NCBI GenBank assembly: GCA_964035575.1
Contig: OZ037845.1
Location: 1,178,001 to 1,242,000, forward strand
From: Rhynchopus sp. YZ270_cl-10
Taxonomy: Eukaryota
Direction: 5' to 3'
DNA length: 64,000 nucleotides
Every line of letters begins with the position of its first letter. Within the stretch, counting starts at the first letter, position 1. Below the pieces are notes generated by a model, which was not told the origin of the DNA, made no database searches, and saw nothing but the letters and a program-made list of their open reading frames with translations. Position numbers and translations under genes: made by a program. Of this stretch, positions 1 through 64,000 are shown one piece after another.

Positions 1-1
1 T

Positions 2-484
2 GTAGCTGCGTTTCTCTCTGCGAGTGGAGGGACGTTGGTTACTGTGTTGGGGTTTCGTGCGTGCGTGGGGTGGAATATTACGAGACAGAGTGGCTCGCAT
101 GCGGAGTGTTCTTTGTGGTTTATGCAACGTTTGCGGGTTGCGAAGAAGTGCATTGTGGAGGCGGCGGGGTTGTCCACTGGAGAGCTGTGGGTAGGGGATA
201 TGGGCACGCAGACGAACAGGTTCATGACCGTCGCTGGCGACCCAGTGGACCACAGCTGGGAGCTCTGCAGCACCGCCCTCACCACGCACTGCGGCTGTCT
301 TTACAGACCCCCGCCCTGCTCTGACCTCCCCTCCTCCCTCGCTGCCCTCCTCCGCCCAGCACCCCTAGTCAATAACCCCCAAGAGCAAAGCTGCGACCCA
401 GTCTACGAACTAATCGATGAAGTCTCCCCACCAGCCTCCCCATATCACTCCGAGGGGGAAGAGAAGGGTGACGAGATCCGGTGA
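2..484 (+). CDS. 3' end of a gene of unknown function, truncated by the window start
   Basis: Frame is open from base 2 to TGA at 482-484, with GC-rich coding-like composition followed by a T-rich UTR. No recognisable motif. Confidence 0.45.
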   Translation, partial: VAAFLSASGGTLVTVLGFRACVGWNITRQSGSHAECSLWFMQRLRVAKKCIVEAAGLSTGELWVGDMGTQTNRFMTVAGDPVDHSWELCSTALTTHCGCLYRPPPCSDLPSSLAALLRPAPLVNNPQEQSCDPVYELIDEVSPPASPYHSEGEEKGDEIR

Positions 485-891
485 TTTTCGGGAAAAAAAT
501 GTTTGTTTTTAGTGTGCGGAGATCAGCGCTTTGTTTCTCATCTCATGTTTTATTATTGTGGGCCAGGGGGTGGTGCCTGCATCAACGATTTCCTTTTTTT
601 CCCCTTTGCTTTGTCAAGCAAGGAAGGTGCGTGATGCTGGTCAGATTTACAAAAAATGGCGTCTCCCCCCTTTTTTTTTTGAATTGTTTGGGAATCACAT
701 ACTCACCACTTTCATACAATTTACAGGACTTTACACAACCTTGGTAACACCTTGGGCACATCTTTTTCGCGGTTTTCCCTTGTATTTGACAAGAAATTTG
801 TTGCAGGCAATCACAAGAGTTTTGAGTCTCCTTGGTGGAGGCGAGGGTTGGTACCTGTGTTTACACGTTCACAACGCGGAGACACAACAGG

Positions 892-3252
892 ATGAGTTCA
901 GATGCGAAAACGTCTGTACGAGAAAAACGCAGCTCGCGGCATCAACGATTTAATGCGCAGGGCATTGTGCCTTGGGCGCCCTCCCCGGTCTCGGACACAG
1001 TTACCCCCACGCTTCCTGAGCTTCCTAACTGGGCGTCGGAAAGGTATAGTGAACGGTTTTTGCGATCATCATCACCTGTGGCACGGATTGTTGTGAAGCG
1101 TTCACCACGGTCTGTACCGACCCCAGTTCAGACACCACAGACGGAGCAGAATATTGAGGTGGACGATGTCGAGTTGTCCTCCATCTCCTCCAAGGAGGCC
1201 AGCGAAGACAAGGAGCCTGTCTCGTCGCCCCCCTCCGACGACCCCGCATCTACCACGGACGAGCCTGCCCCGCTGCTGTCCTCCTCCTCCTCCTCTTCGC
1301 CTCCGTCGCCGTCTGCAGAGGTGTCCTCTGCTGAGGACGAACCTGCGCAACCGAGCAGCACCTCAGACAACGAGGGCAGCGATAAGAGTGTCTCTTCTTC
1401 TGACAACCGGCGACGCCGGCGGAGTCGGACGTCGATAGCGTTGCATGACATGCTTGATGCGGAGATAAAAGACTTTGTCAACTACATGCAGCTCAACGCA
1501 AAGGAGAGGAAGCACCGTGAGGACGTTGCGGCGCGGGTGCGTGTCGTGACGAAGGAGCTTTTCCCCGACAGCCAGCTCGACATCTTCGGCAGCTGGTCCA
1601 CGGACCTCGCGCTCCCCTCCTCCGACATCGATGTCACACTCTGCGGTGTCGAGCCCTCAGAAGCCACTGAGCTTGCAGAGGCACTCCAAACTGCCGGCTT
1701 CTCCACCCACCTCATCGCGACCTCGAAGGTCCCTATCTTGCGCCTCACAGACCCTGTCACAGGAGTGCACGCTGATATCTCATTCAACATGTCCCGCGCA
1801 GCAGCGTCGGCAGCAAACATGAAGAGATTAATGCAAAAATACCCTCTCGCACGGCCACTCATCATCGCATTGAAATCTATCCTCAAGCAGGGTAACATCA
1901 ATGAAGTCTACACGGTATGTTTTTTTTAAAAAAATGTCAAATAAATATGAAAAAATCAACGACAACAACAACAGGGTGGACTGAGCAGTTATTCGTTGTC
2001 TTTGATGGTGATATCGTACCTGCAGGTGCAGGAGAAGGAGGCGGAGGAGGAAGGGGAGGGTGATGAGGGGTCGTCCCTTGAAGGGGACACTGCGGAGGGA
2101 GAGGGGTCGAGTGGTGGGAGTGTGGGGAGCAGTGATGGGCAGAGTCAGGAGGGTGGGTCGCAGGAGAGCGCTTCGCCTCCGACACCGCCGTCGCCGTCGC
2201 CGACGGAGGGGGAAGGGGAACAGCGGGAGCGGGAGCGTGACCTTGCTTCGTACGCAGGGGTCGGCAAGGCCTTCCTCGGCTTCCTTGAGATGTACGGCCT
2301 AGAGCCCACGTCGCTTGACTTCGAAAACCTCACAATAAGCGTCGCGCGAGGCGGCTACATACCAAAGAAAGACTCACTCTGCTCAACCCCCGGCTCGCTC
2401 CTCTCCCTTGAAGACCCTCTGTACCAAGGTATGTAATGGGAAGGGTAAAGAAACATAGGTACTCTGAGAGGGCAGATGTGGCAAAATAAAATGTTGATAA
2501 CACAGAAAACGACGTCGCGAAAGGCACCTTCAAGTTCATGGAGGTGCGTGAGCTCTTCAGCACCGCACTCAAGATGATCCACGTCTACGAGGACCACGAG
2601 ACCAGCGGCCGCAGCTATCAGATGCAGATGATGGGCGCACACCCGGCGACAGCGGTATGAGTTCTTCTTCCCTCTTCTCCCCATTTTTCCCACTACGTCC
2701 ACAAAGGCATATTTGCACTTTTCCAGTTTGGGTGCATTGAGTGCACCCTATTATACCTTCTATTCAGTAGAATAGTTTATGAAACACTTTTCCAACTTTT
2801 GTTAAAATCCTCTCAACATCTCATTTTTCCCCCTACAGCTTCTCGCCGTGTATGGATGCGACCCTCGTGAGTACGTGGCACAGTCATGGGCTGGACAGGG
2901 CATGATGAGGCACGGACACGGGATGCACCACATGCACCTGCCATTCCACATGTCCAGTGGAGGCATGGTTCCTCCTGGTATGATGGGTGCGTGGTATCAG
3001 AACGGGATGCAAAACGGCCATGTGCACCCACCACACTTCCACCCACACCACGGGACCTGGGTGCAGCAGCCGCAACAGCCCCTCCACTTTGCAGGCAGTG
3101 CGCATGGTAACAGAGGCGGACGGGGTGGTGGTGGAGGCGCAGGTTCCGGCAAGGCCTTCTTCCCTTCGCAAGGGGTTGCACCCAAGGACGGATTTGGAGT
3201 CCTCAACAGACAAGGTACCACAGCGGCGAGAAAATCTAGTGCAAAGGCGTGA
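892..3252 (+). CDS. Non-canonical poly(A) polymerase / nucleotidyltransferase of the TRF4/PAP2 (TENT4) family, 4 exons (892-1914, 1975-2428, 2506-2654, 2839-3252)
   Basis: Catalytic motif FGSWSTDLALPSSDIDV, plus KVPILRL and DISFN. Splicing GT-AG introns restores NEVYT|GGLSSYSL and EDPLYQ-ENDVAKG, both typical of the TRF4 PAP-associated region. Confidence 0.88.
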
Positions 3253-4395
3253 TGATAAGGCGTGTGTTCAAGTGATTATATTGTTTTTGTGAAGATGGAG
3301 AGAAGTGGTGGTAGTGTGTAGGTGAGATTCGAGTTTATCACGGTTGCAAGAAAAGCAAAAAAAAAGATTAAAAAAAAATGCAAAACAAAAAAAAAAAAAA
3401 AGATTCGTTCCTTTACTGCTCTGTTATCATTCAGAAAAAAAACCCCCCCCCAAGAATAGAAAAACAACACCAACAAACAATAAAGTATTTTACAACAAAA
3501 AAAAAAGACAAAATAAATCAGTGTCCGTTCCTCAAGACCCTTTCCCCGTCGACTCACGCATCGCTCCCTCACCAAAACGGGGGAAAGGAAGTAAATGGAC
3601 TGGTCCCTTTGAAGGTAAAGCAAAAATAGAGGCAAAATCAATCGTTAAATGTCAAGAAAAAAAGGCAACAAAAAAATAGCTATGTGTCAGTGAAGTGGAC
3701 GTATTTTTTTTTAAAAGTTTTGCGATAAATTTCCATTCATGTCAAATTTCCAGCAAAAGGGCGCGCATCCGATATGCCCCATAACCATTGGACTGTGCAA
3801 AGCTTTGCTTGGACGATTTTGTGCGGAGCAAAAAAAAATAAAAAAAAATGAAAGTGAAGATTGCACAATTTAAGGTGACAATCAACACTATTCCAACACT
3901 ATTCAAAAAAAAGACAAAAAACACAAAAAAAACACAAAAAAACCAAAAAAGAGATATGGTGGAGATTGCACAAAGGTCGCAGCTCCACTATTTTCAAAAA
4001 AAAAAAAAAATTCAAAAAAAAATGTAAAAAAAAAACAAGCAACAAAAAAAACAGCAAAAATTTATTTAAAAAAAAAACACACAAAACAAGCGAAGGGTTT
4101 TCTATTTCGAAGAAAACAAAAAAAAAAAATCAGCATAACCCTCATATCCATTTCTTCCGCAATCCCTCCTCCCCCCCTCCTCCTCCTCCTCCTCCCGTAT
4201 ATCTCCGTCCTTCCGCAATCCCATTCCCATTCCCAAATACAAATGTTTATCAGTTCCGAAGATTTTTTTTTTTGATTGTTTTGATGCGATGTACCCAGAC
4301 CCACGCATCTACGGATTTATTTTATTTTATTTTATTTTTTTTGTTTTATTTTTCGGCTGACTGATTTCTTCTGGAAAAAAAAATGTACCCAGGGA

Positions 4396-4516
4396 TGGTG
4401 CTTTCGGAAATCGGTCAACGACCTGTCAATATCAGGGGATATCTAGAAAAATTTTTTTTTCTAGAAAGTCCCTGTGTCAACGACCTGTCAATTCTCGACC
4501 CCCTCCCGGAGCACCA
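4396..4516. mobile_element. MITE with TGGTGCT...AGCACCA termini and 5-bp TSD AGGGA
   Basis: AGGGA at 4391-4395 and 4517-4521. Internal ACGACCTGTCA direct repeats. A second copy lies at 10917-10995. Confidence 0.7.
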
Positions 4517-7500
4517 AGGGAGTAAAAAATCAGAAGGGGCCTTATCTATCAACTGTTTGTAAGTGTTTTGTAAGGCAGCTCCATCTTTTCAACCCCTTTC
4601 TTCTTATCCCTTTTAAAAAGACATATCGAGGGTACATCTTGTTGTTTTTTTTTAAACCATGAAAACTAGGATTTCCCAAAGGTGGGATTGAGTTCTGGCT
4701 TACAGTCTATATCCCCAATTATTTTTTTTCTTCTCCGACCTCAAAAAGAAGTTTTTTGTGCGAGTTGAATTTTTCAAAAAAAAATCTTGTATTCCAAAAA
4801 ACGGGGTTGTGTGGAGGGGGGTCATTCAAAGAGTTTCTTTACTCTGTGATGGGTGATTTGACGCCTGAGGCTCTAACCATTTCCTTCGGGTGTCGGGTTG
4901 TGGGGAGGTTTATTTACCGTGGCCAAAAAAGCCTGGGCACCACGGGCGTAGCACTCTTATAATTTTTTATTGTATCACTTTGGAAAACGCTGTGTTCAGA
5001 AGGGCTGAGCTACAGTTCAATAGAACCCCTTTTTTTAAAAACCAATCCTGGCGGTTTGGGTCCAAAGGAGGTGTCTTAAACCACACAGGACAGTGGAGAT
5101 TTGCACAAAACTGTGGCAACACAAACCGAGGCAACTACACTACTCCAAACAATTTATCAAACCAAAGAGGGGAAAAAAAAAGGATGAATGAGATTCAACG
5201 GAACACTCTCCAGGTCTTCTCTGTGGCGATGTGTCGTTTATCTTAGTTTTTTAATTTCTAATTTAATTGGTGTGGGTGAAGCAATCCACGGGAAAACTCT
5301 GAAACTATGGGTTGCTGAACCGCACCATTAATAGTACCTATTTAGGGTAAGTGTTCTATATGGCAAGGGCGGTGGTGTGGTTGAGCCTGCCTCCCCAAAA
5401 AAATATAAAAAATGGACGGTGAAGATTGCACAAAGGCGGCAGCTGCCACTGTCCACACCAAGGTTTTTTTCAAGAAAAACTTTAAAAAAAAACAACAACA
5501 AAAAACAACAACAAAACTGAAGACCTAGTACTAAGTGAAAAAATAGGAAAAAAAAATCACGGTGGAGAGCGCCTCTTCTTGCCAAACTAAGTTTTCAAAA
5601 CAAAAAAATAAAACACAAACACATCTAAAAAAAAGTAGCAAAAAAAAAAAAAACAATACCAAAAAAAAAAAAAAACACCAACAAATTATGTCTTGAAGGC
5701 ATAATGATTTTCGATTCTGCTAACTTTCGTGAAAAATTCTAAAAAAAAAACAAAACACAAAAAAAAACACGCAAAAACATAAAAAAAAAAACAAAACGAG
5801 GAACTTTTTTTCCTCTCTATTACTTTGAAGACACATTCGTTTTGTTTCGTTGTTTTAAGCCCCCTTTTTTTTCCTTATTTTTTTCCTCTATTTCCCCCCC
5901 AGAATTGGGAAGGGTTAAAGAACTCAGGACTTGGCACCAGTAGGTTGGTTTGATATAAAAAAATTGGTATCTTTTTTCCAATATGCGAGAGTCCATCCTG
6001 GTCAAGGGTAACATCAAAAAAAAAAACTAAATCTTTGTCACATTTTTTTGGTAGTGAAGATGAGTGCTAACCATTGTGCTGTGTCTGCAAAACAATAAGG
6101 CGATAAGTGTAGTATAGTTCATCTTCGGGTTGTCTACACTAAAACAACCAAGTTTTCAATAAGCCTTTTTTCCTTTTCAAGGTTGTGTGTGATAGCATGC
6201 ATTGAAGACCTATCCTTGTTGTGATAGGTTACTTTGTCATTTATCGGTATGGTGTGTTTTTTTTCTTTTCTTTTTTTTGGAAGATTGGCCCAAAATACAA
6301 CCTGAGAACAGTATAAAAGGGGTAATCAATCGACTCTAGAATTGAGGTACTGTCAAAAAAAGGCAAGAAAATGGATTTGGGAAAGCAAGGGAAGGCGAAA
6401 TAAATACAACAAAAAAAATTGGATTAATGAAGACTGTGTACCGCGAGGACATATTGCTTTTGCGGCTTTTATCGTCTCAATACAATGGCCTTTTGGGTGA
6501 TAATGAGTATCGACCCTACGGTTGGTAATAAAGCACAATATACAGTCACACAACAAACATCGGGTGGGGGTAAAAAAACTGTGGATTTTTGGGATTTCAA
6601 AAAAGGATGGGGGTTTTTTTTTTACTCCACCTCCACCGTTTGTTGTGATTGTAATCTAGTTATGTATGAGCGGGTCCTGAGGGAGACAGGGAAGAGAGGA
6701 TAAGACCGAAGAAAAAAAGGGAGAACTGCAATATGTATAGTATGTAGAGTGGAGTTCATCCCTCGGGTGTCTACACTAATACAACCAAGTTTTCAAAAAA
6801 AGGGAGAACTGCAATAATGTATGTACCTCTTATAGGGGTCTTGCTTTGCGTTCCTCTCTCTTGATTGAAAATAATATCTTAATCATTTCTCTTGCAGAGA
6901 TGTGCGTGCGCGAGAGAGACTCATTCATCTTTCAAGTTTTTTTTTTCTTTTCTCCACCCTCTTCCCTTTTGCCCACAGATGCCAGTCCGCCGCTCCCCTT
7001 GTTATTCCGACTCAATGAAACAAAACTTATTAGTGGAGCACACTCTAGGGTGGCTACACTAATACAACTAAGTTTTCACAAAACAAAAAAAAGCGCTCGC
7101 TGTAATCACAGCGCGATACAATCCTCATATCTTTTTCATTTTTTTTTTTTTTTTTAGAGTTTATTTTTGTTCTTTCTCAGTGTTTGCGTCCCAGAGCGTT
7201 TGCGCTATCAGCCACCTTTTTGTAAAAAAAAAAAAAATGAAAACAATTTTTTAGAACTCCGCTCAAGATTAATTTCATATTTTTTTTTGGGGAAGGGAAG
7301 GGAGGGTATATCCCGATTTTTCTATTGTATTTTAAAAGCAAAAAATTCTGTTCCCATTTTTATCATCTGTTCCTTTTTCCCCTCCACTTTTCGGGCATTT
7401 TTTTCTTTTTTACTTCCCTATTCCCTCTTGAGAATATTATGTCTCTTCTAGGTATGTGTAGACAATTCAAAATAACACAAACCACTCCCCGTTCGGTCCA

Positions 7501-8121
7501 AAAAAAAAAAAAAATACCAAGGGATTGTCAAAAACAAAGTGTTCCAAACAAGTTTTGTCAAACAATTAAACGTGCAGCACCCAATCGGTGGTGCGGGATT
7601 GTCGATCAAAAAAAAAACCCCCCCCTCCCAGTGCAGACTGCGTGGCAGCTACACTAACCCAACAAATTATCAAAAAAAAAATATTTGGGCGTCCACTCAC
7701 CCCCACACCACACCCCATTACGAAAACATTGCTGTTAGGTTTTTTTTTATTTTCTTTTTTTTTCTTCAATTTTTTTTATTTTCTGTGCACCCCTCTGGAT
7801 GGTACCGAATTTCTTCATTTTTTTTTTCTTCCTTCTTGAAAGCTGCATCCGTCATGAGAGTTGTTTACAACTCTTTAAGATGCTTCTTTTGTACATTTTT
7901 GAGACAATCCGAAGACGAGGACAAAGAGACAAAAAATATGAAACACAGTTTTCTGTCTGTATCTTCTAAGTACAATAGCCTTTCGGGCGACATTGTGTGG
8001 GTTTGTATAACGGAACAGAGTGTCAATCTTATAAATTTGTCAGACGGAGACACGATATGTCTTTTTGTGTTCTTTTCTTTTAGTGTTATCTGAGGGGGTT
8101 TCAATACGCTATTGGAAAACC

Positions 8122-8320
8122 TGGGGTGATCAGAGGTACTTTTTTGCAGCTCCAGTCAAGAAAAATCACGAAAAATCACAACGGTTACAAAAACCAAATT
8201 GTGATTTTGTGTGATTTTTTTTTTTTTGTGATTTTTTGTGAGTCTTCGCATTCCAGATTTCGTGATTTTTCATGATTCTTTGTGACTGGAGCTGCAAAAA
8301 AAGTACCTCTGATCACCCCA
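8122..8320. mobile_element. MITE with ~37-bp TIRs (TGGGGTGATCAGAGGTAC...) and 6-bp TSD AAAACC
   Basis: Near-perfect terminal inverted repeats. AAAACC at 8116-8121 and 8321-8326. Confidence 0.8.
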
Positions 8321-9342
8321 AAAACCGATACTTTTTGCATAGTGTACGGTGAGGCGTTTTGCACCTTTTCAAACTTCTCTTCCTTCATTTTTTTTTTTTT
8401 TTTTTTTGAATGTTGCGATAACAGACTTCAATTTTCTTTTCTCTCATACCTTATTTCTTACGTCTGCTGATCAGCATAACCTTTTGGTTATGTTTCCCCC
8501 CCATTTTCCCCCCCAGCGAAGAAAAAAAGGTGTTCTTTAAATCTTTCCCCAAGGAATGTTATCGTTGATAGACAATTAAAAAAAAGAGAGGGGTTTCTTC
8601 CCAATACGCCTCTGTTCACTGATTTTTCTCACAAAAGTCATCTTCTCTCTTTGTCTCCTTTTTGTTGGGAGGAGTGTAGAAATTGGTCCATCCTTAGAAA
8701 TTTTCGCCCCTATTGAGACACAACGTTATGAGTCTCGCTTTCCCCCCCCCCCTTATTTTCCACATTGTGTTTTTTGCATGACTGTGGTCATCTCAAAAGC
8801 ACTACAGGACTTTAACGTCCAACCCCCCTTCCCAAGTGTCAGTGTGCTGCCTCACCAGAGGGCGTTTGCACATATCAAATTCACTTTTTTTAATTTCGAG
8901 AAAGCGTCGTTCGAGGCGTTTGGGTTGGTGTACCCTTTTTCTCTCTCCTTTTTTTTTCTCTTTTTTCTGCCCTCTGATTTTACCTGAAATTTGATGGAGT
9001 TTGGTTTAAACACCACTAAACCCTACCAACTTTTCAAGAATTCAGGTGGTATCATTTTTAAATTTAATTGAAGATTTGGAGAAAGTAAGAAGAAAAAAAA
9101 AATACTACTGTCAGCAATACCACTATATGCCACCTCCCTCACGATTGCTGTTGTGTCTTGACGTATTTTCTTTTTACCTGAAGAACATCTTTATACTTAA
9201 ATATATTCTAAGGGTTAAGAAGAAAACACTCAAAATGCAACGATATATCTCACCCACCACCCACCACCCCTCTCGTGTGTATTAACACTCCCTCCTCCCT
9301 ATATCGATGAGTGATTTTGTTGTGTGGTGTATTGTGTCCTTA

Positions 9343-9576
9343 TATGGGACAGTCCATAAACCCACCCCCCTAAAAGGTAACCTTTTGAATATTTTTTACA
9401 TTAGATAACTTCCACTCGGACTTTTTGCTCGATTTTTGCTCCTTTGAACTCAGAATATTGTTTCTGAGGTCACAGGAGCAAAAATCGAGCAAAAAGTCCG
9501 AGTAGAAGATAGATGAATTAAAGTCGAGAAATAAAAAAACTCCACCCGGGGGGGGGGGTTTATGGACTGTCCCATA
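9343..9576. mobile_element. Fold-back MITE flanked by TA (Tc1/mariner-like)
   Basis: TATGGGACAGTCCATAAACCC / GGGTTTATGGACTGTCCCATA termini, with an internal near-perfect palindrome of ~42-bp arms at about 9415-9502. Confidence 0.75.
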
Positions 9577-10916
9577 TACACAAAAGGGGGGAAGAAAGGA
9601 GGGGGGTATGCCCTTAGTTTTGTGTGACCCGTATTGCAGCCTAACTTTGTGGTATTGTATTTCGAACGAATTTTGAAAAAGATGCTGTGCTGGAGACACA
9701 TTCATCTTTTTTGGTTTTGTTTTTTTTTATATGGTCCCGAAGAAGGTAATAATAAGTGCCTGGGTTCTCATTCCGTACCCCAAAGAACTGTTGCAGAGGT
9801 TAAAAAAAAATGCCAACAGAATAAGCCAAGGAAAAAATCAAACAGAAAAAAAAAAAAAAAAACATTCTCTTTTTGTGGCTTATAAAAATAAATGGATTAG
9901 AGAACTCCACTTCCCCAGGGCGTCCTTTGAAGGGAAAAAACCCCCCCCACTCCCCCAAAAAAAAAAAAATCTGCCCAACTTGATCATTTTTTTCTTCTTC
10001 CAAAACGGCTGTTCGTTTTACCCATATCCACTTATTTGGTTTCCCCATTTTTTTTTGTCACTCCCCGTTAAAATTTTTGCGTTGTTTTTTTTAAAGTCTC
10101 GTTTCTTCCCCTCTTCCCCCTTTTCGTTGGCGTGTGTTAAACGTTTTTATCCCAGGGTTCGGGGACGGGGTGGGTCATTTTTCATTTTTGTTTTTTTTTT
10201 TTTTTTTTTCATATTTTTTTTAAAACAATTGAGTTTATCTCTTCTCTCTCTCCCTTCCGTTCTCCCTTTCTCACTCCCGTGTCCCCACCCCCCAAAAAAA
10301 AAGTTCTTTTTTTCCTTTTTATCAATGTATGTTGTTGTGGGAAAGTGGGTTGTCGTGGTATAATGGTGGGTTCTATCAAAGAAAAATATTTAAAAAAAAA
10401 AGTTTTTCCTTTTTAAAAAGGGGTCCATGGGGGTAAGAGGGGAGAGGAGTGTAGACAATTACTAACTAAAAACCCCACTTTTTCCATTTTATTTTTTTTC
10501 TCTTTTGTGTACCTTCTTTGAATGGAAAGTACATGAAATTGTTTTTTTTTTTTTAAATTGTTATTTTTTGCTCAGTCGAAATGCTTCATTTCTACTATTT
10601 TATTTATCTCGTTAAAAAAAGTGGGTGTTCTATTTGGCAGTTGTCTTCAACTCTTCGTACAACGTCTTCTTGTAGAATCGTGTGTGTGCCTGTATTTAGT
10701 GGAGAAGACGGGATGGGTGTGTGTTTGATAAAATAGGGGGTAATTTTTTGCGCAGAATATGGCCCAAATGTGTGTGTTTGATAACAGAACCTAGAGTGGG
10801 TCACGCCTGAACGGAGTATAGTCCACTTTTGCGTGTATGTTATCACCCCCTTTTTTTTACCCTTTTTCTCTTTGCAACTCATAACCTCCTGCCAGGTTTA
10901 TTGGTTTAAGATATGG

Positions 10917-10995
10917 TGGTGCTTTCGGAAGTCGGCCAACGACCTGTCACGACCTGTCAGCGACCTGTCAATATCGACCCCCTCCCGGAGCACCA
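10917..10995. mobile_element. Second, shorter copy of the TGGTGCT...AGCACCA MITE
   Basis: Near-identical ends to 4396-4516 and three GACCTGTCA repeats. TSD degenerate (TATGG/TGAGG). Confidence 0.6.
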
Positions 10996-11885
10996 TGAGG
11001 GTATTTTTTGAACACCATCCAGCCTCGTTCTTCAAAGTGAAGGTATTTCGACAAAAAAAAAAATGTGCAGTCCAGGGGAAAGTTGATCCGATTGCGAGAA
11101 GGGTGCATATTATAAATTGTTGGTTTTTTAAGAGTTTTTCAAAGATCATTAAAGGTCAGACAGAACGTTAAGAACGGAGATTGTTTTATTCGTACTGCGA
11201 CCGTATGATTTAAATGAGAAATACAAAGCCAAGATGATGATTAAAAAGTACCCCTTATTTGCTCCATTCCGCACCGTTCATCATCAAATTTGGTGTTAAA
11301 AAACAAGTCCAACTTCAGGAGAAACTAGCAATGGTTCGCAAAAGGCTAACAAAAAAACAAACCAAAACAACAAGCAAAACCAAAAAAAAGCAAAACAAAA
11401 CTAAAATGATAGTGTAGCACATCCTCGGGATTCTACAAAAAAAAAAAATTCAAAAAAAAAAAAAAAAAAGCAAAAACAAAAAACAAACAAAAAAACAAAC
11501 AAAAAAAGAAGTAACATAAAATGGAAGTGAGTAAGTGTCTTTAAAAGGCAGCGACGATTATCATTAAAACATTTAGCAAAAACAAAAAAGCAAACAGAAA
11601 AAAAAAAAATCCAAGAAAAAGCAAAAAAAATAAAAGAAAGTGGAGCAAAAAAAAGCGCGAAAATTGACCTTTATCTCTTTTTTTTTCAATTTTCCCAAAC
11701 CATGTCAAAGAGACATGAATACCAAAAAAAAAAAAAAAGCAAAAGCGAAAAATATTCAAAAAAAAAACAACAAAAAAACAACAAACAAACAAACAAACCA
11801 AAAAACGACGAAAAAGGCAAACAATAAAACTGTATTCCTCTATTTTTTCCCCTACGTTTGTTCCCCCACCTTTCCACCCCTCCTC

Positions 11886-12494
11886 TGTTGTGCATGATGA
11901 AATCCTGGAACCGCCCTAGCCAAGCCGAAGCAACGCTGTGGATACATTCCAACCTCACCTGACTGCTGACACAACACAAACCACACTCCTTTTTATCCGC
12001 CTTGCAAGGCTCCTCTACCCACTCTGCACATAGAAAGCAATGATGATAAACTTGGCATTTGGATTGAAGCCTCGGCTGTTGAAACCAAAACCTTTCTACC
12101 TTAACATATCTTGCTGAGCACACTTCCGTCTCCACACAGCAACATGATGCACAAAACACAACCATTCGGCCAGAGGTGGCCAACAAAGTCACGGCACCCT
12201 CGGTGGGGCTCGAAAAATTATGTCAAACTCAACAGGTCTGATTGTTGCTGCTCTCCTCTTTTGAACACAACCACTTCACATGACACCACACACAGCGAGC
12301 ATGATGACAAAACTTCTTGGCAGCACCGCAAGCTGCTCCCAATACACCTCTCAGGAGGATATGAGGGTTGGTCTTTCTTTCGCCCCTAGCTGACTCCACA
12401 ACCTGTGCACGTTCACACACCACATCACATCACATCACACCACGATGCAACACAACTGCAGCTTCGGAAGTGATGAAAACCACTGATATGCCGC
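11886..12494 (+). ncRNA. snoRNA block 1: C/D types C (11894-11969), I (12040-12117), E (12144-12241), F (12301-12393) and truncated A (12470-12494)
   Basis: RTGATGA...CTGA boxes. Terminal stems TGTTGTG/CACAACA (C) and CAGCAACA/TGTTGCTG (E). rRNA-antisense guides next to D or D' boxes. Confidence 0.85.
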
Positions 12495-12608
12495 ATACAA
12501 ACGCATCCACTACGCTTCTCTAACATCATTTGAAATGTCACGTGTCTCTTCACCGTACTTCAAATTACACATATTTCCAACCAAACTTTCACAGGTTTTA
12601 CACATAAC

Positions 12609-13052
12609 ATGCCGCGTGCTCTGCAGGTTGAGAACCGTTGTTTTGAATCCTATGGTGTTGCATGCGCATCGTATTTCGAAGTTATCGTGGGCACTGCAAC
12701 ACTGCCGGTTGTTGGTACGAGGTTCTACAAGCATTCCGCACCGAACGGTAGTGACGCTATCGTCATCGAGGCGGAGCCTGCCAACAAGTACGACAGTAAC
12801 GCCTTGAAGATCGTGAACGTCACAAAGCGTGAGCAGATGGGCCACCTCAGCAGAGGGGTCTCCGCCGTCCTCGCACCTCTCATCGCCAGCGGCACAGTGC
12901 GTGCGTCAGTGTGCATCGAGCACTACACCCTAGACAACGTTGCGGTGTTCTTGACCCTCTACACACTACACTGCAATATGACCGATCAAATGATCTGTGC
13001 TCTCTCCAAATGCCCCGGGTTCGTAGCAGCAGAAAAGCTTCACTGCGGGTAG
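12609..13052 (+). CDS. Stand-alone HIRAN-domain protein
   Basis: VVGTRFY...EPANKYDSNALKI...GHLSRGVSAVLAPLI matches the HIRAN consensus (VVGxxYY, EPxNxYDxNAI, GxLP/SR). Intronless. Confidence 0.75.
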   Translation: MPRALQVENRCFESYGVACASYFEVIVGTATLPVVGTRFYKHSAPNGSDAIVIEAEPANKYDSNALKIVNVTKREQMGHLSRGVSAVLAPLIASGTVRASVCIEHYTLDNVAVFLTLYTLHCNMTDQMICALSKCPGFVAAEKLHCG

Positions 13053-13261
13053 CGTTCGCCTGCGTTGCTGACAGAACGCCTAGACTTCTCTGATGAAAGG
13101 TGCGTATGTGCCTGTAGGGAATGCGTTTATGTTTCATCTTCTCGTGGAGTGTCATGTGTCTGCATGTTGCTCCGTCTCCGTCTCGTCCTTTTTTAAAAAA
13201 ATAGTGGTGGATCAAATTTTGCGTTTGTCATTCAACTTTTAGAGTTTTCTACACAGCGAGC

Positions 13262-13514
13262 ATGATGACAAAACTTCTTGGCAGCACCGCAAGCTGCTCC
13301 CAATACACCTCTCAGGAGGATATGAGGGTTGGTCTTTCTTTCGCCCCTAGCTGACTCCACAACCTGTGCACATTCACACACCACACCACATCACACCACG
13401 ATGCAACACACAACTGCAGCTTCGGAAGTGATGAAAACCACTGATATGCCGCCCCAGTCGGAGCTCCACGAGCGATGCCCGAATAGGCTTTACAATACCT
13501 TAGGACACCTCTGA
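13262..13514 (+). ncRNA. snoRNA block 2: types F (13262-13354) and A (13428-13514)
   Basis: C and D boxes. F guide TCTTTCGCCCCTA is antisense to LSU UAGGGGCGAAAGA. A guides are antisense to CUGGGGCGGC and AGGUGUCCUAAGG. Confidence 0.88.
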
Positions 13515-13648
13515 TCTCTCTTCTGCCTCGAAACACATCAGGTCTCCTGTTTCTTGGGTTGAGAGGCAACACCACTCCTCTCCTCTCCCAGACAACCCTC
13601 CACACAGATTCTCAACAACACACCACAACACCACCCTCACCACACAAA

Positions 13649-14293
13649 ATGGCACCCACCCTGAAGCTTCAGTACTTCGGCGTCCCTGCGAAGCCTGAGG
13701 CGACCCGTCTTGCCGCACACATCGGTGGCCTTGCGCTTGAGGATGAGCACATTGACTTCCCTGCCTGGGGTGGGGGTCTGAAGGCGAAGGTGGCCCCGCA
13801 GCAGCTGCCGCTTCTGCACGTGGACGGGGAGGTGGTGGGACAGCACAGCGCAATCCTGCGTTACGTTGCGAAACTCGCGAACCTGTACCCCAAGGATGCA
13901 CGTGCGGCGCTGAGTGTGGACGAGACGATTGACTACGCAGATGAGATCTTCGTGATTCTGACCAAGTTGTTTTTCATCCAGGACGAGGACGAGAAGAGGG
14001 TGGCCCGCTGCACTGCCATTGCTGAGGGTGGGGACATCCACAAGTGGCTTGTCTTCCTGGACTCGCGTCTTGCGGGGAAGAAGTACGCTGTGGGTGACTC
14101 CCTGACAGTGGCAGACTTGGTCATCTTCACGCAGGTGCACTTCCTTGTGTCTGGGTTCCTTGACGGTGTCCCGTTGGACTCACTGGTGTCGTTCAAGAAC
14201 CTTGCTGCACACAAGGCTGTGGTTGCAAACCACCCGAAGGTGAAGGAGTACTACGCGTCTGCGGAGGGCCTTCGCACTGTCTTCAAGGCATGA
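13649..14293 (+). CDS. Glutathione S-transferase, Tyr-type (sigma-like), copy 1
   Basis: KLQYF N-terminus, QLPLLHVDG, AILRY and GDSLTVADL N-capping motif. Start taken at MAPTL. Confidence 0.9.
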   Translation: MAPTLKLQYFGVPAKPEATRLAAHIGGLALEDEHIDFPAWGGGLKAKVAPQQLPLLHVDGEVVGQHSAILRYVAKLANLYPKDARAALSVDETIDYADEIFVILTKLFFIQDEDEKRVARCTAIAEGGDIHKWLVFLDSRLAGKKYAVGDSLTVADLVIFTQVHFLVSGFLDGVPLDSLVSFKNLAAHKAVVANHPKVKEYYASAEGLRTVFKA

Positions 14294-14779
14294 GCTGCTT
14301 TGCGCTGACATTGATACATTCGTCTTACATGTTTTCTTTACTTCGATTTTCTTGTTTTTTGACTTGATTGGGTTGGGAGGGATGAATGTGCAATCTTTTG
14401 CAGTTCGCTCTGCACAACGGTGTTATTCAACCCATTGCATTTGTGTTCTGTTCCCATCCCGTCTGTTTTGTTGAACGGCTCATGTTGCAATTGTGTGTGA
14501 TCTGTGTGTTGCACACGAACGTAATTATTGTTGCAAACATGCGTTTTGTTCACATTTTGTTGCTCTCCTCTTCCGTTCCACGTCCACAAGACGTCTGCAC
14601 GGTCACAACTTTCTTTGCTTTCTTTGTGTGTCCATACACACAACTAACTTCGACAACTTACTTCTTTTTCGATTTCAACTTTTTTTTGGTTTGGTTTCTT
14701 TCACTGATCCAGATGACACCAACAAAGAAACGACACGAACCCCTTCCCTTTTTTCTCTTCTGAACATTGACACGAAAAC

Positions 14780-15756
14780 ATGATGAAAACCTTTTAATTG
14801 TCAGTGCTGGCACCAATGTGAGTCTCGACCATGAGCACATACTTTAACCGCTTTGTCTGAAACACTTCTGTTCCCCACCTTTCCACCCTCCTCTGTTGTG
14901 CATGATGAAATCCTGGAACCGCCCTAGCCAAGCCGAAGCAACGCTGTGGATACATTCCAACCTCACCTGACTGCTGACACAACGCAAACCACACTCCACA
15001 CTTTCCTTCTCTTCTTGAGTGATGAAACATTACGCACATTTGACTAGAGTCTCGGACAGCACAGCTGCATGACCGAGTAAAGCAACATACTCATTGATTC
15101 TGACAAGACACATTTCAGGTTCTCTTCTTTCGGGAGCACACTTCCGTCTCCACACAGCAACATGATGCACAAAACACAACCATTCGGCCAGAGGTGGCCA
15201 ACAAAGTCACGGCACCCTCGGTGGGGCTCGAAAAATTATGTCAAACTCAACAGGTCTGATTGTTGCTGCTCTCCTCTTTTGAACACAACCACTTCACATG
15301 ACACCACACACAGCGAGCATGATGACAAAACTTCTTGGCAGCACCGCAAGCTGCTCCCAATACACCTCTCAGGAGGATATGAGGGTTGGTCTTTCTTTCG
15401 CCCCTAGCTGACTCCACAACCTGTGCACGTTCACACACCACATCACATCACATCACATCACATCACATCACATCACATCACATCACATCACATCACATCA
15501 CATCACATCACATCACATCACATCACATCACATCACATCACATCACATCACATCACATCACATCACATCACATCACATCACATCACATCACATCACATCA
15601 CATCACATCACATCACATCACATCACATCACATCACATCACGATGCAACACACAACTGCAGCTTCGGAAGTGATGAAAACCACTGATATGCCGCCCCAGT
15701 CGGAGCTCCACGAGCGATGCCCGAATAGGCTTTACAATACCTTAGGACACCTCTGA
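14780..15756 (+). ncRNA. snoRNA block 3: types B (14780-14860), C (14902-14977), D (15019-15103), E (15162-15259), F (15319-15411), A (15670-15756)
   Basis: Six consecutive C...D box units separated by pyrimidine- or CA-rich spacers. D has stem TCTTG/CAAGA and guide TTGACTAGAGTC antisense to LSU GACUCUAGU. Confidence 0.88.
15439..15641. repeat. (CACAT)n microsatellite, about 40 units, in the F-A spacer
   Basis: Perfect pentamer array. The same spacer has only 1-4 units in other blocks. Confidence 0.97.
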
Positions 15757-16111
15757 TCTCTCTTCTGCCTTGAAACACATGAATACTATTTCGATTGAGG
15801 AGCTGTTGATGTGATGGAAGGAGCGACACCTCGTACCCCACAAACACACCACATGAATTCTTTATTCCTGTCCATAATGGTGCCTTTGGTGTGCTCCCCG
15901 TCTGAATGCTGCTCTGTCTGCGATGCAGCTGCTTGGAATGACGACGTTGGGTGTGACGTGGCTGGTGCGATAATGGCTGACAAGAGTACTTCAGTCTATT
16001 AATATCAAGGAGTTTCTCGAGACTTGACGTGTTATTTACTTGCATTTCTTATTGAAAATGATGCACAATTATTGGTGTGATTCAGGGGGTACGGAGAACG
16101 CTGCTAGGGTG

Positions 16112-16811
16112 CAGAGTCCGCGGAACACCCCCGTTCACCCCGTCCCGGACGGGGGTCAATTATTTTCCAAAAACCGACCCCCGTCCCAAACCCCCGTCCA
16201 GGGACGGGGGTTTTGGATTTTTTTTTGGGGGGGAGGAGGGGCCCATATTATGGGGAATTTTTTGAGATACCATCGAGCCGGACTCAATTGGTCAAACGTC
16301 GAAGGAAAAGGAAGCACGCAGCATGGCGAAAGGAAAAAAGTAGCGTACCGTGCGCCTGCGGCGCAAGCCTGCATCACACCATTCCCGTGACATTGTTTGC
16401 CTGTAAAAATGTACAATTTTAAGCGCATTTTTTTGAAATGTTGCGTACCGTGGCTTCGCTTGGAACCTTTGGGTGACATACCGCCGTTTCTTTTGTAAAA
16501 AAACTGAGGTTACTGATAATTCGTGCACCATGTGTGCCTGGTGCAAATATCAATAAAGTGCCGAACTCCGCCGTCGGATAACCGAGCAATTCTCACATTC
16601 CGCCGGAGGCCCCCAACTTGAGCTGGGGTGGGGACCCGGGCGCGCGAAGCGCGCCCGGGCTCGACCGAGTTTTGATCTTCTTCTTCCTGTGACTAGCTTG
16701 TCAGCGGACGGAGAAAGCTCGGGAGAGGTTTTTTTTTTTTTTGTTTTTTGGGCGGGACGGGGGTTGGAAGGGGGTGCATAATTAATTTTCGGGGGAGGTC
16801 CGCGGGCTCTG
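16112..16811. mobile_element. Non-autonomous hAT element, 700 bp
   Basis: TIRs CAGAGTCCGCGGA / TCCGCGGGCTCTG (1 mismatch). Perfect 8-bp TSD CTAGGGTG at 16104-16111 and 16812-16819. Confidence 0.88.
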
Positions 16812-17021
16812 CTAGGGTGGCTGTTTTTGTTTTTGTTCTCGGTTGTCACAAGGCCGTTCAGGATGGTGCCAGTCGGACGTTCTGGGTGTGGAAAGAGCAC
16901 TATCGAAGGAACTTTGGTGATATTGTATTTCCAGGATGACAAGAGAAAAGATGCCGGACAAACGAACGACCCCGGAGTACGGTGCTGCCGCAGGACCTTG
17001 CAACAACACAGGAGACGTTAG
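16812..17021 (+). pseudogene. Possible P-loop NTPase gene fragment interrupted by the hAT element
   Basis: Walker-A-like VGRSGCGKST in a short frame that rejoins the 16077 frame when the element is removed. No full-length ORF. Confidence 0.25.
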
Positions 17022-17761
17022 TTCCAGTGGTAGTGTTGGGTGCAAGATAGTTACGGCGATGTGTTGCAGAAGCAAGTGTGTTGGGAACCCTAATGTGCTT
17101 GTCGAACGCCAGTCTTTATGTGTCAGGCCAGGCTTCCGTCTGCTACATTCTTCATTGCGAAGAGGTGTACTGTCTGTCTATCTTTTGTGTGAATCATGTA
17201 TCAAGGCACTGTCACGAGAGGGCTTTGTATTGCAAGTCTTTATTTGTACATGCAGAGCGTGATGGTGTGGCTGGAGGAGACGCAGAAGCAGAAGACATTG
17301 GCGATGCAAGCGCAACAGCCCACATCCACGAGACGTCTTCACGATCACAACTTTCTTTGTGTGTCATACACACATCTTACTTCGTTTTTGATTTCAACTT
17401 TTTTTTTAGTTTGGTTGCTTTCACTGACCCAGATGACACTAACAAACAAACGACACCAACCCTCTCACCATGGTGGTCAAGGACCACCTCGCATCAGTGT
17501 CCGAGTCGCGGCGTCTTTTTGGCGTAGGTAGTCTACAGAAGAGGGTGGGTCACTCTTTGTGTCCAGAAGGAAGTAATAAATATGTAACAGTACTCACCCC
17601 ACCAGCCCCACACGCACCCCAAAGTTCCCTTCCTCCCCTACTTTTTTACACTTTGCCAAGCTCTCTCCCACCTCCGCTTACCTCAGTACCCAAAAGCCCC
17701 TCGCACACCACACCACATTCCGACAGGAACTTTGCACACAAACAAACAGCACCCTTCGAAG

Positions 17762-19237
17762 ATGAAGATGCTCTCAATCACCGTGTCAGCACTGCTCGCG
17801 TCTGTCGCGTCTGCAGACGTGAACTGCTGCCTGCAGCACCCCACCTGCCCGCTTGGGTTTGTGGAGACGGCGACACCGTGCACACCAGAGGGACTGCAGA
17901 GCGGGACATGCACGACAGCGTCTGCGTGCTGCACCACCATCACGTGCAGGCAGATTGTGCAGGGGTGCGACACGAACGCCGACTGCCCGAAAACACAGTT
18001 CTGCCGCGCCACTCGTGACACCTCCTCGCCCGACCTTTTTGCGTGCCTCACAACAAAGGAATGTGTCGACTACCAGCCTGAGGGTGCAGGTTGTGGCGGC
18101 TTCACCCTGCCCTGCTTCTACAACAGGTGCGCTTCGGGACTCACCTGCCAGTGTTCGGAGCCAACGTGCGACGCACCTGGAACCTGTGTGAAGGAGACTG
18201 CCCCTCCGGCACCCACTGTTGTGAACGGCTGCGACACGAACGCCGACTGCCCGAAAACACAGTTCTGCCGCGCCACACGTGACACCTCCTCTCCCGACCG
18301 GTTCGCATGCCTCACAACAAAGGAGTGTGTTGACTACCAGCCTGAGGGTGCGGGTTGTGGCGGCTACACCCTGCCCTGCTTCTACAACAGGTGTGCTTCG
18401 GGACTCACCTGCCAGTGCTCGGAGCCGACGTGCGACGCACCCGGAACCTGTGTGAAGGAGACTGCCCCTCCGGCACCCACTGTTGTGACTGGGTGCGACA
18501 CGAACGCCGACTGCCCGAGCACGCAGTTCTGCCGCGCCACTCGCGACACCTCTTCGCCCGACCAGTTCGCATGCCTCACAACAAAGGAGTGTGTTGACTA
18601 CCAGCCTGAGGGTGCGGGTTGTGGCGGCTTCACCCTGCCCTGCTTCTACAACAGGTGTGCTTCGGGACTCACCTGCCAGTGCTCGGAGCCGACGTGCGAC
18701 GCACCCGGAACCTGTGTGAAGGAGACCCCCCCGACCCCGCCGACCCCCTCCTTCTGCTCCGCACAGGGCCCCACCTGTGGCACAGGCTTTGATGCCTGCA
18801 AGCCTGGCTACACCTGCACCGTTGACCCTACCTGCCAGGGCCCAAGGTGCCAGAAGTGCTGTGTGCGTGACGAGGAGCCCTGCTGCCCCGCCCCGCTTTC
18901 CTGCCCTGCCGGCTACGGCGCTGTTGAGGGCACAGACGCACTCATCTGCAGGATCGACATGCTGCTGGCACTGCTCACGGGAAGCACCAGCGCCTGTGTG
19001 GAGGTGACTGACCAGAAGCAGGATGGCTGCTGCGAGGACGTGATCTGCAGGAAGCAGGCCATGTGCGGAGACAAGGCGTCGTGCACAGCCTCCACCGGCT
19101 GCACTGCGCGTGACCACGTGTGCGTTGCGGGATCTGACGGCGCCAGCTGCTGTGTGTTCAACCAGTGTGTGCTCATGGACTGCGGTGACCAGAAGCGCTG
19201 CATGCTGGACAGCGAGGGCCGTGGACAGTGCATCTGA
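17762..19237 (+). CDS. Secreted cysteine-rich protein with three 88-aa (264-bp) tandem domains
   Basis: Signal peptide MKMLSITVSALLASVASA. Repeats of GCDTNADCP...EGAGCGG...RCASGLTC. Strong GC3 bias, intronless. Confidence 0.88.
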   Translation: MKMLSITVSALLASVASADVNCCLQHPTCPLGFVETATPCTPEGLQSGTCTTASACCTTITCRQIVQGCDTNADCPKTQFCRATRDTSSPDLFACLTTKECVDYQPEGAGCGGFTLPCFYNRCASGLTCQCSEPTCDAPGTCVKETAPPAPTVVNGCDTNADCPKTQFCRATRDTSSPDRFACLTTKECVDYQPEGAGCGGYTLPCFYNRCASGLTCQCSEPTCDAPGTCVKETAPPAPTVVTGCDTNADCPSTQFCRATRDTSSPDQFACLTTKECVDYQPEGAGCGGFTLPCFYNRCASGLTCQCSEPTCDAPGTCVKETPPTPPTPSFCSAQGPTCGTGFDACKPGYTCTVDPTCQGPRCQKCCVRDEEPCCPAPLSCPAGYGAVEGTDALICRIDMLLALLTGSTSACVEVTDQKQDGCCEDVICRKQAMCGDKASCTASTGCTARDHVCVAGSDGASCCVFNQCVLMDCGDQKRCMLDSEGRGQCI

Positions 19238-20310
19238 GTGTGGCTGTGACTGTGACTGTGACTGTGACAGTGCTCAGCTTACAAATGTTTTCTTGGCTGC
19301 ACTTTTTCTTTGCAGGTGGGATCATATGCTAGTTTTTCAAGTTTTCACTTTTCTCTTTTCTCTACTTTAAAATATTCGCATCGTGTCGTTTTTACAACGT
19401 GTTCTCGTTTTTTTCGGGCTTTTATATTAGCAGTTGCTTTTTTGTGGATGTGACAAAGCGAGGCTGCCAGCACACATGAGATCCTTCTTCTCCTGTCTTG
19501 CGTCTTCCTCATTCGCAGTAACAACTTTGCAGCTGCTTTTTTTTCACCTGACGATTTCCCTCTTTTTGAGGGCCACGTTGTTGTTTTGAAACGCACATTT
19601 TTCGGTTATGTCATTTTTTCTATTTTCCATGTTCGCATTGTTGTGTCCCCTTTTTGTGTCCTTCTTTTGTCATGTTTGTCCAGGACCCTTTCCCTGCAGA
19701 CACCACCTCGTCTGCAGTGCTTCCATCCTTAAAACTATCATCCCCTGCGCGCAACTTCACTACCACACCTGCAAGGTGTGGACTGGAACGTTGACTTGAT
19801 CGTGCGGGGGACAGAGACAGAGAGGGGAAGCTGTGCCTGTACGGTGCGGAATGTGTGTTTTGGGCGCAGTGTCACACTGCTGTTTTTTCAATTTTAATTT
19901 TAATTTTTTTATTGTTTTTCTTTTCCTTTTCCCTTTCCTCCCCCGCCCCCCACGTGCAAACACACATGCACCGACGATGCGCACCAAGTTTGCCGTTGCT
20001 CTGTGTGTGTGTGATGTTCTGCACGACCTTCTCTCTGTCTTGAGGGGTTCTTTTTTTTGTGTGTACTCTCTCCTTTTCCCTTGTTTGCACCTTTGCAAAA
20101 AGAGGGAAAGGCGGGCCTGAAATAAAAGTAAAACCTCACAACAGGTTTTCGTCAGGACCACATCCTCAGCAGAAGAAAACAAAGTAAAACCAAAATAAAT
20201 ACCCTGTGTTGCCCATCCTTTTGCTACTTTGTCACCACCTCACCACCCTTCCCTTTTCAAACGACACCAACCCCTTCCCTTTTTTCTCTTCTGAACATTG
20301 ACACGAAAGC

Positions 20311-20391
20311 ATGATGAAAACATTTTAATTGTCAGTGCTGGCACCAATGTGAGTCTCGACCATGAGCACATACTTTAACCGCTTTGTCTGA
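20311..20391 (+). ncRNA. snoRNA block 4: single type B C/D snoRNA upstream of beta-tubulin
   Basis: ATGATGA...CTGA. Guide GTGCTGGCACCA is antisense to SSU UGGUGCCAGCA(C). Confidence 0.82.
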
Positions 20392-20484
20392 AACACTTCC
20401 GTATTGCGCTCTCACCCCTTCACATTTCATATTTCACATGCGCAACACACCACACTCACTCATGCCACCCCACACAGAGTTTAA

Positions 20485-21849
<1,365 letters not shown>

Positions 21850-22293
21850 ATGCGCCCAGCACTCCCGTGTGTGTGACTGTGACTGAGACCAAGACCTGAA
21901 CCAAGACGCCACACACACACACACACGTCTTTTGCTTTGATTTGTTGTTGTTTTTTTCTCTTTTCACTCTTTTGTTGTGTTTGTAATTATCTATTCTGGT
22001 CAAGTTCGTTTGATTAAAAAGAAAAGCAATTTTCGCAACTCCTATTCGATCCACGCTGAGGTGAGGAGCGAGCCTCGGTACTCCATCCTGTTCCCCCTTC
22101 CCAACCCTGTTGTTTTTTGTACACGGGTCTTCACTTCTTTGTGGAGGTACGGAAGCTTTCGTAGCTTCCCCTCAAAACGTGTGCAGTATTTTTCTTAAAA
22201 AAGTAAGAATATGACCCCCACCCCTTTTTGTCGACAGTCTTGAGAAAATTTTTTCTGAACAGTGCATAAAGCACTATCACAGCCGACACGTTC

Positions 22294-23066
22294 ATGATGA
22301 CCTTAAATGACTCCTGAAGGCACGCCCCAGCAAGGCGTGTCCTGTGTTGACATAGATTATGAGTCTCAAAGTGCAGGATCAGCCATCTGACTACGACTGC
22401 TTGCTGTGTCTTGCTGTGAAGTTGAACCGCCGCCCGCACAGGGAAGGTGCTGTAATGTGCACTCTATCCCTAGTCTAGGTGGGCGCAGATGCTCCTCTCT
22501 CCACCACATGCTGTTGTGCAGAGCACAGCACAGCACACTCCTTTCTCCACCCGATGATGATAAACTTGGCATTTGGATTGAAGCCTCGGCTGTTGAAACC
22601 AAAACCTTTCTACCTTAACATATCTTGCTGAGCACACTTCCGTCTCCACACAGCAACATGATGCACAAACACAACCATTCGGCCAGAGGTGGCCAACAAA
22701 GTCACGGCACCCTCAGTGGGGCTCGAAAAATTATGTCAAACTCAACAGGTCTGATTGTTGCTGCTCTCCTCTTTTGAACACAACCACTTCGCATGACACC
22801 ACACACAGCGAGCATGATGACAAAACTTCTTGGCAGCACCGCAAGCTGCTCCCAATACACCTCTCAGGAGGATATGAGGGTTGGTCTTTCTTTCGCCCCT
22901 AGCTGACTCCACAACCTGTGCACATTCACACATCACATCACATCACACCACGATGCAACACACAACTGCAGCTTCGGAAGTGATGAAAACCACTGATATG
23001 CCGCCCCAGTCGGAGCTCCACGAGCGATGCCCGAATAGGCTTTACAATACCTTAGGACACCTCTGA
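22294..23066 (+). ncRNA. snoRNA block 5: G (22294-22390), putative AGA-box H/ACA RNA H (22428-22492), I (22554-22631), E (22658-22754), F (22814-22906), A (22980-23066)
   Basis: C/D boxes in five units. G guide GCAGGATCAGCCA is antisense to the SSU 5' end UGGYUGAUCCUGC. H is a hairpin followed by AGA+3 nt. Confidence 0.85.
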
Positions 23067-23200
23067 TCTCTCTTCTGCCTCGAAACACATCAGGTCTCCT
23101 GTTTCTTGGGTTGAGAGGCAACACCACTCCTCTCCTCTCCCAGACAACCCTCCACACAGATTCTCAACAACACACCACAACACCACCCTCACCACACAAA

Positions 23201-23845
23201 ATGGCACCCACCCTGAAGCTTCAGTACTTCGGCGTCCCTGCGAAGCCTGAGGCGACCCGTCTTGCCGCACACATCGGTGGCCTTGCGCTTGAGGATGAGC
23301 ACATTGACTTCCCTGCCTGGGGTGGGGGTCTGAAGGCGAAGGTGGCCCCGCAGCAGCTGCCGCTTCTGCACGTGGACGGGGAGGTGGTGGGACAGCACAG
23401 CGCAATCCTGCGTTACGTTGCGAAACTCGCGAACCTGTACCCCAAGGATGCACGTGCGGCGCTGAGTGTGGACGAGACGATTGACTACGCAGATGAGATC
23501 TTCGTGATTCTGACCAAGTTGTTTTTCATCCAGGACGAGGACGAGAAGAGGGTGGCCCGCTGCACTGCCATTGCTGAGGGTGGGGACATCCACAAGTGGC
23601 TTGTCTTCCTGGACTCGCGTCTTGCGGGGAAGAAGTACGCTGTGGGTGACTCCCTGACAGTGGCAGACTTGGTCATCTTCACGCAGGTGCACTTCCTTGT
23701 GTCTGGGTTCCTTGACGGTGTCCCGTTGGACTCACTGGTGTCGTTCAAGAACCTTGCTGCACACAAGGCTGTGGTTGCAAACCACCCGAAGGTGAAGGAG
23801 TACTACGCGTCTGCGGAGGGCCTTCGCACTGTCTTCAAGGCATGA
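23201..23845 (+). CDS. Glutathione S-transferase, copy 2 (protein identical to copy 1)
   Basis: Same translation as 13649-14293. Confidence 0.9.
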   Translation: MAPTLKLQYFGVPAKPEATRLAAHIGGLALEDEHIDFPAWGGGLKAKVAPQQLPLLHVDGEVVGQHSAILRYVAKLANLYPKDARAALSVDETIDYADEIFVILTKLFFIQDEDEKRVARCTAIAEGGDIHKWLVFLDSRLAGKKYAVGDSLTVADLVIFTQVHFLVSGFLDGVPLDSLVSFKNLAAHKAVVANHPKVKEYYASAEGLRTVFKA

Positions 23846-24355
23846 GCTGCTTTGGGCTGACATTGACTTCCTTTCACTTTGATACATTCGTCTTACATGT
23901 TTTCTTTACTTCGATTTTCTTGTTTTTTTTGACTTGATTGGGTTGGGAGGAATTCATGTGCAATCTTTTGCAGTTCGCTCTGCGCAACGGGTGTTCTTTA
24001 ACCCATTGCATTTGTGTTCTGTTCCCATCCCGTCTGTTTTGTTGAACGGCTCATGTTGCAATTGTGTGTGATCTGTGTGTTGCACACGAACGTAATTATT
24101 GTTGCAAACATGAGTTTTGTTCTTCACATTTTGTTGCTCTCCTCTTCCGTTCCACGTCCACAAGACGTCTGCACGGTCACAACTTTCTTTGCTTTCTTTG
24201 TGTGTCCATACACACAACTAACTTCGACAGCTTACTTCTTTTTCGATTTCAACTTTTTTTTTTGGTTTGGTTTCTTTCACTGATCCAGATGACACCAACA
24301 AATAAACGACACGAACCCCTTCCCTTTTTTCTCTTCTGAACATTGACACGAAAAC

Positions 24356-24436
24356 ATGATGAAAACCTTTTAATTGTCAGTGCTGGCACCAATGTGAGTC
24401 TCGACCATGAGCACGTACTTTAACCGCTTTGTCTGA
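24356..24436 (+). ncRNA. snoRNA block 6: single type B
   Basis: Near-identical to 14780-14860. Confidence 0.82.
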
Positions 24437-24539
24437 AATACTTTCCTCCGCGTACTGCATTCTTGCGGGTGTGGGCGACCCCAACACTCCACTACAAATA
24501 CGACATCAGCTTTTGCTTTCAAAAACAAAGAATAGAACA

Positions 24540-25472
24540 ATGAAAGTGTGCTTCCTTGGAGTGGGCAAGATGGGTGCAGGGATGTGTCTGCGCCTTGCGG
24601 ATCAGGGCCACGAGGTGGCTGCATGGAACAGAACGAAGGCACGCGCGGACGCGATGCGTGAGGAGAGCGAGGCCAAGGAGAGGATTGTGGTGCACGAGGC
24701 GCTTGGGGACGTGCTGAAGGAGGGTGCTGCGGACGCAGCGAGTGCGCCGCCGATTGTGGCGATCCTTGGGACGATGCGGGACGTGGAGGAGCTGATTGAG
24801 AAGGCGGAGGCGGAGGTGCCTGGTGTGTGGAAGGGACGCACGTTTGTGAACCTTGTGTCGGGGAACCCTGACGAGGGGCGCACGATCGGGACGATGCTGG
24901 CTGCGAAGGGTGTGGGGCACTACGTGGACGCGGCCTACAGCGGTGGGCCTTCGAAGACGCGTGCGGGGACAGGGACGCTGTTCCTGTCGTCGGCAGACAA
25001 GGCGACAACAGACGTGCTGACGGAGGGCTTCCTGAAGGACCTGGGTGTGCCGATGTGGTCTGGGGATGTTGGGGCGAGCCGTGCGCTGGACTACGCAGTG
25101 GTGGACGTGGCGCTGGCTGTGTTCACGTCGTGGTCCGCCAACCTGAGCATGCTGGAGAAGGAGGGTGTGCCGCACGACCTTGTGATGGAGTCTATGCGTC
25201 AGCGCTTTGACGCTGTGCCCGGTGCCATGGGCCTCTACGCAGAACGCATGCGCGACCGCTCTGACGAGGCATACGCACACAAGCCTATCGCCACCGTTAA
25301 CTCCTGGCTCAACTTCACTGCAGGCCGCCTCCCCTACTTCAAGGCAAACGACTTCTCCACAGTCGTCCCCGACTTCGTTGCTGCCAACCTCACAAAATTA
25401 TCCGAAGCCGGCCACGGTGGCGACGACATGACACGTCTCCAGGAAATCACCCGCTACACCAAGCCGGAGTAG
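24540..25472 (+). CDS. NAD(P)-dependent oxidoreductase of the 6PGD/beta-HAD fold, imine-reductase-like
   Basis: GVGKMG Rossmann motif, WNRT, VNLVSG.P, YVDAAYSGGP, GDVGASRALDYA. Intronless. Confidence 0.85.
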   Translation: MKVCFLGVGKMGAGMCLRLADQGHEVAAWNRTKARADAMREESEAKERIVVHEALGDVLKEGAADAASAPPIVAILGTMRDVEELIEKAEAEVPGVWKGRTFVNLVSGNPDEGRTIGTMLAAKGVGHYVDAAYSGGPSKTRAGTGTLFLSSADKATTDVLTEGFLKDLGVPMWSGDVGASRALDYAVVDVALAVFTSWSANLSMLEKEGVPHDLVMESMRQRFDAVPGAMGLYAERMRDRSDEAYAHKPIATVNSWLNFTAGRLPYFKANDFSTVVPDFVAANLTKLSEAGHGGDDMTRLQEITRYTKPE

Positions 25473-25814
25473 CTACACCAAACCGGAGGTCTACAGTCGA
25501 GTTTACCCACGACTTTACCTTCCCCCAAAACGTTTATTCCCCCCTCCCTATTCTATCCTCCACGTGCAAGTATTCCTCGTCGTACCAATCGAAAACAAAT
25601 CTTTTTCCCCCTCTCCATTCTCTCCATTTACCACACACTTACCACCTACACCTGCAGTCACCACCCCTCTCTCTTTAACACATTCTTGGGGTCTCTCTCT
25701 TGCTCCCTCTCCCTCTCCTTTCCGCCCCACTTCCTTTACCTTACCACGGGGGCGTCGTCTTCGAGAGAGAAACCTGCGGGCGGTGCAGCAGGTCCCAGCC
25801 ACGCTCCTCCTGGG

Positions 25815-27236
25815 ATGGCCGACTACACACGCAGGGGCCCGGCACGCACTGTGGGTGTGGGTATGGTGGGGGTCCCTCCAGGTCCGGGGGGGAAGGGTGG
25901 GACGAAGGGGTCTCCCGTGAAACAACCGGGCATGGCGTCGCCGAGAACACCTGGCCAGGGTATGTCTGCACCAGCGGGCATGCACACCGGAGCGTTGCAT
26001 CACAACCAACACCACAACATCTTCGGCTCTCCCTCCACTGGGGTACGTCGTCAATCCCCCGCAGCCTCCCCGGGTAATGCCTACACAACCCACCCAGGAC
26101 CAGGAACTCCTGGACGTCAGCAGCCAGCTCCGTTCATTCCAGCGGTGCGTGAAAACGTACCACCACCAAACCGCAATGTACGCCCTGCTGCGCCTGAACA
26201 AAGAGGGGTAAGGGTGTTGGAGCATCGATCGGAGGGGCCACCACCTCAGTCTGTTTTAGGTCATACCAACGGAGGTCATGCGGAGCAGGGAAGACGGCCG
26301 ACCATGGAGGATGCACACGAGGCGCATCCTAACATTGCAGATGGGGTGAGCTTCTACTTTGTGTGTGACGGTCATAGTGGCAGAGGTATTGCTGATTTGT
26401 CTGCAAAGCTGTTGCCGCAGGCGATTCGGGAGAGTGACCCAAAGAGATTGCATTCGGCGCCAGCGTCGTTGTTGACAGACATCTTTGTTAAATGCGACAG
26501 AGATATGTTCAAGATGACGGCTCGCAACAGAGGGCGTGAGGGTGGCGCAACGTGCGTTGCTGCGTGCAGTATCGGCAACGACCTTTACCTTGCAAACCTA
26601 GGAGACAGTCGTGCAGTCCTCAGCGAAGCGGGGAAGGCAATCCAGCTGACAAAAGACCACAAACCGACGGACCCTCAAGAGGCGCAACGGGTACGCGATA
26701 TGGGCGGCTGTATCGCCTTTGGGCGGGTAGGTGGTTGTCTCGCAATCACCCGCGCATTTGGAGACTACGAGCTCAAAGGGGGCGACCGCGTTCTCCAAGA
26801 AGGCGCACCCATCCCTGTCTCAAACGTCCCCGAGATCTCCCACATCCAACTCTCCGCTACAGCAGAATTCTTGATTCTTGGGTGCGACGGAATATGGGAC
26901 GTCCTCTCCTCTCAAGAGGCCGTGACAAAGTGTCGTGAATTCATTGCAAAGGGTCCACAAAAGATGGCGCAAGAATTGGTCAAGTACTCCTTGGATAGAG
27001 GGACCACTGACAATGTGTCTGCCCTCATTGTTGTATTCTCGGAACGACGGGACGATGCTCAACAAGCAAATGGTACACGTAACGGCGCCCAGCCCTATGC
27101 AAACAACGGTTACCAACAGCCAGGCCACGCAGCCACAGCAAGGGCGCAACGCACCTATGGAGGACCAGGCCCCGCCCCGGTATCCCCAGGTAACGGACCC
27201 TTCCACGCCGCAACAGCTAGAAAGAGACCGCACTAA
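25815..27236 (+). CDS. Protein phosphatase 2C (PPM family) with low-complexity termini
   Basis: QGRRPTMED, DGHSG, ANLGDSRAV, DHKP, LAITRAFGD, LGCDGIWD and DNVS motifs. Confidence 0.95.
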   Translation: MADYTRRGPARTVGVGMVGVPPGPGGKGGTKGSPVKQPGMASPRTPGQGMSAPAGMHTGALHHNQHHNIFGSPSTGVRRQSPAASPGNAYTTHPGPGTPGRQQPAPFIPAVRENVPPPNRNVRPAAPEQRGVRVLEHRSEGPPPQSVLGHTNGGHAEQGRRPTMEDAHEAHPNIADGVSFYFVCDGHSGRGIADLSAKLLPQAIRESDPKRLHSAPASLLTDIFVKCDRDMFKMTARNRGREGGATCVAACSIGNDLYLANLGDSRAVLSEAGKAIQLTKDHKPTDPQEAQRVRDMGGCIAFGRVGGCLAITRAFGDYELKGGDRVLQEGAPIPVSNVPEISHIQLSATAEFLILGCDGIWDVLSSQEAVTKCREFIAKGPQKMAQELVKYSLDRGTTDNVSALIVVFSERRDDAQQANGTRNGAQPYANNGYQQPGHAATARAQRTYGGPGPAPVSPGNGPFHAATARKRPH

Positions 27237-27452
27237 GAAGGTCAAAAAAGGCGCAATGTTCTGTCAAAAAAGGGTAGAGGGGGGGGAAAACTACACTATT
27301 TTCCAAAAAAAAAGTCCTTGCGTGAAGGCTGGCTGTCTGGCTAAACAGGAGGGAAAAAAAAGTACGGCTTCGGCCAACATTGAATACAAACCCTATTAGC
27401 CCAAAGTGGGTTATTAGGCGATTGTCGACAAAAAAAAGAAGGGAAAATGACT

Positions 27453-29093
27453 ATAACACCCACGTTACTAATACCCATTTACGATAATACCCACTGGGTA
27501 TTATCGTAAACTTTTTGGGTATTATCGTAAAGTTTTTGGGTATTATCGTAAACTATTTGGGTATTAGTTTTGGGTATTATCGTAAACTTTTTGGGTATTA
27601 CCCAGGTACCCAGGTACGATGTGATTTAGCTGGCTACTCGCGCAAGGTATCAGAGGCGCTCGCACGCTGGTGAATGTGCAGACAAGGTATGGTTTCATCG
27701 ACCCCAGAGAAAATACAATTTTCACTAAATATATGGGGGGGGGTTTTTTTTTTACACAACTTTTTGCATCCCTGTCTTACATCCTCAAATTCAGGGTAAC
27801 CTTCCGGAAAGTCTGTCCTCTGCTCGCGGAGGACTAGACACAAGAAAATATTGCGTTCCCCCAGAAAACCAGTGCACATTTCACACTCCTTGTGGGTGGT
27901 CTTGTTGCCTTTTCGTCATAGTAATTTTGGCCCAGGCATGTTCTTGAAGCATGACAATTTAGTGTGTATGGGGCAGGGTGTTGTTTTGTTCTGAATTCTC
28001 TTTGTTATAACATCTAAGTCAATCGCGGGTGGTGGTTTGTGTAGCGTGAGGCACTCTTTTTAGCAAACTTCCTGCGGCTGCTAAAGTGTTATTTCTTCGG
28101 ATTTAACAACGTACAGCGTAACATAGTGGTTTCGCCTGGTCGACACAACCTTTGATAGATATGGGATAACCAACCCCCTTCGACCCCTTGTGGGTTCACT
28201 GAACAAGCCCTAGTGGTAGTTAAACGCGATTGACATTTACATTCCTAGAGATGAAAGAACAAGACAACACTTCTGTACCCGCGCATCAAAATTGTGGAAA
28301 ACTTTGCACCCCAAACACCCTCAACAACGCCCGCCAAAAGGCGCCCCTTGTTGCTGGGAGTTGGTTCTCATTGATACCTGCACAGCGGGCATTCCTCTGA
28401 GTCCAACGCATGTTTGGCCTGTCTGCGGCGTTGTACTTCAGGTGCACGAAGACAGGGTCTGGTGGTAAATTTTGCGTAGTACTGCGACGAGTGCTGCGTG
28501 GGTCTGGGAATATGGGTACCTGGGTACAGGATATTTGTTGTCAAAGACATCTTCCACCATGCATTGAGGAGGGTAAGACAGTGGTCGCAGTTTGTACTTG
28601 ATAGCATTACAACATTTAACTTCTCCACGGGGGTCTTGGGCCGTTCACTCGGTTATACCTTGACTACCGGAAGATATTCTTGAGGCCTTTTTGGTCTCTA
28701 GAATATCCGGTCTTCCCGAACGGAGGCACACTTTGTGTGTTACTACGACCTGGCAACTTCCAGCAGTAGGTTAAGTAATCTTTCTTGTAAATTGTTGGAA
28801 CATTATCTCCTCAGTGCATGAATGCCCCACGTGATTGGACACTTTTGTGTTTGTCATGTGGAGCTGTGGTTGCTCTTTCACGACTTTTTTCCTTGTACAC
28901 CAGTGTACCTGGGTACCTGGGTACCTGGGTACTACCCAACCTGGGTAATACCCAAAAAGTTTACGATAATACCCAAAAAGTTTACGATAATACCCAAAAC
29001 TAATACCCAAAAAGTTTACGATAATACCCAAAAAGTTTACGATAATACCCAGTGGGTATTATCGTAAATGGGTATTAGTAACGTGGGTGTTAT
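27453..29093. mobile_element. Fold-back-like DNA transposon remnant with ~165-190-bp TIRs built of tandem 21-bp subrepeats
   Basis: ATAACACCCACGTTACTAATACCCATTTACGATAATACCCACTGGG... is mirrored at the right end. Repeats of GGGTATTATCGTAAACTTTTT and GTACCTGG. Interior has no intact ORF. TA TSD possible. Confidence 0.85.
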
Positions 29094-32000
29094 GATAATT
29101 ACCCCAAAAAAGAAAGGTTCTAAGAAATGGGTGTGGGGATGGTGGGGCAAAAAAAAAGACATCTTAGTTTTTTTCTGGGTAGTTTTTTTAAGATGTGAAG
29201 GGTATATTGGCCTTAAGGCTGTCTTTGAACATTAGCCCTGTCCCTCTATTTTTTGGTTGATGTAATGTGGGTGCTCAAAACACCTTTATTTCCCCCATTA
29301 TGGGGTGCTTATCGACTACACCGTTCCCCATTCACGGTAGGTTGACCATGTCCCTCTTGTCAAGTCATTTCGACCAGCCTCTGTAGTGGAAAACCCTTCA
29401 GGGAAATCTAACCGTGATATATATTTTTTTCACCTGGTCGGATTGTTGCTTGAGGGACCGGTAACGTTTATGTTCTTTTTTCTCCCCCTTTTTTTGCGAT
29501 CATTCTCCCTTGTTGAGTGCGCTTTTTCTAGATTTTGTGGATATTTTCGTTCTCCCTTTCAAAACAAAAAAAAGTAAAAAGTTACTCTGACCCGACATTG
29601 AGTACAGATCTTTATACCAGTAGGTGTAAAGTGAATGTCGAGTACAGCATAAAATAAAATGGGTACCATTCCACGCCCAACCCCCCCTTCTCCCTTTTAA
29701 AAATGCCACACAGCTTACGAAATAAAATTAGCAAATATATGGTTTCCCTCCCCACTTTTCCTTTTTTTTTTAGTGTCTGTGTTTCGGAGTTTTGGCAAGT
29801 TTTTTCCCCCGGTGTTTGCGTCCGCTGATGAACGGTGAGGCGTGTGCACTTTTCATCTTCACTTTTTTTTTTTTTTGCACTATCCACTTGACGCTTTTAA
29901 GATGTGAGAGAAGTTTTTTTTTTTCCCTGCGAAAATAGTTCTCGCTGTGTGCTCCTTCCAAACCTTGGTTTCTTCTCGTACACGATCCCTTTAGTTCTTC
30001 TTTCTTTGCCCATTTTTTTCCCCGCTGCTAGGCAGATTGGAGAGAGTCTTAGGACCTGAGGGTGACCACCATTGTTCACAATTTCTTTACTTTTTAAAAG
30101 TGTATTGCACGGGAGACCTACCCCGTCTTTTCAAGTTTTCGTTTTTCTTTTTTAAATATACTCAGGCAGCGTTTGCTACTGGAGAGTGTTCCATACGGCC
30201 ATTGCCTAGGACAATGTGCACTGTCATTTTTTTTGCCTGCGTCCGCCCGATGAATGGTGAGGCGTTTTGCACTTTCAACTTCTCTTTTTTTTTTTTTTTT
30301 TTTGTTTTTTCCCTTCTCTTGAAAGGTGCATGGGGAGCTACACTCATTGAGGTAGCTGAATGGGGGTGCAAAAAAAAAAGTGCGCAAAAGAAGTACAAAT
30401 CATCCCCCTTCAGCTCATACTCCCTCTTTTACCTGATCCTCAGATCGGGTGGCGTGTTTGCGCCTTAATTTCGTTACAATCTTTAGCCACCCCCTTTTAG
30501 CCGATTTTTCTTTGGGATAGGCAACACCACAAAGGCTTTTTTTTTTGAATATGATAAGGTGACTAAGCACGAGAGGCTGGATCATCTTATAAACTTTTCT
30601 CTTTCTTTTCTTTCAGACGCAGAGCACCAACTCTCATGCTCCTATTATCCCGAAGGCTGGGCTTGCAGGGAGATGTAGGTGAGTACCTGCATAGCGCCTC
30701 TTTGCACCTCCCATTGCATTTCAAGGTGAGCAAATGCACACAACCACGAAGTTTAGGTTCCATCTTACCAACCTTTCTTTATCCATGTGCACAGAGAGGG
30801 TGTGCGTCTTTTCATCTGTTCTTTATTTTTTCCCCTAGAGGCTTTCATCTAAGTAGTCAATGATGTTTTTTGAGGAAAAAAAAGGGTGTAGGGAGGCCAA
30901 GAAAACAAAAGGATTCCATTCTGTGGGAGACTGTGCACGGCGTGTGGTTTATCTCCAGAACCCTTTTTTTGGCCTCAAAAGGGGTTTCCTCTGGCCAGGT
31001 AGGTGGGAGCGTATTGCAGTAATAAAATATATCAACACAGAGTATTTATTACAACACCTATTATACCCTTCTATTCAGTAGAATAGAAAGTATATGAAAA
31101 TAACACTTTACGCACAATTTTTTTTTTCTCTCTCTTTCTTCTCCCCTGATAATATCCTCGCCTGAGATTGCGTTCTTCTGTCTCGGTAGTGCAATGTAGT
31201 TTTTTTCTGTCTCTGGTTTTGATAACCGGTAGTGCAGTGCAGTGCCCCAATGTGTCCTCCAGGAGGTACGGTAAGGCGTAGTGCACGTTGCAACTTCTCT
31301 CTCTGTAGAAACCATCTCCCACACAGATCGCACTGTGTTCTATCAACGTCAACACCAGCGTAGTGCGCCTGGTTTTGCCCCCAAAAAAAAACTTCGATAT
31401 TCCAAAATAGGGGAAGAGAGAGACGGGCCTTCCTTAAGGAAAGGCAGGGTGTTCAGTGCACAGTAACTTTTTTTTGTATGTTTTCTTTTATGTGTTCAGT
31501 TCTGGTTCGGTTTTTCTCTCTTTTCTTCACCCAAGATACCCCCACAGCCCCCCTTTTTTAAACGTGTACATAAGATGATGTTCTTTCTTAACAGTTATTC
31601 TGGTTTTTGGTTTGTAAGATGTGCACGAAAAAACACATTTTTCAAGTATTTTTCTTTATTTTTTTTGGCTCTTTTGATTGGTGATCTCACGCAGGGAGTG
31701 TGCACTGCGCAAATTTTTGATGACAACCTCGTGGAGCGATTTCATGAGATTTGTACCTCAATTTTTGCCAAGCTGGTGTGAATTACATTGGAAGTTTGGG
31801 GTATCCCTTAGGACCCGAGAAGTACCTTTTTTTACATGTATTTCTTGGGAAAATCACACCACAAACACATTTTGTTTTTCTTCCATTTTTTTTGTTTAAC
31901 TGTATGCACGCCATGGGGCGTCATCCATTCAAAAAAAATCGTTTTTGTTTATTGGTGACCTGTATCTAGGTGTGCGTATTTTTTCCGTAGAAAGATACTC

Positions 32001-33057
32001 CCTCTCCCACTCCTTTGTTCTAGACTTCGACAGAACCAAACAGTGGACACTTTTGCGCGCACACAACTGTGCCAAAACTACACTATTCCACATTTTCGTT
32101 TTTTTTTTTTTTTTTTTCCACATGGAAACACACAAATCGATGTGGGTTTCTATACCTTTTTAGGCTTTCTCTCAACGATATTAGACGTGCGCAAGAGAGA
32201 GGGGCTCAGCTCTCAACTAAACACAGTGAAGTTTAGGTATATCTTGCTTTATTTTTTTACCCCCACAAGACATAGGTCACGAACGTTGCCTATGACAAGG
32301 CTATTTTTAGATGCAAAACTAACATAAAATACAAAAAACACAGTTGACTTAGTCCATACACACATTATTTGCTAGGTGGTTAAGCGCGAGAGGCTTAGGA
32401 TCATCTTAACTTTTGGTTCTGAAGACATGGTAACGTGCCTAAGCTGTCTCTAACGAGAGGTTCATCACCGTACCAACGGTTTTGGTCGCACGCTCGTTGC
32501 ACTGCCTTCTTCTTTTTTCTTTTTTGCTCCTCATTGGACCTTACACGTTCATGTTTTTACGTTACGTCTTGAGGCGGGCTTTACTCAACATTTGTTCGTC
32601 GTTTGGACGCAAAGGCAAAAGGGCGAAATACATGGATGTGATGCATCTGAACATTGGAGCAGAATGAGGTTTATACAATATCCGCTCCAAATGTTCGATA
32701 AAGCTCGCATGCCAAAGGATGTGGCTAAAGGGGGGTCATCAGGGTGGGGGGCAGTGCTGAGTGTACTTAAGTAGCGTGGAGTCGGTAGTTCACTCCCGTC
32801 CTCCCCCATCCTGGTTACTGCTGTTGCCATTGAAAATTGCACAAAAAAAAAAGTCCACGAAAAAAGAAGCAGGGGAAAAATAAATACACAGCGGGAAAAA
32901 TAAAATACAAAACCTTCGGCAAAAAAAAAAAAGGCATTACAAAAACACTCAGATGCGTAGTGTACCAAAAAGTATTCTGTTTCTGTTTTTTTTTTGGCTA
33001 GTTGATCTGAAAACTGTTGTCAGCAAACCACCCACCACACTTTCCTTCTCTTCTTGA

Positions 33058-33449
33058 GTGATGAAACATTATGCACATTTGACTAGAGTCTCGGACAGCA
33101 CAGCTGCATGACCGAGTAAAGCAACATACTCATTGATTCTGACAAGACACATTTCAGGTTCTCTTCTTTCGGGAGCACACTTCCGTCTCCACACAGCAAC
33201 ATGATGCACAAACACAACCATTCGGCCAGAGGTGGCCAACAAAGTCACGGCACCCTCGGTGGGGCTCGAAAAATTATGTCAAACTCAACAGGTCTGATTG
33301 TTGCTGCTCTCCTCTTTTGAACACAACCACTTCACATGACACCACACACAGCGAGCATGATGACAAAACTTCTTGGCAGCACCGCAAGCTGCTCCCAATA
33401 CACCTCTCAGGAGGATATGAGGGTTGGTCTTTCTTTCGCCCCTAGCTGA
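33058..33449 (+). ncRNA. snoRNA block 7: D (33058-33142), E (33201-33297), F (33357-33449)
   Basis: Near-identical to block 3 modules. Homology stops at about 33506, just before box C of type A. Confidence 0.86.
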
Positions 33450-33675
33450 CTCCACAACCTGTGCACATTCACACATCACACCACGATGCAACACACAACT
33501 GCAGCTTGGCCGACAGAATGCATCTGAGCTTAATGCAACGGGGTTACAACACCTTCCCTCTGCACTTCTGTTTCGCCACACTTCACACATGATGTATCAC
33601 TCTAATATTCCTCCCAGCACCTCAGCCACGTCACCCCACAGATACTCTTTTGATACAAACACATACCTTGCTCCA

Positions 33676-35967
33676 ATGCTACGCACGACACTGCTCCTCA
33701 CAGCTGTTGCGGCTGTCTCAGCTCAGCAGTGCTGGGCCAACGACGACTGCGCACCAAGCGAGTGGTGCCGTCCGCTTGAATGGTACGGCCACTGCCTCTC
33801 GTTCTACTCTGTCTGTGTGCCGAAGCGTGCAGAGGGTGAGACCTGTGGCGGTGCACGTCCATGCCGTGCCCAGCGCTGTCAAGACCACCTTTTGTGTGAG
33901 GGCGATGGTACGTACCACACACCGCTGTGTGTCCAACCCAAGCAGGAGACATGCACTCTGCAGTGCGGAACTGTTGTTGCAAACGGATGGATGGGCAACG
34001 ACGAGGGAACCAACGACTGCAACATGTGCAACTGCATCAACGGAGGTCTTGCGTGCACAAAGATGGGTTGCCCCAACAGCAAGGAGTGCCCGAAGCCTGA
34101 GCCCACCACCTGCACTCTTGGATGTGGCACTGTTGTCCCTGTCGGATGGGGTGGAAACGACGAGGGTGACAACGCTTGCAACACGTGCAGCTGCACTGAG
34201 AGCGGACACCTCATCTGCACTCTGATTGCGTGCCCTGACCTGCCTTGCCCAACAAAGAAGTCCTGTGAGCTTCAGTGTGGAACTGTTGTTGCTGATGGAT
34301 GGACTGGAAAGGGTGAGGGAACAAACGACTGCAACACTTGCTCCTGCAGAGATGGCGGTCTTGCGTGCACAAAGATGGGTTGCCCTAACAGCAAGGAGTG
34401 CCCGAAGCCTGAGCCCACCACCTGCACTCTTGGATGTGGCACTGTTGTCCCTGTCGGATGGAGTGGAAACGACGAGGGTGACAACGCCTGCAACACATGT
34501 GGCTGCATGGAGAGTGGTCTCCTTCGCTGCACTCTGATTGCGTGCCCTGACCTGCCTTGCCCAGCAAAGAAGTCCTGTGTGCTTCAGTGCGGAACTGTTG
34601 TTGCTGATGGATGGACTGGAAAGGGTGAGGGAACAAACGACTGCAACACTTGCTCCTGCAGAGATGGCGGTCTTGCGTGCACAAGGATGGGTTGCCCTAA
34701 CAGCAAGGAGTGCCCGAAGCCTGAGCCCACCACCTGCACTCTTGGATGTGGCACTGTTGTCCCTGTCGGATGGGGTGGAAACGACGAGGGTGACAACGCT
34801 TGCAACACGTGCAGCTGCACTGAGAGCGGACACCTCATCTGCACTCTGATTGCGTGCCCTGACCTGCCTTGCCCAGCAAAGAAGTCCTGTGAGCTTCAGT
34901 GCGGAACTGTTGTTGCTGACGGATGGACTGGAAAGGGTGAGGGAACAAACGACTGCAACACTTGCTCCTGCAGAGATGGCGGTCTTGCATGCACAAAGAT
35001 GGGTTGCCCCAACAGCAAGGAGTGCCCGAAGCCTGAGCCCACCACCTGCACTCTTGGATGTGGCACTGTTGTCCCTGTCGGATGGGGTGGAAACGACGAG
35101 GGTGACAACGCCTGCAACACATGTGGCTGCATGGAGAGTGGTCTCCTTCGCTGCACTCTGATTGCGTGCCCTGACCTGCCTTGCCCAACAAAGAAGTCCT
35201 GTGAGCTTCAGTGCGGAACTGTTGTTGCTGACGGATGGTCTGGAAAGGACGAAGGCACGAACGACTGCAACACTTGCTCCTGCAGAGATGGCGGTCTTGC
35301 GTGCACAAAGATGGGTTGCCCTAACAGCAAGGAGTGCCCGAAGCCTGAGCCCACCACCTGCACTCTTGGATGTGGCACTGTTGTCCCTGTCGGATGGGGT
35401 GGAAACGACGAGGGTGACAACGCTTGCAACACGTGCAGCTGCACTGAGAGCGGACACCTCATCTGCACTCTGATTGCATGCCCTGACCTGCCTTGCCCAA
35501 CAAAGAAGTCCTGTGAGCTTCAGTGCGGAACTGTTGTTGCTGATGGATGGACTGGAAAGGGTGAGGGAACAAACGACTGCAACACTTGCTCCTGCAGAGA
35601 TGGCGGTCTTGCATGCACAAAGATGGGCTGCCCCAACAGCAAGGAGTGCCCGAAGCCTGAGCCCACCACCTGCACTCTTGGATGTGGCACTGTTGTTCCT
35701 GTCGGATGGAGTGGACACGACGAGGGTGACAACGCCTGCAACACATGTGGCTGCATGGAGAGTGGTCTCCTTCGCTGCACTCTGATTGCGTGCCCTGACC
35801 TGCCTTGCCCAACAAAGAAGTCCTGTGAGCTTCAGTGCGGAACTGTTGTTGCTGACGGATGGACTGGAAAGGACGAGGGAACCAACGACTGCAACACTTG
35901 CTCCTGCAACGACGGAGCTCTCGGATGCACCAAGATTGCGTGTCTCGACTCGCTGACATGCCTCTAG
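33676..35967 (+). CDS. Secreted multidomain pacifastin-like serine protease inhibitor (13 domains)
   Basis: Signal peptide MLRTTLLLTAVAAVSA. Thirteen C-N-x-C-x-C-x2-3-G-x3-C-T-x3-C units in a 312-bp tandem repeat. Confidence 0.82.
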   Translation: MLRTTLLLTAVAAVSAQQCWANDDCAPSEWCRPLEWYGHCLSFYSVCVPKRAEGETCGGARPCRAQRCQDHLLCEGDGTYHTPLCVQPKQETCTLQCGTVVANGWMGNDEGTNDCNMCNCINGGLACTKMGCPNSKECPKPEPTTCTLGCGTVVPVGWGGNDEGDNACNTCSCTESGHLICTLIACPDLPCPTKKSCELQCGTVVADGWTGKGEGTNDCNTCSCRDGGLACTKMGCPNSKECPKPEPTTCTLGCGTVVPVGWSGNDEGDNACNTCGCMESGLLRCTLIACPDLPCPAKKSCVLQCGTVVADGWTGKGEGTNDCNTCSCRDGGLACTRMGCPNSKECPKPEPTTCTLGCGTVVPVGWGGNDEGDNACNTCSCTESGHLICTLIACPDLPCPAKKSCELQCGTVVADGWTGKGEGTNDCNTCSCRDGGLACTKMGCPNSKECPKPEPTTCTLGCGTVVPVGWGGNDEGDNACNTCGCMESGLLRCTLIACPDLPCPTKKSCELQCGTVVADGWSGKDEGTNDCNTCSCRDGGLACTKMGCPNSKECPKPEPTTCTLGCGTVVPVGWGGNDEGDNACNTCSCTESGHLICTLIACPDLPCPTKKSCELQCGTVVADGWTGKGEGTNDCNTCSCRDGGLACTKMGCPNSKECPKPEPTTCTLGCGTVVPVGWSGHDEGDNACNTCGCMESGLLRCTLIACPDLPCPTKKSCELQCGTVVADGWTGKDEGTNDCNTCSCNDGALGCTKIACLDSLTCL

Positions 35968-37445
35968 GAGTTTTCGTTGTGAAAGGATGATGCTGGTGCA
36001 TTCGGTGAATGGGTGGATGTGGGTGTTGTCGTCACTTTTTTTTCGTATTGAAATTTCTTGTTTGTGTTATCTATCTGAGTAAGAACATGAGCCTCGGCAT
36101 CGTACAACTTTTATCAGTTTCACTACTTCGGCGTTGTAGCCATGTGCACAGCGTCTGTTTTACTTTTTGTCACACCTTGCCTATTTGCAGGGTACACGGG
36201 ATCGAGGAATTTTTTGTTTATTGTCGACTCTTTTCTATTTCAAACCCTGTGATGCATTCTGCACACAGGGCTTTGAGAAAAGGTTTTGTGTTCCCTCACG
36301 TGTTTCTATTGCTTTTTTGAAAGAATAATATCATTATTTATGGGTCAACTGGTTTGCAATGTTAACCAGTTGAGTGGCTTCCTTCGTGCACATCTCTCTT
36401 TTCTTGTGTTTTTTGGTATTGCACATTGATGTGTCGCAACGCACTGAGCAGAGTGCGTATTGGTGTACTTATTGCAATTGACTGGTTTTGTATGCCTTCT
36501 GAGATGCTGGACGTCTCAATTTGTCTGCATGTGGTCCCGTCACTGCAAATAGTATTACTGCACCACGAGTCCTGAGCTTGTGCGGAGGAGTCACGTTTTT
36601 GCGAAGAGCTGCTTGAGAAGTACGCCGACATTATATGTCCACGAGACACACTGAATGGCGGCACGCTTCTCTCTGCTCCTTTTCGCAAATATCCCAGCAC
36701 CCCTTTTTGGTTTGCTCCCCATTTCCCATTTTCCCCGATTTCTTGATGAATTGTGTGCACATCCTGGGCACATAACCTGTTTCAAGTTGTCATTCTTTTA
36801 GCTTCCTCCCAAGATCTGATGGTGTGTACCCCTGCACACCTTCTGCCCCTTCTTCTCTACCCTGTTTTCTAACGTTCTGTGGACCAGTCACATGGTGCAG
36901 GTTGCGGATACGTATCTTCTTAGATACCCATCCTGCACCTGGTTCAGAGGATATCTTATTTTCTACCTTTATCGACAATGTGTGTGAACGTGAGTTCCAT
37001 TCATGTTCGATGTGAAGATGGAGATGCATGCACAAGCAACACTCATCTTTGTGGTTTCTTTTACCTGTTTCTTTCTTTTTCTGACAACGTATATTGAAAG
37101 TGACTGAGCACGAGAGGCTTTCGTCACCTTTTTCAAACGTTCCATTCTTTTCTTGCATGTGTCTGTATCCAACAGGCGTCTGCACGGTTCCTTCATTTTA
37201 TTTTTTTGGACATTTCTAGTTCCGGGATTGCTGTGAGCCCCACAAGGTACGTAGAACACGATCTGATAAACGAACAACACCCACCATCCTTGTTTTTCTT
37301 CTCTCTCCCTCATTCCTTGATGTTCTTCGCAGCATCCCATCCCATCCCATTCCAATACTGACACGCAGTGCAGTTTCAATTCACCACCACACACAGATAT
37401 TATTACATTCACACAACAACGAACAAAACACCAAAACCACCCAAG

Positions 37446-38147
37446 ATGCCGACCGGAATCCTGAACTCACACGACTTCTCGCAGCCTTGCCGCTCTGTTT
37501 CGTGGTTTGCTGCCTACGCGAAGTCTGATGTTGAGCTGCGCACGGTTGAGATGCTGAAGGGGGAGCAGAAGCACCCCGACTACGTTGCGAAGTTCCCTGC
37601 CGGCCAGATCCCGTCGTACGAGGAGGGCGACTTCTTCCTGGAGGAGAGTGCTGCGATCCTGCAGTACCTTGCTGAGGGACACGCCATTGTGCCGAAGGAC
37701 AAGAAGCAGCAGGCGAAGGTGATGCAGTTTGTGGCACGGAACCTGGCCAGAGTGCGCAAGATCAGCGGCGAGGTTGTGACCCACTGCTTCTTTGCGTCTG
37801 CCGAGGAGTTCCCCGCCCTGCTCAAGGCAGGCATCGAGAAGGTCACCCCGACCCTGCAGCTGTACGACACCCTCCTCTCGAAGCAGAACTTCGTGGCTGG
37901 GGACGACATCTCGATTGCGGACTTCCTGTTCGCACCTGAGGTGGACCAGCTCCTCCTTGTGCAGGGGAAAATTGGGAAGAACCTGCTGGAGGGATACCCG
38001 TCCATCCTTGCCTACATTGAGCGGTTGAAGTCTGTTGAGGGCTACAGTGCAAACTTCCAGAAGTCTGGTGAGTGGTTGAAGAATGCAGCAGGAATCAAGG
38101 CTGCTATTGAGGCCAAGAAGGCTGCTGCTGCTGCTGCCCAGAAGTAG
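37446..38147 (+). CDS. Glutathione S-transferase, theta-like (Ser-type)
   Basis: SQPCRSV, GQIP, ESAAILQYL and GDDISIAD motifs. Confidence 0.9.
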   Translation: MPTGILNSHDFSQPCRSVSWFAAYAKSDVELRTVEMLKGEQKHPDYVAKFPAGQIPSYEEGDFFLEESAAILQYLAEGHAIVPKDKKQQAKVMQFVARNLARVRKISGEVVTHCFFASAEEFPALLKAGIEKVTPTLQLYDTLLSKQNFVAGDDISIADFLFAPEVDQLLLVQGKIGKNLLEGYPSILAYIERLKSVEGYSANFQKSGEWLKNAAGIKAAIEAKKAAAAAAQK

Positions 38148-38400
38148 GGAGGTAACAAGGGTGCTCAGACTGGAATTTCACTTCATTTTTCTCATTATTT
38201 CTCTTTTTCTTGTCTTTTTTGGGATTTCATTATCCCACGCTAGTCTCTTTTCAAGAAAACATCCCAACGCTGTTTTTTTGGGATTTTTCTCTCGTTCCTA
38301 TCTCCGCCCTAACTCCACTTTTGTTTCTGTTTTCACTTTTTTTCTTCAACTCTTTTGATCAGACGTGTGTGGCCCCAAGTCCAAGTGTGGTCCGTTCGTC

Positions 38401-38495
38401 TTTGTTTGTTTGTTTGTTTGTTTGTTTGTTTGTTTGTTTGTTTGTTTGTTTGTTTGTTTGTTTGTTTGTTTGTTTGTTTGTTTGTTTGTTTGTTT
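38401..38495. repeat. (TTTG)n microsatellite
   Basis: Perfect tetramer array of about 23 units. Confidence 0.97.
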
Positions 38496-38908
38496 CGAGG
38501 ATCAGCAGTGGGAACGGAAAGGAAGGTAACGTGATGTGGCACCCAATATGAAGTGCTGTCACGTTTCCCCTCTCCCCACCCTGCTAACCTCGACATGGTT
38601 TGTGGTTTCTGCACAAGGAGGTGACCGGGCGTGTCTGTCGTGTGTGTCAACAGCGACTGTGCAGTTGCTCGCTTTTCTGTGAGCTTTGCCTTTCTCTGCA
38701 ACATACCAATGAAAATGGCACGCCCGAACCAACCAGAAAATAATGTGCAAAAAAGTTGATAAAATAAAGACATGACGATTTCTTGTATTCTTCACAGCAT
38801 CCCATCCGTTCAGCCCCTGCTGTGCAGTTTGTCACCGCAATGCAACCTGTGCACATTCACACATCACATCACATCACATCACGATGCAGCACAACTGCAG
38901 CTTCGGAA

Positions 38909-38995
38909 GTGATGAAAACCACTGATATGCCGCCCCAGTCGGAGCTCCACGAGCGATGCCCGAATAGGCTTTACAATACCTTAGGACACCTCTGA
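38909..38995 (+). ncRNA. snoRNA block 8: single type A double-guide C/D snoRNA
   Basis: GTGATGA, guide 1, D' CGGA, guide 2, CTGA. Identical to the other A copies. Confidence 0.88.
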
Positions 38996-39125
38996 TCTCT
39001 CTTCTGCCTCGAAACACATCAAGTCTCCTGTGTCTTGAGAGGAAGTACTTCTCGCCCTTCCTTTCTCACCCAACGAAACCAACCCAACACAGATTCTCAC
39101 CACAACACCACCCTCACCACACAAA

Positions 39126-39770
39126 ATGGCACCCACCCTGAAGCTTGTCTACTTCGCCCTCCCCTCGAAGCCTGAGGCGACCCGTCTTGCCGCACACATC
39201 GGTGGCCTTGCGTTTGAGGATGAGCACATTGACTTCCCTGCCTGGGGTGGGGGTCTGAAGGCGAAGGTGGCACCGCAGCAGCTGCCGCTTCTGCACGTGG
39301 ACGGGGAGGTGGTGGGACAGAGCAACGCAATCCTGCGCTACGTCGGGAGACTGACGAACCTGTACCCCAAGGATGCACGTGCGGCGCTGAGTGTGGACGA
39401 GATCATTGACTACGCAGATGAGCTCTTCACAGTTCTGCGCAAGTCGTTTGAGATCAAGGACGAGGATGAGAAGAAGGCCTTCCGTGTGACTGCCATTGCT
39501 GAGGGTGGGGACTTCCACAAGTGGCTTGTCTTCCTGGACTCGCGTCTTGCGGCGAAGAAGTACGCTGTGGGTGACTCCCTGACAGTGGCAGACTTGGTCA
39601 TCTTCACATATGCACAGTTCCTTGTGTCTGGGTTCCTTGACGGTGTCCCGTCGGACGCACTGGTGTCGTTCAAGAACCTTGCTGCACACAAGGCTGTGGT
39701 TGCAAACCACCCGAAGGTGAAGGAGTACTACGCGTCTGCGGAGGGCCTCCGTGCTGTTTTGAAGGCATGA
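39126..39770 (+). CDS. Glutathione S-transferase, divergent paralogue of copies 1-3
   Basis: Same length (214 aa) and mostly identical, but with canonical QSNAIL and a different central helix. Confidence 0.92.
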   Translation: MAPTLKLVYFALPSKPEATRLAAHIGGLAFEDEHIDFPAWGGGLKAKVAPQQLPLLHVDGEVVGQSNAILRYVGRLTNLYPKDARAALSVDEIIDYADELFTVLRKSFEIKDEDEKKAFRVTAIAEGGDFHKWLVFLDSRLAAKKYAVGDSLTVADLVIFTYAQFLVSGFLDGVPSDALVSFKNLAAHKAVVANHPKVKEYYASAEGLRAVLKA

Positions 39771-40280
39771 GCTGTTTTGTGTCTTGGGGCCTTTTGGTGA
39801 TGTCTGCGACTTTAACTTCGACTTTCATATTTTTTGGGCAGGGTCGGGAAGGAAGGATGGGATGTACCATGTGTCGTCCACTTCCTTCGCACCCTGTGCA
39901 ACACTTGTTATTGTGGAGACATTGAGCTAGCTTTGTTCTCCACACCTTGGGTTTTCTTATCGTGTGTGCGTCCACGAGGCGTCTGCACGTTACCGTTCAC
40001 AACTTTGCTTTCCTTTTTTACTGTGTTTCCAAAACACATCTTCTCTTCGCCAGCTTACTCCTTTTGCTTTATTTGGGTTTTTCTTCTACCTTTTGGTGCG
40101 GCTTTTGCCTTCCCCCTTATGATGTGTTTGACATCAGAAAGGGGAAGCGGAAGATACCAAGAGCGACGAATTGTTTCTCCACACTTTTCTTCACGTCACA
40201 AAGTGATGTACAAAACAAACGACACCAACCCCCATGTTTTGATACTCCATTACTTCATTGCGACCACTGCAGCTTCGGAA

Positions 40281-41171
40281 GTGATGAAAACCACTGATAT
40301 GCCGCCCCAGTCGGAGCTCCACGAGCGATGCCCGAATAGGCTTTACAATACCTTAGGACACCTCTGATCTCTCTTCTGCCTCGAAACACATTGACACGAA
40401 AACATGATGAAAACCTTTTAATTGTCAGTGCTGGCACCAATGTGAGTCTCGACCATGAGCACATACTTTAACCGCTTTGTCTGAAATACTTCTGTTCCCC
40501 ACCTTTCCACCCCTCCTCTGTTGTGCATGATGAAATCCTGGAACCGCCCTAGCCAAGCCGAAGCAACGCTGTGGATACATTCCAACCTCACCTGACTGCT
40601 GACACAACACAAACCACCCACCACAATTTCCTTCTCTTCTTGAGTGATGAAACATTACGCACATTTGACTAGAGTCTCGGACAGCACAGCTGCATGACCG
40701 AGTAAAGCAACATACTCATTGATTCTGACATATCTTGCTGAGCACACTTCCGTCTCCACACAGCAACATGATGCACAAACACAACCATTCGGCCAGAGGT
40801 GGCCAACAAAGTCACGGCACCCTCGGTGGGGCTTGAAAAATTATGTCAAACTCAACAGGTCTGATTGTTGCTGCTCTCCTCTTTTGAACACAACCACTTC
40901 ACATGACACCACACACAGCGAGCATGATGACAAAACTTCTTGGCAGCACCGCAAGCTGCTCCCAATACACCTCTCAGGAGGATATGAGGGTTGGTCTTTC
41001 TTTCGCCCCTAGCTGACTCCACAACCTGTGCACATTCACACATCACATCACATCACGATGCAACACACAACTGCAGCTTCGGAAGTGATGAAAACCACTG
41101 ATATGCCGCCCCAGTCGGAGCTCCACGAGCGATGCCCGAATAGGCTTTACAATACCTTAGGACACCTCTGA
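40281..41171 (+). ncRNA. snoRNA block 9: A (40281-40367), B (40404-40484), C (40527-40602), D (40644-40728), E (40768-40864), F (40924-41016), A (41085-41171)
   Basis: Seven C/D units showing the full cyclic order A-B-C-D-E-F-A. Confidence 0.88.
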
Positions 41172-41312
41172 TCTCTCTTCTGCCTCGAAACACATGAATG
41201 CTATTTAGATTGAGGAGCTGTTGATGTGATGGAAGGAGCGACACCTCGTACCCCACAAACACACCACACCAACAGACACACTATTATCCTTTCCCTTTCC
41301 ACTCACACCCAA

Positions 41313-41792
41313 ATGTCTCTGTCCAGACGTGAGGAACACGCACACACGACAGCATGCTCTGATCTGGTGAACCCCGTGGACGAGTTTGCACCCGGACAGG
41401 TGCTGCGGAAGGGACGGCGCGGGGACGGGGAGCGGTGCTACCTTGTTGCGTGGCGTGGTGCGGAGGGGCTGTGCACGTGGGAGACGGAGACTGTGCTTGA
41501 GGATGCAGGACACGTGCAGCTGTTGCGTGTTGGCAGTGCAGGTGCAGGTGTGGCGCTTGGTGTTGGGGATGTGGAGACACAGGACACACACAGCAGCAGA
41601 CGGCGGCAGCGTGCGACGGGGTGTGTGAAGCCGGCACGGAGTGGACCGATGATGCGGGTGGGGTTGGGTGGACAGATGCGCGAGGGTGTGTTGCGGACAC
41701 TCCCACAGAACAAGCCTGTGCCACGTGTTGCGAAGGGGGAGAAGACGAAGGTGAAGCGTCTGCGTGACGAGTGGCGTGTGTCGCGATGCTGA
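41313..41792 (+). CDS. Small chromodomain-like protein
   Basis: EFAPGQVLRKGRRGDGERCYLVAWRGAEGLCTWETETVL resembles the chromodomain consensus (YLVKWKG...TWEPExNL). Basic C-terminus, intronless. Confidence 0.6.
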   Translation: MSLSRREEHAHTTACSDLVNPVDEFAPGQVLRKGRRGDGERCYLVAWRGAEGLCTWETETVLEDAGHVQLLRVGSAGAGVALGVGDVETQDTHSSRRRQRATGCVKPARSGPMMRVGLGGQMREGVLRTLPQNKPVPRVAKGEKTKVKRLRDEWRVSRC

Positions 41793-42155
41793 GGTGCATG
41801 TGAGGCACATCTGTTCTGTCTGACCTGCTTCAGGCAACCCTAACCTTTTATTGCTTTTATTGATTTACTTTTCAAGAAACACTTTGGCTGGAACATGTGT
41901 ACTGCACGTGTTGGCAGCTCTCTTGTCCTTCTTCTTTTGTTCATGTGCACATGAATGTTTGCTTCATGTAAATGCAGAGATGTACCAAAACAGTCTGTCA
42001 AGCGGCTTTCTATCCACAGCTGCAGGACACTGTCTTGTGCATCTGTATTCTATTTAAACGAACACACAATTCATTCACCCATTTCCCCCTTTTCCCCCTT
42101 TTCTTTCTCCAATTCCTGCCCTGTTGTGGTTGTGCAGTTTACCCCACACACGTTC

Positions 42156-42934
42156 ATGATGACCTTAAATGACTCCTGAAGGCACGCCCCAGCAAGGCGT
42201 GTCCTGTGTTGACATAGATTATGAGTCTCAAAGTGCAGGATCAGCCATCTGACTACGACTGCTTGCTGTGTCTTGTTGTGAAGTTGAACCGCCGCCCGCA
42301 CAGGGAAGGTGCTGTAATGTGCACTCTATCCCTAGTCTAGGTGGGCGCAGATGCTCCTCTCTCCACCACATGCTGTTGTGCACAGCACAGCACAGCACAC
42401 TTCTTTCTCCACCCGATGATGATAAACTTGGCATTTGGATTGAAGCCTCGGCTGTTGAAACCAAAACCTTTCTACCTTAACATATCTTGCTGAGCACACT
42501 TCCGTCTCCACACAGCAACATGATGCACAAAACACAACCATTCGGCCAGAGGTGGCCAACAAAGTCACGGCACCCTCGGTGGGGCTTGAAAAATTATGTC
42601 AAACTCAACAGGTCTGATTGTTGCTGCTCTCCTCTTTTGAACACAACCACTTCACATGACACCACACACAGCGAGCATGATGACAAAACTTCTTGGCAGC
42701 ACCGCAAGCTGCTCCCAATACACCTCTCAGGAGGATATGAGGGTTGGTCTTTCTTTCGCCCCTAGCTGACTCCACAACCTGTGCACATTCACACATCACA
42801 TCACATCACATCACACCACGATGCAACACACAACTGCAGCTTCGGAAGTGATGAAAACCACTGATATGCCGCCCCAGTCGGAGCTCCACGAGCGATGCCC
42901 GAATAGGCTTTACAATACCTTAGGACACCTCTGA
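42156..42934 (+). ncRNA. snoRNA block 10: G (42156-42252), H (42290-42354), I (42416-42493), E (42520-42617), F (42677-42769), A (42848-42934)
   Basis: Near-identical to block 5. Confidence 0.85.
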
Positions 42935-43068
42935 TCTCTCTTCTGCCTCGAAACACATCAAGTCTCCTGTTTCTTGGGTTGAGAGGCAACACCACTCCTC
43001 TCCTCTCCCAGACAACCCTCCACACAGATTCTCAACAACACACCACAACACCACCCTCACCACACAAA

Positions 43069-43713
43069 ATGGCACCCACCCTGAAGCTTCAGTACTTCGG
43101 CGTCCCCGCGAAGCCTGAGGCGACCCGTCTTGCCGCACACATCGGTGGCCTTGCGCTTGAGGATGAGCACATTGACTTCCCTGCCTGGGGTGGGGGTCTG
43201 AAGGCGAAGGTGGCACCGCAGCAGCTGCCGCTTCTGCACGTGGACGGGGAGGTGGTGGGACAGCACAGCGCAATCCTGCGTTACGTTGCGAAACTCGCGA
43301 ACCTGTACCCCAAGGATGCACGTGCGGCGCTGAGTGTGGACGAGACGATTGACTACGCAGATGAGATCTTCGTGATTCTGACCAAGTTGTTTTTCATCCA
43401 GGACGAGGACGAGAAGAGGGTGGCCCGCTGCACTGCCATTGCTGAGGGTGGGGACATCCACAAGTGGCTTGTCTTCCTGGACTCGCGTCTTGCGGGGAAG
43501 AAGTACGCTGTGGGTGACTCCCTGACAGTGGCAGACTTGGTCATCTTCACGCAGGTGCACTTCCTTGTGTCTGGGTTCCTTGACGGTGTCCCGTTGGACT
43601 CACTGGTGTCGTTCAAGAACCTTGCTGCACACAAGGCTGTGGTTGCAAACCACCCGAAGGTGAAGGAGTACTACGCGTCTGCGGAGGGCCTTCGCACTGT
43701 CTTCAAGGCATGA
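43069..43713 (+). CDS. Glutathione S-transferase, copy 3 (protein identical to copies 1 and 2)
   Basis: Same translation with a few synonymous changes. Confidence 0.9.
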   Translation: MAPTLKLQYFGVPAKPEATRLAAHIGGLALEDEHIDFPAWGGGLKAKVAPQQLPLLHVDGEVVGQHSAILRYVAKLANLYPKDARAALSVDETIDYADEIFVILTKLFFIQDEDEKRVARCTAIAEGGDIHKWLVFLDSRLAGKKYAVGDSLTVADLVIFTQVHFLVSGFLDGVPLDSLVSFKNLAAHKAVVANHPKVKEYYASAEGLRTVFKA

Positions 43714-44223
43714 GCTGCTTTGGGCTGACATTGACTTCCTTTCACTTTGATACATTCGTTTTACATGTTTTCTTTACTTCGATTTTCTTGTTTTTTGACT
43801 TGACTGGGTTGGGAGGAATGCATGTGCAATCTTTTGCAGTTCGCTCTGCACAACGGGTGTTCTTCAACCCATTGCATTTGTGTTCTGTTCTCATCCCGTC
43901 TGTTTTGTTGAACGGCTCATGTTGCAATTGTGTGTGATCTGTGTGTTGCACACGAACGTAATTATTGTTGCAAACATGAGTTTTGTTCTTCACATTTTGT
44001 TGCTCTCCTCTTCCGTTCCACGTCCACAAGACGTCTGCACGGTTACAACTTTCTTTACTTTCTTTGCTTTCTTTGTGTGTCCATACACACAACTAACTTC
44101 GACAGCTTACTTCTTTTTCGATTTCAACTTTTTTTTTGGTTTGGTTTCTTTCACTGATCCAGATGACACCAACAAAGAAACGACACGAACTTCCCTTTTT
44201 TCCCTTCTGAACATCGACACGAA

Positions 44224-44282
44224 ATCATGAAAACCTTTTAATTGCACTGGCACCAATGCGTCTCTACCAGCACATACTTTCC
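44224..44282 (+). pseudogene. Decayed type B snoRNA (block 11)
   Basis: Alignable to B (AAAACCTTTTAATTG, CTGGCACCAATG, AGCACATACTTT), but box C is broken and box D is missing. Confidence 0.7.
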
Positions 44283-44313
44283 TAAACACCCCACACACCC
44301 CACTACAGGCACA

Positions 44314-47300
44314 ATGTATGCGGGTGGCTTTGCGACCCCAGCGGGCCGCCCTGTCAAGACATGGGAAGTAGTTGACGGGAGGAGGTCTGTGAGTGCGGAT
44401 GACGCGAAGCAGAGGAAGAGTCAGGCGCCGCCACACTTGGGTGGGCTGACGAGCAAGCGGGGGTTGCGGACGACGCACAGCAACGAGTCTGCGATTATGT
44501 CTGTGCATAGCATGGATCCTGGGCAGAGTGGTGTCATGCGCCGCAGCGGCTTCGGAGGGATGTGGGGCCCGAAGCTGCACGACCCCGCAAACCAGTCTGC
44601 CTTCGTCATCCCCGACACCACACCACGCAACGGACGCCAGTCCGCCACCCCCTCCGCAGGCCCAGGCCCCAGCGCACGCGGCACCTCACCCCAATGGTCT
44701 GCAGGCCTCCGCCCCTCCAACCGTGCCCCCTCCCCCAGCCAGTACACAGCGAAGCCCCTGCACGACCCAGTCCCAGTGCAGCGCAAGGCACCCCCTCTCA
44801 GCAAGGCGCCCGACGCATACATCTCGCGCAAGACCTTCCGCAGTGAGGTGCACGAAAAGCTGTACCAGCAGGTATGTATCAGGGTGACATTCCAGCAATT
44901 TGTCAAATGGTGTTTTTTGTGGGGAAAACCAGTGTTTCCGCGACCCAAAAATCGGACGAAGTTCGTCCGGTAGGGAAAAAAAAAAAAAAAACTGCCGGAC
45001 GAAGTTCGTCCGGACGAAGTTCATCCGGGGAGTGGGAAAAATGGGTGGGGAGAGGGCCCGGGGTACATTGTAAAGTGGACGAGTGGGGTGCGGCCCCGCA
45101 GGGGACGCACCCCACCCCGTATAGAAAAATAAAGGCCTCCCCTCTTTGGCGTCGCGCAGATCTGCGGCCGCACTTATGGTATCCCCCTCTATCATTCCCC
45201 TCAAACCCTTTGCGGGTTTGCGCACGGAGTACAGCATTGAACAGCTAGGCAGATTGTACGACCAGTTCTTCACCCCCCACAAACTGTCCTACATGGGGAT
45301 GCGCTGAAGCCGGTGTACAGCGACACCGCTGAAGGGAAGCAGTTCCAGACAACCAGTATTGTGCAGGGGGTTGGATTCAGTGACCTGTTGGCAGAGTGGC
45401 AAGAGCTCAAGTCGGTGTTGAGGGTGTGCACCTCAATGACAACTCTTCATGACGTTCTGATGTATGTTGAGCTCAATGAGGAAGGTGACACCGAGTACCC
45501 TCAGATGAGGACGTTACTCCGTCTCTTGTTCACTCTTCCTGTGGGTACAAGCACAGCTGAGCGCTTATTCCACCACCCGCCACGCTTTGTTTTCGAGTAT
45601 CTCGTAACGTGAGTTTCTCACCTGTTGTGTCTCACGAAAGACCGTGAGGCGAGACAACTCCGCCGGAGGCCCCCGACCCGGCGCGCGAAGCGCGCCGGGC
45701 TCGACCTGTATTGTGTTAAGCACTAGTAAAAAAATTTTTTTTGGGGGGAAAAAAAAACTCGTCCGCCCCCTTCGAAAACACCGGAAGAACGCGGAAACCC
45801 TGGGGAAAACGAAGAAGAAAAAAAAACAACCACACAGGCCGCGAATGGGAACTGTGCGGGTGGTAAGTACGGTACCCGTCAGCGTGATGAAGAGGTGCAG
45901 TTCCGCAACCGTCTGCGTCCGGACTCGAAGCGTACCCCTGTGGACCTCTCAGACACAAGCATCCGCTCGCAAACTGCAGTGCGCACACGGCGGTCTGCCT
46001 GCGACTGGGGTGCAGGCGGCATGGTATGTAGCTTCACACCCCCACGCCCACCCACCCACCCACCCAACCCTCCGCAGAGAAAAGACGCATGGGAGTGGGA
46101 AAACCCCTACAAAAAGCAGTCCTTCGTGCGCCGCAAGACGCCTAACCAAAACCAAACAGTGTTCGCAGAAAACGGGGAGAAGGAGGTGGTGTGGGATAAG
46201 TTGTACGTTGCGGGGGGGAAGCAGAAGGCGGACCAGAAACAGCGTATTGCGGATGCACGACGCACTTGCAGAGATGTGACGAAGAGAAGCAAAACCAGCA
46301 CCTGCTATGATCTGGCGTATAGCACCTTTGGCGACAAGAAAAGTCGAAGCCAGCTGTCGCGGACACGCGACAAGGTGGTGAACAACAACCGACCCACTGA
46401 CCCCACACAACTCAAGACGGACGGCAACCCTTTCGACCGTCTCTACGGAGGACGCACTGGGCACACCAAGCCTACTGTCTTGGCTTTAACGGAGCCGAAA
46501 CCACAGTCATTCCGACCAAAGAAACGCATTTACCAATATGACGAAAAACGCCCCCCACGACCATGGCACCACAAACGCTCACACAGCTCGCATGACTACA
46601 GCTCTGACACGACACCGATCCCACGATCAAAGGGTGAGCGGTCCTACTCTACCCCACCGACACAGGAACATCGCCATCACGATCATCACGATCATCAGGA
46701 CCGTTCTGTGTCTCCGGTGTCGGAGAAGGCAATCAGCCGGGTGCCCAGTCTTGATGTTGCTCGGGTTCACCCGGAACGCCACCAGGCAGAGCAAGAGAAC
46801 ATGCGGTATTCGTACCACAACTCCTCGCATTACTCTGTAGGCAGTAGCGACAAAGGGCACGACGTCACCATGCTCGACCCCGAGGAGCCAGAAGAGTTCG
46901 AAGGAGAGACCCACCTCCTTGATGAGACCACCATCACAGAGTCTGCGCGGAACCATTACGGGTATGATGGGTTTGCTCGGCCTCCTACTGAAAAGGTGTT
47001 TGACAGTGTGAATGATGAGGTGGAGCAGCAGAAGCGGAGGAAACGGGCTGAAGAGGAGGAAAACCAACGGGAATTAGAGCGGTTGAGGGAGGAGAGAGAC
47101 CGGAAGTCGGTGCAGGTGTTGGCGCGGGTGAAGGAGTTGGAGGGGGGTGGGAAGAAGGCTGAGAAGCCGTTTAACTTTAGCAGTATACAGCCAACAAAGC
47201 CTACAAGACCTGCTCCACAGTCGCATGCAAGCGAGATTGACCAGCTGTATGGCAACGGCCACACCACCACCACTACCACCACCACCAGCACCGCAAACGG

Positions 47301-47595
47301 AAGAGGTCCTGCGCACCGTGCGAACCCGCCCCCCAACCTCATGGCCACCCCACCACGCGTTGCCGCCCACTTCACCCCCTCAGAGGACGCAGTGCCCAAC
47401 GCATACGAAGCGCGCGACTCTCGTCCCCTCCCCAAGCCACAAGAGTTTGGAATGAAACCAAACTCCCTAGTAGTCCGTGCAAATGTTCCCATCAAAAGCT
47501 CCGGCATCGGAGCAGGTGCATCTGGTTCAACAAAAGTTGCCGGTGGAGGAAGCCTCTGGCCCGAATCTGACAGCGAAGAAGACCTCGCGAGATAA
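44314..47595 (+). CDS. Low-complexity protein of unknown function; exons 44314-44871, 45838-46023, 46078-47595
   Basis: GTATGT donor at 44872 and CACACAG acceptor at 45837 join two ORFs in phase 0. A probable in-frame 54-bp intron lies at 46024-46077. Confidence 0.72.
44930..45802 (+). mobile_element. Internally deleted hAT transposon inside an intron
   Basis: TIRs CAGTGTTTCCGCG / CGCGGAAACCCTG, 8-bp TSD GGGAAAAC (44922-44929, 45803-45810). Carries a hAT C-terminal dimerisation fragment YPQMRTLLRLLFTLPVGTSTAERLF in 45313-45612. Confidence 0.92.
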
Positions 47596-47641
47596 TCTGA
47601 AATAATTTAAGGGGGGAATTGGGAGGGGGGAAGGGGGGGAG

Positions 47642-47782
47642 CACGGAGGACTAGTCAGAGAAGACTACTAGTCGTGCTACTCGTCCAAATGACTAGTATT
47701 TTACAACTAGTGTTACACCAGTAACACCACCAGTGTAGCACTAGTCGTTACGACTAGTAGTTCACCTGACCAGTCCGCCGTG
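47642..47782. mobile_element. CACTA/CMC-like MITE with repeated ACTAGT motifs
   Basis: CACGGAGGACTAGTCAG / CTGACCAGTCCGCCGTG termini, flanked by AG on both sides (2-bp TSD). Confidence 0.65.
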
Positions 47783-50138
47783 AGGAAACAACTGTATCGT
47801 TTTATGAACCTTTTATATGGTGGACTTAAGTAGGCTTAGGATCACCTGCTCTTTTTGTATCTAACCCTTTTATTGTTTGTTATACCCCAAAAAAGTTAAC
47901 GCGCAAACACAAAAAAGCACCCCCCTTCATCTGTTTGCTGTGCATAATAACAAAGTTTCTTTTTCCTTGAACGAACTATTTTGAGGCGGCAATTCCCCCC
48001 CCGTTTTGCGTTGAATTTGTGGAAGCTTCTTTTTGACTATGTGTTTAGAGGTACAGGGCTTTGTATTTCAAGTCACCCCCTTTTTTTTAAAAACTGTCTT
48101 TTGTGGTATTCTGTTTGATTGGTCGTTTAACTAGGCTTGTTGTCAGATTTTTTATGTAGTTGTGTTCTACGAGTAAAACGAGTCCACGTCGCTATCAGAA
48201 ACAAACAATACACAGAAAAAAAAAGTTTGGGTACATTTAGTGTGCCTTTATACCTTCTGTTCAGTGGAATAGAAAGTATATGAAGTAATATGTAGTTGTG
48301 TTCTCTCTGGCTCCCTCAACCAAAGAATTGATGTATGTCCTAAGGATGTATTTATTCAAGGTATCAGAGCACACCCATTGCTAGGATCATCTATCCAACC
48401 CTTCCTTTCAGGTAACTTACTAAAAGGTAACCAAGCAAGAGAGGCCTGGGTTTATCTTAGCAAAACGTTTCATTTTTTTTAAATTCCTACGAAGCTTGCT
48501 TTAAAGGAGAAATAGTATTACCGGTACCGCCAATCATCCCTCAAAAAGGAGGATTTGTGCAATCAACGAAAAACAACCACCTACCGATCCTACTTTACAT
48601 ATTTCATGGGCGTATCATTTTTGAACGTTCCTCATGTACTTTGTACTATCTGATTGTAAAGTATATGAAATTTTGTTAATACAGGCGGTTGAGTTATTCA
48701 TTTTAAGGACTTCACTTTTTATAAGATTCTTCATTTCACTTTCCTTGTTTTGAGTAGCCTTCCCTGTAGGATGACACTCTGGCGATATTTAAAAAAAAAA
48801 ACAAAATGCGCCAAAAAAAAGTACATCATCTCTGTATGTGTTTGGTCAAAAATTATGCCCACACAATGACATTTATTTTTTGGAGGTTGTCCTCTTTATC
48901 TTCTTCTCTTTTTCGTTGTTTTTTTTTTACAGATTTGCACCCCTCATCGTCATATTGTCTTCGTACGGTGGAGTCCGCCCATTTTGGGCGGACTCCACCG
49001 TGCGCCTTCAAAAAAGGTCTGTCAAAACGCTTACGAATTTGACAAAAAAAGAGAAATGGTTTTGTGGGGTCAGCCCCTATACTTTTTTGTTACCTGGTGA
49101 GGTGTTTTGCACCCCCTTTTTTTTTCGTCCCCCAGCTTCTTTTAAATATGTGTGTGCACGAGAGGTACATTCGTGTTATAAGATTTTTTTTCTTTTGATG
49201 CTAGCCGAGTGTTTCTGTGTTGTTTTTGTGTGTCGAAGCAAAATATTTTAAAGATGACTAAGTACGAGAGGCTTAGGTTCATCTTCTAAAATTTTTCTTT
49301 AGTAATGCCTGCTTCTTGGGTGGTGGGTGTATGACATACGACATACGTCTATCATATTGTCTTCTTTTTTTAACCGTCAACTCTCCTCCCAGATGAGGCT
49401 ACGATGTGGTTAAACAGCATTCAAAAAAAGTGAAGACTGTCGTTATAGCAGCTACACTGAACGGATTATTTAAAAAAAAAAAATTATACTGGTGCCGACT
49501 ATGTTCCACACAAACATGCACAGACCCACGTTTTTTTTTTTCCTTCTCTTTTCTTTCTGGCTCCTTATTTTTCCTGTGTGTAGCGCGAACCTCTAACTGT
49601 CGTATTTTTATTTTCTCACCCTTTTTATTTCCTCTTTTGGAACATTTTTTCAAAAGTAGCAACTATTAGTCTATAGGCCCATTCCTTTATTTTTCGTTTT
49701 CTCTAATCGGAAACACAATTTGTCAACGTCATTCAGTTCAAAAAAAACCCCCCCTCATAACCCTCAAAAAAAAGAAGTATTTTTGCCCCAAACAGACCCC
49801 ATTTTGCAAGATGATGTGTACTCAAAATCAAATGGCGTACTTCCTCTGCAGAAGATCGCCACCAAATGAGGAGATTAGGAGGCACGTTTATTTTCAGAAA
49901 AAAAAAGTTTTTTTTTTTTGTATTGCGTAAAACTCCCTCTGCCGCCCTGCCCTGCCTTTCCCCTGGCTTTAACTTAAGCAAAGCAAAAAAAAAAGAAAGT
50001 GTACCATTGTACTGGCAACTACACTATTCCAACAGTTTTTTCAAAAAAAAAAGCATTTGCCCCAGAATTATCTCCCATTTTTTTTCACAGTCTTTTTTTA
50101 ATACTTCACTACAACAGAAAGGGGGAAAAGACAAAAAA

Positions 50139-51122
50139 ATGGCCGAATCCTCCAAATACGAAGCACTCCAACGGGAATATGACGAATTCCGTGACACAAG
50201 CAGAGTATGTCTTACATTTATTACATCACGTCATCGTACGTGCAAAAATTTGCGAACTCCGGCTGGGGAAATGACATTATCCCTGACAACAAACTTGTGG
50301 AAGCCAGCGCAGCATGATGCTGTGCGATAACGAATATGATAAGGTGACTATGCGAGGCTTAGGGTCATCTTATAAACTTTTCTTATTATTCCGAGAGAAC
50401 CTTTCTGCTTCTTACCAACTCTCCTTTGATCTTTTGACCGCTATCTATCACCTTTAACCCTACTCCCCTTTCAGGAAATGGAAGAAGCCTTGGAGCAGTC
50501 GTTAGAAGAGCTGTCCCGCAAAAGCGATGCCACGGAAGCTGAGCTCGATGCAATGCGGAAGAAACGTCGTCGTGAGATGCGTGAACACAGCAACGAGGCG
50601 GACGCCTTAAAAGCCTCTGTTGCAGAACTCCAGGCGCAAGCGGTGACATTGAAACGAAGCCTGCGGGAAACCGAGACCGAGGGAGAACGCAGCACCAAGC
50701 TCATCAAGATCCTTGAACGCGAAGTCACCAGCCTCAAAGCAACGTCAGAAGAAGCTGCCGAAGAAGCCTTCCTCATGAAAGGAGAAAAAGAGCACGCATC
50801 CCAAGCCCTGCAGGACGCCAACCGCGAGGTGACGCACCTCAAGAGAGAGTTGAAGGAGGCAGCGCAGGTCCCAGTGTCAACGGTCCCAACGGTAGCAAGC
50901 ATTGACCAAACCACACCAATTGACGTCAAAGCAACAGAGGCCGCGTTAGAACTATTAGCAGAACAGCTTGTTCAATCCAGAAGGTTTGTGGAATTATTTT
51001 ATAAACAAGAAAGAACCTTTATAGTGAATCTCTCTAAACCTCATAACCCTATTTACAGCGCGAAATCCGACTGGGATAAACTTCTCAAACAGGCAGAAGA
51101 GGGATGTGCTGCGTGTGGGTGA
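50139..51122 (+). CDS. Coiled-coil protein with NudE/NDE1-like N-terminus; exons 50139-50204 and 50475-51122
   Basis: Spliced product reads EYDEFRDTSR|EMEEALEQSL, resembling the NudE motif EFQESSRELEAELE. GTATGT/TTTCAG intron. Confidence 0.6.
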
Positions 51123-52458
51123 GGGTCTCCCTTTTGGAAGGGAGACATCACCAAGGGGAAAGCAGCAACAGTGATGCACCCCACTCTTCAGTACGGCTGA
51201 TGGCTGATGACATACCCTAAGCCACCCGACACTCTTCTCAGCTCTCATGTCGTATCAAGAAAAGCAAAGACACTGTGTTGAAGGTCGCGATGTAAATGAG
51301 CACTGTACAGAGTTCCTTTCTGTGCACCCAGGATAGAAGTAAACACAACAGCGTATCAGCAACATAATGAGGGAGTTCACATTGTGATGGTCTGTGTCCT
51401 CTCTCTGTCTTGGATAAACAGCTTTTTGTGCGCTTCAAAAAAATGAAGCAAAAAAAAGGCCACAAAAGGGCCCCCCTTTTGACGCTGTTGGAGAGATGCT
51501 GTTGCGAAATTGAGAAAGCATTTGGAAACACTTCAGGACCTCCTAGAGCTTCGAACCGATCTTATTGCATTGTGCTGCCTGGGTTGAGAAAATTTATCTG
51601 ATTTTGTCTTTATGTTGTAATGTCTGCAAACATAAGGGTGTGGTGTAGTGTGAATGGCTCTGTTTGCATAGGGTCCGTTCCAGGTTGGCGTTCCCCTCCA
51701 GTCCCTCTCACTTCATTTTTCGCTACAGGACACTCAGGATGGGGGTGTGCAGGTCTGTAGATTATCCTATCCTACATCCACAGTATATCTTCTTAGTGCT
51801 TTGGTCTGAGGTGACAAATACAGTTGGTCAGGAGGTGGCAAAAAGCGTCTCCCCTCTGCTGCTCTTGAGACCGTCCATTGGTACGACGTCTGCAAAGTCA
51901 GTGTAAGGAGGTGGAAGACTCTGTCCTTGTGTGGACAAACAGTGGTTGTGTCAGAGAGGGGGGTCTTTTTTTGCAACGTTGTTTCCCCCTGGTATCTTTT
52001 TGAAGATACTCTAGATCTGTTTTCCCCCCTCCGCTAGCTGGGGGGTTTTGCTGGTGGACCTTTCTTTTTTTGTCATGCGCTCCACTATTTTGAACGCATT
52101 TTCTCATACATTTTTCTCTCGTTTGCTTCACCTTTTTCTCTACAGACGGAAAAAAAAACAGGACTTTCCATTTTTATTACCCTCCTTTCCTAAACAAGAT
52201 TTTTCGTTTGCAGTCTCAAACCGTTCATGTCATGGTCCACTACACTACCGTCAAAAACTGAGAGGGCAGATACTCCGTCTTGTGGTGTCCCCTCACTTAG
52301 TAAATCCACATGAAGGCGTACGATGGTCACGTCCAAACCTTTTTTGTTTTGATCTGTCATCTTCTATCTTTAGATTGCTACTTCATCCTCCCTCTTCCCT
52401 CTTCGCTCTTCCCTTCCCACGCCCCCATAGGAGAGGGGGGCCTATCTCTACACATGCG

Positions 52459-52863
52459 ATGTACAGCGAAGCGGGTTGGGACAAGGCAAGAGAGAGACGG
52501 AGGGCGTGGCTTGTGTCTGGGCGTCCTGGGCGGATTGATGTGACAGTCGTGTTTGTGTTCGGTGTGATCGCAGGGGTGTCCATGTGCATCCTGCTTCTGT
52601 GGGCCACCGGGTCTATCGGCCCGCGGTCCTGGTGCAGTGGCAACCAAGCGCTCTCGGTAGACCACCAACAGCTCGTGCAGTACATGCAGGAGGTTTCAGA
52701 GAGCCAGGTCGCGTACCTGAAACGCGAGCTTTTCAAGTCCATGCAAGAGGCGGCAACGCACCGTGCCAACTCGGACACATGCCAGAACGCACTCAGCGCG
52801 CAATGTCCGATGGCAGCGATGTGTGCAAGCATTCATGAAGTTGGTAAGGTTGATTTGGCATAA
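52459..52863 (+). CDS. Small single-pass membrane protein, unknown function
   Basis: Hydrophobic VTVVFVFGVIAGVSMCILLLW followed by a short helical region. GC-rich coding-like island. Confidence 0.5.
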   Translation: MYSEAGWDKARERRRAWLVSGRPGRIDVTVVFVFGVIAGVSMCILLLWATGSIGPRSWCSGNQALSVDHQQLVQYMQEVSESQVAYLKRELFKSMQEAATHRANSDTCQNALSAQCPMAAMCASIHEVGKVDLA

Positions 52864-54436
52864 CCTATGTAGGTGTCTAGGGGAAAGAGGGATATGTTAA
52901 GAGAGCAAAGGGATCAGTACCGTCCACCTTCTTTGCCATCGCAGAAGCACTGCGTCTGTCGAGGCGTTTGCGCTCTTGTATCAAGGTGGCTGAGATCGAG
53001 GGGCTGAGGTTCGTCTTACCAACCGTTCTCTTTGAGGGGTACGAGAGGTTCATTCATGCTACAACTTTTCCCACCCCTTATTTTCGTTCAGGCTGTAGGT
53101 AAGTTAGGGATGTACTGTGGTCTTCTCTTTGTGGTGTGCGTAGAAAATGCAGCACAAACCATGCATTTTGTAGGTACAAATTATAGAAAAAAAAATACCA
53201 CATTGCTATGATCACGATATCCAGATATTCTACCATGCTTTTTCACAGTTCATTTACTCAATTCCCTCGCTTCGATTACATTTTTCTTTTAACCAGTGCC
53301 TGCGTCCGCCGAACGGTGAGGCGTTTGCTCTTTCAACTTCTCTTTTTCCTGTTGCAGAGAAGAGGAACAAAAATCATGTATCTGGCCTACACAAATTGGG
53401 GGGTATTTTTTTTGCTGTGATATTAAAGCTGTTTTTTCTCTTTTCTTGTGCACACAGTGAAGCGCTTTCATCACCTTTCGATATTTTTTTAGTCATGACT
53501 GTATCCCAGAGGCGTTTGCACTTTCAACACCGGGGGTCATGGTGACTAAGACACAGAGCGGTGTGAGACATCAGAGAAAAGCGTTTTTTTTTCTTCTTTT
53601 TGAACGTTATTGTGTGCTTTCTGTTCTTTGAATGGAAAGTATATGAAATATGGTTCATTTTATAGCAAGAGAACAGGTCGTGGCAAAAGCAACATGCACT
53701 CTGTACCATAAAGTTCCAAGTAAACGACCGTATTTTTTTTTGTTCTCGAGGGCGTGGCGCGTCCGCCTTTTTTTTGCTATCACCCGGTAGGATGCCCGTG
53801 TGTGCAGTGTAGGCGCACTCTCTCCTATGGTAGCCAAAGTTTTGGGGTGAGTGTCTAGGTAATTCATCGAAAACTTTTTCCCTCATCACTAACTTAAACC
53901 TCCCCCCCATGTGTCCCCTCCGGGGTTTAAATGCGGGTAAGATGCGTTCTTGTCCATCCCGTCTCGTGATATTCCGTTCTTTCAATAAAAAAAAAGCTTT
54001 CCTTTTTGAAACCCAGCTTAATATATAACAACAGTAAGTGCAGAGTCAGTGTACTTCACTTTTTTAAAAAAAGACGCAATTTGTTTGAAATGAATTTATT
54101 ATGTTTTGTTCTATGTGCCTGCGTCCACAGAGGTGTTTCTGGATGAGTAAGGGACTCCCTGCATTTATAAGATGTGTGCACGAGAGGCACCTTTCATCTT
54201 TTCAAGCTTTCTTTATGTTCAAAACAATACGAAAAACCACACCCCCTACTTTGTTTCTCTCTCTTTTTGAACAAGGTGATTCTTTTCAGGGCAACAAACG
54301 CACCGAGGCCCTATTGTCTTACACTTTTCTCACATTTTTTTTCTTCCCACCTCAAAATCCAGGCAACAATCCACACATTTTATAACCCCTCCCCTTTTTT
54401 CCCTTTTTTTCTTGGGGGGAGGGGAGGTAAGGCACG

Positions 54437-57400
54437 ATGTCGCATGAATGGCGGATACCTGTAGAACCATTTGCAGGAGACCAGCAGCCCGACCAGGATG
54501 GTACGAGTGAAATGAATGAATTTTTGCAGGTTCATGCGGGTGCCGACGATGAGGAAACTGTGCGTATAAATAAGGTGGAGCAGAAGCGGAAGCGCCAGGA
54601 GAAGGTTGCCGCCGAAAACACCCACGCACGGAAGCGTCAACGCAAGGATAAGGAGGCCGTCATTCAAAAGACGCCCGAGCAGAAGAGACACGAAGCGCTT
54701 GCAAGAGAAAAGCGTCAGGAGCGTTCATTCCGAAGGGAGGTAGACATCATGCGTGGTGGGAAGTACTACAAGCTGAAGGACGAAATGCTCGAGAGGGAGC
54801 GTGCGGTCCGTGACGCGCGGAAGAACAAGATTGAATCGCGCGACTTTGTCGAGCGTGCGAACAAACAACAGGACCTGAGTGAGCTGGACATCCGTGCCAA
54901 CCGCATCAACGATATTGCGCGTGCGTTCTACAGCAGCCCGACGTACAGCAAGACCGGTAACAGGGCGATTGGCGAGATTGTCACGTTGGTGCCACAGCAC
55001 GCCCTAGGCTACATCAAGCTTGTATGCGAGGGTGAGGACCTTGACCTGCTCCCCACAGAGCTGGCGCAAGACTCTGAGTTCATGAAGGTGCGGAAGTTCC
55101 TCATCGACGGCACGTCTGTGCTGCACAAGGCACTGCTCGTAGGAGACCTTGTTGAGTTTGAGTTCTACCCGAACCTGCAGGGCACGGCAGTGTCCTCAGA
55201 TGACTGGAAGTTCGCCAACAGAGGCGAAATTCAGTGGGTCGCCCACGAGCTCAAGATCCGCTACAATGCCATCGACAAGATCCCATACCGCTCCCAAATG
55301 GTTCCGCTCGAAGTCCGTAAGTACATGTTGTCCCTGCTTGAGCTTATTGAGGCAGAAGCCGACCTCGCCCTCTACGCAAAGATCACTCAGGAGCTTGAGT
55401 TCTGGCGCCGCCTCCTTGGTGAGGAGTACACAAACAAGCCAGCCCGCGGTCTCATGTTCTGGCACGTCCTCCTCATCCTCTCGATTGCAAGCAGGACCTG
55501 GCTCGAGTCTGCCACAGTGCCCCTCATGCTTGCGTCCTTCTTCGATTCCTTCACGGGGTCGGAGTTCATTGAGGTGACGCTTCCTGGTTTGATTGAGACT
55601 GAGGTGCTTACGGAAGCTGCGCTGGTTAAGGCGGCACAGTTTGTGTTCCTGTTCAAGAAGCACACCGACAACGATGTGACGAGTCTGTATCAGCACCTTG
55701 TGTCGTCGCACAAGCAGATGCCACCTGAGTCGGACTCTGCGGTTGAAATGAAGGTCAGTTTGGACAAGACGCTGAACATCCTGAGGGAGCTGGACAGCTT
55801 CCCTTCCCTGCTTGGGCAGGCGTGCAACAAGGGGTACAACACACTGCGGGTGAAGTCGAAGGAGGAGCTGCGTGACGTGGACCGTATCATCACTGCCGAG
55901 AAGGAGGGGCACTCCACGGAAGTGGACGGGCTTGACCCGCTGCCCCGTCTTGAGGAGTTCCTTGTGGAGGACTCGCTCGCACCAGAGAACCTTCCCAAGA
56001 ACCGTGCAGAAGGATCCTGGGGCACACCGGAGGTCTACACACGCACCGCCTTCGAGTTGCTCCGTGCAGACACGTACCGTGAATTCCAATACTCCATGCA
56101 CCACAAAATCCACAAGTGGCAAGAGTTCCAGCAAATGACCGACGAAGGCGAAAAGCGCAACATCGACAGACCCACCCGTCTCATGAACGTATGTTGAATT
56201 GTCGGAGAACCTTTCCTAATTATTTTTTCTAAATACAAAAACAGATCGTGTCCGTCATGGGAGTCAACTACACAGGACAGACCCAGGCTGGGCGTCTTTG
56301 CTACACAGTCCGTTTCCAGAAAATCGAGCACATGGAACGTGCGTGGGAGATGAGGTATTGTTTCCCCCACCTGACATTGTTGAGGCTTACTTAATGCGAG
56401 AGGCTTATACCAATTATTCTCTCTCTTTTTACCTTTTTAACCCCTACAGAATGTACGACAAGGGTAACTTGGTTGCAATTACTGTCGACCGTTTTAAGGA
56501 GACTATCTGGTGGGCGGTTGTTGGACACAGAGATTTGGTGTTGCTGTCTGAGTACATTGTGGGGCTTGAGTTCATTGCGGGGGACCCTGTGGACTTGCAG
56601 AAGAAGCTGCAGCAGATGCAGCGTGAGGGTAAGGATGCGGAGAACTGTCTCATGGTTGAGGCGAACACTGTGTTCTTTGCGGGGTACCGTCCTGTGTTGG
56701 AGGCGCTGCAACTCTTTGCGAGAAACGCAAAGAGCGAAGGGCACTGCCCGTTCGAGGACTTCCTTGTGTATGGGCAGAACGGCACCAAGACACCGCCGTG
56801 GGTTGAACACAACCGCGAGGCATTCGACAGGGAGCTCAAGAACTGCACAGAGGAGAACACCTTCGATTTGTCCCAGGAGCGTGCGATTCAGGGGCTTGCG
56901 AACAACTTCCTTCTCGTCCAGGGTCCTCCTGGGACCGGGAAGAGTTACACCGGAGTGAAGATGGTGGACGTGATCCTTCGTACACGATACGCCGCGCTCG
57001 ACAAGCTGAACAACAACAAGGAGAAGAAACAGATTGAGGAGCTCATGGCGGAGGCACGCAAGTCGAGTGAGAACTACCAGCAGATGCAGAAGCGGTGCGA
57101 CCAGCTCAAGGACATGGTCATGCAGGACAAACTCAAGCGTGACAACGCAGAGAGAAACCGCGACTACAAACAATGTAAGGAGATCCGAGAGGTATGCTGT
57201 TCTATTCCGTACCATTCACACAACACATCACACAGAGAATCCTGAGAAACATGAACAAGCGTGAAAAGAACAAAGCCCAGATGCGCGAAATTGACAACCA
57301 ACAGTCGCTTTTGTTCGTCAAGATCATGCAGCTTGAACAGACCCGTGAGAAGGAGACACGCATCATGAAGCGCAACTCTGGGCCGATCCAGATTATCACA

Positions 57401-60162
57401 TACAAGAACCATTCCCTCGACGAGTTTATGATGGATGTGATGCCATCTGTACGGTTGTGCGCTGACGAGCCGACCAGACGCGACGGGCTTGTCCGTTTCG
57501 GTTCGCGTTCCCTCTGTGAAGAGCTTGAACAGTACAACGTCGTTGAGCACGTCCGTCGCTACGAGCTGGAGCCTGGCCTCATGCCCTACCAGAAGGTCGT
57601 GTCTGCGTCGCTCCGCAGCAAGGTCGACCACCTGAAGACCATTGGCGCAGAAATCTCGCATCTTCAGGGAGGCAACCTGACCGTCGAGTGCATGAACAAC
57701 TCCCTCAGCGAGGAGCAGAAGCGCAGCTTCGGTGCAATCTCTGAAGCCTCCATCGAGAAGTGGGTGGGCAAGCCGTACGACGAGGTGCTTGTCTCCCTTG
57801 AGGACGCACAGAGGCGTGCTTTGCAGGAGGACAAAGACAGGGATGAGGACGGTTCTGATGATGGTGTCGGGAGAATGAACGGTGTGAGTGGGCTTCAGGA
57901 TGAGCGTGACATCTACTACACGAAGGCGGAGCAGGAGGCTGAGGACAAACAGCGTGAGAAGTTCATGCAATCGTTCTCCCCTGTGCTTCCGGACACGAAG
58001 ATGCCAAAGGAGCCGACACTCTCCTTCATGCAGCCCACCGACATCGATAGCCTGAGAAAATCGGACAGGCAGGAGCTTAAGAACTTCTACATCCAAAGGC
58101 ATCTCAAAAAGGTGCTCCAGCTCTACCAAAAGCTTAAGGCAGAGTACATCTACCTTGTCTCCGCACAGTTCGAGTTCAGACAGCAGATCAAGTGTGACGC
58201 ACTCCAGCACGCCCAGGTTATCGGCCTGACCGTGACCGGGTGCACCATCAACAAGGAGCTGCTGAACAACATCCAGCCGACCATTCTCATTGTTGAGGAG
58301 GCGGCAGAGATTCTTGAGAGTCAGATTATCTCGTGTTTGAACCAGCGCACTATCCAGCAGGTTGTGCTTGTTGGTGACCATAAGCAGGTATGCCCACCCC
58401 TCCCACCCTTATCCTAACAACATCTTACAGCTGCGCCCCATCGTGCGTGACTACGCTATTGCACGCGACTGCAAGCTTGACATGTCGTTGTTCGAGCGGA
58501 TGGCGAACAACAACATCCCGGTGCACAACTTGACCAACCAGAGAAGAATGGTGCCGGCGATCTCGCAGTTCGTGCGTCCACTGTACAGAGAGCTTCGTGA
58601 CGACGACTCGTTGAAGCCACGTAAGATGCACTGCGAGCTGTCTGGAGAAGTGCGTGCCGCAGGTGACATCCCCGGACTCGGTAAGCCTGTCTGGTTCTGG
58701 TCGCACGACACTGTCGAGGAGCGTTCCCAGGTGGGTCTCTCTGTTGTGAACCCCATGGAAACGAAGATGATTGTCTGGCTCGTAAAGTACTTCATGGCGC
58801 GTGGAATGTCGCTCAACCAGATGACTGTTCTCACCCCATACAAAGGACAGTTGAGAGATATTAAGGATGCTTTGGAGGCAGCGAGTGTGTGGCGTCCGGA
58901 CATGGCGTGTACTGTGGATCGTTTCCAGGGTGACGAGAATGACCTGATGATTGTCAGTCTGGTGCGTACCCAGAAGCTGACAGAGTTCATCCAGGCGCCG
59001 GATCGCATGTGTGTGTTGCTGTCGCGTGCTCGCTTTGGGATGGTTATTCTTGGAAACTCCGCACTCCTGGACAGCCCTGAGGTGCCTCACTGGATGAAGA
59101 CCATGGAGACCCTTGTGGCGAACAACTGGATCGGACCTAAGTTCCCTATGCTTTGCGACCGTCACCCAGAGGCCACTAAGCACACTGGAATGGAGATTCG
59201 CGAGCTGCTCAACCCTGAGTCCGCTGAGGCCAAGATCGAGAACTTCTGCACCCAGGTGTGCGGGGCGACGTACAAACACTGCATACAGCCTCAGGTGCAC
59301 AGGTGCACCAGGGACTGCCACCACGGTGACCACATTGTGTGTGAACACACCTGTGGGGCAGACCTTCCCTGCAAGCATAAATGTAGCCAGCTTTGCGGGG
59401 TGTGCTTCTCCAACAAGTGTTTCTGCACGGAGAGCATCACAGAGAACGGTACGTGCTACACCTACCAGGAGGTGTCGCATGACAACTGGGAGCAAAAGCA
59501 CCACACCATCACACGCGAGGGCTGCGACGGTGTGGCAAAGTGCTGCGAGCGCACCGTCTACGTCAAGCTCCACTGCGGCCACTTCGAGGAGACACGTTGC
59601 GACCTCCTCGCGAAGTACCCCAACGAAGACGCCTTCATTCATGCCAAGGCCGACAGTTGCAAAGGGTATAAATTTCCCACCCCCACACTCCCTTCTTTTT
59701 TTTCTTAAATTTTCACCTCAACAAACCCCTCTCAGCTGCCGCATTGGTGACGCATTTTACACGGAGTTCCCTAGCCGGATGGACATCCACCCGAGCCTGT
59801 ACCGGACTGCGCAGCAGAATGAGCGTGCTGAGCAGGAGCGGATTGCGATGTTTGAGGCACCGAACGATTATGTGCCTCGCAAGTATGCGGAGTCTGCTGT
59901 GGGCAGTGTTGCATCTTCTCAGGTGATGCTGAAGCAGGAGTTTGTACAGCGTGACGACCAGGCGTTCGACCTGTACGTCCCTGTCAAGAGAGAGCAAGAA
60001 GTGGCCCCCTCAGAAGTTGCCACTGAAGACGGTGGCTATCTGCCTTCCTCCATCGGTGCTGTCTCCGTCAAAACTGAAGAAGCATCCGAGCTTGGAGGAC
60101 AATTCGATCTCCCAAACGCTTACAACCTTGAACCGCCTCTAAAGAAACAGCGGACTGAGTAA
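54437..60162 (+). CDS. ZNFX1: ZNFX1-like SF1 (UPF1-like) RNA helicase with C-terminal Cys/His zinc fingers; exons 54437-56188, 56245-56354, 56450-57191, 57236-58387, 58431-59665, 59736-60162
   Basis: QGPPGTGKS, IVEEAAEILES (ZNFX1-type motif II), GDHKQ|LRP, SLFERM, TVDRFQGDE, LSRAR, then NF-X1-like fingers. Five GT-AG introns keep the frame. Confidence 0.82.
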
Positions 60163-60800
60163 AATAATGAAAAAAAAAGATTTTGACCCCTCTGTGTTAT
60201 CAGCACAGAAGGGGAGGGTCGACTATTTTTGCAAACTTCTGAGGGGGGGAAAAAAAAAATGTATGGAACGTTGTGAGGTGATAATTTTGGTGTGGGGTAT
60301 GGGGGTGTTGGTGCCTTTTCGCATTTTTCTTTTTCTTTTATTTTGGTTTTTGACCTGACACGGAACAGGGTGCAGGGCATCGTTGTTGGTAGGTACACTG
60401 TCACGAGAGGGCTTTGTATTTCAACTCTACTCTTGTTGACGTCTCTGACTCCACAAATGTAATTTAAAAAAAAAAAAAAAAAAGAAAAGCGTCGATAAAA
60501 TGGGAGGGATCATGTGGTTTGTTTTATTTGCACGTGCCTGCCTCCCGAGGTGCCTGCACAATATCAGCTTCATATTTTTTTTGGGGTATGTTCGAAAACC
60601 GCCCGGGGGTTTTTGTAATTGAACGAAAAGGTAAAAAAAAAACCGGGTTTATTTCTTTTTGAAGAAAACTATCTGTTCTATTTTCATTTTTTTTTTCCCC
60701 CTCCAAATAAGAATACGACAACATATTTGGGGCTTTTTTTAAAAAAACTTTGAAAGAGGTGGCCTCTTCTGAAAAGCTTTTTTAGAAAGACTTTTACTTC

Positions 60801-61420
60801 TGGTGTGGCTAAATCCAGTACAAAAACAGCACAAAAGAAGTACAAAAGAAGTACAAAAATTACACTTTATTTTGGGGGTGTTTTTCGCGAAAAATTATTT
60901 CCCTGTATAAACTTTTTGGGGGTCGGGGTCGGGGGGAAATTTTTTTTTTTGGCCTACAAAAAATTGGGGAATTTTTTTTTCTTCTTCGATTATTGGGAGT
61001 CCGTGCGTGCTGTGATGGGGTCACTTTGCGCTGAGAAATGAGTATTTTTGACCTAAAATGCATGCATCAGTTTTTACAGGGCATTTTCAGGTTTAGTGTA
61101 AAATATGGTCAGTACTTGACCACTGAGGGTAAAGTGCAAAGTAAACGTGGGGGCAGTTTGCATAGCTGCGAACTTTGCTGCATGTTGTGACCCACCATTT
61201 TACGGACGGAGACCGACAGTGCCAATTTATGTCGACATTTTTCAGAAATGTTGCATACCGTGGCTTCGCCAGGAACTTTTGGGCCATGACTTGGGGCGAT
61301 TGGGAAAGTACGAATTGGTACCAAAAATAAAAAAAAACCCCTTTTTTTGGGTATACAAAAAAAATACAAAAAAATACAAAGTACAAAAATTACACTTTAT
61401 TTTTGGAGTTAGCCACACCA
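60801..61420. mobile_element. Non-autonomous TIR element, TGGTGTGGCT...AGCCACACCA, 5-bp TSD ACTTC
   Basis: 17-bp TIR with 1 mismatch. ACTTC at 60796-60800 and 61421-61425. Confidence 0.85.
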
Positions 61421-61448
61421 ACTTCTGTTTTTTTTTTTTTTTGGTGAT

Positions 61449-62405
61449 TGGTGTGGCTGAAACCAGCAAATTTCACTGCTAAAGAACTGCTAACAAACTG
61501 CTAAATAATACCCTTTTTTTAGGGGTGGTGTATAAAAACATTTTTTTACCTTGGTTTTTCCACTCCCCCTGTTGGCGCGCCTCCACTCTTGCACACCCAT
61601 GTGTGACCCCACCGTTGAACGCAATTGACTCGCTGAGTCAAAAGAACGCACAGAACGGGGCTGGAAAAAATCACGAAAAACGCGTTCCGTGCGCCTGCGG
61701 CGCCTACAAAGTAAGTTTTCCCCTGAGTATGCTGTGTATACTGTGTATACTGTGTATACTGTGTATACTGTGTATACTGTGTATACTGTGTATACTGTGT
61801 ATACTGTGTATACTGTGTATACTGTGTATACTGTGTATACTGTGTATACTGTGTATACTGTGTATACTGTGTATACTGTGTATACTGTGTATACTGTGTA
61901 TACTGTGTATACTGTGTATACTGTGTATACTGTGTATACTGTGTATACTGTGTATACTGTGTATACTGTGTATACTGTGTATACTGTGTATACTGTGTAT
62001 ACTGTGTATACTGTGTATACTGTGTATACTGTGTATACTGTGTATACTGTGTATACTGTGTATACTGTGTATACTGTGTATACTGTGTATACTGTGTATA
62101 CTGTGTATACTGTGTATACTGTGTATACTGTGTATACTGTGTATACTGTGTATACTGTGTATACTGCGGAAATTGACCAAAAACGAGAACTTGTCCATTT
62201 CGGCGAATTGACCCCACCACTGGCCGGACGGATTCCGGAAATGCAAATGCCGGCGTTAAAAAGCTCACCAACGAAAAAAAAAAATTTTTTTTTCCAACAC
62301 CCGTGGGGAAAAAAGTTTTTATACACCACCCCCCCAAAAATGCATGCTAACAAAGTGCTAACAAACTGCTAAATAATACCCTTTTTTTTGGGTTCAGCCA
62401 CACCA
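61449..62405. mobile_element. Second element of the same family, 5-bp TSD GTGAT, carrying a 9-bp tandem array
   Basis: TGGTGTGGCTGAA / TTCAGCCACACCA termini. GTGAT at 61444-61448 and 62406-62410. Confidence 0.85.
61732..62163. repeat. (CTGTGTATA)n tandem array, 48 units
   Basis: Perfect 9-mer array in the centre of the transposon. Confidence 0.97.
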
Positions 62406-62596
62406 GTGATGTAAACGAGAAATATTATGAACTGAAGAAAAGCCCCTTCACTCCTTCACATTCTTTTTTGGAACTCCAGAATTAAGTTGCCCTTTCTCCA
62501 CAGGGAGTTCACCGTACACCCAACAACCCCCCTCCAGGAGAACGAAAAGGGGAGGATAAGGGAGGGGAAGATTATCCAACGACAAACCGCAATGCT

Positions 62597-64000
62597 ATGG
62601 GTGAGCGTTCTGAGAAGAAGAGATTGAGCCATGCGGTGCGTGTTACGGGGATGACCGGGCATGTCATGATGACGATGCGCCGCAAACAGAGTGCCGTGGT
62701 GCGTCCGAAGCTTACGTCATTCCGTTCTTATGTACGCGTTGTGCAGGTTTCCATCCGCATCCACGCAGAGCTGAAGCGCTCGCTTAACCCTCGCGAGAAG
62801 GCGCATTTCCACGATCTCTACTACCGTAATACCTCCTCCTTGCAGAGCCTCGCCAGCATCGAGCAGGTCATCTGCAGTCAAAGCATCACCGTCTCCACCT
62901 CCTTCATCTTCGACACCCTCCGTTGGCTTGGCTGGCAAGAAGGCCATGTCCTCTCCCTCTTCTCCTTCCTTAAGCTCATCTCTGACGTAAAATACCACAT
63001 GAACCGCTGCATCGGGCAGGAACTACAAGAAGCGTTTCTGGCGATGCGCGGTAACGACGTACCTCAAACACCTCCTATGCAGGATCTGGATGAAAGCAGA
63101 ACGATCCATGAGCCTGCCAACGAGGTGCCTTCTGTAACGGGAAGTGCGATTCAAAAGGCGTGTGGTGAGATAGGTCTGGCGGTTGCATTGGAGAATACAA
63201 AGAAATATGATTTTGAAAACTTTAGCACCGCAGTAGTAGGCGATGCGTCTCGAAAGACGTTGGACGATACGCAAAACGACGTTCACATGCAGGAACTGCT
63301 GTACCACGGTGAGGCTGCAGCAAAGAGGTTAATGGGCTGTCGACGCACCTCCGATCACCCAAGACGGAGTGAGCTTCAGTACAAAACGGTGGACGATATT
63401 TCAGTCATCGCAGAACAGTCAGCATACCTAGAGGAAAAGCTTGCGTCGCAGATGAAAGTAACCTCTAAGCACACTGTTGCAGCAGTATTAGCGGGGGTCA
63501 AGCTAACCAAACTTACCAAAGCTGCAAAACAACAGCAAAAAGCATCCCCAAGAGGGATGTTGACCGCACACCCTTCGTTATTGCAGACCATGAAGAAACC
63601 GAATTTTGCGCAGTCCAGAGAGGTGTCGTTTCGGAAGAAACGGATTAGTGTTGTGTCCGCAACATCGTTGTCAGACCCAATGTTAGCTTCACCGTCGCAA
63701 GCGACGACCCCTATGGGGGTGGAAGAGGCTGGACGTGCATTTCCTTATCCCGAAGAAGAGATCGATGGACCCATACACAACGACAACCAGCACATCCCCG
63801 AGGAAGTGCACCCTACCGAAAACATTGATTGGGTAGAAGAAAAGCAGGCGTCCTGCGCATTGGTGGTGCGAGAAGAGGTCGGGCGACCCCAGCACCCACC
63901 TCCACGAAGCTATGCAAGGAGTGTACGGGATTGGCGCGACTCCATGACAATAGATGAAGTAAAGGGGCTCTTAACTGAAGAGCAATTTGTAACATTCTTG
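62597..64000 (+). CDS. 5' part of a gene of unknown function running off the window
   Basis: Hand translation gives 468 stop-free codons from ATG 62597 (MGERSEKKRLSHAV...) to the end. A pyrimidine-rich CACAG acceptor lies near 62500. Absent from the ORF track because it has no stop. Confidence 0.75.
   Translation, partial: MGERSEKKRLSHAVRVTGMTGHVMMTMRRKQSAVVRPKLTSFRSYVRVVQVSIRIHAELKRSLNPREKAHFHDLYYRNTSSLQSLASIEQVICSQSITVSTSFIFDTLRWLGWQEGHVLSLFSFLKLISDVKYHMNRCIGQELQEAFLAMRGNDVPQTPPMQDLDESRTIHEPANEVPSVTGSAIQKACGEIGLAVALENTKKYDFENFSTAVVGDASRKTLDDTQNDVHMQELLYHGEAAAKRLMGCRRTSDHPRRSELQYKTVDDISVIAEQSAYLEEKLASQMKVTSKHTVAAVLAGVKLTKLTKAAKQQQKASPRGMLTAHPSLLQTMKKPNFAQSREVSFRKKRISVVSATSLSDPMLASPSQATTPMGVEEAGRAFPYPEEEIDGPIHNDNQHIPEEVHPTENIDWVEEKQASCALVVREEVGRPQHPPPRSYARSVRDWRDSMTIDEVKGLLTEEQFVTFL

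Follow-up and report, generated by a model that had tools for sequence, protein, structure and literature searches.

A Likely snoRNA-Seeded Duplication Hub in a Probably Diplonemid Polycistronic Unit

Introduction

It appears rather likely that the locus described here is a snoRNA-seeded duplication hub within a polycistronic unit, in which near-identical snoRNA blocks drive repeated duplication and reshuffling of the genes that stand beside them. The unit is most likely diplonemid, and the nearest named homologues of its genes come from Rhynchopus, Flectonema, Lacrimia, and Diplonema. Diplonemid genes are described as co-oriented, polycistronic, and trans-spliced (PMC10161547).

Organization of the Locus

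The window (the whole 64-kb stretch of DNA that was analysed) holds an island of 11 blocks, all on the plus strand and composed of nine snoRNA-like modules, A to I (Table 1). A preliminary description had recognized 11 blocks assembled from the same nine near-identical modules, and this is confirmed by 37 intact copies, with 21 mismatches and 9 gaps over 6,609 pairwise columns. Two further copies are not intact: E is represented at 12470 by 25 nt only, and the F at 44224 is degenerate. The mosaic of modules and genes is sound, but it is not one continuous island: a module-free 5.8 kb (27237-33020), which is also devoid of Pfam-supported genes, divides it into two sub-clusters.

Table 1: Blocks and genes of the island and the gene that follows it.
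Feature	Position	Strand	Remarks
Block 1: A-B-C-D + first 25 nt of E	11894..12494	+
Stand-alone HIRAN gene	12609..13052	+	Pfam
Block 2: D-E	13262..13514	+
GST family a, copy 1	13649..14293	+	Pfam
Block 3: F-A-G-C-D-(CACAT)42-E	14780..15756	+
Cys-rich protein	17762..19237	+	three 264-bp repeats; no module ahead
Block 4: F	20311..20391	+
Beta-tubulin	20509..21849	+	Pfam
Block 5: H-I-B-C-D-E	22294..23066	+	I = H/ACA-like hairpin, about 22425-22495
GST family a, copy 2	23201..23845	+	Pfam; within duplicate 22286-24421
Block 6: F	24356..24436	+
Imine-reductase-like enzyme	24540..25472	+	Pfam NAD_binding_2 + RedAm-like_C
PP2C phosphatase	25815..27236	+	Pfam; no module ahead
Block 7: G-C-D	33058..33449	+
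Pacifastin-repeat protein	33589..35967	+	Pfam; 312-bp unit x6.2; likely start 33677
GST family b	37446..38147	+	Pfam; no module ahead
Block 8: E	38909..38995	+
GST family a, diverged copy	39126..39770	+	Pfam; about 89% DNA identity across duplicate
Block 9: E-F-A-G-C-D-E	40281..41171	+	after G, last 13 nt of B
Chromodomain-like protein, 159 aa	41313..41792	+	weak Pfam match
Block 10: H-I-B-C-D-E	42156..42934	+
GST family a, copy 3	43069..43713	+	Pfam
Block 11: degenerate F	44224..44280	+	box C altered, D-box end gone
753-aa gene	44314..47595	+	two introns (966 and 54 nt); directly after block 11

Almost every block had been said to end about 100-230 bp before a start codon. This is true of nine of the 11 (103-227 bp); block 3 is followed only by the leader of a chromodomain gene, broken at 15853, and block 11 lies 33 bp before the two-intron gene, which begins just outside the island boundary given earlier (44282). 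Contrary to the preliminary description, the downstream gene does not change each time: the 11 blocks lead to seven different genes, with the same GST family behind four and the same chromodomain leader behind two. Three of the 12 island genes (Cys-rich, PP2C, and GST-b) have no block in front.

The HIRAN gene lies within 756 bp of unique inserted sequence (12495-13250). On either side stands a repeat of about 205 bp that consists of D, the spacer, and the start of E. Judged from the sequence, this insert is the one true insertion visible, and it lies inside a block. HIRAN forms a one-member cluster; the idea that it is a piece of a larger gene is rejected, as stand-alone relatives of 143-178 aa align along most of it.

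Predicted Guide snoRNAs

Box C/D snoRNAs are marked by box C (RUGAUGA) close to the 5′ end and by box D (CUGA) at the 3′ end, and they measure about 60-110 nt. Modules A to H, of 76-98 nt, have this form, module C carrying AUGAUGC. They are predicted box C/D guide snoRNA genes, and the guides of five of them fit conserved eukaryotic rRNA sites beyond shuffled controls. Box-adjacent 10-nt guides, lying beside box D or D′, were compared with 115 rRNA loci of other eukaryotes, not with the host rRNA, and with 1000 shuffles; Rfam confirmed the rRNA identity of all four loci scanned. The guides of A, D, E, and G pair with rRNA in 75, 42, 83, and 74 of the 115 loci, counts matched by 6, 11, 5, and 3 of the 1000 shuffles, respectively. 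As a gapped pattern, the guide stretches of B and C match one molecule at near-constant spacing in the 115 loci. The box-adjacent guide of C also pairs with rRNA, but C served in the locus search and its count is circular. For F and H the result is borderline, since 78 and 57 of 1000 shuffles do equally well; their targets lie 3 kb upstream of the anchor, where only 25 of the 115 loci extend. No box-adjacent guide was found for B (856 of 1000 shuffles equally good). This test superseded a longest-match comparison that ignored the boxes and was weak (A 143, B 489, F 54, and H 200 of 500 shuffles).

No module matches an Rfam family at the gathering score. Below the threshold, A scores 28 of 35 bits to U83B and E scores 23.6 of 55 bits to snR67, the latter weak alignment falling at the guide of E. 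An exact 24-nt piece of E had 0 matches in metagenome contigs. Module I is an H/ACA-like single hairpin ending in AGA plus three nt, a form described as a euglenozoan H/ACA-like trait (PMC3273796). Its 73-nt hairpin has a z of −1.85, with 4 of 200 shuffles equally stable, and its pocket gives a 12-pair rRNA candidate in 14 of 115 loci, a figure reached by trying many pocket settings with no control. Possible extra modules after E and D (13535-13580, 33500-33560, and 41190-41270) fold no better than shuffles and are read as gene leaders.

Cargo Genes

The twelve ORFs of the island are uninterrupted, as first described, and Pfam bears out the names HIRAN, GST (five genes), tubulin, imine-reductase-like, PP2C, and pacifastin. 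The chromodomain name is less strong, with an E value of 0.007-0.01 that falls below the cut-off, and the Cys-rich ORF has no Pfam match. The larger flanking genes had been credited with one to five introns. Four carry them (3, 2, 2, and 5 GT-AG introns, with open frames after splicing), whereas two of the six visible flanking genes (52453 and 62597, the latter open to the window end) need no intron. Among independent island genes nine of nine are intronless, a term judged here from ORF continuity, versus the two of six that flank them. At the share of intronless genes given for D. papillatum, 59% (PMC10161547), the chance of nine in nine is about 0.009, with gene length ignored and a different species as reference; PMC12621601, as far as it was accessible, yielded no intron-density figure. 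The lack of introns is real but is not accounted for by the duplication-hub reading.

Recurrence was judged by membership in 90% clusters of a sequence collection. By this measure the recurring cargo is a small, limited pool that comprises two GST families and the chromodomain, Cys-rich, and imine-reductase-like genes. A second contig, of 993,258 bases, holds one imine reductase, three Cys-rich, four GST-b, two chromodomain, and seven diverged GST-a members. In contrast to these, the three flanking ORFs found in the collection form single-member clusters, from this contig only, and the gene at 44314 behaves as single-copy. In the GST tree, the window copies join copies of the 776,646- and 993,258-base contigs (100/99), only a minority of the inner forks being resolved. 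The cargo gives no support to horizontal transfer, since the imine-reductase-like, GST, and HIRAN proteins have full-length diplonemid homologues.

Any tie of copies on other contigs to snoRNA blocks would be conjectural, these copies being known from their genes and readable leaders. Four copies of recurring genes, on the second contig or elsewhere, have readable leaders without a module. Among these, two GST paralogues of the second contig show no module translation in the 59 and 82 open codons ahead of them, and a GST-b copy on that contig retains a module-free leader. Upstream of a Cys-rich copy elsewhere on this contig, the sequence changes about 220 nt before the start, and 99 open codons run ahead of it without module translation. 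Shuffling therefore also occurs without snoRNAs, and the blocks may have been carried along as much as they have seeded the process. Of the gene capture that had been proposed, one insertion, HIRAN, is visible; the recurring genes form a small pool whose other copies can lack a leading module.

Duplication, Depth, and Junctions

Segmental duplication accounts for the three identical GSTs, the duplicates measuring 1.6-2.15 kb with 95.7-97.7% identity: 22286-24421 corresponds to 42148-44280 at 97.4%, and 13251-14867 to 22803-24443 at 97.7%. Direct non-coding repeats flank genes. One measures 457 bp at 97.6-98.9% and another 482 bp at 97.5%, above the limits given for Leishmania-type amplification, 200 bp and 85% identity as a minimum (PMC4028189). 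The modules are long and alike enough to act as homology sites, as had been suggested.

Contigs of independent runs were compared over 38780-44880, in the right sub-cluster. In run X1 the depth is 887 on chromodomain-gene contigs versus 91 on the gene after block 11; in X4 it is 1423-1560 versus 178-213. The region looks amplified, in keeping with the earlier claim, with about 7-10-fold depth, Logan contig depth not being copy number and the run types being unrecorded. Module order varies among data sets, and joints absent from the window link A to H (X7), the chromodomain 3′ end to the D-E spacer (X1), and the GST 3′ end to F without E (X1). New joints and depth, as read from contigs, do not separate fixed copies from ongoing events. 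Run X6, RNA by guess, has low depth over GST genes and their 3′ spacers only, and its bare modules are no evidence.

Shared sequence ends 2-24 nt past the D box at six compared exits and begins 0-52 nt ahead of the C box at nine compared entries. Junction motifs and positions vary among modules, and the spacers are CA/pyrimidine-rich. Module E is left at the identical base (+24) by three different continuations and F at +7/+8 by three; these recurrent exit bases exceed the regularity expected from random joins.

Proposed Mechanism and Alternatives

The duplication hub would arise in steps. In the CA/pyrimidine-rich spacers that snoRNAs and leaders have in common, a rare join at microhomology or a template switch would place a snoRNA block beside a gene's own leader, and the joins that survive would be those that leave the snoRNA and the splice acceptor of the gene intact. 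As the duplicates suggest, identical blocks (sharing as much as about 480 bp at 97-99%) would then undergo ordinary homologous recombination and thereby duplicate, delete, and reorder block-plus-gene units here and on other contigs, so that one small gene set recurs in many orders. By analogy with trypanosomes, the block would be transcribed like any other member of the polycistronic RNA. Trans-splicing at the acceptor of the next gene would then release the mRNA and, in the same step, the snoRNA precursor at its 3′ end. Release at that acceptor would explain the spacing of 100-230 bp, which amounts to one gene-leader length in a compact polycistronic unit and calls for no special system. The preliminary description had supposed that snoRNA excision helps to process the downstream mRNA; on analogy, the dependence is more likely reversed, with the acceptor of the next gene ending the snoRNA precursor. 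A dedicated recombinase would not be required.

A selected expression or dosage platform is an unlikely alternative. Here a place behind a block would raise output or allow co-amplification, so that detoxification, defence, and high-demand genes accumulate, and intronless genes would be favoured because cis-splicing would clash with fast precursor processing. The intron contrast between island and flanks, the apparent amplification, and the decay of the sole block before an intron-containing gene agree with it, as does selection on the dosage of a Leishmania snoRNA cluster, as described in PMC8713814. Modules are also kept intact, at 0.3% pairwise divergence versus 2.2% in the duplicated GST 3′ spacers; GST coding sequence, however, is as conserved (0.2%), and ordinary purifying selection suffices. 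A platform also fits poorly with the blockless quarter of the genes and with the module-free leaders of the GST paralogues and GST-b. Many other contigs carry uninterrupted GST homologues of 210-215 aa. The family thus seems to lack introns in any case, although gene calling favours this view, since a gene is called whole only when it is uninterrupted.

An RNA-mediated origin, in which snoRNA precursors or mRNAs were reverse-transcribed and inserted, is very unlikely. Junctions do lie close to module ends, no more than about 50 nt away, and some use the same base repeatedly; one entry starts at an acceptor-like CACAG 11 nt before D, and the cargo is without introns. However, the cargo starts 68-133 nt upstream of the likely (predicted) acceptor AG, a stretch that a trans-spliced mRNA would lack, so the joins look like DNA-level events. 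The HIRAN insert does not end in a poly(A) run at its 3′ junction, a spliced-leader motif has three three-mismatch matches in the window (0.85 expected) and none at a junction, and the duplicates cover several genes with their spacers.

A collapsed high-copy array might have been misassembled so that most of the present order is artefactual, but this is highly improbable. The depth suggests more copies than the window holds, none of the records compared crosses the whole stretch, and the main chromodomain contigs of X1 and X4 depart from the window copy at the same four places. Yet the copies have their own spacer differences, and when 38780-44880 is divided into 30 bins, X1 and X4 cover every one. 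The joints F-A and I-spacer-B-C, as well as that from the degenerate F to the 44314 gene, lie within single contigs. In addition, the assembly of this contig and of three others contains further distinct copies, which account for much of the depth.

Bacterial integrons have co-oriented genes with repeats between them in variable order, a tyrosine recombinase, and a common recombination site. An integron-like platform had been suggested, and the co-oriented, variably ordered genes parted by repeats, the three continuations from one exit base after E, and the apparently inserted HIRAN resemble one, but a site-specific recombinase moving cassettes at snoRNA-linked sites is extremely unlikely: no recombinase or integrase Pfam match occurs in the 40 scanned ORFs of the 64-kb window, junction sequences are unlike between modules and offer no common or fixed site, three of 12 genes lack the repeat, an intron-containing gene stands behind block 11, the gene pool is small and repetitive, and co-orientation is described as the rule in diplonemids (PMC10161547). 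A weak hAT dimerisation remnant lies inside an intron in the window.

Relation to Known Systems

The proposed duplication hub has counterparts in described systems. Trypanosomatid snoRNA clusters are repeated, intergenic, and on the same strand as their neighbours, with trans-spliced and polyadenylated precursors; they mix C/D and single-hairpin AGA-type RNAs, and one solitary snoRNA lies in a beta-tubulin 3′ UTR (PMC3273796). The present blocks share the mixture, repetition, intergenic position, and common strand. Those clusters are drawn as units with a repeat number, whereas the nine modules here occur in many orders and are interrupted by, and co-duplicated with, protein genes. In Leishmania, direct repeats drive RAD51-dependent duplication, and SIDER elements, which are direct, non-coding, 0.2 kb or longer, and at least 85% identical, give rise to duplications, deletions, and circles via homologous recombination (PMC4028189, PMC9910336). 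The repeats of the locus are likewise non-coding, direct, and placed between genes of a polycistronic unit; SIDERs, however, are mostly degenerate retroposons, and these are predicted functional snoRNA genes. In Leishmania donovani, snoRNA dosage varies among isolates and is selected, one cluster having 15 genes (PMC8713814). No protein cargo is interleaved in that cluster as described, unlike here.

Diplonema papillatum has tandem ncRNA units (SL-5S-U2), repeat-bounded genes, and gene 5′ regions that are often tandemly repeated (PMC10161547), and U3-U5 linkages are described in Euglena (PMC2784804). These too are small-RNA genes linked to other genes and duplicated together, but they join RNA gene to RNA gene, whereas the snoRNA blocks adjoin protein genes. 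The main text of PMC10161547 makes no mention of guide snoRNAs, and its supplement has a structural-RNA section. A literature search, mostly outside subscription journals, found no description of such a snoRNA-cargo system, and, by titles and abstract openings, no diplonemid snoRNA papers.

Significance

Diplonemids are abundant marine protists with probably little regulation at transcription start, so gene dosage matters in them. The locus suggests which repeats they use for dosage change, namely, working snoRNA genes. Selection that keeps these genes identical would also keep them recombinogenic. The locus further yields nine diplonemid guide-snoRNA candidates with predicted rRNA targets. 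A bolder and doubtful possibility is that this diplonemid has a selected duplication system that spans the genome and is seeded at its core by functional snoRNA genes; its blocks would acquire intronless genes (such as the single-copy HIRAN, inside module E), move, expand, and contract them, and tie the dosage of ribosome modification to that of detoxification and defence. If true, this would be a eukaryotic gene accordion made of housekeeping RNAs, not of dead transposons.

Organization of Modules and Blocks

Self-comparison of the window and a box C/D motif scan recovered nine modules. Modules A-H start with a box C motif, end with CTGA, and measure 76-98 nt, and module I is a single hairpin ending in AGA plus three bases. 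The 37 intact copies show 21 mismatches and 9 gaps over 6,609 pairwise columns; in addition, E occurs as a 25-nt fragment and F as a degenerate copy. The preliminary description of eleven blocks built from nine near-identical modules is confirmed, as is the position of nearly all of them about 100-230 bp before a start codon (103-227 bp for 9 of 11). Blocks are separated from the stop codon before them by 209-1073 bp and from the start after them by the length of one leader. The island is split by a 5.8-kb stretch free of modules. Each A-tract-rich stretch directly precedes one sub-cluster and has a similar AAA..GTATTC..TTTTTT motif at its end, possibly a common boundary or transcription start region.

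Blocks and other features of the window
Feature	Position	Composition or properties	Gene led
Block 1		ABCD plus E fragment	HIRAN
Block 2		DE	GST
Block 3		FAGCDE	Broken chromodomain leader
Block 4		F	Tubulin
Block 5		HIBCDE	GST
Block 6		F	Imine-reductase-like
Block 7		GCD	Pacifastin
Block 8		E	Diverged GST
Block 9		EFAGCDE	Chromodomain
Block 10		HIBCDE	GST
Block 11		Degenerate F	Gene 44314
TRF4/PAP-like non-canonical poly(A) polymerase gene	892-3252	3 introns	
A-tract-rich stretches	11825-11860; 32965-33010		
(CACAT)42 array	15434-15641	Within block 3	
34-bp palindromic motif	16633-16666	Also in first intron of gene 44314	
Degenerate GST 3′ spacer copies	17320-17462; 39969-40065	76-78%	
1.65-kb element	27450-29096	Terminal inverted repeats of ~160 bp, 89% alike, made of 21-bp subrepeats; no transposase match in frames scanned, no clear target-site duplication	
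Pacifastin-type protein	33589-35967	13 stretches; 312-bp unit, copies 88-93% alike	
(TTTG)24 array	38401-38495		
First intron of gene 44314	44872-45837	966 nt	
Weak hAT dimerisation remnant	45241-45612	In that intron; E 0.015	
ZNFX1-like helicase gene	54437-60162	1805 aa; five short introns	
Long simple array	61723-62170	9-bp unit, ~50 copies	

Identity of the Modules

An Rfam scan of the modules gave no family at threshold; A and E have weak C/D matches (E to snR67, at its guide). Guides were compared with rRNA of other eukaryotes. The guide-like stretches of C and B were combined into a single gapped query against metagenome contigs; this yielded 115 loci, the spacing being the same in nearly all, and the four scanned are all eukaryotic rRNA. 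Of the 115 loci, 75 pair with the 10-nt guide of A that adjoins a D or D′ box, 42 with that of D, 83 with that of E, and 74 with that of G, levels reached by 6, 11, 5, and 3 of 1000 shuffles, respectively; the count for C is circular, as C served in the locus search. Modules F (14 loci, 78/1000 shuffles) and H (16 loci, 57/1000) are borderline, and the region of their targets, 3 kb upstream of the anchor, is reached by only 25 of the 115 loci. Module B has no box-adjacent guide match in these loci, and module I has a possible, uncontrolled rRNA pocket target. Given box-adjacent pairing beyond shuffles and the C/D form, the prediction of five modules as snoRNAs is well supported; the remaining ones are likely snoRNAs.

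Cargo Genes and Their Introns

Among named organisms, those with the closest homologues to the GST, imine-reductase-like, and HIRAN proteins are Rhynchopus, Flectonema, Lacrimia, and Diplonema, which makes the source most likely a diplonemid. The gene was said to change behind each block, but seven different genes follow the eleven blocks: one GST family stands behind four of them and the same chromodomain leader behind two. Three of the 12 intact island genes have no block in front. The three identical GSTs lie within duplicates of 1.6-2.15 kb, as seen by self-comparison of the window. Nor does an intronless gene follow every block: gene 44314 carries two introns, and its junction with block 11 is spanned by single contigs in the independent runs X1 and X4. 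All 12 ORFs (nine independent genes) are uninterrupted, compared with two of six flanking genes. At the intronless share of D. papillatum, a different species, and with no gene-length correction, P is ~0.009 for all nine. The intron deficit looks real and is only partly accounted for. Many other contigs carry uninterrupted GST homologues, which suggests that this family was already intronless beforehand, albeit with a bias, since genes are called whole only if uninterrupted.

The repetitive pacifastin-type protein occurs here in a protist. The poly(A) polymerase gene, nearest upstream of the first block, is separated from it by 8.6 kb of AT-rich DNA; such enzymes act in trypanosome snoRNA maturation, and this vicinity is probably a coincidence. 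ZNFX1 relatives have a role in RNA silencing.

Copies beyond the Window

By cluster look-up, near-identical relatives of five genes sit on a 993,258-base contig, which has 1 of 2 cluster members for the imine reductase, 3 of 5 for the Cys-rich gene, 4 of 6 for GST-b, 2 of 7 for the chromodomain gene, and 7 of 9 for diverged GST-a. Further copies occur on the window's own contig outside the window and singly on contigs of 969,288 and 905,952 bases. The three flanking ORFs found are single-member clusters on the window's contig; PP2C, pacifastin, and two flanking ORFs gave no exact-sequence match in the look-up. The 993,258-base contig fits a candidate second locus that is non-allelic and shares the gene pool of the window. 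Some leaders of outside copies can be read where the N-terminus is over-called. In three chromodomain copies the leader is the one found behind E in the window. Upstream of two GSTs (59 and 82 codons read), a GST-b (58), and a Cys-rich copy (99), there is no module translation. On other contigs (proteins P0018, P0049, and P0054), apparently of another genome, 11 GST copies of at least 90% identity lie on contigs of eight different lengths; three readable leaders agree over ~17 codons upstream and differ beyond that point, a hint that GST units dispersed there in a similar way.

Origin of the Arrangement

What is directly seen is a set of identical direct repeats lying between genes, duplicates spanning several genes, module order that varies, a single insertion, and copies on other contigs. 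We consider it probable that the snoRNA blocks seed duplication and reshuffling of genes. A selected expression or dosage platform is unlikely, though snoRNA dosage can come under selection (PMC8713814), which speaks for it.

Shared sequence stops 24 nt past E and 7-8 nt past F, each in three different continuations, and 15 nt past A; it starts 0-52 nt ahead of box C in nine compared entries. Three junctions fall within modules: E ahead of HIRAN, a G/B hybrid in block 9, and the degenerate F. In five genes the cargo begins 68-133 nt upstream of the predicted acceptor AG, so the junctions look like DNA joins and not copies of trans-spliced mRNA; a presumed spliced-leader motif matches no junction in the window. 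On both counts an RNA-mediated origin of the block-gene units is quite improbable. HIRAN, a whole stand-alone gene judged by its relatives and the one member of its cluster, lies in 756 bp of unique sequence flanked on either side by a copy of the same ~205 bp (D, spacer, and start of E), and is the sole clear capture. The degenerate GST 3′ spacer copies, which lack their GST-a or sit in diverged surroundings, represent older traces of the same shuffling.

That the observed order is largely an assembly artefact is very improbable. Contigs from four runs were mapped onto positions 38780-44880, which cover the later part of the right sub-cluster. Depth, which does not equal copy number, is 887 for the chromodomain gene versus 91 for gene 44314 in X1 and 1423-1560 versus 178-213 in X4, and reaches 1262-1856 in module contigs. 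Among the joints listed, A to H (run X7), chromodomain 3′ end to D-E spacer (X1), and GST 3′ end to F without E (X1) have no counterpart in the window.

The integron-like platform first proposed is hardly credible, since the locus fails the features tested: no recombinase occurs among the 40 ORFs scanned, junction motifs differ (CA- or pyrimidine-rich, resembling ordinary gene leaders in the window), and some genes are blockless.

Euglenozoans are known to have repeated snoRNA clusters and, separately, repeat-driven amplification; no description of the two together, with modules reshuffled between protein genes, turned up in the open-access literature searched. In snoRNA-seeded duplication, the spacing of blocks and genes would be a product of polycistronic processing, as blocks lie a leader length before the next start. 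Published work describes trypanosome snoRNA precursors as themselves trans-spliced and polyadenylated (PMC3273796) and D. papillatum genes as co-oriented in polycistronic clusters and trans-spliced, with introns in 41% (PMC10161547). New snoRNA-gene neighbours would arise from microhomology joins within low-complexity spacers and be retained if snoRNA and acceptor remain whole. Block-to-block homologous recombination would then amplify and reorder the units, as two reports describe for Leishmania direct repeats of at least 0.2 kb (PMC4028189; PMC9910336), and the locus would work like SIDER-driven amplification.
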